The notes under the pieces: model-generated | Told to the model about the DNA's origin: nothing | Databases searched by the model: none | What the model saw: the letters and a program-made list of their open reading frames with translations, nothing else | Virus record (IMG/VR): IMGVR_UViG_3300032223_002232 | Location: 32,001 to 96,000 of that record | From: a virus | Reading direction: 5' to 3' (one strand) | Length of the DNA stretch: 64,000 bases | Program-made: the position numbers and the translations under genes | Shown: in pieces, positions 1 through 64,000 of the stretch | How positions within the stretch are numbered: the first letter of the stretch is position 1 | How the letters are laid out: each line of letters begins with the position of its first letter

Positions 1-263
1 ATAAGTGTTAAATTATTAATATTATTAGGTAAGTTACTATCTTTTAAGATGTTGCTATTTTTATTTAAATTAGTTAATATTATACCATTTTTGTTATTAA
101 ATGAAACATCTTGTACATTGTTCAAGAAATCAAAAATATTAAATGACATACCATTATCAAATGTTACTGGTGTCTTTTTTAGACTAAATTGATCGCCTAT
201 AACATTAAAGTTAACTGGACTCCAATATATGTCTGAAATATTATATGAACTAATGGGTATCAT
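1..263 (-). CDS. Partial hypothetical protein, probably structural; runs off the window
   Basis: Manual translation MIPISSYNISDIYWSPVNFNV... is open to position 1. A CTAAATA late motif lies 8 nt upstream. Confidence 0.7.
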   Translation of the reverse strand, partial: MIPISSYNISDIYWSPVNFNVIGDQFSLKKTPVTFDNGMSFNIFDFLNNVQDVSFNNKNGIILTNLNKNSNILKDSNLPNNINNLTL

Positions 264-311
264 CTTTATAATATTTAGAATAAAATACCTGTTTTTGGGG
301 CAAAATATACG

Positions 312-3161
312 TTATGGACTTATAATATATTCTGATGGTTGATGAGTTGTATACGTCTCTGTTGTAGAAGTTATTTGTAATTTTGAACCAAACTTTGTAG
401 CATTACTAGAATCAAGATATATTGCACTAGCGTATTTAGTACCTGTTGTAGCTGTAAATACTGCTTTACGCAAAGGATATGCTTGAACTACACAGTTGTT
501 ACTATCATTAAAGAATCTGCAACCGAAAAGTACATCCCAAATTTGAGTCATGTAAATTGAATTATTACCAGTTTTATTATAAATATCATAACTGCCACTA
601 AGTGCTTGTGTTGTATTGGCATTTCTTAATGTAAATGCTGGGGCTGCAACCCAATTATCAACAACTGTTGATGTTCTAGATACATCAAAAGCTATATTAT
701 TACCGTTTACAGTACCACCATATCCTAAAGTATGTGAAATACCCCATGATGGTAATTTAATTGAAGTTAATGTAGTACCATCAGTTGTAACACCATATGA
801 TCCTCTAGTTGCATCTGTACCAGATGCAGTTACTGGATTTGGTGTTCTATTTGTTGTCATTATTTCACCTTTAACTGAACTAGCAACTAACCAATTTTTA
901 GCTGTTAGTGGCGAAGCTGTTGGGTTTGATGCCAGATATGTAGCAAGAGCACCAGCAACCAGTGGTGTTGCGGCTGATGTTCCATTATGGAATATATATT
1001 TTCCTTTGTATATAGCACCATATGTTGAAGATTGATCTACAAAAAATGGTTCTTGATCAGCACCACTCATTTCACCAGTAATTGTTTTAAATTTATTAGT
1101 ACTATAATTATATGTTGTATTACTAAAACCAGACCAAACAGCGGATGCCTCTGCATAAATATCAACATCTGGTCCAAAATTACTATATGGACTCTTTACA
1201 TAAAACGGTTTTGTAAATGAACCTAGATATGAAGTGCCATTAAATGTTAAACCACTCCATCCATATTTTAAGTTAAGATTGTTTGTACCATTATTAAATA
1301 GAACCCCAGCAGAACCATCTGATGTAAATGGAGCATATGATGTATTATTATATATGAAACAATTAGCTACACCAGCAACAGTGGTATACCATTGAATACC
1401 ATTAATTACATTATAAATTGATCTACAATAACCACCAGTATCATATGTTTGATTTGGATTTGTTTCAAGTGTACCAAGGGCTGTGACACATCCAACTTTA
1501 ATTATTGGATAAGTTGTTCTACTCCAATTTGTACCTGTGCTAGAATCTATTCCAGCACCAATATCTGGTGATGAATATGATAAATTTATTGTATTTGATG
1601 CATTACCAATTGAACATAAAGTATATGTTGTTGTATTATAAGAATCTGCAATTGTATAAACACTACCAAGAGATAAACCAGTAGCATTATCAACATAATT
1701 ACCAGTAGCACTATCAATAACCTTTTGTCTGAATACAGACCATAATGTGTTATTAAAAACAGTTCCAGATGAAGTACCATCGCTTCTTAAGAAAGTTAAC
1801 ATTGGTAATAATGTTGGTGCTTTATAGTTTAATTCTAAATTTGAATTACCAGCAGCTACAACACAATGGATACCGTTAGCTAATAATACTCTAAAATAAG
1901 CATCATAAACATCGTTTTGTCCCGGTAATTGTCTTGAATAAATATTACCTTGATTATTTGTAGTGTTTGTGTAATAATTTAAATTATAAAATGGTAAGGA
2001 ATCATAAAAATCAAAATATGTAACTACACCAGTTGAACCATTTGTAGATGTTATTCTACCTCTAGTTGAACCTAGATCAAAAGATCCAGCAAGTAATCCA
2101 TCATTATTATTACCATTTGGTGTAGGTGATCCAGTTGAAACATATGAATCATACGCAACTGATATTGGACTTATTGGTTTTGTTTTACCAGAAGGTACAC
2201 CTGATGGACCTTGATATAACCAACGAATATTGGTATCTAAGAATGGTCCAGCGAAACCACTTATATATGGTCCATTTACATTCCAACTATTGGAACATAC
2301 TGTTGGTCTACCACTAGATAAACCAAATAAATTATTTTGTTTTGCAAATACAAATCCAACAGCAAGTCTCATACAACAAGCCATACTAAAACCAAATGCT
2401 GCACCCAGTTCACTAACATTTAATGTATAAATTCTTGCATTTTTAGCTAATCCACATTTTAAACCAGCTATCAATGATGCACACTTTGTACCATGACCAT
2501 CAAAATCAACATAATAATTTCCGGGCATACCAGCGTAACCGAATTCGGGTAAAATTGCAGAATATGTGGTATTATTAGTACCAGCATCATATACACCTGT
2601 AAATGGATCTACTAATTGACCCCAATCAAATAATTGTACTAGATTATTTCCAAGATTATCTTTTAAATCTTCACACGAAGGATCTACACCAGTATCAATT
2701 ACTAAAATATCAACGTTTGAACAATCAACAGAATATGACGTTAAAAGATTATTAGCTGGTGCGGTTTGATTATAATCTGGTTTATAATTTGTTGCATAAT
2801 ACAGACCTACAGGTGCTAAATTTCCAGTTGGTGCTGTTTTAGGATATTGTGTTGTACTAAGATTACCACAAGCAGCCCAACTAGCATTTCTATAAATAGC
2901 ATCAGGTTGTCTTTCTTTTACATAAGCCAATGAAATTGTTGTTAAGTCTGTTCTATTTACAGAAACAACATTATCTAATTTCCTAACAGCATCAACTTCT
3001 TCTTGACTGAGTTGAAACTCCATAATATCTGGAACCATATTATGGGGGTCAATACATACCTTTGCGCCCGATAAACAACCAGTACCACTTAATGGATCTG
3101 TTAACAAATCGTAAATATAATCACCTGTATTACGATCTGTTGTTGTTATACAAACTTTCAT
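312..3161 (-). CDS. Subtilisin-like (S8) serine protease, 949 aa
   Basis: Catalytic motifs VIDTG, GHGT, AAGN (oxyanion) and GTSAATP occur in canonical order, after an N-terminal propeptide-like region. Confidence 0.9.
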   Translation of the reverse strand: MKVCITTTDRNTGDYIYDLLTDPLSGTGCLSGAKVCIDPHNMVPDIMEFQLSQEEVDAVRKLDNVVSVNRTDLTTISLAYVKERQPDAIYRNASWAACGNLSTTQYPKTAPTGNLAPVGLYYATNYKPDYNQTAPANNLLTSYSVDCSNVDILVIDTGVDPSCEDLKDNLGNNLVQLFDWGQLVDPFTGVYDAGTNNTTYSAILPEFGYAGMPGNYYVDFDGHGTKCASLIAGLKCGLAKNARIYTLNVSELGAAFGFSMACCMRLAVGFVFAKQNNLFGLSSGRPTVCSNSWNVNGPYISGFAGPFLDTNIRWLYQGPSGVPSGKTKPISPISVAYDSYVSTGSPTPNGNNNDGLLAGSFDLGSTRGRITSTNGSTGVVTYFDFYDSLPFYNLNYYTNTTNNQGNIYSRQLPGQNDVYDAYFRVLLANGIHCVVAAGNSNLELNYKAPTLLPMLTFLRSDGTSSGTVFNNTLWSVFRQKVIDSATGNYVDNATGLSLGSVYTIADSYNTTTYTLCSIGNASNTINLSYSSPDIGAGIDSSTGTNWSRTTYPIIKVGCVTALGTLETNPNQTYDTGGYCRSIYNVINGIQWYTTVAGVANCFIYNNTSYAPFTSDGSAGVLFNNGTNNLNLKYGWSGLTFNGTSYLGSFTKPFYVKSPYSNFGPDVDIYAEASAVWSGFSNTTYNYSTNKFKTITGEMSGADQEPFFVDQSSTYGAIYKGKYIFHNGTSAATPLVAGALATYLASNPTASPLTAKNWLVASSVKGEIMTTNRTPNPVTASGTDATRGSYGVTTDGTTLTSIKLPSWGISHTLGYGGTVNGNNIAFDVSRTSTVVDNWVAAPAFTLRNANTTQALSGSYDIYNKTGNNSIYMTQIWDVLFGCRFFNDSNNCVVQAYPLRKAVFTATTGTKYASAIYLDSSNATKFGSKLQITSTTETYTTHQPSEYIISP

Positions 3162-3167
3162 TGTTTT

Positions 3168-3593
3168 TTAAACAAAGAATACTAATACTTTGTCGCCTGA
3201 TATTGTTGTAGAAAATGTTTTAAATTCTGCATTTGCAACCCTTGCTGCAAAATCACCCCATTTATCGATAGTTGTACTTGCAACCTTACCAGTAAGACTT
3301 ACTATTGGTGCTAATGAATTAACCATTATACTATCAAAAAGCTCACCAATATTATTTTCTGTAGCATAGTTATATAAAAACTCAATTGATGTATTTCTAT
3401 AAAGTTCTGTATATAAAACTATTTGTGATTTACATGAACATGAATTATCATAATAATAACTTACGATTTCTGCTGAAATATAAGGAGCAAATGTTTGAAA
3501 TTTAGTTACAAAATCATCCACTCCAGATAATTGTAACATACCTACGAATACATTTGATATTGGGTTATAAGCTTGTAATGTTTCTAATGTCAT
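3168..3593 (-). CDS. Hypothetical protein
   Basis: 141-aa ORF with TATAAATA 4 nt upstream; ends 6 nt before the protease start. Confidence 0.75.
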   Translation of the reverse strand: MTLETLQAYNPISNVFVGMLQLSGVDDFVTKFQTFAPYISAEIVSYYYDNSCSCKSQIVLYTELYRNTSIEFLYNYATENNIGELFDSIMVNSLAPIVSLTGKVASTTIDKWGDFAARVANAEFKTFSTTISGDKVLVFFV

Positions 3594-3607
3594 ATTATAT
3601 TTATATT

Positions 3608-4030
3608 TTAATTGATAAATTCAATTCCTTCTAATAACTGTGCAGATGCCATATTATTCAACGTATTTTGTAATTCAAATACTGTAACATTTGTTACAAT
3701 ATCTTGTAAATCTGATGATGGGAAAAGTTGAGGTGGTTGATTATATAAAGATGATACTGGTACAGTTTGAACCGAATCTATAGGTAATCCACTAATAAGT
3801 GGTGTAAAATGAGTAACATCGGATTCAAAATTTAATATAGCTGATACAATAGGTTTCATATATTCAGCTATTTGAATTAAAATATCTTTATCTGGATTTA
3901 AATTTGAAATGTTAATATTAACTGGTGAATATTCAGCAGATGGTCTTTTAAATTCAGTTGAATATGGTCTAACTAGTATACCATTTCCAACAATACTAGT
4001 TTCTAATATGCTAAAATTTACTTCATTCAT
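3608..4030 (-). CDS. Hypothetical protein
   Basis: 140-aa ORF co-oriented with neighbours, preceded by TAAATA motifs. Confidence 0.75.
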   Translation of the reverse strand: MNEVNFSILETSIVGNGILVRPYSTEFKRPSAEYSPVNINISNLNPDKDILIQIAEYMKPIVSAILNFESDVTHFTPLISGLPIDSVQTVPVSSLYNQPPQLFPSSDLQDIVTNVTVFELQNTLNNMASAQLLEGIEFIN

Positions 4031-4066
4031 ATATTTGTATTTAATATTTACCCTATTATTTGCAAA

Positions 4067-7000
4067 TTACCAGCTGAGTGTCGCACCATTAAGCGCATAT
4101 GGTCTTGTTATTGAACCTTCATTTGTTAATGAAACCGAACCAAGACCTTCAGTTGAGAATCCTGCTCTACCACCTACGCCTAATGCACCAGATTGAGCAA
4201 ACAATTGAACACCATTTACACCTGTTGCACCAAACCAATTACCATAACCACCCACGCTACCATATTGATCATTTGCTGCATTAAGTCCAGATCCAGTAGC
4301 TGCCCATCCAACAGGTGCTACTGTTGGTGATGATTCTACATAATTTCCAAGTGTTGGATTATTAATTTCCCATGCGAAGAAGTTGCCATTAACATTTTCT
4401 GTAGAAGTATTAGCAACATACCATGATCTACCATTAAATGTATATGTTGATGTTGGAGTCATTACGCCGCCTGCGCCCATACCCCATCCACCAGTTCCTC
4501 CAGCTGCTCTATATGTATATCCATTGACCTGTGATGTTGTTGTTTTTGATGTACATGTACCGTTGAGGCAGAATGACCAACAACTTCTCAATGTATGACC
4601 TGAGCAATATCCAAAGATACTGAATCCACCATCGCAACCACAAGAGCATCCACCACCTGTCATGTCTTGTCCATTACATGTTCCACATGATGAACCTCTA
4701 CTTCGACATGTACAGCCAAAAAGAAAATAAGGACATGTTGTTATTGTAGTTTGGATTGTATTTGTTGATTGCCAGTTAATACCAGCACCACCACCACCAC
4801 CGCCGCCGCCAGCATAGATTCTATTATAGTTAATGAGTGTAATTGGAATATCACTGTATATACATGTTCCACCCGGAGTACCACTACCACCTGCTGATAC
4901 AACTGTACTTGGTGTTGTTGAAGCTGCGCCTGTTGGTGCACCACCAGCACCACCAACACTATGAGCACCATATATGTTACCTAAATTGTAAATCTTAATC
5001 GTAGTTAATCCACTTGGGAAACCATTTTGTGGTGTATTGTTACTGGTTAAGATTGACATAGCAGGACATGGACCTGCTGCTTTATTTGTTAATACTCTAG
5101 CATTTGCCCAAGGTGAAGGTGCTACAGCTTGAGTTTGACTATTACCACCTGCATTACTTGAGTAAATTGTCACACCGTATGGAATAATAACTGTTAAGTT
5201 AAGTGCATTTGTACCATTCCACGTTGAATTCTTTCTAACATATTGGTAAAGATCAAGTTGATCTTGATCAGTTGGAATTGTTAAAGTTAAATTATATGTA
5301 CTACTCTGACCTTGGAAATATGGTGCAGCAATAAATTCTTCATTACTGAATACATAATTTCCACTTGCTGGTGCTGGTGGTGGAACTGGAGGTGTTCCAC
5401 CAGTTGTACCTCCACCGCCTGATGCTGGAGGTGTAGCTGCTGGTGTTTGTGAAAGTGCTGGTGTCTGTGTTACAGGATTTGAAGGTGTTTGTGTTACAGG
5501 ATTTGAAGGTGTTTGTGTTACAGGATTTGAAGGTGTTTGTGTAAATGTAGGAGTTGGTGTGTTGTAATTTGATGGTGTAACCGTCTTTGTCATCGTAGGC
5601 GTTACAGACGGTGTATTTGGTGGTGTTGTTGGTGTTACAGTTGGTGTGATTGTTGGTGTAACAGATGGTGTATTTACTGGTGTTCTTGTGACTGTTGGAG
5701 TTACAGTTGAAGATGGTGTATTTGTTGGTGTGATTGTAGATGTATTTGTAAGCGTAATTGTCGGACTGTTTGTAGGTGTATTTGTAGGTGTATTTGTAGG
5801 TGTATTTGTAGGTGTTGCTGTTGGTGATGATGTTGCACCCGGAGTTACAGTTGGTGTTGCCGTTTGTGAATTTGTAGGTGTAACTGTCTTTGTAGGAGTA
5901 TTTGTTGGTGTAGTTGTTGGTGTAACAGTAACCGTTGATGTAACTGTTAACGTTACAGATGGAGTAACACTATTAGTTATAGTTGGCGTTACGGTATTTG
6001 TAGGAGTATTTGTAGGAGTATTTGTAGGTGTAACTGTAGGCGTTACGGTTGGTGTATTTGTAGGAGTTGATGTTGCGCCAGATGTTTGTGTTGCTGTAAC
6101 GGTAGATGTTACTGTAGGAGTTGTTGTAGGAGTTGTTGTAGGAGTTACAGTTGGTGTTACGGTCGGAGTATTTGTAGGCGTTACTGTTGCCGTAACAGTT
6201 GGTGTGTTTGTTGGTGTAGCAGTTGGTGATGATGTTGCAGCAGGTGTATTTGTTGATGTTACGGTTACAGTAACAGTTGGTGTGACTGTTGGTGTATTTG
6301 TAGGAGTTACAGTAGGTGTTGTTGTTGGGGTTACCGTAGGAGTATTTGTAGGCGTTACTGTAGGTGTATTTGTTGGTGTTACAGTTGGTGTTGATGTTGC
6401 ACCAGATGATTGTGTTACAGTAACCGTCACAGTTACAGTTGGTGTATTTGTAGATGTAACTGTTGGTGTATTTGTAGGAGTTACAGTTGGTGTATTTGTC
6501 GGCGTTACAGTTGGTGTATTTGTTGGAGTATTTGTAGGTGTTACGGTTGGTGTTGATGTTGCACCAGATGATTGTGTTACTGTAACTGTAGTTGTAACGG
6601 TTGGGGTGTTTGTAGGTGTAACTGTTGGAGTAACAGTAGGAGTAACTGTTGGAGTAACTGTTGGAGTAGTTGTAGGTGTTACGGTAGGAGTAGTTGTAGG
6701 TGTTATTGTAGGTGTAACGGTTGCCGTGTTTGTAGGAGTAACTGTTGGGGTTGCAAATTGTGTTTTTGTTACAGTTACAGTTGTTGTTGATGTAACTGTA
6801 GTTGTAACGGTTGGGGTGTTTGTAGGTGTAACTGTTGGAGTAACTGTAGGAGTTACTGTTGGTGTAACTGTAGGAGTATTTGTTGGTGTTACTGATGTTG
6901 TTATTGTTGGCGTTACAGTTGGTGTTGCTGTTGGTGTGGATGTTGCACCAGATGTCGGTGATACTGTTACTGTTGTTGTAACTGTCGTTGTTGGTGTAAT

Positions 7001-10000
7001 TGTAGGAGTTGGTGTATTTGTAGGAGTTACAGTTGGTGTATTTGTAGGAGTTACGGTAGCAGAATTTGTAGGTGTTAATGAATTGGTTGGTGTAACTGTT
7101 TGAGTAGTTGTTGGTGTTATTGTTGGTGTAATTGTCGCTGTTACTGTTGGTGTGGATGTTGCCGTTGGTGATGATGTTGCGCCCGGAGTTACGGAAACAG
7201 TAGGAGTTATTGTTGTTGTTGGTGTGATCGTTGCTGAATTTGTTATTGTTGGTGTAATTGTCGGCGTAGCTGTAATAGTAGGTGTTATAGTCGGCGTTGG
7301 TGTTATTGTATTGGTTGGTGTTCTTGTGGGGGTTACAGTAGTTGTAACAGTTGATGTAATTGTTGGAGTGATTGATGGCGTATTTGTAATTGTTGCAGTA
7401 ACAGATGGTGTTGGTGTACTTGTTATTGTTGATGTTATTGTTGGGGTTGGGGTTGCCGTTGGTGTAGGAGATCCAAGCGGTGTTCTTGTGACTGTTATAG
7501 TTGGCGTAACTGTGTTTGTTGGTGTTATCGTTGCAGTCTGTGTTACTGTTGGTGTAACAGTTACAGTATTTGTAGGTGTGAGTGTTGGTGTTACGGAACT
7601 TGTTGGTGTATTGGTTGGTGTTATTGTTGATGTTACAGTTGGTGTTATAGTTGCAGTAACTGTAGTTGTGGGTGTAACTGTAGGTGTTGATGATGCCGCT
7701 GGTGTATTTGTAGGTGTGACGGTTGCTGTAACTGTTGATGTTACAGTTGGTGTGTTTGTTGGACTATTTGTAGGAGTAATAGTCTGAGTATTTGTTTGTG
7801 TAACAGTAGGTGTATTTGTAGATGTTGGTGTATTTGTTGGTGTTATAGTAGGAGTTTTTGTAACTGTAGCTGTTTGTGTATTTGTAGGAGTAATTGTTGG
7901 TGTAACCGTTACAGAAACAGTTGGTGTATTTGTAGGAGTTGAGGATGCTGCTGGTGTATTTGTCGGTGTTACAGTTGGTGTGTTTGTTGGACTTACAGTT
8001 GGTGTGTTTGTAGGTGTAACTGTTTGACTATTTGTCGGTGTATTTGTAGGAGTGTTTGTAGGAGTTACAGTTTGTGTTTTTGTAACTGTAGCTGTGACTG
8101 TAGGTGTGATAGTAGGTGTTACTGTATTTGTAGGAGTATTTGTAGGAGTTACGGTTGGAGAGTTTGTGGGTGTATTTGTTGGCGTAACTGTTACAGATGC
8201 TGTTGGAGTATTTGTAGGTGTTGATGATGCCGCTGGTGTTTGAGATTGTGTTACTGTTACAGTAACGGTTGGTGATACTGTTGGTGTAATTGTTGCAGTA
8301 ACAGATGGTGTAGGTGTTATCGTCACACTTGTTGTAGGTGTGATTGTTGGAGTATTTGTAGGTGTGAATGTAGGCGTTACAGTTACGGTATTTGTAGGAG
8401 TTACCGTTGCTGTAGTTGTTGGAGTAATTGTTGGTGTAACCGTTACAGATACCGTTGGAGTAATTGTTGGAGTTGAAGATGCCGCTGGTGTGTTTGTAGG
8501 AGTATTGGTCTGTGTATTTGTAGGAGTATTTGTAGGGGTGTTTGTAGGAGTTACAGTTTGTGTTTTTGTAATTGTTGGAGTAACTGTTACAGTGTTTGTT
8601 GGTGTTACTGATTTTGTTGGTGTTACAGTTTGTGTAACGGTTACAGTATTTGTTGGTGTTACGGTAGGAGTTACTGTTGATGTTGGTGTAATTGTCGCTG
8701 TTACTGTTGGTGTTACAGTTGGTGTTGAAGATGCAGCTGGTGTGTTCGTAGGTGTTACAGTAACAGTCGATGTATTTGTTGGAGTTGCCGTTGATGTTAC
8801 AGTTGGAGTTGGAGTGTTTGTAGGTGTAACTGTTGGAGTAACAGTTGGAGTTACTGTTGTTGTTTTTGTAACCGTAACCGTAGGTGTAATAGTTGCTGTA
8901 TTTGTAGGAGTATTTGTTGGTGTAACTGTTATTGTAACAGTTGGAGTTACTGATGCAGCTGGTGTTTGTGTTTGTGTAACAGTTGGTGTAATTGTTGGAG
9001 TGATTGTTGGTGTCTTTGTAACCGTAACTGTAGGTGTAGCTGTGCGAGTTGTTGTAGTGGTTATAGTTGGCGATACTGTTGGGGTAATCGTCGGTGTTAA
9101 TGTTGGCGTTCTTGTTGGTGTAGCAGTAGGCTTTGGTGTTTGTTCAAAAACAGGAACATCAGAATTGGCTAATTTAATTGTTGTAGCACCTCCACTATAA
9201 TAATTTAAAGTGTATTTAGAGTTACTATCTAATGGTGAATATAATGAATAAAATGCATTATATGGTGCTATTTGAAATGGTGCACAATAATTGCTAAGTG
9301 TTGAATTACTATTATCAGCTTTATTGTTAACTAATTGATTTTTAAATGTACTACTGAATATATATCCTGAAATATCTATTGTAGAATTATTTAAGAAAAC
9401 ATAATTTGGATTATTTTGATTACTATAATTTAAACTAATTACATATGAATAATCATATGTAGTTGATTTATTAGAAGTTAAATTAAATGTCCAAGTTGTA
9501 AGACCAAATCTATATGGCGTTACTATATTAAAAGATCTTTCAAAATTTAAAAATTGGAAATTTGTATTATTATAATTTAAAAATAAACGTCTATAAGTTT
9601 GATTATTTGAATCATCAATTGCAAGTGAACTTAATGTAAAATTAGTGCCTCTAAAAATTTGATCATTTAAAGTTAAATCGGTATTGGCTCCAATATTATA
9701 AAAAGATCTGGCTGTAAAATTACCATCAAATATTATTGATGCATTTAAATTACTACCATTACCAATTTCGGTATTTGTATTATAATCTAAAAATATAATT
9801 TTATTAAAATTACCAATGTTTTCTGTATTAATAAAACCTCTACTATGATAGGTCGGATTTACTCTATCAGAATTACCAATAATAGACAATCCGTAACCGG
9901 GATAATAATCAGGACCAGATGCACCTTGTATTAATTTCCAAGCTGTAGTATTCCAAGTTGCTGTACTTAAAAAGTATGGATCAGTTTGATTAATACCACA

Positions 10001-11668
10001 AACATATAATTTTGCATTTGAATATGCATCAATAGCACCATATGCATAGGTAGATGTACCAAGCATTGCTATTGTTATGTTTTGGATATTGGTTACGCCA
10101 GAATAAAAAATTAAAGCTGTTGAATCAAGAGCATTTGTATCAAACTCAAAACATAAATTTTTTAAATTTAAAGTTGTTTTTGGATGATGTGAAAATGAAA
10201 TTTGCCTTGCAAAAATTGGGTTGTTTCCATTTGAATAACAATCAATCCAATTTGATGCATTTGTTCCAAAATCTGAAAATTTTAAATTGTTATCAAAACT
10301 AATATACGTTCTAGTAGTTATTTTTCTTGGTGATATATTAAAAGGTTTTTTATCGGTATATACTGGAATAAAATTATTAGTTAAAAGGTTTGTTATGAGT
10401 TCTCCAATTTCATACATACCCAAAATTTCTACAGATAAGAAATCTAAATTAGATAAACTGAAATATGAAAATCCACCAGTTAAAGGAACACCTTTGTTTT
10501 TAGCCCAAATAAAATCACCACCTTTAATTCCTTGTGCATATAAATCTGGTTGATTAGCCTTCATCCAGTTTTCACTGAAATAAGCTGATGAAAGATTTCC
10601 ATTAAATGTACAACCAGAATAAGTTCCATCGTTTTTTGAATTATCTTCACCACAAACTAAATCATCATATATTAAAATTTTTAAAGAATTGCCAAATAGA
10701 TTATTATTTGAAACATAATCTAATACAGCTTTTATATTTTTAAAGAATGGTTTTGCTACACCAAAATCATCATTATGATCATGATCCCAAGCTGAACTTG
10801 TTTGTGATCTCACTACACTAATATTATCAGTAGATTGACTATCAGATGGTTTTACACCAAAAATATAATCGTTTTGATTTACTAGTGATAATTTATTTGC
10901 ATAATTATATTTTAAATTTGAAGATGTATCTAATGCAATATTAGCATATAGTTTATCACCATATAAATTTCCACCAATTGTTAAATTTTGATCTACATTT
11001 ATATCATTAGCTGTTAATTTATTAAATTTAGTAAATTGCGCAGAAACATAAGATGTATTTGTATTATTGTTTAGATATAAATTATTAACATATAAATTAT
11101 TTGATTGAATTTCAAAATTAATAGAACTTAAAATTTGATTATGAGTTAAAGACGTACTAGTTATATTGTTATATATTGTAGAAAGTAAATTTATAGTTGT
11201 GGTATTAATTGTATCACCAATTAATGTATTAAATGTTGCATTTGTATTTGAAGATATATTAGGTACAAAAGTTATACCGTTTGGATATCTTACATTTAAA
11301 CTTAAATTACCAACAAGATTATTACCTGTAATGGATGGTATATATGCATCTATAATTCCAACACTACCATTAATATCAAAATTAAAAATTGGATCTACTT
11401 TATTATAACCTATTTTATTGTTTTTAAGAATTAATGTATCATTAGATGTGAAAACTCTAGAGTTCTTATAAGATGAACTTATCCCAATTGTTAAGAAATA
11501 ATAAGTCTGTTCAGCTTGTGCAGTAGTATATGATAAAGGTAAACCTAAACAAGGTTCAACTGAATCAAGAGTTATAAACCCATAATTATAGGCATTACTA
11601 TTAATATCCGAAGCCGTTAAAGGCTTAAGAGGAAATAATTGTGTCAATGGAGTTAATGATATATCCAT
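4067..11668 (-). CDS. Giant fibre-like protein: N-terminal beta-rich region, ~1,230-aa Thr/Pro mucin-like stalk, Gly-rich C-terminal head with Cys-rich insert
   Basis: ~2,530-aa ORF. Likely start is ATG 11668 after an AGGGAG SD. The first ~830 aa are paralogous to 11733..14249. Confidence 0.8.
5430..9140 (-). repeat. Low-complexity coding repeat ([12 protein letters not shown])n
   Basis: About 3.7 kb of degenerate 12-bp units (e.g. gtaggtgtattt on +) encoding Thr at alternate residues. Confidence 0.95.
5460..5541 (-). repeat. 24-bp tandem repeat, ~3.3 copies, encoding TPSNPVTQ
   Basis: ggtgtttgtgttacaggatttgaa is repeated near-perfectly. Confidence 0.9.
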
Positions 11669-11732
11669 AATCAACTCCCTTAACTTGGCTCATTTTGCCA
11701 TTTTAAAAATATTTTTAATAAAAATGCATTCA

Positions 11733-14249
11733 TTACCTAGTACTTTGTGTATAAAAATTTAGTGTATAATTTGTGTTTGTTTGATTAGTTGGACTATTTA
11801 AATTAAATATTCCATACTCATTAAAATTTTTGATACCATATATACTCGTGTAATAAATTTTATCATTAGTATTGAAGTTACTATTTTGTAAGAAATTAAT
11901 ATGACCCAAAGAATTTACAGAATTTGTTAATGATATATAAGATGGTGCATGTGTATCAAAAAATGTATAATAAGAATCATATACATTATTATAAACATTA
12001 AGGTATGTGTTATAATTTGTACCCTGAACTGAATCCTGTAATCTGAAACTCCAACTTGCAAATATATTGCTTATTGGTGTAAATGATGCAAATGAACCAT
12101 TAAAATTTAAATATTTGAAATTCAAATTATAATTTGATATTTCAATTTGATATGATGCATTTGTATTTTTATTATTATATATGATATATTTTGAACTTAA
12201 TCCAAATCCAGTTGTTTTGAATAAATTTTGTTGTAATGATACAGATGATCTATTGTCAAGATTAAACAAACAATTAGCATAAAAATTACCATCAAGTATA
12301 ATACTGCTTTGTATTAAAGAATAATGACCAATCTCTCTACTAGCAGCACTATAATCAATTAATGTTAATTTACCACCATCTCTTACGTTAATCAGACCTG
12401 TATATGGTTGTGCTTCTGTATAGTTTACAATTGTTCCAGTTTGATCTGCGGGATTTCCTACAATCGCTAAACCATAACCCGGATAATAATTTGGATCATT
12501 GAACCCATAACCTGTTGACCATGTATTCCAATTTTTATTACCATAAATGTTAGTTGTTAAATAATAAGGATCTAAAAGATTATTACCACAAATATTAATT
12601 GTTGCGAGTTCAGATTCGACGTTTAATGCACCATATGTGTATATACCATTACCTAATAAAGCAACAGTAATATTTGAGAGGTTATTATTACCATTGTAAA
12701 ATACTAAACCTGATGAATCTATTGAATTTGTATAAATTTCAAAACATAAATTGTTTATTGATAAATTTACAAGCTGCGATTGGTTAAATTGAATTGGGCG
12801 ACCTATGACTGAAGATTTTGTATAAACATCAGTCCATGTATTATAATCAGTACCGTAAAAATTATTAAATGGAACGGCTGAATTTGAACAAATATATGTT
12901 CTGCATGTTATTTTTCTTGGAGCAAAATTAAATGGTCTCCATGTTGAATAATATTTTGTTAAATCATTGTTTACATATGTACCAAGTTCATATCTACCTT
13001 GTATGTTGATATTATTAAATTTTAATGGGTATAAATTAATATAAAAATATTCTCCACTTATATCTGCACTATTATTTTTAGGCCAAATGAAATCGCCGCC
13101 TTTTATTCCAGAATAATATAAATCTGGATATACAGCTTGTAGATATTCTGAACTATAAAAAGCAGAAGATATATTACCAGTATATGAACAACCTGAATAA
13201 GAACCACTACTATCAGATGTCCATGCATTTGCTTTATTCTCACCAGCTACAATATCCTCATCAACCCATATTGTTAAGTTATTACCAAAAATACCATTAG
13301 TGTAGATGTAATCTATAACAGGTTGAATATTTTTAAAATAAGGTTTTAATGTATTTGAATCGGTTGATACACCATCAGTAGGACCATTTATTGTTCTTGC
13401 TATGTTTATATCATCGGTGGAATAACTATCTGATGGTCTAATTACGAAATAATAATTTTTATTTGTAGATACACTTAATTGATTTTGATTATTGTAATAT
13501 AAAGGTGATGATTCATCTATTGCAATTTTACCATAAAAATTATTAGCATAGATATCGTTTTTAACATTAACATCATTATTAACTGTAATTTTAGTTGAAG
13601 ATACTTGACCAATAAATGAATTATTCGAACTTAAATTTTGTGTTGTTAATTTATTAGAACTATATACATTATTAGCAGTTAAATTTGCTGTTATGCTTAC
13701 GTCATTTGTTGCATATAAAGAATTTAATATATATGTGCTTACATTTTTTGTTATATAATTAAAAATACCAGCATTTAAACTAAATGTAGTAATATTGTTA
13801 GCAGTTAATTTATTAGTATATGTAGTTGCATTAAAATAAACATCACTGTTAAAACTAACACCCTTTGCATAATTAACAACAAGAGTATCATTACCATATA
13901 GGTTAGATGCATTTAAGTTTGTTATATAAGCATCAGATGCTCTAAGATTACCACTAATATCAACATTATATGTTGGATTTGGGTTATTAATACCCAATTT
14001 TTTATTTCTGATTATTAATGAATCATTACCACTAAATTTTCTAGAATTTAAATAAGAATTGGCTATTCCAAATACTGGAAAATAATATGATGAATTACTT
14101 TCAAATAATGAATAACCAGTAGGGAGTCCTAGACTAGGTTCAACTGCACCAATTTCAATATACCCTGTATTATAAGCAGTACTATTAACATTGTAATCCA
14201 GCGGATTCAGTCTATACCTATTACCTACTGATGGAGGACTCGTTGACAT
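11733..14249 (-). CDS. Fibre/structural protein, stalk-less paralog of the giant protein
   Basis: Shares blocks AYNxG..VEPSLGLP, KPx[13 protein letters not shown], PRKITxRTYI, YYPGYGLxIxGN and SIIxDGNF with 4067..11668. Confidence 0.8.
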   Translation of the reverse strand: MSTSPPSVGNRYRLNPLDYNVNSTAYNTGYIEIGAVEPSLGLPTGYSLFESNSSYYFPVFGIANSYLNSRKFSGNDSLIIRNKKLGINNPNPTYNVDISGNLRASDAYITNLNASNLYGNDTLVVNYAKGVSFNSDVYFNATTYTNKLTANNITTFSLNAGIFNYITKNVSTYILNSLYATNDVSITANLTANNVYSSNKLTTQNLSSNNSFIGQVSSTKITVNNDVNVKNDIYANNFYGKIAIDESSPLYYNNQNQLSVSTNKNYYFVIRPSDSYSTDDINIARTINGPTDGVSTDSNTLKPYFKNIQPVIDYIYTNGIFGNNLTIWVDEDIVAGENKANAWTSDSSGSYSGCSYTGNISSAFYSSEYLQAVYPDLYYSGIKGGDFIWPKNNSADISGEYFYINLYPLKFNNINIQGRYELGTYVNNDLTKYYSTWRPFNFAPRKITCRTYICSNSAVPFNNFYGTDYNTWTDVYTKSSVIGRPIQFNQSQLVNLSINNLCFEIYTNSIDSSGLVFYNGNNNLSNITVALLGNGIYTYGALNVESELATINICGNNLLDPYYLTTNIYGNKNWNTWSTGYGFNDPNYYPGYGLAIVGNPADQTGTIVNYTEAQPYTGLINVRDGGKLTLIDYSAASREIGHYSLIQSSIILDGNFYANCLFNLDNRSSVSLQQNLFKTTGFGLSSKYIIYNNKNTNASYQIEISNYNLNFKYLNFNGSFASFTPISNIFASWSFRLQDSVQGTNYNTYLNVYNNVYDSYYTFFDTHAPSYISLTNSVNSLGHINFLQNSNFNTNDKIYYTSIYGIKNFNEYGIFNLNSPTNQTNTNYTLNFYTQSTR

Positions 14250-14264
14250 AGGATTACAAACTGA

Positions 14265-14633
14265 TTAGTATGGTGTATTAACTGTTTCTAATATAGATAA
14301 TGTTATATTAATTTTATTATTATTAGCGGCAGATACGATAAAATTATCGTAAGCTTGTAAAACCAATTTATTAACTACGATGTTTACAGTGTCGTTTGGT
14401 GGTAATTGGAATCCTTGGAGTATGCTAATTGATGGTGATGCTTGTACATCCCCACCGGGACTAGCTGTGGTTGATAATGCAGCATTTACTGTTTGTGCTG
14501 TGCTATCAGTATTTGTAGCTAATGCTGAGATTATTATACCTGCTCGTTGGAACGGTGTGGTGTATATCGACGTTGGTGTAGTTGTCACCGCTGTTGATAT
14601 TCTTTTGAAGTAATTTAAGGGTATTTTTGCCAT
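14265..14633 (-). CDS. Small beta-rich structural protein
   Basis: 122 aa with TATAAATA 6 nt upstream; ends in the SILE motif often seen in small myovirus virion proteins. Confidence 0.65.
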   Translation of the reverse strand: MAKIPLNYFKRISTAVTTTPTSIYTTPFQRAGIIISALATNTDSTAQTVNAALSTTASPGGDVQASPSISILQGFQLPPNDTVNIVVNKLVLQAYDNFIVSAANNNKINITLSILETVNTPY

Positions 14634-14653
14634 ATTCTATATTTATACTTATT

Positions 14654-16723
14654 TTACTCAAGTACAATATTAAGTGGTGTAACCAAGGTTAAAATCGCTC
14701 TTTTGAACGTATCACCATCAATTGTTCCTGTGCTTTGTAAAATTTTGAAACTTGGACCTACTTTAAAGTCACCTAATTCGTTTGAACTTGTATAGAACAC
14801 GATTCCGGGTAAATTTGTATTAATTTCAGATATAGGTGCTCCTGTAGTGTCAAATGTTATATTGCCATATGTATCTAATACATAATTTGGCACACCTGCA
14901 TCAAAAATTGCTTCTGTGTTGTTATTAGCAACACCACCATTAGCTGGAATAGCCCAATACATTCTAGTACCAGTTCCCATGTATTCAAATGTATGAGAAC
15001 CTGTTTCGATCATACTTCTTGCATAAAACTTCATAGGAGCATTTGTGAAATCAAGACCTCTTAAATTTGTTAAATCTAATGGAATATTAAAATTTAATAA
15101 TATATCATATGCGTTATTAAGACCGCCTGTATAATTTTTCTTTGGTGTAATCTCAACAAAGAACAGCTTTGGTTCTGGTTTACCATTTAATGATATATCA
15201 CTATCTAAAATATAACCACCTGTAGGTTGACCATTCCAAGGATTGTCATCACCAATAGTAAAACACATATTTGTATATGGGAAACTTGCAACCGATTGAG
15301 TATTACCAAAATTGTCAGGATTAATTTGTAATGTAGATACATTGTTAACTGTGAATAAGTTACCAGCTGGTATATAACCATATGGTGGTACATTACCACT
15401 ATATGTATTTGGATCAGGAGCCATTGTAAATGTACCCTGTAAGATTGGTGTAGGTGATTTACCTCTGGCTATTAAGCCTGATAAACCAAATGTTGAATTT
15501 GATGTACTAATTGAACAGCTTCCACCAGTTTCGCAAACAACACCTTCTTTTGTTGCAACGGTAAAGATACTAACAAACTGAGCATAACCATGATTTTTGA
15601 TAACAATACCTCTACCACCTTGGTTAACTTGTGTGAATGAGTCAAGAACCATACTTCTGATATAACCATCAACTAAACTACCATCAATTCTCATACCTGT
15701 ACCTGCATTATTTGAACCTGTACCATATGTTCCTGTATTTGGATCAATTGAACCCTTATCAACAAGTGCTAAATTATCTGGTACAGAATATGACGTACAA
15801 CCCTGTACATATGGACTTGTGTAAATGGTTGGTCTAAGATTAGGAACAATTGCTGGATTAATTTCATAACCAGCGGTATTGTAAGCTATATTATATTGTG
15901 TTTGGGTTTCTGTTGTAACTGTAGCATTTGAAACTGGAAATGCTATAGCAGCTGAACCACCAACAATATCTTCAACTTCTTTTGTTATCTGTGTGTATGT
16001 TCCAGTATTTGAATCATAAGATACATCCACTACATTTCTTGTTTGAACAATGCTCTTATGACCTCTAAAAGTAAATCCCCAAATATAACAAGCACTACTA
16101 ACCCAGAACATGTCATTATATGCATATGTTGAATCATAAGGTCTAATTGTTGTTCTTCTTAAATTGTCACCAATCATTGATGTATTTGGTGGAAGATAAA
16201 TTGGTGTCTTTTCTGCATAATCACCAGAACGAACCATGATTGTGTATTGTTTCTTAGTTTGTGGTGGTGGTAAGAAATCTGCACCACCAGCGGTAGCTGC
16301 TGCTTCTAATGCCATAGCATCGGAAATAGCCTTTGCTGCTCTTTTAATTGTTCTAAATGGTAATTCTTCGTTTCTACCTCTTGTTGGTGAGTCAATTGTA
16401 TCACTAGCATTTACGTTATCAGATGATACATAATAAACTTCATTTATTACTGGACCATGTTTGTTAATATAATCTAATAGGGTTTGAACTGTTAAATTCT
16501 GTGTTGTGCCATTTGATCCTTGAGATATAGGCATTAAACTTGTAGAATCAATACTAGTTGTACTATCAAGTTGTGGTAATGAGTGAGAAAGAAAATCTAA
16601 AGGATGAACTTTTCTAGTAATATCTTGCTCAAGTACTAATAAATTATTTTTAACATCTATTGGTACTGCTGGTGATGCGTCCTGTCCACCTAAAGGTAAT
16701 TCGGGTATTCTGATGTAAGCCAT
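14654..16723 (-). CDS. Tail fibre/spike-like protein with beta-helix (pectin-lyase-like) domain
   Basis: Motifs YYVS..GR..PFRTIKRA, VRSGDYAE, GDNLRRTTIRP, SPYVQGCTS, SMVLDSFTQ and GDFKVG resemble large T4-like phage fibre proteins. TATAAATA lies 6 nt upstream. Confidence 0.7.
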   Translation of the reverse strand: MAYIRIPELPLGGQDASPAVPIDVKNNLLVLEQDITRKVHPLDFLSHSLPQLDSTTSIDSTSLMPISQGSNGTTQNLTVQTLLDYINKHGPVINEVYYVSSDNVNASDTIDSPTRGRNEELPFRTIKRAAKAISDAMALEAAATAGGADFLPPPQTKKQYTIMVRSGDYAEKTPIYLPPNTSMIGDNLRRTTIRPYDSTYAYNDMFWVSSACYIWGFTFRGHKSIVQTRNVVDVSYDSNTGTYTQITKEVEDIVGGSAAIAFPVSNATVTTETQTQYNIAYNTAGYEINPAIVPNLRPTIYTSPYVQGCTSYSVPDNLALVDKGSIDPNTGTYGTGSNNAGTGMRIDGSLVDGYIRSMVLDSFTQVNQGGRGIVIKNHGYAQFVSIFTVATKEGVVCETGGSCSISTSNSTFGLSGLIARGKSPTPILQGTFTMAPDPNTYSGNVPPYGYIPAGNLFTVNNVSTLQINPDNFGNTQSVASFPYTNMCFTIGDDNPWNGQPTGGYILDSDISLNGKPEPKLFFVEITPKKNYTGGLNNAYDILLNFNIPLDLTNLRGLDFTNAPMKFYARSMIETGSHTFEYMGTGTRMYWAIPANGGVANNNTEAIFDAGVPNYVLDTYGNITFDTTGAPISEINTNLPGIVFYTSSNELGDFKVGPSFKILQSTGTIDGDTFKRAILTLVTPLNIVLE

Positions 16724-16765
16724 TTTTAATATTTATACTAAAGAGCTTACAATTTTAATTATAAT

Positions 16766-18433
16766 TTATGCTGTATAAGATCCAGATGAATTAAATGTTA
16801 AAATTGTATTGGAACCATTTGTTGTTACACTTGGAGATCCTGTTGTTATGTTAGAATATCTGGATGTTGGTATTGAAAGTATAACAACACCAGAACCACC
16901 GTCAGCTGGATGTCCACCAGTATTATATGAACCTCCACCCCCACCTCCACCTTTATTGGCTGTTCCGTTCTGTGCAGCACTTGTTTGTGTTCCACCATTA
17001 CCACCTCCACCATTACCACCGTTACCGCTATTTGATCCACTATAGCCACCACCGCCACCGCCACCACCACCGTAATATAACCCTGTTATATTTACTTGTA
17101 AACCATCACCGCCATTTGCACCAATAGCATCCCACAATCCATTGCCTTCTCCGTTACCTCCGTTTTGATTAGAACCAGCACCACCAGCACCACCAACGCC
17201 ATAGGTGTGGGAACCGCCAGTAAAGCCATTTCCGCTATTACCACCTTGTAAACCAGCTGCTCCATTTCCACCTATTGCTGTTAATGTTCCTACGATTGAT
17301 GAATCTTGCCCATTTGTTCCAGTATATGAACCAGCACCACCAGCACCAACAATAATATTATAAATCTGGTTAGCTGTTACATTAATTGTTGAAAAATTAA
17401 CTGCACCAGCACCACCACCATTACCGGGACCGGGAGCACCAGAATAGCAGCCACCTCCACCTGCACCAACTGTTAAATAATTTATATTATATGTTGGATC
17501 ATATGTTGGTGTTGGAGTTAAAGTTGGTGTTGGAGTTAAAGTTGGTGTTGGAGTTAAAGTTGCTGATGGGGTATATGTTGGTGTAACAGTTGATGTTGGA
17601 GTATATGTTGGCGTAACAGTTGATGTTGGAGTATATGTTGGAGTTATAGACGGCGTTGGTGTTGGTGTTAGTGTTGCAGTTGGCGTAATTGTAGGCGTTG
17701 GTGTAGGCGTTGGTGATGGTATATAGTCAAGAATAAATGAACTTGAATTACCAAAAAGAGAAAATGCATTGGTTGTGTTTAATACACCATAAGGTATAAA
17801 TGAATTAATTTCTAATATATCTTTTGTGTTTAAATTGATACTAATTAAACCATTTTGTCCAATATCATTTTTAACAAAAAATGAAATATTAAAAACATTA
17901 GTATCAATATTATATGTTAACTTTGGATCTTCTTTTATGCCATTAGATGATAATAAATTTGTTATAGTATCAAATCCCAAAACTATATATTTTTGAAAAA
18001 TTTGATTTATTTTACCTGTGTTAATATTAAATTCTTTAAAAAATAAACAAAATTTTATATTTTGATTATTATCAATAACTAATGGATTAAATCCACAAAA
18101 ATATACTTTTTGGTTTAACTCATCAAACCAGTAATCAATATTTGTATCTGATAAATTATGATGAAAATCAAATAAACTATGTGGTTTTATAGTATTACCA
18201 TCAAAAACTAATTTTTCAAATATATAACCATTTTTAGTTTGAATAAAAATACTATCATAAAATACATCAAATCTTGTAATAATATTATAATTTAAATCAT
18301 AATAAAAATCAGGATGTAAAAATTCATATTTTAAATAAACAGAAGATAGAATTTCATTAGCAGATTTAACATTATTCTGCACATCTCTTAACCAAAGCTC
18401 TCCGTTGTAATTTATATCATTATAAAAGTTCAT
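16766..18433 (-). CDS. Structural protein with PT linker and C-terminal glycine-rich domain
   Basis: Likely start MNFYND at 18433 (ATGA overlap with the upstream stop). TP repeat at ~17500-17720, then [10 protein letters not shown]...GGSGVVILS. Confidence 0.75.
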
Positions 18434-20130
18434 GGTGTATATGGTGGATAAATTGAAGTGTAGGATGCTAATGAAGCGGATACAGGCCAACGGTAATATG
18501 TACTGAATAAGTTATATAAGTCGGCATTAACAGCTTGTGATACCGCTAGTGCGAATGTATCGCAAGCATTTTCTATATCTGAACCTGATGTAATATTTAT
18601 TTGTTTAATATTACTCCAAGTGTATAATAAGAATTGATCTCCAAATTTATTATATAAATCAAACATGAATGAAGCAAACATATCAGTACCCTGTAACGAT
18701 AATGCATTTGTTGGTGCTATATTATCATAAACTGTATTCATGAAATTATAAGATGGATCTGCTATATATGTATTAATTAAATTAATTACACCATATTTAA
18801 AATCATTGAATGGTGTACCATTAAATGGTGCGCCGTTTACTCCAGCAGAATCCATAGACATAAATCTCATAAATACCGCAAATCCAGTGGTAACCGTTTC
18901 ACTTGGTGTTGCATCAACTCTTCTTAAACTATCAACCCAGAAATTCCTTCCTAATTCATAGAATAATACTTGATCAAATTGATTATTCAAATTAACACCG
19001 CTATAAAGAGCATCCCATGATGATCTGAGTAATTCAATACCAGTTCTACCTAATTCACCACAACCAGAACCACATGTAGTGTTAACAACACTTACAGGAT
19101 CTTTACCTCTTAAAGTTACAAGTGTTAATGGATATTCACCGATTACTCTATAATAGAAGTCATAAGCTTTATCTAATTTATAGATTATATAATCTATTAC
19201 TGCTCGGTTTACATTTATGTTGGAAGGAATTTGTAAAGCTACATTTCTTCCAAGATAAGCTTTCATGTTGTAATTTACACTATCAAAACTTGTATATAAT
19301 GTATCTATTACTAATGAAGGACCATATGGTAGTGTTGGTGTTGGTGTAACCGTTGGTGTATGAGTGATTGTTGGTGTTATTGATGGAGTTGGTGTCGGTA
19401 TTTGTAATGATCTTGTAACTGTTGGTGTTATAGTTGGTGTTACAGTTGGTGTTGGTTGTATTTGTGGAATTGGGTTTAGATCTGGATTTACTATAGTTGT
19501 TTTTTCGTAAGGTATGATCGTTACTTCATTATTAACATTAGCAGATGTTAATGTTTTAAATTTACTAGTAAATGGATAAATATAGTTATAAGGTTTACTT
19601 AATTTATCAGCTGATATAATTGGTTTTGGTTTTAATTTCCAGTTAACCAAAGACATCAATATATTATTTTCATTTTGAGTTTGGAATGTATAAAGAATTT
19701 TATTGTCAGGTCCAAACATTTTAGTTTTTATTAAATGTATTTCATTGAAGAATTTATCAACACCATAATCCATTGGTGGATTTTTTAAATTTAATAAAAT
19801 TGTAAATGTTACAATATCAGAACTACCAAAAACATAAACATTTACATTAACTACATAAGTTGAAAGACTTAAATCTTTTGAATAAAACTCTTTAGTTTTT
19901 GGGTAATTTCTAGGATCACCTATTTCATTTGAAATTGGTAACCTATTATCTGAACCTAAAACTGGTTTAAATTTTACAATATCAGAAGTACCATCACCCC
20001 AAATATACTCAATCATTCTAATTTTATGAGATAATGATAAAGTTCTTGGGTCTATAGTTAAATCAAAAGGGGCATAATCACTAATAATTTGATTATCAGA
20101 ATTAAGATAAACTGTACGATTATAAACCAT
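18430..20130 (-). CDS. Structural protein with PT linker and C-terminal degenerate zincin-like domain
   Basis: PKD-like WGDGT near the N-terminus, TP repeat at ~19330-19460, and TCGSGCG...[10 protein letters not shown] in the C-terminal domain. Confidence 0.65.
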
Positions 20131-20169
20131 TATTAATATTTAATGCAAAAACACTAAAATTAAACGATA

Positions 20170-22827
20170 TTAATTAAGATTTGTTTTCTTCCAATAAGAA
20201 CCTTGTTTAACTGCTAAGGTTCCAGCTGTAGAATTCCATACAACTAAATTAGCTGTCGTTGCACTGCTTCCAGTTTGAACGTAAAAAGTAATATTTGCAC
20301 CTTGAGTTGTTGATGGGGTGCTTGCTATAGGTTTTGCCAGAGCTAATAAATTCGTAGAAAGAGTTATACTAGCCCCACCTAAGCTACCAGAAGCCGCATT
20401 AGTTGCAATACCTCCAGCATTGGTATGTGCAATAAAACCAGAACCATTAAATGTATTATTTCCCGATAATGCAAATGTGGCTTGTCCACCAGCACTTGTT
20501 GTATATATAACATTAAAGGTTAATTCATAACTACTATTAGCTTGCATTGAAACTGTAGTATTAAATGCAACTTGACCCGGAGAAGCAGTTGTTGTATTTG
20601 AAGCACTATTGAAATTAGAAGAATTTGCAAGAGTTCCGTTAATTTCTCCAGTAAAATATAAATCTCCTGACACAGATAGTCTTTTACCACTAGTTGGTAT
20701 TCCACCAATACCAACTTGACCAGATGTATCATAATATAATACATCACCATAAACACTATCATAAAGTTTAGTTTTGTCACTTGATCTATAAAGTACAGAG
20801 TAATTACTACCACTTATTCTATCTTGAGCAGTAAATCCATTAATAGAAGTAATTGCACCGTTTGCACTTATTTGACCGTTAACTGTTAAATTACCTGAAT
20901 TTATTTGACCATTAATAGTTAAATTACCAGTAGATGATATAGCACCATTGACTGTAAGTGGAACATTTGGTATATTTGTACCAATACCAATATTAGCATT
21001 TTGATCTATAACCAACGCAGTCAATGGTGTTGTTGCACCAAATTGAGTTTTAATTACATATTTGTTTTGTAATTCATCATATAATGTAATAAATCCAGAT
21101 AGTGATCCAGCAATAGTACCAACTGAACCATCACCCTGTTCACCCATAAAAATTGAAGGATTGATACCATCATTTGGTGTTGGATGATTTAATACAAAAT
21201 CATATGCAGATAATCTTTGTGTGTTAATAGTACCACTACTATTAACATTACCACTTAAATATAAATCGTTTAATGTTGTATTTGAACTTACTCTAAGATT
21301 ATTTAAAGTTGAACCACCAGATACATTTAAAGTACTGGATAATACTGTTCCACCTAAAATATTTAAACTACCTGTATCATAAAGGTTGCCACTTACATAA
21401 AGATTATTTAAAGTTGAACCACCACTTACATTTAAGGTGTTTGATAATACAGTTCCACCAGAAACATTAAGACTATTGTTTAATGTTGCATTACCAATTA
21501 AATTAAATGTACTATTACCACTAAGAGATCCATTAATAGCTAATTTAGCACCGGGACTAGTTTCACCAATACCCACATTACCAGTGTTTGATACTGTTAA
21601 TTGTGTTGTAGCATTAGTTACAATATCAAAACTTGTATTACTTTCAGTTCCAACATATGATCTTGGATAATTTGTTATTGGAGTAGATATTGAAACTCTA
21701 TTTGCAGTTCCATCATCAGAAATTCTTATTTGAGGTTGATTATTACCCTGTGTTGATGCTGTGCTTTTCTGAATAGTTAAAGGTGCTGTTGGTGATGCTG
21801 TACCAAGAGCAATCCAACCATTTTTATTACCATCTACAATAAATGATGGTACACTTAAACTTATATCGTTGTCATAACAAACCAATATTGGTTGAGCACC
21901 TGTTTGAACTATAGTTACCGCTGCATCATTACCTATATTATTAACCTTTAATGAACTTGTTACTTGAACATGTGCATCAAGTTGTGTCAATGCACCTAAA
22001 GCTGAAAGATTGCCTGTTATAAGAGTATTACCATCAACAAATAAATCACCATTTAAATCTAAAACAATATTAGTTAATGGATATGAACCGTAACTTGCAT
22101 TTGGTGTTTTGAATAAACCAGTTCTATTCTTTAAAATGTTAACACCACTACCATTTGTTAATAATGAAATACTATCACCTTTAATTGATGCACCAGTTAA
22201 AGGACTGCTTACTGAAAGAGCTACATTAGGTGAATAAGAAAATACACCAATATTTGTACCATTAGAACTAATTGATGTTGTATTTGAATATGCATTAACT
22301 GCAACTCCCCCAACTGATCCAGCATTTATTGCTATATTTGGTGACCCCACATTTAAACCAATATTTGGGCTATATGCGGATACAGCATTTGATGTACTGT
22401 AAAAATTACCACCAACGCTATTACCATTAGCATTAAGAGCTATATTTGGTGAATAGGTATCTACACCATATGTAGTTCCATGTGAACGTACACCCCTTAT
22501 AGCTGAATAGAAATCGCCACCAATTAATGCACCATAAGCAGAAAGTGCGTCACCAGATGTACTTAAAAATTCACCACCAATTATAGGAGATTTAACATAG
22601 ATGCCACGATAACCTGCTAATGCACATAAAGCAGTATTGTTTGTACCAAAAAAGCCAGCAGTTGCACTTGCACCAGCGTAACAGCTTAATGCACCAGATA
22701 ATACGAAATCACCTCTAAATGGCTGCTGTGGGCTGGCTATTGGATCATGTCCAGCATCAGGATTAGTTGCACTTGTATAAGTGTGATGATTTTGTCTGTG
22801 GAATTTTGAATGGAATCTATTGCTCAT
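20170..22827 (-). CDS. Tail fibre-like protein with His-rich N-terminus
   Basis: Repeated fibre motifs GNVGIGETSP, ANIGIGTNIP and GQVGIGG, plus repeated LNVSGG units. Confidence 0.7.
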   Translation of the reverse strand: MSNRFHSKFHRQNHHTYTSATNPDAGHDPIASPQQPFRGDFVLSGALSCYAGASATAGFFGTNNTALCALAGYRGIYVKSPIIGGEFLSTSGDALSAYGALIGGDFYSAIRGVRSHGTTYGVDTYSPNIALNANGNSVGGNFYSTSNAVSAYSPNIGLNVGSPNIAINAGSVGGVAVNAYSNTTSISSNGTNIGVFSYSPNVALSVSSPLTGASIKGDSISLLTNGSGVNILKNRTGLFKTPNASYGSYPLTNIVLDLNGDLFVDGNTLITGNLSALGALTQLDAHVQVTSSLKVNNIGNDAAVTIVQTGAQPILVCYDNDISLSVPSFIVDGNKNGWIALGTASPTAPLTIQKSTASTQGNNQPQIRISDDGTANRVSISTPITNYPRSYVGTESNTSFDIVTNATTQLTVSNTGNVGIGETSPGAKLAINGSLSGNSTFNLIGNATLNNSLNVSGGTVLSNTLNVSGGSTLNNLYVSGNLYDTGSLNILGGTVLSSTLNVSGGSTLNNLRVSSNTTLNDLYLSGNVNSSGTINTQRLSAYDFVLNHPTPNDGINPSIFMGEQGDGSVGTIAGSLSGFITLYDELQNKYVIKTQFGATTPLTALVIDQNANIGIGTNIPNVPLTVNGAISSTGNLTINGQINSGNLTVNGQISANGAITSINGFTAQDRISGSNYSVLYRSSDKTKLYDSVYGDVLYYDTSGQVGIGGIPTSGKRLSVSGDLYFTGEINGTLANSSNFNSASNTTTASPGQVAFNTTVSMQANSSYELTFNVIYTTSAGGQATFALSGNNTFNGSGFIAHTNAGGIATNAASGSLGGASITLSTNLLALAKPIASTPSTTQGANITFYVQTGSSATTANLVVWNSTAGTLAVKQGSYWKKTNLN

Positions 22828-22899
22828 AATATTCTCAAGCCTCTGTTGTTACAGGAACCATTGCTGGTTACTATTCTTGAATATATTAATATTTACCCA

Positions 22900-24945
22900 T
22901 CAAGTACAACAATTTGATATAGCTTCACCCCAAGTCTTAGTTGGGGCATAATTTGCTGGGAATGCTTCTGATAATTCAAAATATGTAATTGGATTCACAT
23001 TACATGTTCTAATAACTGGTAATGTAAGATTGTATGATGACATTGCACTCCATGACCAACAGAATTGACCTGCACAATTATTATTGTTACCCACATTAAC
23101 TGAAAAATTTTTAATCTCCAAGAATGTTTTTAAAGTTTCGATTGAATTATAAAGTTTGGCTAACTCTCTGTTAAATACTGATGGTACATGTAATTCATTT
23201 ACACCAATACCAAGAGTTTCATTTTGAACATCAGGATTTAATGTAGGTAATTCTCTTGTAACATCTATAGGTAGCCATGAGAAATATGTTATTATGCCAT
23301 ATTTTGTTTGCTCTGATGCCAGAACAAATTTTGCATTTAATGTTTCTCTGAAAGATTTAATGTTTTGAGCCAATCGAATTAAAGATCTATTATAATTTAA
23401 ATCAGAAGTAAATTCATTGCTTTTTACTGCTAATTGATCATAACTCCAATTTTTACTAGGTAAACCATTACCTAATTTGAAAATTTGTAATACATCTTGT
23501 ATTTTTTGTATACCATAAGGCATACTAATTATAAATGACTTGTTTGGTGATCTTTTAATATTCTTGTATGTAAACGTACTTGCTAATGGTAAATTTAATT
23601 CTGTAATAAAATTACCAGATGTTGAGAATTTAAATACATTTGTATCTGATAAGATATAAAAGAAATCACCATTCTCATCAAAAATTATTTTTTCTAGAGT
23701 TGTGGATTTATCATTTAAAAATGTCAAATCTATTGTTTCAAATAAAGTATTTGATAAATTATCATAAATTAAAATTTTATAATTTTGCGTTAATATGAAT
23801 AGTAATTGAGTTGATGGATGAACTGCTATACTTGTTGGTTTATCTTTATCTAATTCATCAGTTGTATATGTATAAACCCAATTCAAATCAATATTAAATT
23901 GTTTAACACAAAAATTATTGTAATCTAAAACATAAAGATAATTGTTTGAAAGTAAAACTTGTGTTGGTGAATTGAATTTATTATGATCAATAACACTACC
24001 AAATCCACCAATTGATAATTCAATATTAATTTCTGGGTTTACCGTCAAATCAATATTAAATTTATAAATTTTATTTGTTGGTGAATCACAAAGATATACA
24101 GTTTCTCCAGTTGAATCAACATCAAATGATAATGGATCAGCTAATAAATTAGATATATTTGCAGAATTATAAAAGTTTCTTTCAATTGGAATGGCTCCAG
24201 CTGAAAATGCTCTAAATTTAGTTCCATCTAATACATAGATATGATCAGATGTTTGACATGCATCCCTTACATCTGAAAAATAAGTTAAGCCCGAATTGGT
24301 TGCTAATTCTGGATTATTTAAATTAGATGAATTATAAGTTTGTGTAAACCATTTAATACCAGAAGCTCTTGAACCTGAATTATTACCCAACCAACCATAA
24401 TATAATGTTGGTGATGTTATGTTTATTGTTTGAATATTAGAATTCAGATAATCTAATGATTCTTGTAATCTTTTAATCGATGTATTAAAGATATCTTCAA
24501 CACCCCATTCATTTGGTTGAATATTTATTTGTTCTAGTGTATATGGTAGTGTTAATGTTATTTCATTATTAAGTCTTAATTGTTCTTGATTATAAGCATT
24601 CCATTGACTTTCAACCACAAATGGAACTTGTACAACATAAGGGTAATGTGATTGTTGTAGATCATTATAAACTGCCGTATACGAAACATAAAAAGTTCCT
24701 TTTTTAGTATATGTATGGAAAACAGTTTGATTTGGTTGTGTTTGCTGAACTGCTGATGTATCACCAAAATTAGTCAAATAATAAGATATAGCTAAATTTG
24801 GATCATACTGTGAAATTACTGGATTTAAATATTGAACAAATACAGGAGTACCTGTCAAGGTATAAACAGTTGACATGTAAACCTGTTTAGGTACTAAATT
24901 ACTATACGATACTAAATCATGTTCTCCTGTTATTATAATACTCAT
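22900..24945 (-). CDS. Baseplate-associated protein with NHL/beta-propeller repeats
   Basis: NHL-type motifs FNSPTQV..LYVLDYNNFCVKQF and PLSFDVD..VYLCD. Likely start 24945 overlaps the upstream stop. Confidence 0.65.
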   Translation of the reverse strand: MSIIITGEHDLVSYSNLVPKQVYMSTVYTLTGTPVFVQYLNPVISQYDPNLAISYYLTNFGDTSAVQQTQPNQTVFHTYTKKGTFYVSYTAVYNDLQQSHYPYVVQVPFVVESQWNAYNQEQLRLNNEITLTLPYTLEQINIQPNEWGVEDIFNTSIKRLQESLDYLNSNIQTINITSPTLYYGWLGNNSGSRASGIKWFTQTYNSSNLNNPELATNSGLTYFSDVRDACQTSDHIYVLDGTKFRAFSAGAIPIERNFYNSANISNLLADPLSFDVDSTGETVYLCDSPTNKIYKFNIDLTVNPEINIELSIGGFGSVIDHNKFNSPTQVLLSNNYLYVLDYNNFCVKQFNIDLNWVYTYTTDELDKDKPTSIAVHPSTQLLFILTQNYKILIYDNLSNTLFETIDLTFLNDKSTTLEKIIFDENGDFFYILSDTNVFKFSTSGNFITELNLPLASTFTYKNIKRSPNKSFIISMPYGIQKIQDVLQIFKLGNGLPSKNWSYDQLAVKSNEFTSDLNYNRSLIRLAQNIKSFRETLNAKFVLASEQTKYGIITYFSWLPIDVTRELPTLNPDVQNETLGIGVNELHVPSVFNRELAKLYNSIETLKTFLEIKNFSVNVGNNNNCAGQFCWSWSAMSSYNLTLPVIRTCNVNPITYFELSEAFPANYAPTKTWGEAISNCCT

Positions 24946-27900
24946 AGTGTTATTTGACTCCAAAGATCAGTATTACCAGTATAATCAGCAGACCCTAATG
25001 GAAATGTTGTTGCTGGTATTTGTTGTATTACATTTGTTGTGGCATATAGATAGTATCTATCCAAACCAGCTAAACCTGTGAATAATGGTATAGCTGGATC
25101 ACCATAACTTAAATTAAATATATTATACGTTCCATTTAATGCAGGAACTGTAGATGATGCAGTCCAGAATTCACTTGATAAAAAATATGTTACAGTACCA
25201 CCAACAACTACCGCTGGACAGTTTTGTGGTATAGTGCAGAGTGTTTGTGTTATGGTTACAGATCTTGATAAATCTATATCTATAATTTTTGTATCAATTA
25301 TATGATTTAAACTTAAATCATTATAAGGTATTATTGTTGGTGATAGATGAAAATTAAGTTCATTATTATCATTATAATCTTGTGTTATTGCGTAATTGTT
25401 AAATGTGAATAAATTAAGAGCACCTGCTGTTGGTGCATAATATGTTGTACCCATTGAAATTGGATATGTTGTTAAATTATAACATTGAAGTGATATAGGT
25501 ATACCAGTGTATATTGATATATCTTGAGGATCATATGCTATATCCATTATATCAAATGATGAACTTAATGTACTTGTATATGAATTGTTAGTATTTGTAT
25601 ATATGTAAGAAATATATGAATTTTTATTAGCAGATAACCAAAATGATTGAGTATTGTTTTTCTTATTACCATAAGCTGATGGTCTAAATGAAAGTGTGTA
25701 GTTGCTTGGGTTTAAGAAAGTTAAAGTTGGTGAATTGTTAATCCATGCATATTCTGGATATAAAATAAAATCTAAAGGTTTATAGAATTCAATTGGATCT
25801 ATTGCATAGAAATATTCTTCAGCACTAACGTTATGCGCACTAGTCCAACCTTGAGCTATAGCTGAATCTAATTTTAATGTTATTTTATATGAAGATAAAC
25901 CTAAAATATTAGAATCAACATTGATAATATGATTTTGATTATCCAACAATTGTGTTGAATTAGTATTAAGATTAGTTAGCATCCATGCTTTATTTTGATA
26001 TTTTATCTTAAATAAAAATTGACTATCATCTACTAATAAGAATGATAAATCGCCAGATGCTGCTCTAGTTATTGTATTTAAACCGTTAAAAGTATCACCA
26101 ATTTCAATACTAGAATAATTTTTATAATATGTTTTAAAATCAGAATTTAATGTGGTTTTATCTGGAAAAGCATCAACATTGAATGTGAATGAACCTGTAA
26201 CAGCTGGTACTCTAACATCAGAATTTGCTGTTACTGTAACCGAATGGATAATTGGTTTTATATCTATATCTGGTAGAACTTTTATTCTGATTGTACTGAC
26301 TAATGCATAATTTGTACTAGCAGCATAGTTATAAAAAATATTATTGTTTAATGGTTCATAGGCTGATATTGGTTGGGTTAATGGATCAATATTATCATCA
26401 TAAGTCCAAGTCCAATATATAGGTGTATTTAAAAATTGAGGTATATCGTATAATCTACCTTGATACGGAACTTGTAATTTTAAATCTATTGATCTTACTC
26501 TTTCAAGATTATTTAGTTGACCTACAGGTGTAACGGAGAATACACCTTCACCAAAATAATCAAATAAAGATGTATTTGTTGTTACAGAAGCAATCTCATT
26601 ATATTTTTGTGATGATAATGAAATTGTTGTTTGTTGTGGACCATATCCAGAAACTGCTAATGTTTCGGTTGTTGGATCGAAATCAAGCTCTTCACCATTA
26701 GTTATATATCTTATAAATTTTTTAGTATCTGTATTTACTGAATATAATTGAACATATGATGCATATGGTGAAACACTCCAAGATATTTTACTATTTGTTA
26801 AATCTCTAGAAGGCCATGCAATTGCATTAGTATTAAATGATGAATCAACTATTATTAAATTTGATTCTTCTTTTAAGATATCCAAAAATAATGTTGTACC
26901 ATTGTTTGTTTCAGTATGTTGTCTGGCTAATACGGCTGATGTTTCTTCAAATGCATCAAGTATTCCAAAATCACCCTTTAACGATGCTCTTATAGCAAAA
27001 TCAATTTCACCATATAATGGTGAATAAACAATATTTAAATAACTACCAGTTGTCGCTGGAATCCATGCTGGATTTTTTAAATCATAATATGTATTGGATG
27101 GTCCATAATAAGCACTCACGGAATTAAGTGCTGTATAGTTATTAATATTTGTAATTGTATATTTTATTTGCTCATTGGTTTTAGTGTTATTATATAAATC
27201 ATAAACTAGAGCATTGTAATCTGATACTATAAATGAACTTAACTGTAAATTTAATGCATAACTAACACCATCTGTTGCTGCTGTGTTTAATGCTGATGTT
27301 TTTAAATAGAAATTAAGATTAAAGGAATCTAAATAATTTCCATCACTTGTATTTAATCTTGTTTTATATGTATAATAGTGTGGTGGGTATGTTGATACCC
27401 ATGACATTGTATTGTTTGATACCGTTGTGGCTAAAACATCTGAATTAATAGTGTAAGGTGTTGATCCAATTTTTATTGAATTAAATGTTCCGATTGCAGG
27501 AGAACCATTTATGTTTAATGCATCTGCGATATAATCAAAGTATATATTTGAATTTGAAACTCCTGTTGCAGCATTTGATGAATTATCAAATGTAAATTTA
27601 GAATTTGAAAGGTCTAATTTACATTTTAAAATTGCATTTGATTCAGCACCCAATGGTAATGATGGTGTACTTGGATATTGAATTAATTGATATTCTTGTA
27701 TAGTATTAACCGTTGGATCATAGTTAGTAATATAACTAGTTGTAAATGTATATGATGCGGCTGCTAAATAAGAATATGGATGCTGTTGCGAGATAATTAC
27801 TTTATTACCATTTGGATTAATAAATGAAGCACTATAACTTATAAAAGTTGAATCGGGATTTACTTTAACTGTATCAGTTTCAAATTGTGTAGCATATACC

Positions 27901-28643
27901 GCTGGATTATAATTGCTTGAAAAATTAGAAGGTAGAACTTGAACACCCATTCTTGTTCTTGATGCACATACAGAATAATTTAACGTATATGTTGCATCTA
28001 ATAAATTAGATAATGAACACAATTGAGGAACATTACTAACATAATTTTTATGAATTGGATATGCATCTTTTTCAAAACTATTTGAGGAAACAAATATAGC
28101 ACTCCAAGCCATGATTTTTGTAGTAGTTGATAAATTCCAATATCCTGTGTTTATATCCTTTTTAAGTGTTGTTGGATTTAAAAATAATCTATTTGGATAT
28201 AACAAATAACCATAACAATCATTTATATTTGGATCATTTTGAATATAAAAAACTTGAAACTCTTGTGGAGTTTTATATTTTTGTCTTAATGCTGATATGT
28301 TAAAATAAGATGTTGAATATGCATTTAACTGAATAGTATTTAAATCTTCGGCATAAAAAATATTTGAATTTGTTTTAAAATTAGCATTTGAAGAAAGATA
28401 TGTATTACTTGTAGTTGCATCATAATAAAGTATTGCTGATGTATTTTTAGGATTAAGAATATCAACATTTAAGAAATCTAAAATTTCATTAGAAGGTCTT
28501 TTTTGATATCTAAGGATATTAGTAAATAAAAAATCACGATTTGTTAAATTAAAGTAATCAACATTGACAGCAGATTTATACTGTTCATTAGGATAAGGAA
28601 CATCATTAAATAAGCTTATGTTGTATGCTTGTATGTAACTCAT
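24942..28643 (-). CDS. Large structural (baseplate region) protein
   Basis: 1233-aa Asn/Ser/Thr-rich ORF downstream of gp6, with CTAAATA upstream. Confidence 0.7.
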   Translation of the reverse strand: MSYIQAYNISLFNDVPYPNEQYKSAVNVDYFNLTNRDFLFTNILRYQKRPSNEILDFLNVDILNPKNTSAILYYDATTSNTYLSSNANFKTNSNIFYAEDLNTIQLNAYSTSYFNISALRQKYKTPQEFQVFYIQNDPNINDCYGYLLYPNRLFLNPTTLKKDINTGYWNLSTTTKIMAWSAIFVSSNSFEKDAYPIHKNYVSNVPQLCSLSNLLDATYTLNYSVCASRTRMGVQVLPSNFSSNYNPAVYATQFETDTVKVNPDSTFISYSASFINPNGNKVIISQQHPYSYLAAASYTFTTSYITNYDPTVNTIQEYQLIQYPSTPSLPLGAESNAILKCKLDLSNSKFTFDNSSNAATGVSNSNIYFDYIADALNINGSPAIGTFNSIKIGSTPYTINSDVLATTVSNNTMSWVSTYPPHYYTYKTRLNTSDGNYLDSFNLNFYLKTSALNTAATDGVSYALNLQLSSFIVSDYNALVYDLYNNTKTNEQIKYTITNINNYTALNSVSAYYGPSNTYYDLKNPAWIPATTGSYLNIVYSPLYGEIDFAIRASLKGDFGILDAFEETSAVLARQHTETNNGTTLFLDILKEESNLIIVDSSFNTNAIAWPSRDLTNSKISWSVSPYASYVQLYSVNTDTKKFIRYITNGEELDFDPTTETLAVSGYGPQQTTISLSSQKYNEIASVTTNTSLFDYFGEGVFSVTPVGQLNNLERVRSIDLKLQVPYQGRLYDIPQFLNTPIYWTWTYDDNIDPLTQPISAYEPLNNNIFYNYAASTNYALVSTIRIKVLPDIDIKPIIHSVTVTANSDVRVPAVTGSFTFNVDAFPDKTTLNSDFKTYYKNYSSIEIGDTFNGLNTITRAASGDLSFLLVDDSQFLFKIKYQNKAWMLTNLNTNSTQLLDNQNHIINVDSNILGLSSYKITLKLDSAIAQGWTSAHNVSAEEYFYAIDPIEFYKPLDFILYPEYAWINNSPTLTFLNPSNYTLSFRPSAYGNKKNNTQSFWLSANKNSYISYIYTNTNNSYTSTLSSSFDIMDIAYDPQDISIYTGIPISLQCYNLTTYPISMGTTYYAPTAGALNLFTFNNYAITQDYNDNNELNFHLSPTIIPYNDLSLNHIIDTKIIDIDLSRSVTITQTLCTIPQNCPAVVVGGTVTYFLSSEFWTASSTVPALNGTYNIFNLSYGDPAIPLFTGLAGLDRYYLYATTNVIQQIPATTFPLGSADYTGNTDLWSQITL

Positions 28644-28673
28644 GTTTAATAATATTTAGGTGCAAACAACAGA

Positions 28674-31600
28674 TTATGCAAGTGTTGTTGGGAAAACACC
28701 CAATCCTCTGTATAAATCATAAGAAAATAACCTATCTATGGTTTTTTCATTTGCAACCCATTGATAATTACTGGATAATGATTTGTTTATACTTGTTTGT
28801 TTATTGTTCCAATCAATTATACCATCGACCTGAGTATTATTAAAATTTGGAATAAATTCAAAGAATTCGTAGTAACCTTGCCATGCTCCACCAGTTGGGC
28901 CATTTAAATTCAAATAGTCAACAAGTAATTCAAGTGGATATGATGATAAACTGTTAATATAACCAGTATTTACTAATTCAAATTTATTTAATGATTTTGT
29001 TTTTAACACTATAGGTGTACCTGCACTTACTTGATATGTTGATGAATTTAGCGGTTCACCTCTATTGAAAATACCATCGGGTGATGATGTTGCAAAATTA
29101 TTTTGATCAAATGAATTTGACCCCCATAAAATTGATTGATTAATACTCAATATATCCATTAATCTTTTCATACTTGATGGGTAATATAATTTATAATCAT
29201 TTGTATTTTCATTTACAGCATTTGCTAAACTGTATAACTGATCAATATTACATGTATCTACATCAGAATTGTTAATTACAAAATTTGAAATTTTTTCATA
29301 TGCATTGACACCTAAATCACTATGTTTAAATGGTGCTGAACCGAATATAGTTGGTAAAAATTTATTATAAAGATAAACACTCTCTTGTAAAACTGGCATA
29401 AATGAATAACTTTTCATCTGGTCAGATAAATCAAAATTTTCATTAATTTTGAATAAATCTAACCTTGCATTTAAATATGAATTTGTTGTATTTTCTTGAG
29501 TTTGAACTAAAATTTGTTTAAAATCATTTGTTTCTAAATATTTGTAAAAAGTATTAACTAAGAAAGCGTCTTCACTAACAAGACCTGATGATGAAACTGC
29601 ATAGAAATCTAATGCTGTTGATTTACCAGATAATTGAATAGTTTTTAAATTTGATTTATCATCTTTTAAAATATAATCGTTTAATATTGAATACTTGTTA
29701 TTCCACCTCATTGATGTCCAATCACCATAAGCTTGAGCCGATTTATTCCATTGATTAATTTCAACTTCAGTTGAACCATCTTCAGTTTTATTCCAAAATA
29801 CTTTACCTTGTGGGTTTACATAGAATTTATCAACAAAAGTTCTAGTTTTACTATTAAAAATATAAACTCTATTTTCAACTGAATTTACAATATAGATAAA
29901 TCCTCTTGTATCACAAGCTATACCTTCTAATGCAGTATCATCAGTGTTCTGTTCTGGTATTATTGAAGGATATGGTGCATATTTTGATAAGTCACTATAA
30001 TCTAAAACATTAAATGTAGAAACTAAAGATGTAGTTGTATCAATATACCCAACTCTACTATAGCTATATGTAAACCACGGATTTTGATTTATATCAATCG
30101 TTAAATTATTAATACCTCTTATTGAATTAAAAGAACTTAATAATAAACCATTGGTATCTCTTTTTTCAAGAGTTCCTTTAGAATCCCAAATATTATTTGA
30201 TAGTGCTACCCATATGTTATCATTTGCATCAACAACAATATCTTGTGGACAAGAACATACTGGATAACTTATAGTTGTTAAAATATTACCATTAGTATCA
30301 TATTTTATTAATAAACCGCTTACATAATTTGAATAAGTTACCCATACATTGTTTTGTGTATCAGTATCAATATATGTTGGTTCTATGAAATTTTCAAAAC
30401 CATCATCATGTATATATGATTCATTTTCATTATACCAATCTGAATTTATATTAGGAACTTGATTTTGTATCGAACTTAATGGACTTACTGCAAATTTAAA
30501 ATTTCCAGCACTATCAAATTTTAAAACTGATAATGTATCATATAATGTCATCCAAATGTTTTGATCACCATCTAATACTATAGATGCTGGTGAAATAGCA
30601 TTAGTAACATAATGTTCAAGATTATTTTTATCAATAACTTTGTTTATATTTATTGCATTTAATATTTCACCATTTGAAGAAAATTTATAAAGATAATTTA
30701 ATTCACCATCACAAGCCCAAGCTTGATAATACGGTGATGGTAAAGCTGCAATACTATTAATGCCATGATAGCCCACTGTATTGAATGATCCTTTATTGTT
30801 AAAATCTGGATCAATAACAACTGGAACTTCAAAATTAAAAATTTGTATTTTCGGTAAACTTTTTAAATCTAAATCTGGGAAATTTTGAATAAAGTTATAT
30901 TCAAATAACGCCATTAAACCTGCATTTGGATTTGATATCCAAAGTTTTGGCATATATGTATTACCATTCAAAGGTGGAATACTAACAGTAGCTTTTGCAG
31001 TTAATGTTACAGATAACGTTGTTATTTTTGGCGCATAAAAATAATTTTTATTATAACCAGAACTTAAATAGTTGTCATTGTTTTTATATGTTATGTATTT
31101 AGGATCTAAAAATGATGATTGTATTGTGGGGTTATAACATTCTATGTATACTGGATTATCATCTTGTGAATATGGATTAGATTTGCAAAAGTTTGATTCG
31201 TATGCATATGGGGTTATACCATTACCATCTAATTCAATAGAACTATATTTTTTATTCCAATTTAAAGAAAAAACAATTGGCTGTTTAACATAATACCATC
31301 TTGGATTTATAAAATCTCTAATTCCATTTTCAGAAATTTTTATATAGTCTGGTGGTCTATATGTAAAAACGTGTGGTTGGTATGCTATGGTTTTACTATT
31401 ACTAAAATTTGTAGAAAGTATATGATCTGATTGAGAATCGAAATATTGAATTCCACTTATAGCTAAAGTTGCAACTATTGTACTATATGGTTTGTTATTG
31501 CATAATAAATCAAAATTAAACCAATCATCTACAAAGTAAAATTCCGCATAGCCACTAACACCAATAAAATTTCCACTAATAGTATTTATATATCCATTAT

Positions 31601-31889
31601 CATCAAGAAATAATCTAGTATCAATAGTTTTGACTGTATCAATTTTATTTTGATTTAAATCTAAAAATTTGCATTCTGGTCTTAAAAATGACCATTTACT
31701 TGGTTTTAATTGTGTATCATATGATTTAGAATATAATGATGTTAAACTAATAATATGATCATTGTCATTAGATGAGGTTATTATGACCCTAAATGGATAA
31801 CGATTTAAATGACCAGCAAAGGTTGGTGGAGGTGTGTAATCAAAATATATTGATTCATTCAATAATGTTGGTGTCGGAAGAGCTTGCAT
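28674..31889 (-). CDS. Baseplate wedge protein (gp7 position) with beta-propeller repeats
   Basis: Directly follows gp6. Repeats PxxIxxDxxxNIW (PASIVLDGDQNIW, PTYIDTDTQNNVW, PQDIVVDANDNIW). Confidence 0.6.
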   Translation of the reverse strand: MQALPTPTLLNESIYFDYTPPPTFAGHLNRYPFRVIITSSNDNDHIISLTSLYSKSYDTQLKPSKWSFLRPECKFLDLNQNKIDTVKTIDTRLFLDDNGYINTISGNFIGVSGYAEFYFVDDWFNFDLLCNNKPYSTIVATLAISGIQYFDSQSDHILSTNFSNSKTIAYQPHVFTYRPPDYIKISENGIRDFINPRWYYVKQPIVFSLNWNKKYSSIELDGNGITPYAYESNFCKSNPYSQDDNPVYIECYNPTIQSSFLDPKYITYKNNDNYLSSGYNKNYFYAPKITTLSVTLTAKATVSIPPLNGNTYMPKLWISNPNAGLMALFEYNFIQNFPDLDLKSLPKIQIFNFEVPVVIDPDFNNKGSFNTVGYHGINSIAALPSPYYQAWACDGELNYLYKFSSNGEILNAININKVIDKNNLEHYVTNAISPASIVLDGDQNIWMTLYDTLSVLKFDSAGNFKFAVSPLSSIQNQVPNINSDWYNENESYIHDDGFENFIEPTYIDTDTQNNVWVTYSNYVSGLLIKYDTNGNILTTISYPVCSCPQDIVVDANDNIWVALSNNIWDSKGTLEKRDTNGLLLSSFNSIRGINNLTIDINQNPWFTYSYSRVGYIDTTTSLVSTFNVLDYSDLSKYAPYPSIIPEQNTDDTALEGIACDTRGFIYIVNSVENRVYIFNSKTRTFVDKFYVNPQGKVFWNKTEDGSTEVEINQWNKSAQAYGDWTSMRWNNKYSILNDYILKDDKSNLKTIQLSGKSTALDFYAVSSSGLVSEDAFLVNTFYKYLETNDFKQILVQTQENTTNSYLNARLDLFKINENFDLSDQMKSYSFMPVLQESVYLYNKFLPTIFGSAPFKHSDLGVNAYEKISNFVINNSDVDTCNIDQLYSLANAVNENTNDYKLYYPSSMKRLMDILSINQSILWGSNSFDQNNFATSSPDGIFNRGEPLNSSTYQVSAGTPIVLKTKSLNKFELVNTGYINSLSSYPLELLVDYLNLNGPTGGAWQGYYEFFEFIPNFNNTQVDGIIDWNNKQTSINKSLSSNYQWVANEKTIDRLFSYDLYRGLGVFPTTLA

Positions 31890-31890
31890 T

Positions 31891-33696
31891 TTAGAAATCC
31901 GTTATCTGTATTACACCAGTAGGTTCTATAACATTGATTCTTGATATTAAATTATCTACATTATTAAATATAGGGTATTGGAAATATTGTAATTGATAAT
32001 TTTGTGTATATGCATTAGCTTCTAATTTTGGATATGCATCATTCCAAACAATTAATGAAAGACCATCAATATATGTATTTGTATCACTTCTATATGTTTT
32101 AATTTTATCAACACCATCTATATTAACAATATCAGTTGCTAATTGATTTATATCGATATTCTGACCAAATGTTACATTTTGTTTACTAAATGTATTTTTA
32201 ATAATATTAATCACATCTGACACAATACCTGAAGTAGCTCTTCTTGTATTTGATTTTTTATAAATTACCAATTGACTATTTGAAATATCATCAACTGTAA
32301 CATTAGAATTTGGATTTTTGACATAAAAATCTAAATTCATATAAACTGGATCAATTGGAATTATTTGTGATGTTAATATTTTATTATCACTAAGATCATT
32401 TATTAAAATTTCTTTCTGTGCAGAGTTAATATATTTTTGTACAGAATTTAATGGTGTAACATATACATATATGTTATTAAAATTGCAACTATTAGCAAAT
32501 TTAATTTGATTAAATAAAATTCTATTTTCTAATTGTGGATATTTTATTCCTATATCGTAAAGATATTTTATATGTCCTTTTAAATAATCATCGTTACTAA
32601 CAACCATAACATCTGCAAACATTTTTTTATAATTTGTTTTTATGTATGTTGTAAAATCTTTTATAGTTACAAGTTTTTGTTGTAATGTAAAATTTTGTGG
32701 CGCATTAGATCTAATACTATCTACATCTTCTTCAGGTGTATAAGGGTTAGATGGATACTCGTTATTTAAAGAAATAAATGATGCTTGTAATGGTGATAAA
32801 ACTGAACCATATTCAGGTAAAACCTCTGATAATATTTTATTATAATTTATACTATTAAAAAATGTAATATTATTTCCAAGTAATGTGTTAGCAGCAATAT
32901 CAGTTGCTTGTGGATCTATGGAAAGATAATAAATTTGAATTTGATCATTTGTTTCTAACTTTTTACCATTTATGCCATCACCAAATCTAACTTCATAATT
33001 TTTATTTGGATTAAATCTAACTTCGAATGCTTTATCGGTTGCTTTGTTTAAAAATAAATTTTCAGTTTGTTTCCATTCTTCCCAAACACCAGTTGATGTT
33101 GGTTTAACATAAACTTGAACATTAAAATGATCTAGATATGTTGTAGTACCAAGATTTACATAAATAATTTCATTATTATTACCAATTGCATTATATATTG
33201 GATATTCTGCAAATTGACCTTGATATAAATAGAAATCTGAAGATGTATTCTGTAAAAGATTCAACCCCTTTTCCGTATTAGAAAAATATATATCTTTATT
33301 AAATGAATATGTTGTATTACCAACTCTAACATATGAGTATCTTGGAATAATATAATTTCCAATTGTAAGATCTGGTGTAACAGTAAAACCAAATCCAACT
33401 GATTGTGTAATCCTACCAATTGGTTTATAATTTAAAAGTTTAACAATACGATTCATATTTTCGTATATTTGAGATTCTGAAAACATACTCTCTGAAGATG
33501 TTTTATTTAAATAATATAAAAGTGTACTAAAGCTAAAACTGATAACATCTAATAATGCAGACAAATTAGATCCTTGATAGTTTTGATCAGTGAATATCTG
33601 ACCCTGATTAAGTCTTGACACAATCAAATCTCTAAGACTTGTTGCGTCAAAACTTATATATGAATTTGTATTAAAAAAGGGATCGTTGTTTGCCAT
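31891..33696 (-). CDS. gp6: Baseplate wedge subunit gp6
   Basis: FTDQNYQGSNLSALLDVIS, YEVRFGDGINGKKL and EDVDSIRSNAP..QQKLVT..DF match gp6 signatures; adjacent to gp25. Confidence 0.9.
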   Translation of the reverse strand: MANNDPFFNTNSYISFDATSLRDLIVSRLNQGQIFTDQNYQGSNLSALLDVISFSFSTLLYYLNKTSSESMFSESQIYENMNRIVKLLNYKPIGRITQSVGFGFTVTPDLTIGNYIIPRYSYVRVGNTTYSFNKDIYFSNTEKGLNLLQNTSSDFYLYQGQFAEYPIYNAIGNNNEIIYVNLGTTTYLDHFNVQVYVKPTSTGVWEEWKQTENLFLNKATDKAFEVRFNPNKNYEVRFGDGINGKKLETNDQIQIYYLSIDPQATDIAANTLLGNNITFFNSINYNKILSEVLPEYGSVLSPLQASFISLNNEYPSNPYTPEEDVDSIRSNAPQNFTLQQKLVTIKDFTTYIKTNYKKMFADVMVVSNDDYLKGHIKYLYDIGIKYPQLENRILFNQIKFANSCNFNNIYVYVTPLNSVQKYINSAQKEILINDLSDNKILTSQIIPIDPVYMNLDFYVKNPNSNVTVDDISNSQLVIYKKSNTRRATSGIVSDVINIIKNTFSKQNVTFGQNIDINQLATDIVNIDGVDKIKTYRSDTNTYIDGLSLIVWNDAYPKLEANAYTQNYQLQYFQYPIFNNVDNLISRINVIEPTGVIQITDF

Positions 33697-33709
33697 TGTA
33701 ATAATTATC

Positions 33710-34216
33710 TTAAATTAAGATTTGTCCTCCTAACTGTGCTATAATACTTAGAGTGTTTTGAGTTTTTAGCTCTAAAAAGCTATATATTACTTGTATACTA
33801 TATTGATTAAGATCTGGTTGAGGTGTCACTCTAATGTTTAAAACATCTACTCTAGGTTCATATGTAGAAATTGCATTTAAAATTTCATTACCTATGATTT
33901 TAGCCAAACTATCAGTTACAGGTTCGAAAAGATATTTTTCCAAAGAAGAACCAAAATCTGGTGTTAATAGTTTTTGTCCCGGTCTTGTTGAAAAGATGTT
34001 TCTTATTGAATTTTTAATTGCATCATGATCAGTATTGACTATTATATCATTTGATTTGGCAACATTTAAACCTAAACCGACACTATTAGTTGGTGTTAAA
34101 TCTAAATTTAAATCTGTATAGACTGATGTTGCTTTTTGAACAACAACTGATGGCGAATTTTTTAGGTAATTCGATTGTTTCGGTCTTATTAAATTATTTA
34201 AATCTATGGTTGCCAC
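33710..34216 (-). CDS. gp25: Baseplate wedge subunit gp25
   Basis: YTDLNLDL, AIKNSIRNIFSTRPGQK..PDFGS and YEPRV. Likely start is GTG 34216, 8 nt after TATAAGTA. Confidence 0.92.
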   Translation of the reverse strand: MATIDLNNLIRPKQSNYLKNSPSVVVQKATSVYTDLNLDLTPTNSVGLGLNVAKSNDIIVNTDHDAIKNSIRNIFSTRPGQKLLTPDFGSSLEKYLFEPVTDSLAKIIGNEILNAISTYEPRVDVLNIRVTPQPDLNQYSIQVIYSFLELKTQNTLSIIAQLGGQILI

Positions 34217-34218
34217 GG

Positions 34219-34232
34219 TATAAATACTTATA
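34219..34232. promoter_or_regulatory. Overlapping divergent late-promoter motifs
   Basis: TATAAATA on + (34219-34226) overlaps TATAAGTA on - (34225-34232). Confidence 0.6.
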
Positions 34233-34276
34233 AATGTAGCTAATTCTTTTATGAATTTGTAACATACTGAAGTAAG

Positions 34277-34284
34277 TATAAATA
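34277..34284 (+). promoter_or_regulatory. T4-type late promoter TATAAATA
   Basis: Exact T4 gp55 consensus 5 nt before ATG 34290. Confidence 0.75.
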
Positions 34285-34289
34285 ATACC

Positions 34290-34820
34290 ATGTCAAAGTT
34301 TAATAAATACGAAACATTATTAGAAACAGCCTTTTCACACTATTCAAATGGTGGGTTCAGGGAAGGTACACCTGTAAGAGTTAATAAAGCATTTTTATCT
34401 AGTCCTTATTTTCAAAAACACTATAGCGGCGATGCTAGTTTCGTTGCATGGTTAACTGATTTAGTTGAAAGAGAATACTTCTTCTTTATTAAAAGAGTTG
34501 TTGGTCATGGATCTTTACAAAACGTAAAGGATGCCAATGATAATGAAGGTGCTGGTGATTGTTTCTTGGTTTTAAAGACTGATCCAAGAACAGTTTCCAC
34601 TCCTACTGAATTATCCGAATTTACAGTACCCGGAGATTGGGCTTATGTACAAGTTGTACCAACTGGTGTGGGATTACCACCATTACAAGGCGTTCCTAAT
34701 AACTACGAACAGCCAATTGGTACAAAGCCACAAGAAGCTCCAGATTATTTTGGTATAAACAATCAGCCTACTGATAAGAATTTACCAAAAGTTAACGTTA
34801 CAATTAACGTTAAGAAATAA
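34290..34820 (+). CDS. Hypothetical late protein
   Basis: 176 aa with a late promoter; N-terminus MSKFNKYETLLE. Confidence 0.8.
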   Translation: MSKFNKYETLLETAFSHYSNGGFREGTPVRVNKAFLSSPYFQKHYSGDASFVAWLTDLVEREYFFFIKRVVGHGSLQNVKDANDNEGAGDCFLVLKTDPRTVSTPTELSEFTVPGDWAYVQVVPTGVGLPPLQGVPNNYEQPIGTKPQEAPDYFGINNQPTDKNLPKVNVTINVKK

Positions 34821-35730
34821 TCTTCGATAAACCTATAAGACAACAGAAGAAATTGATCTCGTGATCAAGTACTAGGTTATCCCTGTACATATGCTCACCT
34901 AATTCTATCATCATAGCCTTCTTTTTATCTTCACTATAACTGGATTCGTATACCATGTTAAATATCTCTCTCATAAGAGACTGATAATCTGCATTAAAAT
35001 TTCTTTCTTCTTCAATAACAATCTTTCTTATATCAAGAACTGGTTTTTTAGAAATATCATTGAATATACTCTCTGCTATATTCTTAACCCTGTTTGAATC
35101 AGTTATAATAAGCTCACCAGTGATGCAAAATCTTTGAAGGTCATTAATAATTCTCCTCATATCAGGAAAATTATTTTTAATATAACTTATTAAGCGTCTA
35201 TTGTCATTAACTTCAATGTTTTCACACTTTAATATGTGTAAACACCTAAAAATAGAATCATCAAGCTTTGGTGTAATGTTAAAAAGCAAACATCTTGAAC
35301 AAATTGGTTCAATGATCTTGTTTATATAGTTTGCAGTAAGAATAAACCTGTTTGTATCAGCATATTCTTCCATTACATTACGCAAAATCCTTTGTGCTTC
35401 TGGTGTAGTGCCACAAAACTCATCTAAAATGATTACTTTCTTCTTACCATCAATTGATCTAGTCTGTGAAAACGAAATAACCTTGTTTCTTATCGTATCA
35501 ACACCATTTTCATCGGAAGCATTGATGTAAAGATACTGACATTTAAGAATATCTTTTACAATTATCTTAGCAAGTGTAGTTTTACCTGTACCAGCATTAC
35601 CATAAAGTAAAAGATGTGGCGTATCTTCATTGATTTTAGAAAAGAAATCTTTATTGTCTTCAGATAAGACAATTTCATCCAACGATTTGGGTGCATATTT
35701 CTGAACCCATAACTGATCATACAAACTCAT
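34810..35730 (-). CDS. gp44: Clamp loader large subunit (RFC/AAA+)
   Basis: LWVQKYAPK, Walker A GNAGTGKTT, INASDENG, Walker B IILDE, ILTAN and the SRC motif. Confidence 0.95.
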   Translation of the reverse strand: MSLYDQLWVQKYAPKSLDEIVLSEDNKDFFSKINEDTPHLLLYGNAGTGKTTLAKIIVKDILKCQYLYINASDENGVDTIRNKVISFSQTRSIDGKKKVIILDEFCGTTPEAQRILRNVMEEYADTNRFILTANYINKIIEPICSRCLLFNITPKLDDSIFRCLHILKCENIEVNDNRRLISYIKNNFPDMRRIINDLQRFCITGELIITDSNRVKNIAESIFNDISKKPVLDIRKIVIEEERNFNADYQSLMREIFNMVYESSYSEDKKKAMMIELGEHMYRDNLVLDHEINFFCCLIGLSKIIS

Positions 35731-35765
35731 GCCTATATAATAGGCTATGAGAGGGTCATTGTCAA
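35731..35765 (-). promoter_or_regulatory. Sigma70-type promoter for gp44, leaderless
   Basis: TTGACA-17 nt-TATTAT-6 nt-ATG. Confidence 0.8.
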
Positions 35766-35938
35766 CCGTTAATCAATGATCTACCATCAGCTTGTGGGTT
35801 ACTCGTAAGAACTTCTCTTACCTGCTGATGATTATTTGTTTGTGTTGATCTATATGCCTCTAGTAAAGATACAATATGTTGTACTTTATCATTTGGAATT
35901 GTATAGCTTACACCATTTACTGTGATTGTTGTTGTCAT
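35762..35938 (-). CDS. Small hypothetical protein, 58 aa, not in the ORF track
   Basis: Manual translation MTTTITVNGVSYTIPNDKVQHIVSLLEAYRS...GRSLING*, with ATAAATA just upstream. Confidence 0.7.
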   Translation of the reverse strand: MTTTITVNGVSYTIPNDKVQHIVSLLEAYRSTQTNNHQQVREVLTSNPQADGRSLING

Positions 35939-35952
35939 TTGATATATTTATG

Positions 35953-36171
35953 TTATTTTCTTCTTTTATCAACCATTTTATCAAAAATCAATGATAAAGC
36001 AAAAAAAGTAGGAGACCATAAACCCACGAAAAGAGCCACATGTTCTTGGTGAAGTTTGTTTAAATCTAAAGGTACTGGATTAAACCAAAAAAATATAGAT
36101 GCTGTAATTGAAAAAAACCCAAAAAAGAAACATGCTTCTCTTAAAAATTTATAAATATTATCTTGTCTCAT
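35953..36171 (-). CDS. Small two-TM membrane protein
   Basis: 72 aa with two hydrophobic segments (ACFFFGFFSITASIFFWF and VALFVGLWSPTFFALSLIF). Confidence 0.7.
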   Translation of the reverse strand: MRQDNIYKFLREACFFFGFFSITASIFFWFNPVPLDLNKLHQEHVALFVGLWSPTFFALSLIFDKMVDKRRK

Positions 36172-36182
36172 ATGATATAATA

Positions 36183-36196
36183 GTAAGTATACTTAC
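36183..36196. promoter_or_regulatory. Palindromic bidirectional late-promoter candidate
   Basis: GTAAGTATACTTAC is a perfect 14-bp palindrome between divergent genes. Confidence 0.6.
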
Positions 36197-36676
36197 ATGA
36201 ACAATACTAATGATATAGATTCAATTATTCAAGAATTAAAAGCTGATGAAGCTCCAATGCCAGTTAATATCGAACCAACAACTAATAGCAATGTCAATGA
36301 TGAGAATGTAGGAGAATACGTTTATAAAAAATCATCAGAGCTTGTAGAATCTACATTAGGTGCTGTTCAAGCTTTAAAAGATACCGTTTTAACTGGTAGT
36401 GATCCAAAAGAAATTGCAGCTTTATCACAGTTAATTAACTCCGCAACAAAGGCTCTTGATCAATTAAATAAAATTAATATTCAAAATAAAGTTAGTAAAT
36501 CAAATGTTGAAATTAAAAAAATGGAAATTGAAGCCAATGTTAATCGTCCAATGCTTCCAAATACAACAAATGTTTTAATTGCTACTCGTGATGAAGTAAT
36601 GAAGCAATTATTTGATAAACCTTCAAAGAAAGGTAGTGGTTTAGATTTAATTGAAGGTGAATTTACTACTGAATAG
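36197..36676 (+). CDS. Probable terminase small subunit (gp16-like)
   Basis: 159-aa helical protein. DPKEIAALSQLINS and TTNVLIATRDEVMKQL parallel the gp16 PRxxEV and NxxFVGSTxEL motifs. Confidence 0.6.
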   Translation: MNNTNDIDSIIQELKADEAPMPVNIEPTTNSNVNDENVGEYVYKKSSELVESTLGAVQALKDTVLTGSDPKEIAALSQLINSATKALDQLNKINIQNKVSKSNVEIKKMEIEANVNRPMLPNTTNVLIATRDEVMKQLFDKPSKKGSGLDLIEGEFTTE

Positions 36677-36804
36677 ATAATTTCATCTATTCATATTATT
36701 TATAATTGTTTTATTATAAACAATTTATAGGGTATTTTATCTATTCACCCTTTACAATTCCTATACATTTATCAATAATTGCAGAGGTTTTGTAATGTAT
36801 GTAT

Positions 36805-36846
36805 AAAAAAAGAAACCCACCCCCTTGCGAGGATGGGTTCTTTTTG
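36805..36846. terminator. Rho-independent terminator after gp23, probably bidirectional
   Basis: A-tract, then the hairpin gaaacccacccccttgcgaggatgggttc, then a T-tract; 19 nt from the gp23 stop. Confidence 0.85.
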
Positions 36847-36864
36847 ATTGCGTGTCGTTGTCTC

Positions 36865-38346
36865 TTAGAGATAGCTGACGTAACCGTTTGCGCCGCCTTG
36901 GAAACCTTGTAGGCCAAGACCCTTAACTATAATAACGTGATAGTATAAGTTTGCACCAAAGATGTGATCAACAACGCCATAACGTGTCATAAGACCTACT
37001 CTTGGAGCAAAGTCATTAGGACCGATTGTGCGCTGAATCATCACAGGGATGTATGGGCAATATACGATACCAGTATCATAGTATTCAGATCCTTTGTAGC
37101 CTAAAAGGGCATATTCAAGTGCGTTTGCAGGGTTATTTACATCACCTCTGTCTCCGTTAAGATATTGGGCATCGGTACGAGTGTCACGATAAACTTGGAA
37201 ACGACCACCGAGTGTTCCAACTTTGGCAATGCCAGTTGGCTGGGTGTTGATGTTTCCGTTTACGGGCATCCACTGGTACTCAGGGAGCATCTCAAGGATT
37301 GCGCAAACACGAGGAGTAGCGATAATAAAATTAGCACTACCTCTGCGGTTACGAATTGCGATGCGGTTAGCTTCAACAATTACCTTTGAGTAGAAATCCC
37401 TGTTACGCTCACCTAACCAACGTGCGTCGGCTGATGCTGCGTACCAGTATGTGAATCCGGGGCCTTTACCTGCTGTAAGACAGACTTGGATCATACGGAT
37501 AACCATTTCACGGTCGATTTCGGACTGAATTTCATACGACATTGCGTTTGTTAATTCAGAATCGATATCTAAACCATTCATGTTCTTGAGATCTTGCTCA
37601 AGTTCAACTGACCAACGAGCGGCGAGACGGCGTGTGCCTGCCTCAACTGCTGTCTTGCTGAACTCAACAACAACCTGTGGGATGTTACCTGTTAATTCGA
37701 ACTGGTTAAGAAGAGCAGCAACACCTTGGTCTGCACCAAGAATGCTGAAGTCATCACCATTACCACTCAATTGAGCGGATGATGTACCAGTGAATCGTGT
37801 ATCCAAATACTGATAGCCAAGTTCCTTGCCGTCTGATGTCTGACGATTGTAGACTGTGCCATTTCCACCTGTGTAAGTAGATTGACCGCTGCCTGAACCA
37901 CCATTGATATCAAGACCATTGGAACCAAGACTATCTGCCTCATAGCGATAACGAAGAGCAAATGCGAGTCCTACTGGACCACTCATTGGCTGTACACCGA
38001 CGATCTCGTTTGTGATCAACTCAGGGAATGTACGGCGAACCATTGGGATAAGAATCTTAGGTAAACGTGAGTCACCTGTAGCATAAGTATCACCACTGAA
38101 GCCAGAACCGGGGGAAACCGGGCCTGTGCCGCCGAAAACACCAGAAACACCTGCTTGGTTCTGAGTTTCAGTTAAGCACCAGCGTTCTTGGTTTTCCATG
38201 AGAATCGCAGTTGATAATCTTTGGTGCTCGTTTTCGATTGCTGCAACCTTATCGGATGTGTAATCAAGAACTGGAGCCCACTTTTCAACTAACTGCTGTG
38301 CACGAGAACGATCAATGTAGCCAGCTGCTGGGTTTACATTTTTCAT
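36865..38346 (-). CDS. gp23: Major capsid protein
   Basis: KWAPVL, TAILMENQ, VGVQPMSGPVGLAFALR, WSVELEQDLK, YCPYIP and PRVGLMTRYG. SD AGGAGG; GC-richer codon usage. Confidence 0.98.
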   Translation of the reverse strand: MKNVNPAAGYIDRSRAQQLVEKWAPVLDYTSDKVAAIENEHQRLSTAILMENQERWCLTETQNQAGVSGVFGGTGPVSPGSGFSGDTYATGDSRLPKILIPMVRRTFPELITNEIVGVQPMSGPVGLAFALRYRYEADSLGSNGLDINGGSGSGQSTYTGGNGTVYNRQTSDGKELGYQYLDTRFTGTSSAQLSGNGDDFSILGADQGVAALLNQFELTGNIPQVVVEFSKTAVEAGTRRLAARWSVELEQDLKNMNGLDIDSELTNAMSYEIQSEIDREMVIRMIQVCLTAGKGPGFTYWYAASADARWLGERNRDFYSKVIVEANRIAIRNRRGSANFIIATPRVCAILEMLPEYQWMPVNGNINTQPTGIAKVGTLGGRFQVYRDTRTDAQYLNGDRGDVNNPANALEYALLGYKGSEYYDTGIVYCPYIPVMIQRTIGPNDFAPRVGLMTRYGVVDHIFGANLYYHVIIVKGLGLQGFQGGANGYVSYL

Positions 38347-38400
38347 TTGTTTTTGTCCTCCTATGGATAGAATACAGAATTAAGAGTTAAGTAATAAAAA

Positions 38401-39294
38401 TTACTTTCTCTTTAATTCATTCAGATATCCGCTGACAGAATCATTTGATTCGTCAGATGCGCTTGTGGATTCAACAACAACTTCTCTTGTAGGAATCTTT
38501 GCACCAAAGCTTTGGGCTTTGGATGTAGCTTCACTAACAAGTTCGGTTGCAGTTTCTTCCTCACTGCGCTCAAACATCTCAACAACGTAGTTAAAATTCT
38601 CTTGAATATAAGAACTGTCTTTGTCGTTCAATAATTTAAAGATAAAATCTTTTTTAACAGAAGGCATACCAACTGTCTTCTCTTCTAAAACTGATTTAGC
38701 TTCAATGGACTTAATTTTTCCTAAAAGAGTTTCATTCTCTTTATAGGATTCATTAAGCTTTTCATTGAGTTCATCAATTTTTTCTTTGCCTTCTGAAATT
38801 GTACCCTTGATTGAATCATTTACATGATCAGGGTCGATACCAACTAAGCCACGGATCTTATCAAGTTGCTTACGAGCATATGTATTAGATACTGCTTCAT
38901 TTAATTGGTCTTGTGGAATTAATTTTTCTAAAGTGATATCAAGGAAGTTACTAACTTGATCAATCATTTTATTTGAAAAGTCATCTGCCTTTTCGTTAAG
39001 AGCATTACGGAAATAAGCAGTAAGTTTTTCTAATTTTTCTGTGTGGTCTAAATTGATAGCCTCAACAACTTTTTCAAGTTTGCCTGTATGATCTGTATCA
39101 ATTGCCTCTAAAAGCTTTTGAAGTTTTTCTGCATGGTCTTCATCAATTTTTGATGTTGCATTTTCAACTTCAAGTTTGATTCTTGAATCGACTTTTTCGT
39201 TAACAGCAACTTCAAATGCTTCTGCAATTGCTGATGCTGTTTCTTCTGAAAGAATATCTTTGTCGATTTTTTCTAAGAGTGCTTTTATATTCAT
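38401..39294 (-). CDS. gp22: Prohead core scaffold protein
   Basis: Acidic coiled-coil protein with AFEVAVNEKV, located between gp21 and gp23. Confidence 0.85.
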   Translation of the reverse strand: MNIKALLEKIDKDILSEETASAIAEAFEVAVNEKVDSRIKLEVENATSKIDEDHAEKLQKLLEAIDTDHTGKLEKVVEAINLDHTEKLEKLTAYFRNALNEKADDFSNKMIDQVSNFLDITLEKLIPQDQLNEAVSNTYARKQLDKIRGLVGIDPDHVNDSIKGTISEGKEKIDELNEKLNESYKENETLLGKIKSIEAKSVLEEKTVGMPSVKKDFIFKLLNDKDSSYIQENFNYVVEMFERSEEETATELVSEATSKAQSFGAKIPTREVVVESTSASDESNDSVSGYLNELKRK

Positions 39295-39321
39295 AAAATG
39301 TTGTATAATAACTTATCCTTT

Positions 39322-39600
39322 TTATTTCCCTTTTTTAGAAGTTTTTTTTGAACCCTTCTTTTTTGCAATCATTTCCATGAAACGCTTTTTGTTTTCTTCT
39401 TTGGAAAGCTTGCCTTTCTTTTCATCCTTTTTAGCAAAAGGATTTTTCTTTTCGGATTCTTCTTCAACTTTTTTTGCGGTCTTTGCTACACGAGCTTTAA
39501 CTTTCTCCTCAACGACCTTTTTTAAATCATCATTTGCTTGAGCATAATTCTGCTCAACAAGACTTGTTATAAATTTTGATATTAGTTTACGAATTTCCAT
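39322..39600 (-). CDS. Small Lys/Glu-rich prohead core protein candidate (gp67/68-like)
   Basis: Lies in the head cluster with ATAAGTA 5 nt upstream. Confidence 0.55.
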   Translation of the reverse strand: MEIRKLISKFITSLVEQNYAQANDDLKKVVEEKVKARVAKTAKKVEEESEKKNPFAKKDEKKGKLSKEENKKRFMEMIAKKKGSKKTSKKGK

Positions 39601-39618
39601 AATAGTACTTATCCTTAA

Positions 39619-40287
39619 TTATGCATTTTTCAATAAATTGATAAATCCAATAATACATTCTTTAAGATATTGGTCTTTATTATTTCTTGGAAGTTTGGAA
39701 ATTTGATTTTCAAGCTTTTCGTAAAATGGTTCGAATTTTCCATCATCAGCAAGAACCCATTGTTTGGATTCAAGGATACCATTAACAAATGCTGTTGGTA
39801 CTGATGGGTCTGCAACAACGTCAATTGCGACAAGACGGAAGTCAGTTACTTTGTTGTAACCTTTTTCATTTTCAACTCTTCCGAGTGCACGAGAAGAAAC
39901 TCCGAGCTTAACGCCATCAAGCATTAATGAACGAACAACTTGTCCCATTGGTGTTGAAAGTACTTTTGATTTGCCCATGAAAATATCACCATCTTGTTTT
40001 AATTCGGTAACAATGTGACATGCTCTTTCTAAATTAACATCTGGTGATGTTGGGTGATTGAGTTCACCTGTTGCTCTTTTATTAACAATCATTTCTGATG
40101 AATAACGATTAACTTCTTCAATCATTTGATCTAATGGATAAACTCTGTTATTTCTATTTGGTTTATTCGCCATTAAAAATGGTCCGTAAAAACTCATATT
40201 AGATGGGGCGTTTCTGTTTTTCTCTTCAACCAAATAGCTCAATTCATAACTTGGTGTTTCTACTAATAGATTATAGGCATTACTCAT
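39619..40287 (-). CDS. gp21: Prohead protease
   Basis: NRNNRVYP, GELNHP, LGVSSRALG and DVVADPS. Confidence 0.96.
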   Translation of the reverse strand: MSNAYNLLVETPSYELSYLVEEKNRNAPSNMSFYGPFLMANKPNRNNRVYPLDQMIEEVNRYSSEMIVNKRATGELNHPTSPDVNLERACHIVTELKQDGDIFMGKSKVLSTPMGQVVRSLMLDGVKLGVSSRALGRVENEKGYNKVTDFRLVAIDVVADPSVPTAFVNGILESKQWVLADDGKFEPFYEKLENQISKLPRNNKDQYLKECIIGFINLLKNA

Positions 40288-40315
40288 ATGTTATTATTAC
40301 TTATACCATACTTAT

Positions 40316-40774
40316 TCAATTTAAATGGTTTTCATTTAAAATAATAAATGTGTATCCTTTTTTTGAGCACCAAGCTCTAGCTGCTTCCCATTTTGCTTGG
40401 TTTACAGCCCATTGATATTTTTCATATATTAGCGTTTTTTGTTTTTTTCTTGGTGATTCAACTGGTGGTCTTGTTTGTCTCTCAGGTTTAACTTCAATTA
40501 ATAATTTTTTAATTGTACCATCCTTTGATTGAAGTTTTGCAACTAGATCTACAAAGTATCTATGTATTTTTCCATCAGCTGGTGACTCGTATGGTACAAC
40601 AACTGATTCTGAACTCCAACTTAATACATTAGGATTGTTATCTAAATAACGAAAAGCCTTAAGTTCCATCATCGATCTATATACTGGTGTTGAACCAATA
40701 TATTTTTTAGGATTTTTAGGTTTATAAATACCTTGAGTAAAATTTCTATTTTTCTTTCCTAAATTTTTATTCAT
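40316..40774 (-). CDS. gp4: Head completion nuclease (TnsA-like)
   Basis: YKPKNPKKY, YRS..E, WSSE, HRYFVD, IEVKP and NQAKWEAA. Confidence 0.92.
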   Translation of the reverse strand: MNKNLGKKNRNFTQGIYKPKNPKKYIGSTPVYRSMMELKAFRYLDNNPNVLSWSSESVVVPYESPADGKIHRYFVDLVAKLQSKDGTIKKLLIEVKPERQTRPPVESPRKKQKTLIYEKYQWAVNQAKWEAARAWCSKKGYTFIILNENHLN

Positions 40775-41649
40775 TAGCCAAGGAAAAAGTTTGTTGGTGA
40801 ACGATCAATAAGATCAGTTGTAATTTCTTTTTCCAATTCATCCTTTTCTTTCTCACCCTGTCTTAATACATCAGCACCATTTACTGTTTGACCACCAAAT
40901 AAACTAGTACCTTGAAATTTATTTCTAATATGACCTACTGCTATTTTTGTTAATGCAAGAGTATAACGATAAACCCATAATTGTGTTACTAAAAATCTAA
41001 TAGGTTTTTGCATTTTACATCCAACAAGACCAAAATATATATTATTCTGTGGTGGTTCTGGAATAATCTTTAATATTTGTGTATCGGGATTAAATCTCAT
41101 ATATGGCATTTGACCAAGAATTTTTTCTCTGGTTTTTAACCAATCTTTCATCACATGGAATGTTATTAAATCAAATCCAACATTACCAAGTAAGTGACCA
41201 AAGTATGCTTGTTGTGCAATTGTATTTTCAATTGTAAAAAGAGTGTTAACACCTGAATTATTACCTTGTTCAAATGAGAATACATCAATAACTTTTCTAT
41301 AATCACCCAAATCAACATCATAACCACCACTTAATGCTGATAAACTTGTACTATCTGCATTAACGGAATTATACATATCTGGTGTGACATTTATTAATCT
41401 ACCAATTGGTAAACCTACATTTTTAATATAAAGATCCGATCTAAAAATTAGATATTCTTCTTCTTCACCTGCAAATTTTGTAAAATATTCAATAGCAATA
41501 TCAATGAACTCATATATTTGTTCACTACTAATTTCAATTTCAATTAGTGGTGCGCCTAATGTTCTTTTTACTCTTTGTGCAAGAGCATCATAGGTGCTTA
41601 CCTTTGAATTGAAAGTTGTGCTACCGTGATATGTGGGGACTATACTCAT
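40774..41649 (-). CDS. gp13: Neck protein
   Basis: LGAPLIEIE, WVYRYTLAL and KFQGTSLFGGQTVNG match gp13. Confidence 0.88.
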   Translation of the reverse strand: MSIVPTYHGSTTFNSKVSTYDALAQRVKRTLGAPLIEIEISSEQIYEFIDIAIEYFTKFAGEEEEYLIFRSDLYIKNVGLPIGRLINVTPDMYNSVNADSTSLSALSGGYDVDLGDYRKVIDVFSFEQGNNSGVNTLFTIENTIAQQAYFGHLLGNVGFDLITFHVMKDWLKTREKILGQMPYMRFNPDTQILKIIPEPPQNNIYFGLVGCKMQKPIRFLVTQLWVYRYTLALTKIAVGHIRNKFQGTSLFGGQTVNGADVLRQGEKEKDELEKEITTDLIDRSPTNFFLG

Positions 41650-41664
41650 TATATTAATATTTAG

Positions 41665-44577
41665 TTAAATTCCGTATTTGTTTCTGATATATCTATTAAC
41701 TTTATTCATATCAGTATCAGATAATGATGTATTATAGATAATAACCTCTGCTATATCCGCATCTGCAAAGTATTCTGGAATTAATCCAGAATTAAAAATC
41801 CAACTTCCTAAAATTATTGGAGAATCTACTGGATTTGTATTTGTAGCTTTTGATGCGATTTTTGAACCATTTGAATAAAAATCTGATATTAATGATGTTT
41901 TATTAGTATTAAATGCTACCGATACTGGTTTATTTAAAATTGGTGTTCCTATTATTGTACCGCCATTTGCTGAAGTAAAAATTCCATAATTAGAATCATC
42001 AGATCCAATATTCATTTCACCACCAGAACCAAATTCACTACCTAATGTGAATACGCAATCAATATCATATGTTCTATGTAAATCTCTCCATTTAAATACA
42101 ACAAACCATGTAAAGCTACTACTTCCTAAAGTTTGTTCTCCTCTTAATGCGCTACCACTAAATTGATCAATTGCCGTAAATCTAACTGCTGGTTTATTGT
42201 TTATGCTGTAATCGCTTAATGTTGGAGCGTACACAGTACCGTAACCAGCTGCTTGTATGGTCAAATCAATACCACTTCCTGATTTATCAAGCCATGTGTA
42301 AACTTCTTCACCATTTGATGCTGGTGATGTTGAAACATTTAATACTGTTGCGGTATCACTTGAATCATACCATGCATATAAACCGCTAATTTGATCGGGT
42401 GTAAATGGTGCAACATAGTTTGATAATATTTTAGGTTTATTTGTTAGTGGTGTAAATGGATATTGTAGTCTATGATCATGTAATGTTCGAATTTCATCAA
42501 TACTTAAAGTTCTGTTCCATAAACCAACTGCATCAAATTGATTTGTTCCACCATATTCCGCTCCACCAGACATTGCAGAACCATTTATCGCAAATCCTAT
42601 ATAGTTATTATATTGAATTGGTGTGTATAAAGTTGTGTATGATACAAAATTATCAAATTTTCCATTAATATATAATGATAATGTTTTTGCAACACAATCA
42701 TGTACAATTGCAATATGAACCCATTTGTTAGTTTTTAATTTATGAGTTGAATAAAAACTTTTATCATCAATTCCACTGTAAGCTAAACTAAGCCAAATTT
42801 TATCTTGTTGTTGTTGTACATATAATCCCATTGCACTGAAATTACCACCATAAATGGTAGTAATATCTGTTGTATTATTTGGATGATACCAGAAAGAATG
42901 AGAATAGCTTTGTGGTGAGGCATATATGTCCCATAAATCAGTATTATAATACAATGATCCACCAGCACTGAAATCAGCACTACCATTAATCTCTCCAGTT
43001 CCCTGTGTATATGATCCAGAAAGATTTATACCGTTACCAGATGAGTCATTTGCATCACCATCAAAATTATAAAATGCAACAAGACCAGATATTGGTGGTG
43101 TGTATGTATATAGTTCTTGTGGTAGTGGATATTGTCTGCCATCCCCTGAGTTATAAAGTTTAGATATTTCTAAATCAGATAATATCCTATCCCATATTCC
43201 AATATCATCAACCTTTAAAGTATTTCCACCACTATGCCATCCGTTAGGTGAGAAAATATCATCACCAATTACTATTCTATCAAATGTTTTACCTGCCCAC
43301 TGTGAAATTGGGTGAGGATTAATACCAGTTAATTGATCAACTGCATAGTTTCCAGAATATTTAATTCCATTAACATATAAATTAACATTTGCTTGTTCGT
43401 CGCATGTGAGTGTAACATGTACCCATTGATCAATAAGTGGATTAGATGAATTATATTCAGATATTATGCCACCGTTACATCTACATGAAACAGTTCCTAA
43501 ATATGTTCCATAATAACTATTCCATATACCTATTGCAATTTGATAGTCCTCTATATTTTGACCTGCATGTTGACTGTTTTGTAATACAAATATAGGAGAC
43601 CAATAAGGAAAATTATCAGGCCAATAATTTAAATTAAACCATCCACTAATTGTTACTGGTAATTTGGTATTAACCGTTCCTCGTAATGAACCATCAACAT
43701 CGAATAATGCACCACCACCAATTTTACCATCACCAAGGGATATACCATTATTATTAGTGAGTTTATTTCCATTATTTGAAGCAGCAAGATTTAAACCACC
43801 AGATCCATTGTCATCTAAATTCCAAAATGAATTTAATTTATAATGTAAATTAAGACTATAATTTTGTGCATTTAAATTAATTTTTGAATTATTAGATACA
43901 CTTGGATCTTGTGTACCAATACCATTATTATATAAAGCATTTATTTGTTGTTGATTTAAGGCATAATTCCAAATACCAACTGCATCCATTTCCATTGCAT
44001 GTCCTTCTCCATTACTATAACCTAAAACTAAAGGCTGAGAAGATGCAAACGGTATAAACCCAACCGAATTTTTATATACTAAATTACCATCAATATAAAG
44101 TAATGCATCAGTTCCATCATAAACTAAAACTAAATGATGCCATTGTCCATCACCAATCATTAAGCCTGTTTCCATTCTATTAAAACCGCTACCATTTGGT
44201 TGTGGACTAAACAATAAATTTAATTCACCATAATCATGATCATCATATAACCCCCAAGAAAATGATCCAGATGTTTGAATTCTACTGGTGTCACCCCATT
44301 GTCCAATAAGGCCCGGCGCATGGTCTCCATAATTATATGTATATTTGACCCAGAAACTTGCTGAAAAAGGTCTTGATGCTATTGCTGGAAAATTATCATA
44401 AGTTAACATGTTACTTCCATTAAAAACTGCATCATTATTTAAAACTCCACTTGAATTAGTTACACCACCAACATCTGTTAAATCATAACCATTACCACTT
44501 GAATCACTCCAAGAAGAATCATCCAATGTCCAGAATGCAATCGGTGGTGCAAATTGTGATTTATATATAATACTCAT
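41665..44577 (-). CDS. Multi-LamG (concanavalin A-like) virion protein
   Basis: Three repeats of 'xWxLD..DSSGNG...WHHLV..Y...LYIDG...D.VGIWN.AL', plus a fourth LYAWYDSSD..WLDKSG..AEVIIYN domain. Confidence 0.85.
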   Translation of the reverse strand: MSIIYKSQFAPPIAFWTLDDSSWSDSSGNGYDLTDVGGVTNSSGVLNNDAVFNGSNMLTYDNFPAIASRPFSASFWVKYTYNYGDHAPGLIGQWGDTSRIQTSGSFSWGLYDDHDYGELNLLFSPQPNGSGFNRMETGLMIGDGQWHHLVLVYDGTDALLYIDGNLVYKNSVGFIPFASSQPLVLGYSNGEGHAMEMDAVGIWNYALNQQQINALYNNGIGTQDPSVSNNSKINLNAQNYSLNLHYKLNSFWNLDDNGSGGLNLAASNNGNKLTNNNGISLGDGKIGGGALFDVDGSLRGTVNTKLPVTISGWFNLNYWPDNFPYWSPIFVLQNSQHAGQNIEDYQIAIGIWNSYYGTYLGTVSCRCNGGIISEYNSSNPLIDQWVHVTLTCDEQANVNLYVNGIKYSGNYAVDQLTGINPHPISQWAGKTFDRIVIGDDIFSPNGWHSGGNTLKVDDIGIWDRILSDLEISKLYNSGDGRQYPLPQELYTYTPPISGLVAFYNFDGDANDSSGNGINLSGSYTQGTGEINGSADFSAGGSLYYNTDLWDIYASPQSYSHSFWYHPNNTTDITTIYGGNFSAMGLYVQQQQDKIWLSLAYSGIDDKSFYSTHKLKTNKWVHIAIVHDCVAKTLSLYINGKFDNFVSYTTLYTPIQYNNYIGFAINGSAMSGGAEYGGTNQFDAVGLWNRTLSIDEIRTLHDHRLQYPFTPLTNKPKILSNYVAPFTPDQISGLYAWYDSSDTATVLNVSTSPASNGEEVYTWLDKSGSGIDLTIQAAGYGTVYAPTLSDYSINNKPAVRFTAIDQFSGSALRGEQTLGSSSFTWFVVFKWRDLHRTYDIDCVFTLGSEFGSGGEMNIGSDDSNYGIFTSANGGTIIGTPILNKPVSVAFNTNKTSLISDFYSNGSKIASKATNTNPVDSPIILGSWIFNSGLIPEYFADADIAEVIIYNTSLSDTDMNKVNRYIRNKYGI

Positions 44578-44639
44578 TACTTTTAATATTTAGTAGCTTA
44601 ATTTGATTTATCTGCTATAACTTATAAATTATACAATAT

Positions 44640-45569
44640 ATGGACAAATATGTAATTTTTCACATTGATGGTGGTTGTGGCAAGAACATTGTTGCTACAA
44701 GTGTCGTCAAATCAATCAAATCGGCTTATCCAGAACATAAATTAATAGTAGTAACTGCTTATCCAGAAGTTTTTGTTCATAATCCCAATATTTTTAGGGT
44801 TTATAAGTTTGGAAATATACCATATTTCTATGATGACTACATTAATGGTAAGGATTCAATCATTTTAAGGTCTGAGCCTTATCATTCTGGTGATTTACTA
44901 TATCGCAAGAAGTCATTAACCGAAATTTGGTGTGATGTTTTTAACATTCCATGTGTTGATACTAAGCCAAATATATATTTGACTGAAAGGGAGCTTATTT
45001 TCGCTCAAAATAAGTTACAAAAAGAAGGTCCAATACTTCTAATTCAATCATCTGGTGGTGCTTTTAACCAAGAACATCCATATTCATGGTCAAGAGACCT
45101 TCCACCAGCTTTTGCACAAGAAATTGTTAATAGTGTTAAAGATAAATTTAGTAAAATTCTTCATATTAGAACTGAAAAACAACCAAAGCTTGAAAATACA
45201 ACATCTATAACTGATAATTTTAGAAATCTTTTCTGTTATGTTGCTTTATCAGATAAAATTCTTGGAATTGATTCATTCGCTCAACACACAGCAGCAGCTT
45301 TTAATAAAAAGGCTACGGTTGGTTGGATTTCGAATTCACCTATTGTTTTTGGTCATGAAATTCATGATAATATTTTAGCAAGTGGTGCAGAATCATTTAG
45401 GCATCGTATTGATTCATATCTTGAGGAAGATGATTGGACAGGTGGAAGATTCCATGAATGTCCTTATGATAATATTTCTAACCTTTTTGATAAAAATCAA
45501 TTCATCAAATCTATTTTAGGTTCTAAAACCGAACTTCTTTTTCAACCCAATCCAGAAATAGTATTATGA
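44640..45569 (+). CDS. GT9-like (heptosyltransferase-fold) glycosyltransferase
   Basis: GGCGKNIVATSVVKSIKSAYP and GIDSFAQHTAAAFNKK match the GT9 N- and C-terminal motifs. Confidence 0.75.
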   Translation: MDKYVIFHIDGGCGKNIVATSVVKSIKSAYPEHKLIVVTAYPEVFVHNPNIFRVYKFGNIPYFYDDYINGKDSIILRSEPYHSGDLLYRKKSLTEIWCDVFNIPCVDTKPNIYLTERELIFAQNKLQKEGPILLIQSSGGAFNQEHPYSWSRDLPPAFAQEIVNSVKDKFSKILHIRTEKQPKLENTTSITDNFRNLFCYVALSDKILGIDSFAQHTAAAFNKKATVGWISNSPIVFGHEIHDNILASGAESFRHRIDSYLEEDDWTGGRFHECPYDNISNLFDKNQFIKSILGSKTELLFQPNPEIVL

Positions 45570-46384
45570 TATTTTTCAATTCATCAATGCCTCGTAGTAT
45601 GAGTACGTTACTTCAATGTATTTTGAATCAAAATCCAAATGTTGCTGCAACACCTACTGATCCAGTTCTTGAATATCTTTATGGTGCAAGAATGAATTAT
45701 ACTAATACTCCAGAAGTAAAGGCTATTGACCCTGAATTAGCCCTTAAAACATGGAGAGGTTTTTGTTGGGGTGGATTAGAAGGTTATGCTAAATCATATT
45801 CGGATAAAGCTAATATTTGTATAAAAACAAGAGGTGGTACGATTCATTATAAATGGTTTGAAGCATTTATGCCCTATAAACCAAAAATGATTTGTATGGT
45901 TAGAAATCTTAAAAGTATAATTTCTTCAATGGAAAAAATTTATAGAAAAAGTCAGGAAAGTCATCAATCAATTCAAGATCACTCTAAAATGAGTGGAACG
46001 TCAACACCAAAAAGAGTTGATATCTGGATGGCTTCTCCTCCTGTTGGAATGGCACTTGAGAGGCTTCAACAGACAATGCTTGAAGGGATTAATAAAGAAG
46101 TTCTTTATATTCGTGCAGAAGATTTAACATCTTATCCTCAAAAGGAAATGGATAAAATTTATTCATATCTTGGACTTGAATCATTTAAACATGATTTCGA
46201 TAATGTAGAACAATCCATAAAAGAAGATGATTCTGTATATGGTCTAACACCTGATTTACACACAATTAAAAATAAAGTTCAACCCTTAACTCCTGATTAT
46301 AATGAGATTTTAGGTAAACAGGTTTGCGATTGGATTGATAATCAATACTCTTGGTATCAAAAGGGATTTGGTTATATCAAGTAG
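45566..46384 (+). CDS. PAPS-dependent sulfotransferase family protein
   Basis: 5'-PSB-like SMPRSMSTLL, 3'-PB-like MVRNLKSIISS and IRAEDL..P...M..IY.YLG. ATGA-coupled to the glycosyltransferase. Confidence 0.85.
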   Translation: MIFFNSSMPRSMSTLLQCILNQNPNVAATPTDPVLEYLYGARMNYTNTPEVKAIDPELALKTWRGFCWGGLEGYAKSYSDKANICIKTRGGTIHYKWFEAFMPYKPKMICMVRNLKSIISSMEKIYRKSQESHQSIQDHSKMSGTSTPKRVDIWMASPPVGMALERLQQTMLEGINKEVLYIRAEDLTSYPQKEMDKIYSYLGLESFKHDFDNVEQSIKEDDSVYGLTPDLHTIKNKVQPLTPDYNEILGKQVCDWIDNQYSWYQKGFGYIK

Positions 46385-46754
46385 TTGGTGGTGTTGGAAT
46401 AATAAATTCAACCCAAGTTTTTGTTGTTTCATCCCAAGTATAATACTTGCCATCTGTTGGATATTCTACAGGTGCTACCCAAAGATATGTTGATTTATCT
46501 AAAGACCAAGAAGGAAATGGCTGTGGTGCATAAAAACCAGTACCATCCCAATTATATCCAATACCTGCATAATTATAATTTAATGATACACCACCATCTG
46601 GTTCATTTGTATTTGGATCATAATGAACACCACCCTTTGTATTATATGATGTTTGAACCCAATCTGAACTATCTGGAAGTGTATTAATAAAATATTGTTC
46701 AGCAACAATTACTTGTTGAACTACATTATTTTTAACTTGTGCAAAATGACTCAT
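46377..46754 (-). CDS. Conserved hypothetical fibre-associated protein
   Basis: Likely start MSHFAQV at 46754 after GTAAATA. WVQTSYN, NYAGIGY and PQPFPSW motifs are typical of genes next to Gly-rich genes. Confidence 0.75.
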   Translation of the reverse strand: MSHFAQVKNNVVQQVIVAEQYFINTLPDSSDWVQTSYNTKGGVHYDPNTNEPDGGVSLNYNYAGIGYNWDGTGFYAPQPFPSWSLDKSTYLWVAPVEYPTDGKYYTWDETTKTWVEFIIPTPPTT

Positions 46755-46770
46755 ATTTTTATATTTACCC

Positions 46771-48375
46771 TTATGCTGTAAAAGTGCTAGATGTATTGAA
46801 TGTTGAAGTTGCAGTAATATTACCATTAATGTCAGTTATTTCTATTACTACAACGCCAGAACCACCTGCTCCACCAGTTCCAACTGCTCCAAAATTTCCA
46901 GCAGTTCCCGATCCTCCACCTCCACTATTTGCTAAACCAGCAACACCGGGACCAGTAATTGCTGAATTTTGTGAGCCGCCGCCGCCAGTACCACCAACGC
47001 CATAACATCCACTTCCACCACCAGCTATCCAATAATTACCATTATATAATTCACCTGCGGTAGAATTTGAAATTGGATTGATTATACCAATTCCTCCATT
47101 TCCACCAGTACCGCCTCCAACACCACCAGCACCACCACCGCCGCCAGCATATGATCTACCACCATTATTACCTTGTCCGGGTACACCAAATCCACCTATT
47201 CCACTACCATTATTAGGACCACCTGCTCCACTTCCAGAACCACCTGAAAGACCATTGATTAAACTGCTGCCACTGTATGATACACCACCACCGCCGCCTA
47301 TTGCTATTAAAGGACCAAATGCTGAACTTTGCCCCTGAGTACCAACGCTACCGGGAGCACCACCTGCTCCACCACCGCCTACAATAACCTGATATGTTTG
47401 ACCTGCTTTTAATAAATAAGATAAAGAAACTACACCACCAGCACCACCGCCTGATCCTGATCCACCACCGCCTCCACCAGCAACTATTAAAATTTTTGCT
47501 AATAATAAGTTACCATAATAAAAATAATCAGATCCAGTAAAAGTATGAACCCATGTATAAGGTATTGTACTTAAAAATGTAGATGCTATAACAGTCGGTC
47601 CTGCTGAAATTAATTGTGTATTACTTTTATATGAAATAATACCTACACCAGAACCGCCATTGCCGCCATAATAATAACCACCTCCCGCACCACCGCATGT
47701 ATTTTTAGAACCTGAAGCACCAGTTTTGTTTATACCACCGTTGCCACCTCCACCTAAACCACCGCTGCCTGATAAAGAACCATTTTGAGATCCACCGCCT
47801 CCACCGCCTCCAAGCCAATAGTTACCAGCTGATAATTGTCCAGAAGTTGAATAATTAATTACATTAACTACACCGATACCTCCGCTACCACAAATGGTTG
47901 AACCAATACCATCACCACCAACTCCTCCTGCGCCTCCACCGCCGCCACCGCCATCAAAACTATTACCTAATCCTCCTTTAAACCCTTGACCTAAAATACC
48001 GGAGCCAACAGCAAAAAAAGGAAATCCCAACCAAGCAACACCACCACCACTTCCTCCTGATCCAGCATCAAACCCTGACCATCCACCATAGCCTCCACCG
48101 TTTGATGTTAAAATTCCAACTAAACTGGAATTATTACCATTAGTACTTGGATTATTTTGAGGATGAGTTCCAGCAGAACCACCAGCCCCAATATTAATAT
48201 AAAAAGTTTGGTTATATGGTAAATTTATATTACCATAAATAATACCACCTGCACCAGCACCTCCACCACCATAGGAATAGTTAGCACCGCCTCCACCGCC
48301 TCCACCAGCACCTAAAATATATTGAAATCCTGCATTAGTGTCAGCTACAATACCACTATTAAAAGCAGAATTCAT
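46771..48375 (-). CDS. Protein with two tandem glycine-rich domains
   Basis: Two copies of 'GAGGGGGG...GGGAGG...GGSGVxII'. Confidence 0.8.
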   Translation of the reverse strand: MNSAFNSGIVADTNAGFQYILGAGGGGGGGANYSYGGGGAGAGGIIYGNINLPYNQTFYINIGAGGSAGTHPQNNPSTNGNNSSLVGILTSNGGGYGGWSGFDAGSGGSGGGVAWLGFPFFAVGSGILGQGFKGGLGNSFDGGGGGGGAGGVGGDGIGSTICGSGGIGVVNVINYSTSGQLSAGNYWLGGGGGGGSQNGSLSGSGGLGGGGNGGINKTGASGSKNTCGGAGGGYYYGGNGGSGVGIISYKSNTQLISAGPTVIASTFLSTIPYTWVHTFTGSDYFYYGNLLLAKILIVAGGGGGGSGSGGGAGGVVSLSYLLKAGQTYQVIVGGGGAGGAPGSVGTQGQSSAFGPLIAIGGGGGVSYSGSSLINGLSGGSGSGAGGPNNGSGIGGFGVPGQGNNGGRSYAGGGGGAGGVGGGTGGNGGIGIINPISNSTAGELYNGNYWIAGGGSGCYGVGGTGGGGSQNSAITGPGVAGLANSGGGGSGTAGNFGAVGTGGAGGSGVVVIEITDINGNITATSTFNTSSTFTA

Positions 48376-48381
48376 GATATA

Positions 48382-48882
48382 TTATGATGCTAAATCACCA
48401 AACAATACCCAACCTGTTGTTCCGGTATATAATAAGGTGGCAGCTGAATATTGTTTAGTTGTTTTATAAAAACCATTAGATTGGTTGATTGTTATATTTT
48501 GACCTGATACTGCAATTCTTGAACTACTTAATTGCAATACACCAACTTGAAATCCAATAGGATAACTTGTTCCAACTACAGTAGCGGTTAAACCTCCTGT
48601 TGAATTTGTTGAAGCAATAGTAGTACCATTATCTGAAAGTTGGAATGTATAAGTTGTATTTCCTGTTGTTGTTATTTGTGTACCACCAGCAAAAATTCCA
48701 GCTGAAAAAGTACCACTGACATAAAGATTAACTGCACTAATTGAAGGTGAACTTAAGGATTTAGTAAATGTACCGACTTGTCCATAAAATTTAACAGCAC
48801 TAATTGATGGTGAACTTACTGATTTAGTAAATGTTACATCGTCGTTGAATTGAAATTTTTGTGTTTCTATTTGTAAAGACAT
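48382..48882 (-). CDS. Small fibre-associated protein
   Basis: Internal duplication TFTKSxSSPSISAV and C-terminal QYSAATL..WVLFGDL. Confidence 0.7.
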   Translation of the reverse strand: MSLQIETQKFQFNDDVTFTKSVSSPSISAVKFYGQVGTFTKSLSSPSISAVNLYVSGTFSAGIFAGGTQITTTGNTTYTFQLSDNGTTIASTNSTGGLTATVVGTSYPIGFQVGVLQLSSSRIAVSGQNITINQSNGFYKTTKQYSAATLLYTGTTGWVLFGDLAS

Positions 48883-48885
48883 ATA

Positions 48886-51117
48886 TTATGAAGTGTAATC
48901 CCAAAGTTGAATTGCTTTATTTGTACCGTTAATATTTACTATGAGAAAATAACCAGATGCAGTAACTGGATTATTAAATGTACTTGGTGTTTGCATTATT
49001 GCTAAATTATTTACATATGTTGTATTATCCGCATCAGATGTTAAATCAGAACCAATAGCAAATGAGTTGTTATGTGTTACAACATTACCACAACCACCAA
49101 GAATTGATGAACAATATCCAGAAGCAATATTACATTTACCACCAGCTACATTGGAGTAGCATCCAGAAGCTGTATTATTATAACCGCCCGATATAGTAGA
49201 AGCTAATCCGCTACTGTTATTTTGACAACCACCACCAACACTTGCACTATTTCCATTAACAGTATTTTGATAGCCTCCACTTATTGTTGAATTATATGCA
49301 GCTAAACATGAACAATTGTAATAACCACCACTAATTGTTGACGTACTACCTGATGCATTATTACCATTTCCTCCACCGATAACTGAAGTATCTCCACAAG
49401 AAGTATTATATAGACCACCAGATACAGTAGAACAATTTCCAGATGCAGTATTACAAAGACCACCGGCTACGTTAGAAGAATATCCAGAAGCAGTATTATT
49501 ACCAGCCACAGGTTTAATGGAGTCTACACCAGTTCCAGACGTATAAACACTTGTTGCACTAGGAAACCCAGTTGCATTTGATATATCACCATATATAGCA
49601 CCACCAACAATTAAATCTTGTGATACAAAAACACCATTATCAAAATTAAGAGATAATGTATTTGCACCATTACCAATATCATTGGCACTTAAACCATCAG
49701 AAATAACTACTTCATTACCATAACCTTCAATTAATGAAGCAGATAAAACATCATTAACGGTTAAATTATTAAATATACCATTTGTAGAATATAAATTTTC
49801 AGCTGTTATGTTTGTTGCTGTTAAATCTGTAAGAATTTGAGAGTCAATAGTTCCTTGGAAATGACCATAAATATAACGACTAGCACTTATATCACCAATA
49901 ACTGTTAATTCAGTATTTGGCGAATTGGTATTAATACCAACCTTTCCTAATCCTTCAAACGGTGCATTTTTTATATTAAGAACTGAAACATCATATTGGC
50001 TAACAAAATTAGCAATATCATAATTTCCGTTTACTTGTTGTGCATAAATTGTAGGACCAACACCGGGATTTACAAGACGTAATGAACTAGTGTTTATTAC
50101 TGATGTATTGATGTCTACTCTTGTTCCTAATGTTGATAGGTTGCCATAAACAGTTAAATTATGATCAATAACAGAATCACCAAAATGTGCAGATGGTGAA
50201 TATAAAAGCGTACCTCTTAATTGTCCTTCTGATGAAAGATTATTTACAAATGTAGTATTATGAACATCAGTTGATATTTTTGAACCTAGAATAAAACTAT
50301 TACTACCACTTAAAGAATTTTGTCTACCAGCTAAAATTGCAGAATGTATACCTGATATAAAATTATCAGATCCAGCACCGATAAATGAAAATGATTCATC
50401 ATTTGTAATTTCATCATAATCTGGATATGGTATACCGTTATAACTACCCTCATCACATATAATAGTATTTCTTCCACCAGAACCAATAAATGCACCTTCA
50501 CTATTGTTTAAAATAGAATTGCAATAACCACTAACAATAGCAGAACATTCACCATTAATTATATTATTACATCCACCACCAATAAATGATAGACTTGAAT
50601 CTACTTCATTTAAGTATCCACCAACTATTGATGAATATGTACCATACATTTTATTATAACGTCCACCATTTATATTTGAATATAAAGGTTGACCTAGAAA
50701 TGAATCATATATCTCATTATCACCTTGTGTTGCTTTAATCGAACTATTAGAAAATACCATTGTATATGGTAAATCATCAGCATATAATCTTCCGTATGTG
50801 GCACTTATATCTCCAAAAACAGTTAATTTTGAGGTTGGAAGTGCAGTTCCTATACCAACATTATTATTATTAATAGTTAATGTATCTGAATAATTTGTAA
50901 ATTTTCTAGAATTACCATATATTTCATCAACTGTAATTACTGGAAAATAATATACAGTATCTGGTGCTGTATATGTATTACTTGATGGTAAACCTAAACT
51001 TGGTTCTACCGAATTAATGTTTATAAATCCATTATAATACGCATTTGTATTAATATATGGATCTAATAAACTCTTTAATTTAAAATTTTCACCTACTGAT
51101 GTTGGTTGCTGTGACAT
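48886..51117 (-). CDS. Fibre protein with beta-roll repeats (SxIxGGxxN)
   Basis: Shares the VEPSLGLP N-terminal module. Has two arrays of ~14-aa SxIxGGxxNxxxG repeats and VGIGT/VGINT motifs. Confidence 0.75.
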   Translation of the reverse strand: MSQQPTSVGENFKLKSLLDPYINTNAYYNGFININSVEPSLGLPSSNTYTAPDTVYYFPVITVDEIYGNSRKFTNYSDTLTINNNNVGIGTALPTSKLTVFGDISATYGRLYADDLPYTMVFSNSSIKATQGDNEIYDSFLGQPLYSNINGGRYNKMYGTYSSIVGGYLNEVDSSLSFIGGGCNNIINGECSAIVSGYCNSILNNSEGAFIGSGGRNTIICDEGSYNGIPYPDYDEITNDESFSFIGAGSDNFISGIHSAILAGRQNSLSGSNSFILGSKISTDVHNTTFVNNLSSEGQLRGTLLYSPSAHFGDSVIDHNLTVYGNLSTLGTRVDINTSVINTSSLRLVNPGVGPTIYAQQVNGNYDIANFVSQYDVSVLNIKNAPFEGLGKVGINTNSPNTELTVIGDISASRYIYGHFQGTIDSQILTDLTATNITAENLYSTNGIFNNLTVNDVLSASLIEGYGNEVVISDGLSANDIGNGANTLSLNFDNGVFVSQDLIVGGAIYGDISNATGFPSATSVYTSGTGVDSIKPVAGNNTASGYSSNVAGGLCNTASGNCSTVSGGLYNTSCGDTSVIGGGNGNNASGSTSTISGGYYNCSCLAAYNSTISGGYQNTVNGNSASVGGGCQNNSSGLASTISGGYNNTASGCYSNVAGGKCNIASGYCSSILGGCGNVVTHNNSFAIGSDLTSDADNTTYVNNLAIMQTPSTFNNPVTASGYFLIVNINGTNKAIQLWDYTS

Positions 51118-51165
51118 AGATTACAATATACTTATATTGTATTCACTCTTAAATTAAAGATTTAT

Positions 51166-53025
51166 TTAAGCTGTTGGTGTAGCTGGTGTTTCAGTTGGGG
51201 CTTCGGTTCCAGCAACAGGTGATACTTCAGTTCCAGCCGCAGGTGCTGTTTCCGCTGGAGTTTCACTACCAGTAGTTTCACCTCCACCAAATTCAGGAAG
51301 AGGACCACCGCCACCACCTGATGGTGGTGTTTCACCACCAGCGGCTGAAGCTGCTTCTTCCGCTGCTTGAATATGTTCTCTCCAATTTGGACCAGTTTGA
51401 GCAATTTGATCAAGTTCCCATTTAAGAGCAGCATCTTTTCTTAACCATTCCATGTTTTCGCTGATTCTGGAATCGTTATATTCAAGATAATGACGTTGAG
51501 CAAATGTTTTTGAAATTGATTCATTTTGACTCATATCACTAAAGAGTTTCATCTTAAGTTCTAGTTCCTGATTCTTTCTAATTGCAAAGAAATTAGATGG
51601 TGGATTGAACTCTAATTGGAAATATGACTCGTGAAGTTTATATTCCTGCCACCAACCTCTTAATTTTAAGTGAGTAATAAATGCACCCTTTAAACCAGCT
51701 GCAAATTGTGACTGAAGACGAACAATAAATTTGGCAAACTTTAATTCTTCTCTTAATGTCTCTGTACCATCCTTGTAACCATCATCTGGATTAAGTCTTG
51801 TTGTTGGTACTTTAAGACTCTTATAAAGTTTATTAACAAAATACATCAAATCCTTGAGTTGATCAAGATTTTGTCCACCGGGGAGCATTTCTACATCAGA
51901 TCCAACTTCACCATTTCTTCTTGCAAACCAATATGAATCCAACATTGACTGTGGATTATAGATATTTGATGCGCCGGGGGTTTGTGATGAACCATCATAT
52001 GTTTTCTTATTCCAATATGATTGCATGAGTTGCTTCAAGTATGCTTCTGCCTTACTTGGAGGCATATTACCAACATCAATTTTAAATTTAAGACGCTCTG
52101 GTGCACGAACCATGCGGTATATAACGATAGAATCTTCAATAAGTGAAAGTTGTTTGTAAGCTCTACGGCAATTTTCAATAAATGGAATTCTTAATGTACA
52201 ATCTTCATTCCACATACCAGAATGAATATATGTAACTTGGTTTCCTTGGAATGTTACAATCTGTTGCTGTAATGCATTAGCAGGATTTGGTTGAGTATTT
52301 GGTTGTGGAAGAGTTCCATTTTTAGTATCTTGTAACGAAATAGGTTTCTGAAATAAGAAATTTTCAATAACAGCATTTTGAACATTATTGTAAATTGGAT
52401 TTATTAATTCTGATGGAATTTGTAATACACCAATAATACCTAAGTTTCTATTCTTATCATGAATAATATTTTCAAAGAAAATTTCAGCTTCTGTTAAAAA
52501 GTGTCTACAATAAGACCAACCTTTACTTTCAAGTTCAAATATATTAATAAACTTGTAAAATTCCTTTTCAATTTCAGTTCTTTCTTCTGCTTCTAATTTA
52601 GATGATGTTGAAAATTTAATTTTTATAACTCTTCCATTTTCATCTTTGTTAATGAACTCGTCACATATTTCATCCAAACAATCATTAACTTCTGCATAAG
52701 CAGCCATTCTACGATACTCGGCAATTCTTCTAACTTTGTCAGCATCTACATTAGCATAAATGTATTTGTGATAATTTTGACTTGAACCAAATGCATATGG
52801 TCCATACATGTCATTATTTTGCATCAATGGTCCTGTGACCACTGACTGTTGCATTAATTTAAAATCTCTTCTCTTTGATAACCTATCAAATAACTCATAT
52901 TTTGGGTTATTAACATCAGCTTCTACCGTATTTTGAACATATGGCAATTTAGATAAAATAGAAGAAACAAAGTTTCTACTACCATTATCAGGTTGTCTAT
53001 TACTTGGTGAAATAAAATCTGCCAT
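51166..53025 (-). CDS. gp20: Portal protein
   Basis: YRRMA, IEDSIVIYRMVRAPER..FKIDVGNMP..KAEAY, LPGGQNL, LYKSLKVP and REELKF. Confidence 0.97.
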   Translation of the reverse strand: MADFISPSNRQPDNGSRNFVSSILSKLPYVQNTVEADVNNPKYELFDRLSKRRDFKLMQQSVVTGPLMQNNDMYGPYAFGSSQNYHKYIYANVDADKVRRIAEYRRMAAYAEVNDCLDEICDEFINKDENGRVIKIKFSTSSKLEAEERTEIEKEFYKFINIFELESKGWSYCRHFLTEAEIFFENIIHDKNRNLGIIGVLQIPSELINPIYNNVQNAVIENFLFQKPISLQDTKNGTLPQPNTQPNPANALQQQIVTFQGNQVTYIHSGMWNEDCTLRIPFIENCRRAYKQLSLIEDSIVIYRMVRAPERLKFKIDVGNMPPSKAEAYLKQLMQSYWNKKTYDGSSQTPGASNIYNPQSMLDSYWFARRNGEVGSDVEMLPGGQNLDQLKDLMYFVNKLYKSLKVPTTRLNPDDGYKDGTETLREELKFAKFIVRLQSQFAAGLKGAFITHLKLRGWWQEYKLHESYFQLEFNPPSNFFAIRKNQELELKMKLFSDMSQNESISKTFAQRHYLEYNDSRISENMEWLRKDAALKWELDQIAQTGPNWREHIQAAEEAASAAGGETPPSGGGGGPLPEFGGGETTGSETPAETAPAAGTEVSPVAGTEAPTETPATPTA

Positions 53026-53068
53026 ATTGTATTATATTTACATTTTTTCTATAAAAATCAATTATTTA

Positions 53069-54550
53069 TTAGTATAAACCCGGTGACCTTGTTGGCGTTG
53101 GTGTTGGATTACTAGTCTTAGTTGGAGTTGATGTTGGTACGTTTGTATAAATTGGTGTTGATGTAACGTTAACTGATGGTGTAATGCTAGGTGTAATGGT
53201 TGGTGTGTTTGTAGGCATTACTGTGTTAGTTGGAGTGTTTGTAGGTGTATTTGTAGGTGTATTTGAAACAGTCCTAGTAGGGAATGGCGTTCTTGTAATT
53301 GTTGCTGTAATTGATGGTGTTGGTGTATTTGTTGGTGTGTTAGTATTTGTAGGTGTGTTTGTTGGAGTATTTGTAGGTGTGTTTGTTGGAGTATTTGTAG
53401 GTGTAACCGTAATAGAAACCGTTATTGATGGAGTAGGTGTATTTGTTGGAGTATTTGTAGGTGTGTTTGTTGGAGTATTTGTAGGTGTTTCAGTATTTGT
53501 GGGTGTATTTGTTGGAGTATTTGTTGGAGTTTCAGTATTTGTGGGTGTATTTGTAGGTGTGTTTGTAGGTGTAACTGTAGGCGTTACTGTGTTTGTAGGT
53601 GTAACTGTGTTTGTAGGTGTATTTGTAGGTGTAACTGTGGGCGTTAATGATTTTGTAGGTGTATGCGTGACAGTATGAGTTGGTGTGACTGTATGAGTTG
53701 GTGTGACTGTATGAGTTATTGAAGGGGAAGGTGTGTTTGTCGGTGTAACAGTATAAGATGGTGTAACTGTTTTTGTGATAGTTGGTGTATTTGTTTGTGA
53801 AGGTGTAACTGTTACGGTTGGAGTATTTGTTGGTGTAACCGTAGGAGTTACAGTTGGAGTAACTGTATTTGTTTTTGTTGGAGTTTTTGTAATTGTTGGT
53901 GTTTGGCTTACGGTTTTTGTTATAGTATTGGTTGGTGTAAATGTTGGTGTATTAGATGGTGTGTTTGTAGGAGTTACGGTTGGTGTAACTGTAGGTGTAC
54001 TTGTAGGAGTTATAGTTGATGTTACAGTTGGTGTCGCTAAAGATGGATTTGTTGGTGTTACTGATGGTGTTGATCTTGGTAATACTGGTGCAATGTAAAC
54101 ATGTATACCAGATATACTTGGTGATTGAATATCAACAGCACCACTCCATGAACTTAAAAATGGTACAACACTACCATTTGTCAATGTACCATAACCCGCT
54201 TCGTTTTCGACTATGATATCAATGTATCCAGTTGTTTTTGGTATTTGTGGTAAAGTGAATGCAATATAATTTTCTTTATATATAAAAATTGGTATTATAA
54301 CTCCACTAAATGGTGGGTTGTATGATGATAAATTTTTTATATTAGAAAAATGATTTATATAAGTTAAATTATCAAACATATTAATGTCTGATGCACTTAA
54401 ATAAACAGCAGTTAAATTTTTAAGATCTTTTCCATGAACTAAAATGTTTAAATCTTTATCTGTAAAAAATGCAGAGTTATTTAAATATATTGTTTCATGA
54501 TTAACACCATGAATCAACGGTTTAGCATATATAAAAAATTCTTCGCTCAT
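53069..54550 (-). CDS. Protein with IPT/Ig-like N-terminal domain and ~330-aa C-terminal Thr/Pro/Asn mucin-like tail
   Basis: GYIDIIVENEAGY, then (TPTN/TPTV)n to the C-terminus; lies between gp15 and gp20. Confidence 0.8.
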   Translation of the reverse strand: MSEEFFIYAKPLIHGVNHETIYLNNSAFFTDKDLNILVHGKDLKNLTAVYLSASDINMFDNLTYINHFSNIKNLSSYNPPFSGVIIPIFIYKENYIAFTLPQIPKTTGYIDIIVENEAGYGTLTNGSVVPFLSSWSGAVDIQSPSISGIHVYIAPVLPRSTPSVTPTNPSLATPTVTSTITPTSTPTVTPTVTPTNTPSNTPTFTPTNTITKTVSQTPTITKTPTKTNTVTPTVTPTVTPTNTPTVTVTPSQTNTPTITKTVTPSYTVTPTNTPSPSITHTVTPTHTVTPTHTVTHTPTKSLTPTVTPTNTPTNTVTPTNTVTPTVTPTNTPTNTPTNTETPTNTPTNTPTNTETPTNTPTNTPTNTPTNTPTPSITVSITVTPTNTPTNTPTNTPTNTPTNTNTPTNTPTPSITATITRTPFPTRTVSNTPTNTPTNTPTNTVMPTNTPTITPSITPSVNVTSTPIYTNVPTSTPTKTSNPTPTPTRSPGLY

Positions 54551-54552
54551 TA

Positions 54553-55293
54553 TTATGCTCCTGTTCCAAATATGTCTTCAAAATTTGTTATGAGTGAAGA
54601 TGTTTGTGGTGTTAATGTTCTACCATCATATGCAAAATAATTTGAATTTATTGTGTATATCTTTTTATAAGGATCTCCTATCTTTTTAAAGAACCATCCT
54701 TTAATTGTAAAGCTTGTTTCAGCTGTTATTCTAAATGGTGCTGTTGGTGCTAAATCTTGTGGATAAGCAATAGCAACATTCCCACTCCATAAAACTTCAT
54801 TTCTTAATTCATATGGTATTGACGAATTATGGATGTTCGGTATTTTCCAAGAAATTACAACATATGGATCTGTATATGGTATAAAATTATTTAATATTTG
54901 ATCCATATCTAATTGATACCTTGTAACAATTGTCATATTAACAGTAATATTAATTGGTACTGGTTGTAATATTTTTTTAATTAAAGCTTCTGAATTTGGT
55001 TCTTGATATTCGATATTAAATCCATCATTTTTATTAAAAACACGAGATTGATCTCTTGAAATGCCGCCAATGGTAACAGCAACAACTGGAACTGTTAAAC
55101 CACCCGGTGCTGGATTTTTTAAACTATTATAAACTCTTTGTTTTGGAGAATAAACATATAAAACTTTAAACCCACTTGTTGGCGCAACAATTGTATTACT
55201 ATGATCATATCTTTTTATGACAATATCATTAAATGCACCAATAAATTGTTCTAAAAGTGTTTGGGTCTCAAACCCAAATGTATAATTTTTCAT
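54553..55293 (-). CDS. gp15: Tail sheath stabilizer/terminator
   Basis: FIGAFNDIVIKR, QPVPINI, DQILNNFIPY and SFTIKGW. Confidence 0.85.
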   Translation of the reverse strand: MKNYTFGFETQTLLEQFIGAFNDIVIKRYDHSNTIVAPTSGFKVLYVYSPKQRVYNSLKNPAPGGLTVPVVAVTIGGISRDQSRVFNKNDGFNIEYQEPNSEALIKKILQPVPINITVNMTIVTRYQLDMDQILNNFIPYTDPYVVISWKIPNIHNSSIPYELRNEVLWSGNVAIAYPQDLAPTAPFRITAETSFTIKGWFFKKIGDPYKKIYTINSNYFAYDGRTLTPQTSSLITNFEDIFGTGA

Positions 55294-55299
55294 CCGTTA

Positions 55300-55542
55300 T
55301 TACTTATTAGGTAATAATGTCTTTATATAATCAAAATCAATAACTTTTCGCACACAATTACAAAGTTCGTATGCTAAAGTATTGGTATCTCTACCGAAAT
55401 ACCCTCTATTTAAACATGTTTTACACTTTTTAGGATGTTCTTTTAATGGAACTTGACCAATATCAAGTAATTTTATATCATCAACTGGTACGGTGTAGTA
55501 TGTACCCGAAAATACGCTATATATCAATTTTTCCGCTTGCAT
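55300..55542 (-). CDS. Small Zn-finger-like protein
   Basis: CKTC..RGY...CNC. Confidence 0.65.
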   Translation of the reverse strand: MQAEKLIYSVFSGTYYTVPVDDIKLLDIGQVPLKEHPKKCKTCLNRGYFGRDTNTLAYELCNCVRKVIDFDYIKTLLPNK

Positions 55543-55885
55543 TTATCAATAATATACTATCCCAGAACTTATTTCCACTTATTTTTTTAGGATATACTAA
55601 TAAATTAGTTTCAATTTCGGGTGCATGTTTAGCTAAAGTTTTAATTCTATAATCAAAATAAATTAAACTCTCATCTTCATGTATTTCAACATCGTAAGGA
55701 ATCGGTAATTCTATTTTTTCTTTACTTTTTTTAGCTGTATCCATTACTAGTGTAATATAAAAGTTTTTTTGATAAAATAATACAACCTTTCCTTGCTTGT
55801 AAGGTTTATTTTTTAATTCTAAAGTAATATTTTTTTGTAAAAGATATTTGCAAGCTTTTTCTATAGTTGTACCATGAATTGTCAT
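55517..55885 (-). CDS. Hypothetical protein
   Basis: 122-aa ORF in a tightly packed operon. Confidence 0.7.
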   Translation of the reverse strand: MTIHGTTIEKACKYLLQKNITLELKNKPYKQGKVVLFYQKNFYITLVMDTAKKSKEKIELPIPYDVEIHEDESLIYFDYRIKTLAKHAPEIETNLLVYPKKISGNKFWDSILLINASGKIDI

Positions 55886-55886
55886 A

Positions 55887-56339
55887 TTAATCGTTTATAT
55901 ACTGCATTCTTTGTGCAAGTGTCATTGGTTTTATTGCTTTATCAAAATAATCAATAAAATCTTGAACTGGTTCTGCTGGCATAGTATATGGTGGTGGCAT
56001 TATATATGCAGCCTTTACTGGAACGTTTCTCCAATCTTGTCTAAAAATATCCCAAACTGTAACCAATCCCTTTGCTTTTGCATTATATGGTGGGGATTGT
56101 GTCGGTGGTTTAAATTTTAATGTAATTTTACCAAATTCAGAATTTAAAAGTATTGGATTTAAAGTACATAACATTCTTCTTGTTACACCTTTGTATTTGT
56201 TTAAATTACCTCTTGGATTAAAAACAAGTTCAACCACATTTTTTTGACATAATTTAAAAAAATTATCAACACTATATGTTTGTGAAACATATATTGGTTT
56301 AGGAGGTGTTTTTTGTGGTGCAACCTTTTGTGTAGGCAT
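55887..56339 (-). CDS. SH3/Sm-like beta-barrel protein (WYL_2/DUF2693-like)
   Basis: VVELVF...RRMLCTL...VWDI..QDWRN pattern. Confidence 0.6.
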   Translation of the reverse strand: MPTQKVAPQKTPPKPIYVSQTYSVDNFFKLCQKNVVELVFNPRGNLNKYKGVTRRMLCTLNPILLNSEFGKITLKFKPPTQSPPYNAKAKGLVTVWDIFRQDWRNVPVKAAYIMPPPYTMPAEPVQDFIDYFDKAIKPMTLAQRMQYIND

Positions 56340-56342
56340 TTA

Positions 56343-56723
56343 TTATTTTTCTTCCTCGCAAACACCAAATATTCTTGATTCATTCAAGAATACTATGTGC
56401 TTTAAATCATTAAGATTTGCAACTTGAATACCTTTGTCATTTGGGAAAACAACAATATCACCCTTCTTAACAGTTTTGCAATCAGGTCCAGCTAAAACAA
56501 CTTTAGCCAACCTCCATGTAAAATTAACAGCATTAATTGGAACCCAAATATTGCCTCTTTTAATTTCCGTACCATCATCATTAAGGTCAATAAATTGACA
56601 CATTAAGATATCATCTAAAACTTTTTTAAGTTTCCAACCTTCAAGGTTAAAACTACTTCCTTGATAATTATCGATTTGAACTTTGCCGCCAATGCGGTCT
56701 TCTTGTGGAGGTCTAGGTATCAT
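56343..56723 (-). CDS. GroES-like co-chaperonin
   Basis: VLDDILM, AKVVLAGP..KTVKKGDIVVF and FLNESRIFGV. Confidence 0.8.
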   Translation of the reverse strand: MIPRPPQEDRIGGKVQIDNYQGSSFNLEGWKLKKVLDDILMCQFIDLNDDGTEIKRGNIWVPINAVNFTWRLAKVVLAGPDCKTVKKGDIVVFPNDKGIQVANLNDLKHIVFLNESRIFGVCEEEK

Positions 56724-56731
56724 ATTTGCAT

Positions 56732-57103
56732 TTATTTAGTACTAATACTAAATTCTGCAAGTGCATCTTTAAAAAAATCTATTTCTCTTTGAGAACATTC
56801 CATTAATGATGCCATATTAACATCTTCATCGTGTTCTTTTTCTTTAACTTTCTTTTTTATATAAACTAATCTCTTATTGTATTTAGGTAATAATAATCTA
56901 TAAAACTCTTCTATATTAAATTCAGGAACTTGCCTACACCATTTGTTAGTTGTGAGATTTATAATTCTACAAAAACCACTATTAGCCATTGATAACCACC
57001 TATTAACTAAAAATATAGGTGGTTTGTAATTTTTGGGTGGTTGATTTTTGTTCTTTAAAACATAATCAATAAACTCAAATAAACTATTATCTTTATATTT
57101 CAC
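56732..57103 (-). CDS. gp62: Clamp loader small subunit (gp62-like)
   Basis: LFEFID.VL..K, Y.P.FLVNRWLSM and YIKK resemble gp62. Confidence 0.65.
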   Translation of the reverse strand: MKYKDNSLFEFIDYVLKNKNQPPKNYKPPIFLVNRWLSMANSGFCRIINLTTNKWCRQVPEFNIEEFYRLLLPKYNKRLVYIKKKVKEKEHDEDVNMASLMECSQREIDFFKDALAEFSISTK

Positions 57104-57777
57104 TTTTTATAAAACTTCTTAAAAATTTCAGCACTTTGATGCCATTCTGGTGAATTCATACTATCACCAAGACCAAAATGCGTCAACTTAATTGGAGCAA
57201 CACCTATTTTAAGCTTGTTTTCATTAGCTCTTAAACAAAATGTTATGTCATAATGATGAAATCCAAACTTTTCATCAAAGAATGTGTTTGTATCAATTAA
57301 TTTTGCAACATTAACTGCTATAAAAAGACCATCAATCACCAATGCTCTTGAATCTGTTAACCCAAAAATAGAAGTCCATACGTTTTTACCACTTGAATGT
57401 GCAACTTCACCTACATGATTATCTCTACTGGACATTAAATGCCATGCTGGAACTTGTGCAGATAAATCGCAAGTAGTTGCACCAGCTAAACCTACAATAT
57501 CATATTTTTCAAAAGCTATATTAAGTTTTTCTTCAAGAAAAAGATCATCAATTAATACATCATCATGTACAAATATTAATTTTTTATCTCTGTTAGCTAA
57601 TGTAAAGAATGAATTATACACAATAGGAAGACCTTTTGTATTTTCATACACAATTTCACATGAATTTGTATAACCAGCTTTTTCTAAAAAAAGCCCAATT
57701 TGAGACTTTTCCCAGAAATCATTATGATTATATTGAGTTGCTACTATAAATTTATAATTATTTGGTGATTTAGACAT
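57100..57777 (-). CDS. GT-A fold (GT2-like) glycosyltransferase
   Basis: GLPIVYN, IFVHDDV (DxD-like), VIDGLFIA, FDEKFGFHHYD and H.GLG. Likely start MSKSP at 57777. Confidence 0.8.
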   Translation of the reverse strand: MSKSPNNYKFIVATQYNHNDFWEKSQIGLFLEKAGYTNSCEIVYENTKGLPIVYNSFFTLANRDKKLIFVHDDVLIDDLFLEEKLNIAFEKYDIVGLAGATTCDLSAQVPAWHLMSSRDNHVGEVAHSSGKNVWTSIFGLTDSRALVIDGLFIAVNVAKLIDTNTFFDEKFGFHHYDITFCLRANENKLKIGVAPIKLTHFGLGDSMNSPEWHQSAEIFKKFYKK

Positions 57778-57800
57778 GTTTAAGAGTAAATATATCATAT

Positions 57801-58424
57801 ATGGCAACGAAATCAAATAAGAAAATCAATAAAAGTGGTAAAATTGCTGAACCACCTAAGAGATTTAAGGATAAATCTACAGAAAAAGCTGTTGAAAAGG
57901 TGAAACGTCTTTCAGCAGGATTAGATGAATCTCATAAGCCATTTGCAGCAAGATTTTTATTCTCTCTTATTAAAGAACAAGATGAGGCTCCAATTGAAGC
58001 TGAACCAGTTGAAGATGAAGGTGCTGAAATGAGTGATGCAAAGTCACCAGAAGATTTTACACCAGAAGGTGATAGAGAAGCTTTTGATCAATCTTTAGAA
58101 CCACAAACCGATCCAAATCAATTTGAAACTGAAGGTGTTCCACCAGAAATGACATCTGATACAATTAATCAGATTCAAGAATGGTCTGGTAAACTTAATG
58201 AATTTGCTGAGTTCTTGAACGATCCGACAACAAATTCACTTCACAAAATTCTTGCTGATGGTGATAGAGCAGGTAGTCTTCTCCGTGGTGTAACTCGTAA
58301 AGCTTCTGATTCAATCACTCGTATTGCTGGTGAAGTTGAAAAGCTTAAAGAAATTCTTAATACATATATCATCACAGCACCTAAGAAGATGCGTGATACT
58401 GAACAGTTAAGAGCTGGTAGTTAA
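57801..58424 (+). CDS. Hypothetical late protein with basic N-terminus and acidic middle
   Basis: 207 aa with GTAAATA 8 nt upstream. Confidence 0.8.
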   Translation: MATKSNKKINKSGKIAEPPKRFKDKSTEKAVEKVKRLSAGLDESHKPFAARFLFSLIKEQDEAPIEAEPVEDEGAEMSDAKSPEDFTPEGDREAFDQSLEPQTDPNQFETEGVPPEMTSDTINQIQEWSGKLNEFAEFLNDPTTNSLHKILADGDRAGSLLRGVTRKASDSITRIAGEVEKLKEILNTYIITAPKKMRDTEQLRAGS

Positions 58425-58426
58425 TC

Positions 58427-58690
58427 ATGAAAGATAAAGATCAAATTCTTTTAGAAAAAACTTATGATGATGAAATAAGAGATCACACAAGATTTCATCA
58501 CAAACCAATGCCTAAAGATTGGGACAAAGGTTTTGAATACCCAATAAAAATAGGTGCTAATGGTCATGAAGTACCATTTCAAAAAGATAATAATTGGTAT
58601 TTAAGAGTTTGGAATGCCAAAACTAAAAAACATTATCTATATTCCTATTCGGAAGATATGTATTACCCCGATACGCATTTCATGGGTTAA
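58427..58690 (+). CDS. Hypothetical protein
   Basis: 87 aa starting MKDKDQILLE, 2 nt after the upstream stop. Confidence 0.7.
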   Translation: MKDKDQILLEKTYDDEIRDHTRFHHKPMPKDWDKGFEYPIKIGANGHEVPFQKDNNWYLRVWNAKTKKHYLYSYSEDMYYPDTHFMG

Positions 58691-59646
58691 ACAAAATTAC
58701 TAGTTATAATTTTGTAATCCACTTCATCTAATCTTTTATCAACGCACATGTCGTTGAAATCTTTATAAGGCATATTAGAATCCCAAAGAAATATTTGTTC
58801 TCCTTGGCTTACTAATTCTCTTGTTTTCCTATTAGCAGTCTCATCAAACTTTGGATTATCTAAAACCCAAATCCTTCTATGAAAAGGAAATTCTGCAAAT
58901 TGCATCATTTGCTTTTCTGAAATAGATAACCCAGCAAGACTAACTCCGTTACGGACAAACATTGAATCTATTGGACCCTCAAACATGAAAATATATGGTA
59001 TGTCATTTGTGACCCTATCAATACCAAATACAGTTTTATCAGATCCAAATTTACCAAGGTATCTTGGTTGTGAGTGATCCATAGCTCTAGTCTGATAGAA
59101 AGCTACTTTTTTATTTCTATCATAAAATGGTATACATAATCTATTTTTGTGTGTAAAATCAGTTAAACTTATAAAAAGATTAGGAGACTTATTTACCGCA
59201 GTATGCAATCTTCTTTGCTTAACATATTCCAATGCTTTATAAAAAGAACCATTCTTGGAATAAAACTGTTGCTGGATATCATCAAATAAATTTATTGAAT
59301 CGTGTGGCAAATCTGGTACTTCTTTATATCTAACAAATTCTGTATGAGATTTATTAGATACATCCGTTGAAAATGTATTACTGCTAATTTCTTCATCCAA
59401 TTCATCTTTAGTTATGTTACAAACACTGGTAATCCAAGAATAAGCAGACCATGTTTTAGAACAGTTAAAACAATGGAATGTATTTGTCTTTGGATAAAAA
59501 AATAATCTTTTCTTTTTACCAAAACTTTTACCTTCTTTACAAACAGGACAAGCAGCATTATAAGTTCCATCATGTTTCCTGAATACAGGATCTATAGCAT
59601 GACTATAAAACTTATTTAAAATATAGCTTTCGGGTATTTTACTCAC
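58687..59646 (-). CDS. gp61: DNA primase
   Basis: Zn motif CPVC...FHCFNC, RLCIPF, YQTR, TOPRIM FEGPIDSMF, VLDN and KDFNDM. Likely start is GTG 59646. Confidence 0.93.
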   Translation of the reverse strand: MSKIPESYILNKFYSHAIDPVFRKHDGTYNAACPVCKEGKSFGKKKRLFFYPKTNTFHCFNCSKTWSAYSWITSVCNITKDELDEEISSNTFSTDVSNKSHTEFVRYKEVPDLPHDSINLFDDIQQQFYSKNGSFYKALEYVKQRRLHTAVNKSPNLFISLTDFTHKNRLCIPFYDRNKKVAFYQTRAMDHSQPRYLGKFGSDKTVFGIDRVTNDIPYIFMFEGPIDSMFVRNGVSLAGLSISEKQMMQFAEFPFHRRIWVLDNPKFDETANRKTRELVSQGEQIFLWDSNMPYKDFNDMCVDKRLDEVDYKIITSNFV

Positions 59647-59681
59647 AACCAAATCTTATCATGCTTGTGATAAGATGTCAA
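59647..59681 (-). promoter_or_regulatory. Sigma70-type primase promoter containing a 9-bp inverted repeat
   Basis: TTGACA-17-TAAGAT-6-GTG, with ATCTTATCA-N6-TGATAAGAT at 59653-59676. Confidence 0.75.
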
Positions 59682-59682
59682 T

Positions 59683-60366
59683 TTACAAATGACCCATGTC
59701 CTTTTGGATATCTTTAAGAGTTTGCTCCGATGCTGGTAAGATTTCATTAAGAAGACTTTGATCTTCACCATATCCCTTACCATCTTCCATAATATAAAAT
59801 CCTGTCATTGCAACCCTTTCTTCGGGACTACCAAAAATCTCAATAACTGCTGGTGAATCATCTTTAGGAAAAATTCTACCATCACCTTTATGATAAGTCT
59901 CTTGAAATGCTTTAAAAATAAAATCGATTTCTTCTCTGAATATAGGATCAATATCCCTAAATCCATCATCCTTAATATCTACAGGTGATACTTTTGTTAT
60001 TGGTAAGAAAAACAAAACATCATAAAGTCTTAATGTTTCTCTAACTAATATTCTTTGCTGATCTAATAGTTCATCAGATAATTTACCTTTTAAATTAAGC
60101 CAAGATGAATATGCAAGGCAATCTAAAACAGAACGATCAAATATTACGTTATCTTCTTTTGAATACTGTGTAACTTGATCAATTAAAAAATTTAATATTA
60201 CAACTTGAGTATCTGATGTTGCATTTGCACTGTGTGGTAGATTTTTTTCTTTAAGAATATCCCTGTAAGACTTATCAGGAGTCGTATACATAGGCCATTT
60301 CTTTAAGAAATCCTTTATATAAGTTGATTTACCAACGCATTGAGTTCCAATTACAGCTATTTTCAT
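59683..60366 (-). CDS. P-loop kinase (AAA_28/nucleotide kinase-like)
   Basis: KIAVIGTQCVGKST, IFDRSVLD and DDGFRD. Confidence 0.8.
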   Translation of the reverse strand: MKIAVIGTQCVGKSTYIKDFLKKWPMYTTPDKSYRDILKEKNLPHSANATSDTQVVILNFLIDQVTQYSKEDNVIFDRSVLDCLAYSSWLNLKGKLSDELLDQQRILVRETLRLYDVLFFLPITKVSPVDIKDDGFRDIDPIFREEIDFIFKAFQETYHKGDGRIFPKDDSPAVIEIFGSPEERVAMTGFYIMEDGKGYGEDQSLLNEILPASEQTLKDIQKDMGHL

Positions 60367-60370
60367 ACTA

Positions 60371-60676
60371 CTATATATCGCTAGTGATGTGTTTTTCCAT
60401 TTTTAAATCTTTAGTTATTTCAGGAAAGTATTTTTTAATTTCATTTGAATGCTCATCATGAAATTCTGTATCTTTACTCTCATACAAATAAACATTTTCT
60501 AAAACTATTTCAGGGAAACATTTCCTTATCTTTTGTGCAACTTCAAATGCTAATAAAACATTTTCTTTATACCAATCAGCACATACATCAGTTGATGATG
60601 AAAATAATAATGATTCTAAAATGATTGCTATTTCCTTTTTAGAAAGTGAATTTAAACTATATGATTGATTGTTCAT
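60371..60676 (-). CDS. Hypothetical protein
   Basis: Likely start MNNQ at 60676, preceded by TTGATT-16-TAAAAT-7-ATG. Confidence 0.7.
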   Translation of the reverse strand: MNNQSYSLNSLSKKEIAIILESLLFSSSTDVCADWYKENVLLAFEVAQKIRKCFPEIVLENVYLYESKDTEFHDEHSNEIKKYFPEITKDLKMEKHITSDI

Positions 60677-60720
60677 GTTTATTATTTTACTAATAAACCA
60701 GAACAAATCAAATATTATTT

Positions 60721-61152
60721 TTAACCAGTTGGGAAAGTGCCACCATCTGCTGGTGCATTTAAATCTTCAACTGGAACTTCAGAACTTTCTTGATTTGGAT
60801 CAACTATACCACTCAAAGCTTGAACAACTTTCTTTATATCTTCATCTTTGTTGGGATCTATCTTACCTAATGAATTTAACTTTTTTGCTAAAGCATCAGA
60901 TTCACCTAAATTTTTTTGTAAATATTCAGCTAAAAATTTAACCATGTTTACAATTTGATCATTTGTAACAATATGAGTTGGATCTGATGATGGTTCTGGT
61001 GCTATTTCTGGACCAGCATTTTCTGGCGTTGCATCAGTTAAACCTGCTTCTGGTGCGGGTGCGGCGTTTGGATCTACAGGTGCAGGTGGAACTTCACCAG
61101 CTTCTTTTAAGAAAGCTTCAACTTTTTCACAAAGTGCTAAAAATTTACTCAT
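60721..61152 (-). CDS. Hypothetical acidic Pro/Ala-rich late protein
   Basis: Likely start MSKFLAL at 61152, just after GTAAATA. Confidence 0.75.
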   Translation of the reverse strand: MSKFLALCEKVEAFLKEAGEVPPAPVDPNAAPAPEAGLTDATPENAGPEIAPEPSSDPTHIVTNDQIVNMVKFLAEYLQKNLGESDALAKKLNSLGKIDPNKDEDIKKVVQALSGIVDPNQESSEVPVEDLNAPADGGTFPTG

Positions 61153-61230
61153 ATTATATTTACCAGTGTAACCACCAAAAACTGCCACATTCTTCAAATG
61201 CTGCAATTATTTCATTCCATAAATTTTTAA

Positions 61231-61258
61231 TTGACATATTTAATATTTACCATAACAT
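61231..61258 (+). promoter_or_regulatory. Sigma70-type promoter of the bilin cassette
   Basis: TTGACA-16-TAACAT-7-ATG. Confidence 0.65.
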
Positions 61259-61265
61259 ATAGTAT

Positions 61266-61808
61266 ATGACATTTCAAGAAAAACTTAAAAGTGAAACAAG
61301 AATAAATCACGATGCTACTGAACAGCATCCTTTCAATGAAATTTTAATGAAAGGTGAACTTGATGATCAAAAATATTATCTTTATCTCAAGAACATCGTA
61401 ACCGTTTATGATTATGTTGAAAAAAGATTAGGTCTTAAAGGTGAACTCATTCGTTCTTCATTAATTTATAATGATATCATGGCTTATTGTAAATCTGGAT
61501 GTTATTATGATTGTAACGATTACTTTGTACATGATTGGGTTGAAACCCTTGCTCAAAAATCAGATAAGGCACTTCTTTCTGAGCTTTATGTCGAATGGCT
61601 TAAAGATGTTTATGGTGGTCAGATCATTTCAAAGAAAGTAAAGTATAACAGTCATCTTAAATTTAATGATACAAAGAATACTGCTCTTGCTGTTAGATCT
61701 TTGTTAAACATTTCAGCTGAAGAAGAAAAGAATTTTATCTTTGAAGTCAATCGTACATATGTTAATCATTACAAGTTAATGGATGACATCATGTACAAAT
61801 CAAAATGA
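61266..61808 (+). CDS. hemO: Heme oxygenase
   Basis: LKSETRINHDATEQHPF (proximal His15), Y..YL.N...VY..VE and distal-helix DVYGGQII; coupled to a bilin reductase. Confidence 0.85.
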   Translation: MTFQEKLKSETRINHDATEQHPFNEILMKGELDDQKYYLYLKNIVTVYDYVEKRLGLKGELIRSSLIYNDIMAYCKSGCYYDCNDYFVHDWVETLAQKSDKALLSELYVEWLKDVYGGQIISKKVKYNSHLKFNDTKNTALAVRSLLNISAEEEKNFIFEVNRTYVNHYKLMDDIMYKSK

Positions 61809-62482
61809 TTGAAACTCTTTACAATGAATATCAAAAGCTTGCTAAACAAAGCTTCCAAAATATTTCACTTCATGGTAACCATGATAACAAGGATATTATA
61901 TGGTATAATGATCTTTACTTGTCTCCTAGCGTTAGGTATGGGCATGTGGAATACTTTAAAGCCCAAGGAAGAGTGGAAGTACTCCATGCAGTATTTTACC
62001 CTTCCTTCTTCAAGCCTATTCCGATATTCGGTTTCGATATTATTGCCCTCGGAGGCAAAGTAACTGGTTTGTTTTGTGATTTTACTCGTGCTCCTTTTCA
62101 AATAGAAGCTTTATCTCGTTCTTTAAAAGATTTAAAACACAAATATAAAGATAATTTAAGGACAATACCTGAATGGGCTAATTTCTTTTCTGAAGATTTT
62201 GTTTGTATTAACCCGAATGGTCTTAATGAAAAAGAATTAATAGAAGATTTTTCAGGTATATTCAGGTGTTTTATCGGGTATAGTAATTGGGAGGACTATA
62301 CTGGCAAATATAATAAAATGGAAGACGTTAAAATGTCTATTGAATGTCAAAATTCATATTCTATAAATCAACGTAAGAATGATAAGACATCAAAAGCTCT
62401 TACTGCATATATTGGAGAAGATAAAGCCAAAGAATTTATAGAGAATGTATTGTTTCCTGTATATAGGGAATATACCTTTTAA
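61805..62482 (+). CDS. pcyA: Ferredoxin-dependent bilin reductase, PcyA/PcyX-like
   Basis: RYGHVE, VLHAVFYP, PIFGFDII, R.IPEWANFFS and QRKNDKT..L...G...A..FIENVLF align by eye with PcyA. Confidence 0.85.
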   Translation: MIETLYNEYQKLAKQSFQNISLHGNHDNKDIIWYNDLYLSPSVRYGHVEYFKAQGRVEVLHAVFYPSFFKPIPIFGFDIIALGGKVTGLFCDFTRAPFQIEALSRSLKDLKHKYKDNLRTIPEWANFFSEDFVCINPNGLNEKELIEDFSGIFRCFIGYSNWEDYTGKYNKMEDVKMSIECQNSYSINQRKNDKTSKALTAYIGEDKAKEFIENVLFPVYREYTF

Positions 62483-62742
62483 GCTGGTATAACTTTTAGT
62501 ACACCATTTAATAAAACCTTTTTATACATTTTACCATCTTTTTTACTTTTAAATGGAAAATATGCTTTAATCATATTTTCTTCATCATGTGATAGAGCAG
62601 CACCATTATCTTTTGCTCTTTTTAAACGTTGCATATCACTATCAGATAAACCTGTAAATCTAAGAATTTCTTCTGGTGCTAAATTCCAATAATTTATATT
62701 TTCTTTTAATATTTTATTAAAAGTGATATCAAATTTAGTCAT
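62479..62742 (-). CDS. Hypothetical late protein
   Basis: Likely start MTKFDITFNKILKE at 62742, after GTAAATA. Confidence 0.7.
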   Translation of the reverse strand: MTKFDITFNKILKENINYWNLAPEEILRFTGLSDSDMQRLKRAKDNGAALSHDEENMIKAYFPFKSKKDGKMYKKVLLNGVLKVIPA

Positions 62743-62750
62743 AGTATTAT

Positions 62751-63362
62751 TTACCCACAAGATTCTACCAGTTTAGCTTCCGATTCTCTTCTGGTTATTA
62801 AACCATCTAAACCTTTACCTTCCCAAATACGTTTCATGTCTCTTAGTTCTTTAGCAATTCCTTTATAGTCTTTTTTTGGAACCAAATCACGAATATTTCT
62901 CATCTCTGTACGACTATCCCCTACTAAAGATGTGCCTCTATTAAAGATAAGTGAAACTAAAGCACCATAAGCGTTGTCACAGAGCTTGTCAACGTCAGGA
63001 AATGCCCTTTCAGTAAGTCTTGCAAACTTAGGCCATGTTAAATTATCAAATATCTCTAATGCTTGTTCCCAAGTAACAATTATACCTTTATCTTTAATAG
63101 AATTAGTGTAATCTTTACCAGCTTGACCAGTTTTACCTGATGCATTTTTTACAAGTTCCAATTGTTTGCTTGGTAAAAAATGAAATAATTTAGATAATTC
63201 ATCTTGTGAGTAATAACCGCAATCAACGCCAATACCAAGAGTCATTCCACTAGCACCTTTAGGCCAAGTTGGTCCCTTTAAAAATTCATCATAATATGAT
63301 TTGCCACCGCCAACTTCATATTCAAGAATTAAATTTAATGCTTTTGTTGAAGGTGATTTCAT
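62751..63362 (-). CDS. Lysozyme-fold muramidase (endolysin candidate)
   Basis: LILEYE, SGMTLGIGVD, ALVSLIFNRG and GLITRRESEA. Confidence 0.85.
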   Translation of the reverse strand: MKSPSTKALNLILEYEVGGGKSYYDEFLKGPTWPKGASGMTLGIGVDCGYYSQDELSKLFHFLPSKQLELVKNASGKTGQAGKDYTNSIKDKGIIVTWEQALEIFDNLTWPKFARLTERAFPDVDKLCDNAYGALVSLIFNRGTSLVGDSRTEMRNIRDLVPKKDYKGIAKELRDMKRIWEGKGLDGLITRRESEAKLVESCG

Positions 63363-63811
63363 AACTCAGTTATATTATAATCCTCTTCCTTTGCATTATT
63401 AGAAAGTAATTCTTCTTTAACATTTTCATTTTTAGTTTCATCTACGGATTCCGCTACTCCAGATACACTTGCATTAGAAGAACTATTATATCTTAAATCA
63501 ACAAGACCTTGTGCTCCTAAATAAACAGATATAACAAGAGCAATTTGCTCCATAATTTTTGTAAAAATTGTCGCATATGTGGTTATGACTATATCATGAT
63601 CTTTTGGTATAACAAAAAGAATACCAACTGCAATAAAAAACATAATAACTATAATGAATAAAGAAGTCATTATGATAAAGAACTTCTTTGAAGCCATATG
63701 ATTAGTATCCTCCATTTGTTTTTGTAAACGAGGAGATGTGTTTGGCGGTGCTTTACCATTGGTAAGAAAAGCACTCGCAGTTTGAGCTATATTGACAATA
63801 TTCTGCCACAT
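63359..63811 (-). CDS. Two-TM membrane protein, holin candidate
   Basis: SKKF followed by two TM helices (YLGAQGLVD); ATGA-coupled to the lysozyme. Confidence 0.6.
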   Translation of the reverse strand: MWQNIVNIAQTASAFLTNGKAPPNTSPRLQKQMEDTNHMASKKFFIIMTSLFIIVIMFFIAVGILFVIPKDHDIVITTYATIFTKIMEQIALVISVYLGAQGLVDLRYNSSSNASVSGVAESVDETKNENVKEELLSNNAKEEDYNITEL

Positions 63812-63827
63812 ATAGCTACTTATTAGT

Positions 63828-64000
63828 TTATACTAATGTACCAAGTATAAAACCAACAATAAAACTAACAATTGCAGCTGCTTTAATTGGGTTTTTAATT
63901 GACCATTGATATACAGCAGTAATAAAATTAGTTGCATCCTTTTCTATAATAGGAATTTCATGCTCAACTGCTGATAATGCAGTTGATAGTGTTGCCTTTG
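63828..64000 (-). CDS. Partial tail-anchored membrane protein with DUF883/ElaB-like C-terminus
   Basis: Manual translation ...YQWSIKNPIKAAAIVSFIVGFILGTLV*. Confidence 0.55.
   Translation of the reverse strand, partial: KATLSTALSAVEHEIPIIEKDATNFITAVYQWSIKNPIKAAAIVSFIVGFILGTLV

What the first reader, a model, noticed from the sequence alone, without database searches (positions are those of the whole stretch)
4067..57777. Candidate phage glycocalyx: mucin-stalked virion proteins plus phage glycosyltransferases and a sulfotransferase
Seen: four structural-region genes (4067-11668, 16766-18433, 18430-20130, 53069-54550) carry Thr/Pro tracts of about 1,230, 70, 40 and 330 aa. The window also has a coupled GT9-like glycosyltransferase and sulfotransferase pair (44640-46384) set among fibre genes, and a GT2-like enzyme (57100-57777). 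Known: PT/mucin tracts are O-glycosylation acceptors in bacterial cellulase linkers and in mucins, and some phages glycosylate their virions. Inference: this phage may coat its particle with glycosylated, possibly sulfated, bottlebrush filaments for shielding, protease resistance or reaching through a host capsule.
Basis: partly seen in the sequence, partly recalled or inferred. Interest (0 to 1): 0.85.

Follow-up and report, generated by a model that had tools for sequence, protein, structure and literature searches.

The report
Probably sugar-coated phage Thr/Pro stalks

Summary
Four minus-strand structural-module genes carry Thr/Pro tracts of about 1,209, 93, 56 and 304 aa (43-47% Thr in the two long ones), and two more such genes lie outside the window. 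The sulfotransferase, the GT9-like fold and the GT2-like enzyme are all real.

Thr/Pro tracts do co-occur with a phage glycosyltransferase, but it is a soluble GT60 (PF11397, E 4e-69) about 8 kb upstream of the window.
- At least 5 TPTxTPT hits occur in 33/45 GT60+ phage records against 3/18 GT60- records (p 5e-5).
- GT60 occurs in 14/38 records picked only for Thr/Pro DNA, against 0/22 controls.
- The cultured phage XacN1 has this GT60, at least 12 Thr/Pro genes and published Schiff-positive virion proteins.

The GT9-like/sulfotransferase cassette is present in Thr/Pro-free relatives and absent from Thr/Pro-rich ones. It tracks instead with UspA1-like Ser/Gly/Asn repeat fibres (9/9 against 8/54). 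The GT2-like gene is core to the clade.

No sugar has been measured. This scan has noted the GT60 and Thr/Pro pairing many times before on other DNA (177 notes, at least 123 genomes).

The parts
4067..11674 (-). Giant fibre-like protein (2,535 aa). The N-terminal ~830 aa are a fibre body, followed by a Thr/Pro stalk (nt 5531-9157, aa 840-2048) and a Gly/Cys-rich C-terminal head (aa 2049-2535).
   Evidence: The N-terminal ~105 aa are shared with two other fibre genes. The body is paralogous to 11733-14249.
11733..14249 (-). Stalk-less paralog (838 aa) of the giant protein's first ~830 aa.
   Evidence: BLASTP 36% identity over 850 columns, E 3e-136.
16766..18490 (-). Conserved ~250-aa N-domain, then a Thr/Pro linker (nt 17465-17743), then a Gly_rich_2 distal domain.
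   Evidence: (PF21722 3.9e-17). Orthologs of 227-286 aa in G001, G005, G006 and G010 lack the linker and the distal domain.
18430..20130 (-). Conserved ~220-aa N-domain, then a Thr/Pro linker (nt 19306-19473), then a 291-aa distal domain.
   Evidence: Orthologs of 203-270 aa in five relatives lack the linker and the distal domain.
53069..54550 (-). Neck-associated protein: a 157-aa all-beta N-domain (54080-54550) and a ~300-330-aa Thr/Pro tail (53168-54079 and onward), with no distal domain.
   Evidence: The N-domain exists alone (159-185 aa) in G001, G004 and G006, and is fused to the C-terminus of gp15 in G005, G009 and G010.
54553..55293 (-). gp15 tail sheath stabiliser/completion protein, the inferred docking partner of the Thr/Pro neck protein.
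   Evidence: PF16724 1.4e-16. Fusion forms in relatives.
51166..53025 (-). Portal protein (gp20).
   Evidence: phrog_213 3e-102.
44640..45569 (+). GT-B glycosyltransferase with a GT9-like fold. First gene of a two-gene cassette.
   Evidence: No Pfam hit. AF2 model and Foldseek hits to GT9 heptosyltransferases and TibC. 539 homologs at E<=0.001, the listed ones all unnamed or 'hypothetical'. Distribution.
45566..46384 (+). Sulfotransferase, overlapping the stop of the GT9-like gene.
   Evidence: PF13469 and PF00685 above cut-off. Homologs annotated as sulfotransferase in cyanophages S-SKS1, S-SRM01 and S-SCSM1. Distribution.
48886..51117 (-). 743-aa fibre with Ser/Gly/Asn-rich repeats like the UspA1 head (aa ~520-710). 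The protein type that tracks with the GT9-like/sulfotransferase cassette.
   Evidence: PDB 3pr7 UspA1 E 4e-17. Repeats found in 9/9 cassette-bearing records against 8/54 others.
57100..57816 (-). GT-A glycosyltransferase (Glyco_tranf_2_5). A core gene of the clade, lying at the border between structural and replication genes.
   Evidence: PF13712 3.3e-8. Orthologs in all nine compared genomes. Primase and dNMP kinase lie next to it.
36865..38346 (-). Major capsid protein gp23 (context). It carries no Thr/Pro tail.
   Evidence: tblastn 32-34% identity to cyanomyovirus gp23. Not flagged.

Best explanation
The window is the structural module of an uncultured, low-GC, T4-like myovirus (169.8-kb contig). 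This lineage has extended otherwise short, conserved virion proteins with Thr/Pro tracts. The tracts either carry a distal domain (a Gly-rich head or an unknown 291-aa domain) or end free, as in the gp15-associated neck protein. The most likely mechanism runs as follows. While the proteins are still in the host cytoplasm, a soluble phage GT60 enzyme puts alpha-GlcNAc on the tract threonines. That enzyme is at genome 23067-24320, about 8 kb upstream of the window, and is a homolog of the protist polypeptide alpha-GlcNAc-transferases that start mucin-type O-glycans. Neighbouring island genes then extend and O-methylate the sugar: GT17-like, GT31-like, RXYLT1-like, and a TylF-type methyltransferase fused to an HtrL/YibB domain. 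The result would be stiff, protease-resistant, hydrated stalks projecting from the neck and the baseplate or fibres. Shown here: the tracts, the enzymes' family assignments, the lineage-specific gain of the tracts, and the GT60 and Thr/Pro co-occurrence. Inferred: the acceptor (Thr), the sugar, virion location for all but the gp15-linked protein, and the function. The window's own GT9-like/sulfotransferase cassette is a separate mobile unit. It more probably serves the UspA1-like Ser/Gly/Asn repeat fibres (about 0.35), and the GT2-like gene is a clade-wide core gene of unknown target.
For: GT60 family assignment:
- PF11397 E 4.4e-69.
- The D-S-H motif is invariant in three phage copies. It matches the DxH that replaces DxD in GT27 and GT60 (PMC7185993).
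- GT60 enzymes start mucin-type O-glycans on Thr in Dictyostelium and T. cruzi (PMC8724618).
- T. cruzi gp72 carries a heavily glycosylated PTVTPTP-type domain very like these tracts (PMC3630849).

Co-occurrence of GT60 with Thr/Pro tracts:
- Among nine near-whole relatives, only G000, G012 and G013 have GT60. They hold 6, 6 and 5 Thr/Pro genes (1,887, 721 and 474 aa), against 0-1 genes in the other six.
- GT60 is the only G000 gene shared exclusively with G012 and G013.
- 59/80 GT60-centred 20-kb loci hold Thr/Pro tracts, against 12/80 portal-centred loci (p 4e-14).
- At least 5 TPTxTPT hits occur in 33/45 GT60+ records against 3/18 GT60- records (p 5e-5).
- In the reverse test, 14/38 records chosen only by Thr/Pro DNA carry GT60, against 0/22 Walker-A-chosen controls (p 9e-4).

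Tracts are add-ons to conserved short proteins.

Virion link:
- The neck protein's domain is fused to gp15 in three relatives.
- The giant protein shares its N-terminal ~105 aa with two other fibre genes.

External support:
- Cultured phage XacN1 has a 48%-identical GT60.
- It has at least 12 Thr/Pro genes, including ORF369 directly beside its gp15 homolog.
- It has at least two Schiff-positive virion bands, which its authors ascribed to its two GTs (PMC5852040).

Other points:
- No ThyA-family/dCMP hydroxymethylase or TET/JBP gene is present to make a DNA acceptor.
- No PF13640 prolyl hydroxylase is present, which favours Thr over hydroxyproline as the acceptor.
Against: - No glycan, glycopeptide or virion proteome exists for this phage.
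- The XacN1 glycoprotein bands were never identified.
- The co-occurrence is imperfect. G005 (92% complete) has a 240-aa PT/SP protein but no GT60. G052 (85% complete, GT60+) has no TPTxTPT hit. G011 and G018 have tracts but no GT60 on their incomplete contigs.
- The records are phylogenetically related, so the Fisher p-values overstate independence.
- Virion location of three of the four window proteins rests on gene position and shared domains only.
- No GT60 of bacteria or phages has been characterised, so the acceptor could differ.
- G000 is only 77% complete.
Confidence: 0.6

Rival explanations
1. The Thr/Pro tracts are unmodified extended linkers, as PT linkers can be in bacterial multidomain enzymes. 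They would simply space distal domains away from the particle. GT60 and the other GTs would act on something else, such as host envelope, a small molecule or DNA.
For: Three of the four window proteins use the tract as a linker between two folded domains. G005 keeps a 240-aa PT/SP protein without GT60, and G052 has GT60 without TPTxTPT hits. No sugar has been measured.
Against: The two-way GT60 and Thr/Pro enrichment. The 304-aa tail of 53069-54550 links nothing. Tracts of 1,200 aa with 46% Thr far exceed spacer needs. XacN1 virions hold Schiff-positive proteins. No DNA-hydroxymethylation genes were found.
Confidence: 0.2
2. One reading: the window's own GT9-like/sulfotransferase pair and the GT2-like enzyme build sulfated glycans on the Thr/Pro stalks.
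For: All three enzymes are real. In phages G050 and G053 the GT9-like/sulfotransferase cassette lies in the same co-directional cluster as Thr/Pro genes and GT60. XacN1 has an annotated GT9 7 kb from its GT60, though it is not detectably homologous to this one.
Against: The cassette is present in Thr/Pro-free G002, G004, G006, G010 and G015, and absent from Thr/Pro-rich G012 and G013. The sulfotransferase occurs in 5/36 Thr/Pro+ records against 7/27 Thr/Pro- records. The GT2-like gene occurs in all nine genomes regardless of tracts.
Confidence: 0.12
3. The GT9-like/sulfotransferase cassette, and possibly the core GT2-like and GT4-like genes, modify the host envelope during infection. The target could be the LPS core, as for canonical GT9 heptosyltransferases, or a capsule. 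The effect would be to block superinfection or aid release, not to modify virion proteins.
For: The best structural matches are LPS heptosyltransferases WaaC and WaaF. The cassette is on the opposite strand to the flanking late structural genes. Sulfotransferase homologs occur in cyanophages.
Against: The cassette tracks tightly with UspA1-like repeat fibre genes and is adjacent to them in at least three lineages. TibC, a protein O-heptosyltransferase for an autotransporter adhesin, is an equally good structural match.
Confidence: 0.2

Closest known systems
Protist CAZy GT60 polypeptide alpha-GlcNAc-transferases acting on Thr/Pro-rich mucin domains (Dictyostelium, Trypanosoma cruzi)
   Same: Same Pfam family (PF11397, E 4e-69) and the same DxH motif. 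The presumed acceptors are Thr/Pro-rich, uncharged repeat tracts very like T. cruzi gp72's PTVTPTP domain.
   Different: The phage enzyme starts directly with the GT-A core. By eye it has no N-terminal membrane anchor, so it must act in the bacterial cytoplasm rather than the Golgi. The substrates are virion proteins. The activity is untested.
Mycobacteriophage virion glycosylation (Freeman et al. 2023, cited in PMC12619734)
   Same: Phage-encoded glycosyltransferases decorate the phage's own structural proteins, with a proposed shielding role.
   Different: In mycobacteriophages the glycans sit on short C-terminal tails of the major capsid and tail-tube subunits. Here the capsid protein has no such tail. 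The acceptors are 50-1,200-aa Thr/Pro stalks on neck and fibre-like proteins, and the candidate initiating enzyme is GT60.
Xanthomonas jumbo phage XacN1 (PMC5852040)
   Same: It has a GT60 homolog (ORF334, 48% identity), many Thr/Pro-tract genes, one of them directly beside the gp15 homolog, and Schiff-positive virion proteins.
   Different: It is a distant Rak2-like jumbo phage of 385 kb. Its authors did not link the glycoproteins to Thr/Pro tracts or to GT60, and the stained bands were not identified.
Autotransporter heptosyltransferases TibC/AAH acting on adhesin repeats (PDB 4rb4, 4rap)
   Same: The GT9-like fold of 44640-45569 matches TibC (E 3e-7, TM up to 0.62). Its cassette tracks with fibres whose repeats match the head of the trimeric autotransporter adhesin UspA1.
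   Different: There is no sequence-level GT9 match. The coupling to a sulfotransferase has no TibC counterpart. The donor sugar and the acceptor are unknown.

Membership tests
CAZy GT60 / Pfam PF11397 (gene at genome 23067-24320, outside the window) | Sequence match to the family model above its curated cut-off | tested here: met
   E 4.4e-69, 234 bits against a 21-bit cut-off. Confirmed on the DNA.
CAZy GT60 / Pfam PF11397 | DxH metal-binding motif in place of DxD | tested here: met
   D92-S93-H94 is invariant in G000, G012 and G013. The motif is described in PMC7185993.
CAZy GT60 / Pfam PF11397 | Transfer of alpha-GlcNAc from UDP-GlcNAc to polypeptide Thr (or Hyp) | not testable with these tools
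   Needs an enzyme assay. The absence of a PF13640 prolyl hydroxylase in five genomes argues for Thr.
Mucin-like domain | Long, degenerate tandem repeats rich in Thr/Ser and Pro, nearly uncharged | tested here: met
   46.5% T and 17.5% P, with 1 acidic residue in 1,209 aa. Period-12 degenerate repeats.
Mucin-like domain | Dense O-glycosylation | not testable with these tools
   Supported only indirectly, by GT60 co-occurrence and by XacN1 Schiff staining.
CAZy GT9 (44640-45569) | GT-B fold most similar to heptosyltransferases | tested here: met
   The top Foldseek hits are 3tov, 1psw, 6dfe, 2h1h and 4rb4, at E 1e-9 to 3e-7.
CAZy GT9 (44640-45569) | Sequence match to the GT9 family model (PF01075) | tested here: not met
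   No Pfam family at E <= 0.01. So it is GT9-like in fold and not a demonstrated member.
Sulfotransferase (45566-46384) | Match to the PF13469 and PF00685 models above cut-off | tested here: met
   39.2 bits (cut-off 27) and 30.1 bits (cut-off 22).
Sulfotransferase (45566-46384) | PAPS-binding 5'-PSB and 3'-PB motifs | tested here: inconclusive
   By eye, P-R-S-M-S-T at residues 9-14 and R-N...S at 113-121. A Met sits where I recall a Gly in the canonical loop.
Mycobacteriophage-type virion glycosylation | Acceptor tails on the C-termini of the major capsid and tail-tube subunits | tested here: not met
   gp23 aligns end to end with cyanophage gp23 and has no Thr/Pro tract.
T4-like myovirus (Straboviridae-like) | gp23, gp20, gp15, gp6/gp25, gp21 and gp44-type clamp-loader homologs | tested here: met

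The most novel reading that the evidence does not exclude
The phage runs two separate cytoplasmic protein-glycosylation systems for its own particle. The first is a GT60-initiated, methylated mucin-type coat on Thr/Pro stalks, including a ring of free ~300-aa mucin-like whiskers anchored at gp15 on the neck. The second is a TibC-like GT9 enzyme plus a sulfotransferase that puts sulfated sugars on adhesin-like beta-roll fibres. Together these would give a bacterial virus a true, partly sulfated glycocalyx.
Probability: 0.2. Interest if true: 0.88.

Novelty: new variant of a known kind. Interest (0 to 1): 0.68.

Why it matters
Protein glycosylation of phage particles is known from only a few cases, and none of them is mucin-type. 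If GT60 enzymes glycosylate Thr/Pro stalks, then hundreds of environmental phages, including abundant T4-like ones, carry a eukaryote-like O-glycosylation pathway that works in the bacterial cytoplasm. That would change how we think about several things: virion surface chemistry, adsorption through capsules or sheaths, resistance to proteases and grazers, and antigenicity of therapeutic phages. It would also offer a soluble bacterial-cytoplasm enzyme for making mucin-type glycoproteins. The question is directly testable in the cultured phage XacN1. Separately, the negative result matters for annotation: the sulfotransferase and GT9-like genes next to fibre genes should not be assumed to act on the Thr/Pro tracts.

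Tried and rejected
- Megablast of 24 kb of the window against 50,697 phage records gave no match.
- Complex prediction of gp15 with the 157-aa N-domain gave no verdict (score 0.00), which is no evidence either way.
- The AlphaFold model of that N-domain was poor (pLDDT 56). Foldseek gave only weak Ig-like beta-sandwich rows (E > 0.01), so no fold is claimed.
- Sequence searches of the PDB with the GT60, the sulfotransferase and the GT2-like protein found nothing usable.
- Pfam found nothing for the giant protein's N- and C-terminal parts, its paralog, or the distal domains.
- The T4 late-promoter box TATAAATA occurs 12 times against 20.5 expected. No timing argument can be made for the enzyme genes, and the region upstream of 44640 is ambiguous.
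- A phylogenetic-profile search for a substrate of the GT9-like/sulfotransferase pair, at >= 40% coverage, found none. The repeat-fibre link appeared only with a domain-level search.
- Literature searches for phage GT60, or for O-glycosylated Thr/Pro tracts in phage fibres, found no paper. Freeman et al. 2023 is not held in the library.
- A hydroxyproline route (Gnt1/PhyA-like) was considered and set aside, because no PF13640 hydroxylase is present.
- DNA glycosylation was considered and judged less likely, because no ThyA-family hydroxymethylase or TET/JBP gene is present. The contig is only 77% complete.
Full report
WHAT THE WINDOW IS. The window is bases 32001-96000 of a 169,763-bp IMG/VR viral contig. 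The contig is linear and CheckV rates it 77% complete. GC content is about 31%. It is a distant T4-like myovirus:
- The major capsid protein at 36865-38346 is 32-34% identical to cyanomyovirus gp23.
- The portal is at 51166-53025 (phrog_213, 3e-102).
- The gp15 tail sheath stabiliser is at 54553-55293 (PF16724).
- Baseplate wedge gp6- and gp25-like proteins, scaffold, prohead protease, head closure and a head-tail adaptor are all present.
No cultured phage is close at the DNA level.

THE OBSERVATION. All four genes exist and carry the tracts described. The tract in 4067-11674 spans aa 840-2048. It is 46.5% Thr and 17.5% Pro, with one acidic and five aromatic residues in 1,209. The proteome background is 7.9% Thr and 4.6% Pro. 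The tail of 53069-54550 (aa 158-461) is 43% Thr and 20% Pro. The linkers in 16766-18490 and 18430-20130 are shorter, at 93 and 56 aa by the sliding window. At the DNA level the tracts are degenerate four-codon arrays with 60-80% matches, so they are old and maintained, not fresh slippage. The DNA pattern for TPTxTPT occurs 135 times in the genome, and its reversed control 0 times. Two more Thr/Pro genes lie outside the window.

The enzymes are also real. 45566-46384 passes both sulfotransferase Pfam models, and 57100-57816 passes Glyco_tranf_2_5. 44640-45569 has no Pfam hit. Its AlphaFold model (pLDDT 75.5, pTM 0.78) has GT9 heptosyltransferases and the protein O-heptosyltransferase TibC as its best PDB matches. 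"GT9-like" is therefore right at the fold level only.

THE TRACTS ARE LINEAGE-SPECIFIC ADD-ONS TO VIRION PROTEINS. I fetched eight near-whole relatives (portal identity 51-74%) and compared domains.
- The N-domains of 16766-18490 and 18430-20130 form a conserved adjacent pair of 203-286-aa proteins in five relatives. Those versions end where the Thr/Pro linker begins in this phage.
- The 157-aa N-domain of 53069-54550 stands alone (159-185 aa) in G001, G004 and G006. In G005, G009 and G010 it is fused to the C-terminus of gp15. That fusion, together with the gp15, Thr/Pro gene, portal gene order here, places this protein at the tail-neck junction. Its ~300-aa tail, which ends free, would project from there.
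- The giant protein equals its 838-aa neighbour (36% identity, E 3e-136) plus a stalk and a Gly/Cys-rich head. Its first ~105 aa are shared with that neighbour and with the 743-aa fibre at 48886-51117, as expected of a common anchoring domain.

WHICH ENZYME GOES WITH THE TRACTS. Notes from other first readers on this genome pointed to glycosyltransferase islands outside the window, and I checked them with Pfam. The gene at genome 23067-24320 is a strong PF11397/GT60 member (E 4.4e-69). Its island also holds GT17-like, GT31-like and RXYLT1-like proteins and a TylF-type O-methyltransferase fused to an HtrL/YibB domain. The island sits directly after a Thr/Pro-bearing RCC1-repeat protein.

GT60 enzymes are the polypeptide alpha-GlcNAc-transferases that start mucin-type O-glycans on Thr in Dictyostelium and T. 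cruzi (PMC8724618). They use DxH in place of DxD (PMC7185993). The phage copies keep an invariant D-S-H and begin directly with the catalytic core, so they should be soluble. T. cruzi gp72 carries a heavily glycosylated PTVTPTP-type domain (PMC3630849).

1. Among the nine genomes, GT60 is present only in G000, G012 and G013. These have 6, 6 and 5 Thr/Pro genes, against 0, 0, 0, 1, 1 and 1 in the others. GT60 is the only G000 gene shared exclusively with G012 and G013.
2. GT60 homologs at 50-71% identity occur in at least 206 IMG/VR contigs. Of 80 GT60-centred loci, 59 hold Thr/Pro tracts within 10 kb, against 12 of 80 portal-centred loci (p 4e-14).
3. Whole records: at least 5 TPTxTPT hits in 33/45 GT60+ records against 3/18 GT60- records (p 5e-5). 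All five GT60+ records that are at least 90% complete are positive.
4. Reverse test: of 38 records of at least 40 kb picked only by a TPTxTPTxTPT DNA pattern, 14 carry GT60. Of 22 picked by a Walker-A pattern, none does (p 9e-4).
Exceptions exist. G005 has a tract but no GT60, and G052 has GT60 but no pattern hit. The records are also not phylogenetically independent, so the p-values are optimistic.

THE WINDOW'S OWN ENZYMES FAIL THE SAME TEST. The GT9-like gene and the sulfotransferase form a conserved cassette in nine of 63 records. Five of those nine are Thr/Pro-free relatives (G002, G004, G006, G010, G015). The Thr/Pro-rich G012 and G013 lack it. The sulfotransferase occurs in 5/36 Thr/Pro-positive and 7/27 Thr/Pro-negative records (p 0.33).

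A caveat applies: in G050 and G053 the cassette, Thr/Pro genes and GT60 share one co-directional cluster. A role on stalk glycans in GT60-bearing phages is therefore not excluded.

WHAT THE CASSETTE TRACKS WITH INSTEAD. The 743-aa fibre (48886-51117) has Ser/Gly/Asn-rich repeats that match the head of the trimeric autotransporter adhesin UspA1 (PDB 3pr7, E 4e-17). Such repeats occur in all 9 cassette-bearing records, against 8 of 54 others (p 1e-6). They lie next to the cassette in at least three lineages. In the complete record G039, a sulfotransferase is sandwiched between two repeat proteins. Given the TibC-like fold, fibre glycosylation is a reasonable hypothesis, but it is untested.

EXTERNAL SUPPORT. 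Four cultured jumbo phages carry a GT60 homolog at 47-48% identity. XacN1 has 51 TPTxTPT hits and at least 12 Thr/Pro-tract genes, including ORF369 directly beside its gp15 homolog. Its description reports at least two Schiff-positive virion protein bands, and the authors suggest its two GTs (ORF328 and ORF334, the GT60) make them (PMC5852040). The bands were never identified.

ALTERNATIVES. Unmodified linkers remain possible (about 0.2). DNA glycosylation is less likely, because no ThyA-family hydroxymethylase or TET/JBP gene was found on this incomplete contig. A hydroxyproline route is unlikely, because no PF13640 hydroxylase is present.

VERDICT. The mucin-like stalks are most likely O-glycosylated, but by a GT60-led island outside the window. 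Sulfation of the stalks is unsupported.

Published work on phage virion glycosylation concerns a different acceptor type (mycobacteriophage capsid and tail-tube tails). I found no paper on phage GT60. This scan, however, has recorded the GT60 and Thr/Pro pairing many times on other DNA. I rate this a new variant of a known kind.

Noticed in passing
window 44640-46384 and 48886-51117; L484-L489: The GT9-like/sulfotransferase cassette co-occurs with UspA1-head-like Ser/Gly/Asn repeat fibres (9/9 against 8/54 records, p 1e-6). It lies beside them in at least three phage lineages. In G039 a sulfotransferase sits between two such fibre genes.
   Followed up: partly
window 53069-55293; L114:6796-8076, L132:12934-14220, L159:13903-14985: The 157-aa N-domain of the Thr/Pro neck protein is a separate gene here and in G001, G004 and G006. 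It is fused to the C-terminus of gp15 in G005, G009 and G010. This is a gene-fusion link that places it at the tail-neck junction.
   Followed up: partly
window 4067-11674, 11733-14249, 48886-51117: Three fibre-like genes share a ~105-aa N-terminal domain (about 41% identity), probably a common anchoring module. The first two are full-length paralogs over about 830 aa.
   Followed up: yes
L244:343-2127 (XacN1 ORF369), beside ORF368: In the cultured jumbo phage XacN1, a 594-aa protein with a ~230-aa Thr/Pro tract lies directly next to the gp15 homolog. This is the same arrangement as in this window, although the phages are only distantly related.
   Followed up: partly
window 41665-44577: A 970-aa protein with four Laminin_G_3 (ConA-like lectin) stretches and a weaker match to a lectin-like receptor-binding jelly-roll family. 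It is probably a receptor-binding fibre. It lies directly upstream of the GT9-like/sulfotransferase cassette, on the other strand.
   Followed up: no
window 34810-35730: A gp44-type clamp-loader gene (phrog_168, 1e-72) sits between the baseplate wedge genes and the capsid gene, which interrupts the structural module.
   Followed up: no
G012:C1:30043-32120 (L139): Two neighbouring ORFs end and begin inside a Thr/Pro tract. This looks like one gene split by a frameshift or by an assembly error within the repeat.
   Followed up: no
G005:C1:140191-141819 (L115): A 542-aa protein with long (PT)n and (SP)n runs, in a 92%-complete relative that has no GT60. It is the clearest exception to the GT60 and Thr/Pro rule.
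   Followed up: no
window 61266-62482: A plus-strand two-gene unit that another reader noted as a heme oxygenase plus bilin reductase. I did not examine it, but it may bear on the host or on auxiliary metabolism.
   Followed up: no

Follow-up and report, generated by a model that had tools for sequence, protein, structure and literature searches.

What a bacteriophage gains from a fibre-like protein in which 1,223 consecutive residues follow a Thr-x-Thr (TxT) pattern, and what kind of structure such a tract could form, are the questions raised by this locus. The source record in IMG/VR is a metagenomic assembly, judged 77% complete, of an uncultured T4-like phage of ~170 kb and 31% GC whose major head protein is gp23-like (phrog_138 match, 3.7e-87); the window analyzed here is a stretch of 64,000 nucleotides of that record. 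The gene carrying the tract is flanked by a baseplate wedge protein (phrog_219) and by tail-fibre PHROG families, and it forms a pair with a paralogue, upstream of which a T4 late-promoter motif, TATAAATA, is found at 14647. Its product is composed of three modules: an N-terminal attachment region (presumed) with a beta-helix, the TxT stalk, and a head rich in Gly and Cys. By window position, the features of the pair are:

4067..11668, minus strand: whole gene, fibre-like structural protein of 2,533 aa
10877..11668, minus strand: N-terminal ~266 aa, presumed virion (baseplate) attachment region and neck, with the motif AYNxGFIxLxxVEPSLGLPxG
9248..10876, minus strand: right-handed parallel beta-helix (pectin-lyase / tailspike fold), aa ~267-809, from AF2 and VIA-align
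5468..9136, minus strand: TxT stalk, aa 847-2069, 1,223 residues with 13 punctuation 8-mers, in one register
5460..5542, minus strand: 24-nt unit (QTPSNPVT) found by TRF, 3.5 copies that are 98% identical, closing the stalk distally
4070..5401, minus strand: C-terminal head, candidate gp38-like adhesin, aa 2092-2535, with Gly-rich motifs (GGGGGGGGAG) around a Cys-rich insert
11733..14249, minus strand: upstream paralogue of 838 aa found by BLASTP, without stalk or head

The minus-strand open reading frame spans window positions 4067-11674 and is open from a TTG at 11674, from which the residues of the stalk protein are numbered here. Translation likely starts at the ATG at 11668, which stands 6 nt after a Shine-Dalgarno-like AAGGGAG and encodes the Met at which the alignment with the paralogue also begins.

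Across 21 family members, the motif AYNxGFIxLxxVEPSLGLPxG is kept in the N-terminal region. AF2 models aa 1-175 with low confidence, as is expected for an oligomeric fibre stem, and ESM Atlas offers weak leads only (phage tail trimer, gp9/10 N-terminal and BppL_N clusters, scores 0.85-0.87). Over aa ~267-809, most blocks have a mean pLDDT of 80-97 and a few fall to 52-75, and the model matches right-handed parallel beta-helices in structural comparison. VIA-align returns 63 chains at Z of at least 8, nearly all of them right-handed beta-helices among the matches listed, with the tailspike of Acinetobacter phage Fri1 at the top (6c72_A, Z 12.6, rmsd 3.2 A, 223 aa) and with pectin lyases (Z 12.5) and the tail fibre of Agrobacterium phage 7-7-1 (Z 11.8) also represented; all Foldseek E-values exceeded 0.2. 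The fold is common to this region and to phage tailspikes and depolymerases (Fri1 gp49, Klebsiella depolymerases; Z 10-12.6), although in tailspikes it forms the distal, receptor-cleaving end, whereas here it sits proximal to stalk and head. The paralogue aligns over its full length with the N-terminal 846 aa of the stalk protein (36% identity, E 2e-143, BLASTP), the tandem pair recurs in two relatives (L008 and L012), and in another (L014) a stalkless relative immediately precedes the stalked gene; judged by this similarity, the N-terminal module is the product of a duplication of the upstream gene.

At the opposite end of the protein, three lines of similarity, weak but convergent, relate the head to the gp38 adhesins of T-even phages. 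Its top ESM Atlas clusters are PF05268 GP38 (score 0.94, 200 of 256 features in common); a homologue, P0016, has a sub-threshold PF05268 match at the corresponding place (E 0.0045, 17.3 bits vs a cut-off of 25); and hhalign pairs three heads with gp38 of Salmonella phage S16 (probability 71%, E 3.7e-5, 53 columns, 42% identity). Searches of the head sequence against Pfam (PF05268 included), PDB and a word index gave no match, and the AF2 model of the head is unusable (pLDDT 27.7), though the sequence does contain Gly-rich motifs, the elements of which a gp38-type polyglycine-II sandwich would be built. As in gp38 of T2, T6 and S16 (PF05268), a module of Gly-rich motifs stands at the distal end of a fibre. 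However, gp38 is a separate protein, whereas this head is fused to its fibre, contains a Cys-rich insert, falls below the Pfam threshold and has a gp38-like fold that is putative. By analogy with T-even gp38, the head probably binds the host surface.

Between these modules lies the stalk, which the earlier note placed at 5430-9140 with ~1,230 residues, borders now refined to 5468-9136 and 1,223. Its composition is T 566, P 216, V 139, S 79, N 78, A 48, I 42, G 7 and C 0 (T 46%, P 18%, S 6%). The claim that Thr or Ser falls at nearly every second residue is borne out, with an occupancy of 93.0% in one phase vs 12.6% in the other and a single register throughout, and the periodicity analysis proposed at the same time shows a lag-2 autocorrelation of +0.75, persisting to lag 12, and a Fourier spectrum in which period 2.0 reaches 383 times mean power, the only other period being ~4. 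The residue between two Thr/Ser is P in 198 cases, V in 135, N in 71 and I in 42. Pro occupies 35% of these x positions, or about every fourth residue, and Asn, as had been predicted, essentially never forms an N-x-S/T sequon (2 of 78).

This regular sequence is punctuated by 8-mers, PAAS[SV]TPT at aa 905, 979, 1063, 1147, 1241 and 1325 and [PS][GA]ATS[ST]PT at aa 1497, 1575, 1703, 1757, 1811, 1865 and 1945, a count of 13 where about 14 had been claimed, with spacings that are all even (54-172). Their proposed role as hinges fares less well than their presence: the register is barely interrupted, a single in-phase Thr being replaced by Ala or Gly, and because the 8-mers were not found in the stalks of homologues, hinge function is conjecture. 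They look like boundaries of an old higher-order repeat of 54-94 residues (TRF period 162 nt, beside periods of 12, 24 and 36 nt), and the 24-nt repeat at 5460..5542 is the sole recently expanded part of the stalk.

The same order of parts, N-terminal domain, TxT tract of ~190-260 aa and Gly-rich head, is found in three independent metagenomic homologues (P0005, P0016, P0019), in agreement with the suggestion that the tract serves to separate a C-terminal head from a folded module at the N-terminus. Variation of stalk length in relatives, named earlier as a check, is more than five-fold (~190-260 vs 1,223 residues). Elsewhere in the window are:

17501..17716, minus strand: Thr/Pro linker of 72 aa joining an N-terminal domain to a Gly_rich_2 head; the gene, 16766-18490, encodes a second structural protein
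53069..54550, minus strand: second TxT protein, 493 aa, with a 160-aa N-terminal domain and then ~330 aa of TxT to the C-terminus (longest unbroken run, window 53285-54034)

Across phages, TxT length ranges from 190 to >4,600 residues, and in some the tract is a free C-terminal tail. Such tracts are probably under-reported, because short-read assemblies break there and low-complexity filters mask them.

What might act on the stalk is suggested by a PF11397 (GT60) gene at genome positions 23067-24320 (E 4.4e-69, 234 bits vs a cut-off of 21). Its product has an LDSH motif of metal-binding type at residues 90-93, so that a profile score above the cut-off and a GT-A DxH/DxD motif both place it in the family; no hydrophobic or transmembrane segment was found in it (maximum 19-residue Kyte-Doolittle average 0.75). 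Adjoining genes match GT17, Galactosyl_T, RXYLT1_C, HtrL_YibB and TylF, and a possible further glycan-modifying enzyme is encoded among the fibre genes:

45566..46384, plus strand: sulfotransferase gene (PF13469, E 1.2e-9; PF00685, E 4.1e-7)

The GT60 and other glycosyltransferase genes do not figure in the earlier note. Gene order is conserved in both syntenic relatives that have this Gly/Cys head (L012, L013): PF11397 is encoded ~8 kb downstream of the stalk gene, and the two also have further glycosyltransferases. The cultured Xanthomonas jumbo phage XacN1 encodes a GT60 homologue as well as a TxT protein. Among 72 IMG/VR phage loci selected solely by the presence of a GT60 gene, 48 have a TxT tract of at least 30 aa within 10 kb, as against none of eight controls (five structural modules from T4-like phages without a GT60 match and three N-domain-family loci on contigs without one), an association that is confounded by shared phage ancestry. 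The enzyme could also act on hydroxyproline, on a host protein or on some other protein of the virion. In Dictyostelium and T. cruzi, members of the GT60 family initiate mucin-type O-glycosylation at Thr, and a cytoplasmic member acts on Skp1 (PMC8724618, PMC7504415).

As the phage encodes a GT60 polypeptide GlcNAc-transferase together with further glycosyltransferases, the leading reading is that the stalk is probably a long, sugar-coated, mucin-like O-glycosylated tether. A probability of roughly 55% is assigned to the full proposal, namely a virion fibre with an attachment/beta-helix region, a non-globular 1,223-residue TxT spacer and a host-binding head, the stalk being glycosylated by phage enzymes. 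The stalk has the very high Ser/Thr/Pro content in tandem repeats that typifies mucin domains, and the gene for an initiating polypeptide glycosyltransferase is in the same genome. In the mechanism envisaged, the stalk would be synthesized in the cytoplasm late in infection, and the soluble phage GT60, which without a membrane anchor would act in the bacterial cytoplasm, would move GlcNAc from host UDP-GlcNAc onto the in-phase threonines. The GT17-, GT31-, RXYLT1- and HtrL-like transferases and the TylF-type methyltransferase, perhaps with the sulfotransferase too, would extend and cap the chains. With Pro at every fourth residue, with beta-branched residues and with dense glycans, the chain would stay extended and resist proteases, and the head could then seek hosts over distances of up to a few hundred nanometres, measured from the baseplate. 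The tether of ~300 nm proposed earlier is an estimate of contour length that presupposes a stiff, glycosylated chain and may be overstated; without glycans the chain would reach much less far.

Known GT60-initiated mucins, those of T. cruzi and the spore-coat proteins of Dictyostelium, likewise consist of long Thr/Pro tandem repeats, and the phage, like those systems, encodes a PF11397 enzyme, with further transferases adjoining; its LDSH motif resembles the DxH of the related GT27 enzymes. The system differs in belonging to a bacteriophage rather than a protist, in an enzyme without a membrane anchor, in a strict Thr-x-Thr alternation where the acceptors of GT60 mucins have Thr runs, and in sugars that are putative. 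Strict alternation is not known to be required of mucin domains, a point against this reading. A precedent for phage-encoded enzymes that decorate their own structural proteins, as proposed here, is virion glycosylation in mycobacteriophages (Freeman et al. 2023, as summarised in PMC12619734), where the sites described in that summary are short C-terminal ones on capsid and tail-tube subunits, whereas here the candidate acceptor is a kilo-residue fibre tract and the candidate initiator a GT60 enzyme.

A wider generalization is offered more tentatively, that large aquatic phages may make their own mucins by means of a soluble protist-type GT60, that the alternation may be the acceptor code of the enzyme, and that the filaments may be lines for fishing hosts or a glycocalyx of the virion. 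All glycans would then fall on one face of an extended chain, and the sugar-coated filaments would reach hundreds of nanometres (1,223 residues here, >4,600 elsewhere). Were the stalk glycosylated as proposed, mucin-type glycoproteins would be products of tailed phages as well as of protists and animals, and the phages would make them with an enzyme family not known to have been characterised outside eukaryotes. A phage in dilute water would also widen its capture radius well past that of a T4-type long tail fibre (about 145 nm), and TxT length would amount to an evolvable dial for that radius.

The alternative that survives best, though rather unlikely, is that the stalk carries no sugars and acts as a passive Pro/Thr linker, semi-flexible in the manner of bacterial cellulase PT boxes, while the glycosyltransferases serve other virion proteins, DNA or the host envelope. 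Those PT boxes, which occur in cellulases and xylanases of bacteria and are in some cases O-glycosylated in their native hosts, are, like the stalk, extended (TP)n-type spacers joining folded domains, but they span some tens of residues, whereas the stalk spans 1,223, alternates Val/Asn/Ile with Pro at x and is part of a virion protein. Other proteins of the phage do have their domains connected by short Thr/Pro linkers, as does ORF325 of XacN1. Moreover, among 41 TxT-bearing viral records selected solely by a match to one 15-residue peptide, PF11397 is present in 9, in favour of the linkage, and was not found in 32, including one that is 94% complete and one that is 76% complete, so that GT60 is not required for TxT tracts generally; those without it may be served by other transferases or by none. 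Phage glycosyltransferases often target DNA or the host surface (PMC12619734), but GT60 is a family of protein-Thr/Hyp transferases and not a DNA glycosyltransferase. The synteny of GT60 with the stalk gene in relatives and the excess of nearby TxT tracts over controls also speak against a passive linker, as does a phase occupied to 93% over 1,223 residues with synonymous sites saturated, which argues for constraint beyond what such a linker would need.

Distinctly improbable is a regular beta-structure that presents Thr on one flat face, such as a beta-solenoid or a trimeric beta-helix, and forms a rigid shaft or a surface- or ice-binding array. Two-residue alternation, with a Thr face opposite a Pro/Val/Asn/Ile face, is a beta-strand signature, phage fibres are commonly trimeric beta-structures, and a disordered model leaves a single register over 1,223 residues unexplained. 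Yet Pro at 35% of x positions is incompatible with the hydrogen bonding of a regular sheet, the length varies among homologues, other phages have the tract as a free tail, and 4-residue (12-nt) units alone explain the even register. The ice-binding analogy raised in the earlier note finds no support. Insect antifreeze beta-solenoids have Thr-x-Thr tripeptides in common with the stalk, but its Fourier spectrum shows no recurrence of TxT once per 12-19-residue coil, and with no such period, no Cys and 7 Gly, the turn ladders of those solenoids are absent; Cys, Gly or Asn at fixed coil positions were not found, Asn standing only at alternating x positions, and Pro makes up 18%.

Codon usage in the stalk equals that of the genome, the share of identical codons at identical residues between stalk segments is 0.36-0.73 vs 0.48 expected at random, and the longest exact DNA repeat within the tract is 54 bp. 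With synonymous sites saturated in this way and no 55-mer repeated, the tract is old and an artefact unlikely, which fits earlier statements that synonymous codons vary and that selection acts on the protein rather than recent slippage. The view that the tract was created by misassembly, or is a degenerating repeat that is never expressed, is highly improbable. In its favour, the record is a metagenomic assembly and the contig of L008 stops within its own TxT tract, so that such tracts do break assemblies; against it stand a 7.6-kb single open frame at 31% GC with folded domains in frame on both sides, the genome-like codons and lack of long repeats just given, and the same architecture in three independent assemblies (ENA, Logan, JGI). 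The stalk frame, described before as open for 3.7 kb, is the only one open across the entire tract, and the plus-strand ORFs that overlie it (5646-7103, 7152-7787 and 8340-9200) arise from the repeat as antisense by-products.

The gene under study belongs to a phage represented by a single virus record of 169,763 bp (30.9% GC, five tRNA genes; IMG/VR), of which the window covers positions 32001-96000 and to which CheckV assigns a completeness of 77%. The phage is a T4-like myophage, with a gp23-like major head protein (3.7e-87 against phrog_138; PHROGs) and PHROG families for baseplate wedge and tail fibre, and it stands far from the phages in culture: at most about 34% identity links its capsid protein to any of 50,697 cultured phage records.

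Features of the window that bear on the Thr-x-Thr (TxT) stalk
4067-11674, minus strand: open reading frame holding the stalk, open from a TTG at 11674
4067-11668, minus strand: fibre gene at its likeliest extent, 2,533 aa, ATG at 11668
5468-9136, minus strand: TxT stalk, aa 847-2069, 1,223 residues
11733-14249: paralogue of 838 aa, with neither stalk nor head
16766-18490, minus strand: second structural protein, with an N-terminal domain, a 72-aa Thr/Pro linker and a Gly_rich_2 (PF21722) head
45566-46384: sulfotransferase gene
53069-54550, minus strand: further structural protein, 493 aa, with an N-terminal domain of about 160 aa (no Pfam family) followed by about 330 aa of TxT to the C-terminus

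A Shine-Dalgarno-like AAGGGAG lies 6 nt ahead of the ATG at 11668 and the alignment with the paralogue starts there, so that the gene most likely spans 4067-11668; residues of the fibre protein are numbered from the TTG at 11674. The stalk is composed largely of Thr (566 residues), Pro (216), Val (139), Ser (79), Asn (78), Ala (48) and Ile (42), with seven Gly and no Cys. Thr or Ser is found at 93.0% of the positions in one phase and at 12.6% of those in the alternate phase, and one register is kept across all 1,223 residues, with a lag-2 autocorrelation of +0.75 that is undiminished at lag 12 and a period-2 Fourier peak of 383 times the mean power. The sole further Fourier signal, at about 4 residues, arises from (T-P-T-x) units; TRF reports 12-nt units with 61-80% matches. 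The alternation described in the earlier note therefore holds over the entire tract, and its remark that Asn almost never falls in a sequon is borne out by count (2 of 78). Plus-strand open reading frames across the stalk were rejected as artefacts that the repeat creates on its antisense strand.

The N-terminal 846 residues align from end to end, at 36% identity, with the product of the directly upstream gene, the paralogue. An exhaustive HMMER search with this N-domain recovered only 50 representative clusters, all metagenomic; searches of Pfam and PHROGs placed neither the N-domain nor the head in a family (one marginal PHROG match, E 0.009), and tblastn with both against the 50,697 cultured phage records gave no match. 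An AF2 model built from 21 aligned family members is confident at aa ~270-830, and VIA-align assigns aa 267-809 to the right-handed parallel beta-helix fold known from pectin lyases and tailspikes. Its best match is Acinetobacter phage Fri1 gp49 (Z 12.6), with the tail fibre of Agrobacterium phage 7-7-1 at Z 11.8. The fold was recovered by VIA-align only, Foldseek with the same model giving nothing at E < 0.2. The first ~175 residues are poorly folded in the model; a conserved motif lies within them, and their similarity to the N-termini of baseplate-attached trimers is no more than a weak lead.

In the C-terminal head (aa 2092-2535), runs such as GGGGGGGGAG flank a Cys-rich insert. The head had no match in Pfam, PHROG, PDB sequences or a word index covering longer proteins only; PDB sequence searches with the head, a three-head profile and the phage's GT60 protein gave nothing meaningful, phmmer against all open reading frames of the fetched loci returned the head itself, and BLASTP against the homologues P0016 and P0019 and against P0002 gave marginal segments only. 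Three independent weak lines suggest a likeness to the T-even phage gp38 adhesin: PF05268 is carried by 29 of the 30 nearest ESM Atlas clusters (score 0.94, 200/256 shared features), P0016 has a sub-threshold PF05268 match at the homologous place, and hhalign relates three aligned heads to Salmonella phage S16 gp38 (probability 71%, E 3.7e-5, 42% identity over 53 columns). An AF2 head model from the 3-row alignment reached a pLDDT of 27.7. The head is probably an adhesin and is not classed as a member of the gp38 family. Immediately beyond the 3' end of the stalk gene are two small genes without a family, at 3168-3593 (minus strand, 141 aa) and 3608-4030 (minus strand, 140 aa); similarly sized genes occupy the matching position in two relatives with Gly/Cys heads (L012 and L013), and the pair may encode chaperones that assemble the fibre or the adhesin. 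A T4-type late-promoter motif, TATAAATA, occurs on the minus strand at 14647, ahead of the pair formed by the paralogue and the stalk gene, and a second at 3605 (minus strand), upstream of gene 3168-3593; both would be consistent with late expression.

The stalk is concluded to be a spacer within a virion fibre, extended and non-globular, that bears a probably host-binding head. Its in-phase threonines would most likely be O-glycosylated by enzymes that the phage itself encodes. On the same strand as the stalk gene and downstream of it, genome positions 15-24 kb encode a PF11397 "GlcNAc" (CAZy GT60) protein (genome 23067-24320; E 4.4e-69; 234 bits, cut-off 21) together with GT17, Galactosyl_T-like, RXYLT1_C and HtrL_YibB proteins and a TylF-type methyltransferase. 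At residues 90-93 the GT60 protein carries LDSH, a motif resembling the DxH of related GT27 enzymes; the protein has no hydrophobic segment, so that it would be cytoplasmic. In T. cruzi and Dictyostelium, enzymes of this family initiate mucin-type O-glycosylation by adding alpha-GlcNAc onto Thr, and a cytoplasmic member acts on Skp1 (PMC8724618, PMC7504415). The reach of ~300 nm proposed in the earlier note stands as an estimated contour length at 0.25 nm per residue (~420 nm fully extended); by polymer reasoning, a stalk without glycans would have a mean span of a few tens of nanometres.

The association of GT60 with TxT tracts can be followed from both sides. On the contigs of P0016 and P0019, the stalk gene is followed ~8 kb downstream by a PF11397 gene, and the gene order matches that of the window's phage; the P0005 locus has other glycosyltransferases. 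Among 72 IMG/VR loci retrieved solely by GT60 similarity, 48 have, within 10 kb, at least one open reading frame with 30 aa or more of TxT, the longest tract being 1,934 aa (L066). TxT tracts were absent from the control loci: five structural modules (~180 kb in total) of T4-like phages for which searching the phage collection gave no match to GT60, and three N-domain-family loci on contigs without a PF11397 match. From the other side, 41 TxT-bearing viral records were retrieved solely by a DNA pattern for a 15-residue peptide; PF11397 is found in 9 of them, and in three of the nine that are at least 50% complete, and is absent from two TxT-bearing records that are 94% and 76% complete. None of the 72 GT60 loci contains the exact 15-mer used as the pattern, meaning that different criteria selected the two sets of loci. 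The enrichment is very large, yet it is not independent evidence of function because the phages are related, and GT60 is clearly dispensable for some TxT tracts. A bare linker is a less probable reading of the stalk described here.

GT60 homologues occur in only four cultured phages (47-48% identity): Xanthomonas phages XacN1 and Xoo-sp13 and Stenotrophomonas phages CM1 and RAS14. The 655-aa ORF350 of XacN1 (L095:5932-7896, AP018399.1 235607-237571), 12 kb from the GT60 homologue ORF334, has a TxT tract of ~180 aa and a TxT C-terminal tail; the giant ORF325 beside the homologue was set aside, having only a 12-residue SP/TP linker. XacN1 is a cultured jumbo phage that offers a tractable system for experiments on phage O-glycosylation.

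An assembly artefact is an unlikely source of the tract. The same architecture is found in the loci of relatives, and Thr, Pro, Val and Asn codon usage agrees with the rest of the gene and genome (ACA/ACT/ACG/ACC 0.64/0.23/0.07/0.05 in the stalk, 0.55/0.31/0.05/0.10 in the genome). The longest exact repeat is 54 bp and no 55-mer recurs, so that ordinary reads and k-mers can resolve the tract. Short-read contigs can stop in such sequence: in a relative, the second, stalk-bearing gene of a tandem pair (L008:12846-16052) ends with its contig 62 residues into the TxT tract, which makes tract lengths in databases lower bounds. Fresh expansion is confined to the distal end, where a 24-nt unit is repeated (QTPSNPVT; 3.5 copies, 98% identical; TRF). 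Between punctuation-delimited segments, codon identity at same-residue positions is 0.36-0.73, and 0.48 is expected from random draw; synonymous sites are therefore saturated with the Thr phase retained, a pattern that indicates purifying selection at the protein level, in line with the earlier note.

The punctuation 8-mers number 13 (six PAAS[SV]TPT and seven [PS][GA]ATS[ST]PT; about 14 in the earlier note), spaced by 74, 84, 84, 94, 84, 172, 78, 128, 54, 54, 54 and 80 residues. Their presence is confirmed, and their reading as hinges is not, since each loses a single in-phase Thr to Ala or Gly, with small residues at two x positions; they are mild interruptions rather than breaks. Together with a TRF period of 162 nt (54 aa), they look like the boundaries of an old higher-order repeat. 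As a general feature of TxT tracts they were rejected, being confined to this gene and, as PAATVSPT, to one other phage population (L097, L103, L130). The likeness to ice-binding proteins raised in the earlier note is not supported, nor is a beta-solenoid, the tract having no coil periodicity, no turn ladder and 18% Pro.

The order of N-domain, TxT tract and Gly-rich head recurs in three homologues, P0016 (1,774 aa), P0019 (1,341 aa) and P0005 (1,891 aa, with Gly_rich_2 heads), whose stalks of ~190-260 residues imply a more than five-fold length variation within one protein family, as suits a spacer. The 16766-18490 protein repeats this three-part plan in miniature. The 53069-54550 protein has no distal head, so that its tract would itself be exposed and form a "hair" instead of a tether, and two further short TxT tracts lie in the genome outside the window. 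One phage population, found in many samples on IMG/VR contigs of 70-155 kb (L097:508-13224, L100:1-10995, L103:2-13885, L130:973-12663) and mostly without GT60 in its records, encodes an N-terminal domain of 66 aa (MALIKINTGNF...) that leads into TxT sequence, which leaves the stored stretch after at least 4,239 aa (L097), and a 4,628-aa TxT fragment open at both ends with PAATVSPT each 24-96, mostly 72-96, residues (L103). By comparison, the window's tract is a mid-sized example.

TxT tracts are widespread, and apparently undescribed, in large uncultured phages. Literature searches on phage GT60, on phage proteins resembling mucins and on glycosylated Thr-rich fibres found no report of them; the "moraphage" paper (PMC12619734) was rejected as a description of the system, as it concerns a different lineage and leaves Thr tracts unmentioned. 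What appears new is that a mucin-like or PT-type domain of kilo-residue length would form the stalk of a phage fibre.

Several other proteins may be recorded. A GT60-bearing phage locus encodes a 2,574-aa protein with the 1,934-aa tract (L066:13035-20756) and a 2,894-aa protein with many shorter tracts (L066:1239-9920). In the window, the fibre gene cluster includes a gene (312-3161, minus strand) for a 949-aa protein that has a subtilase S8 domain (E 1.9e-21), and a 534-aa protein of 35% glycine with two Gly-rich repeat halves (46771-48375, minus strand; phrog_2295, E 1.9e-47) adjoins the sulfotransferase gene. Adjoining the glycosyltransferase cluster is a protein of 1,000 aa that has RCC1-repeat beta-propeller domains (L001:172-3174, plus strand, genome 12172-15174; E 3.6e-45), which holds a 26-aa TxT run (genome 13402-13479).
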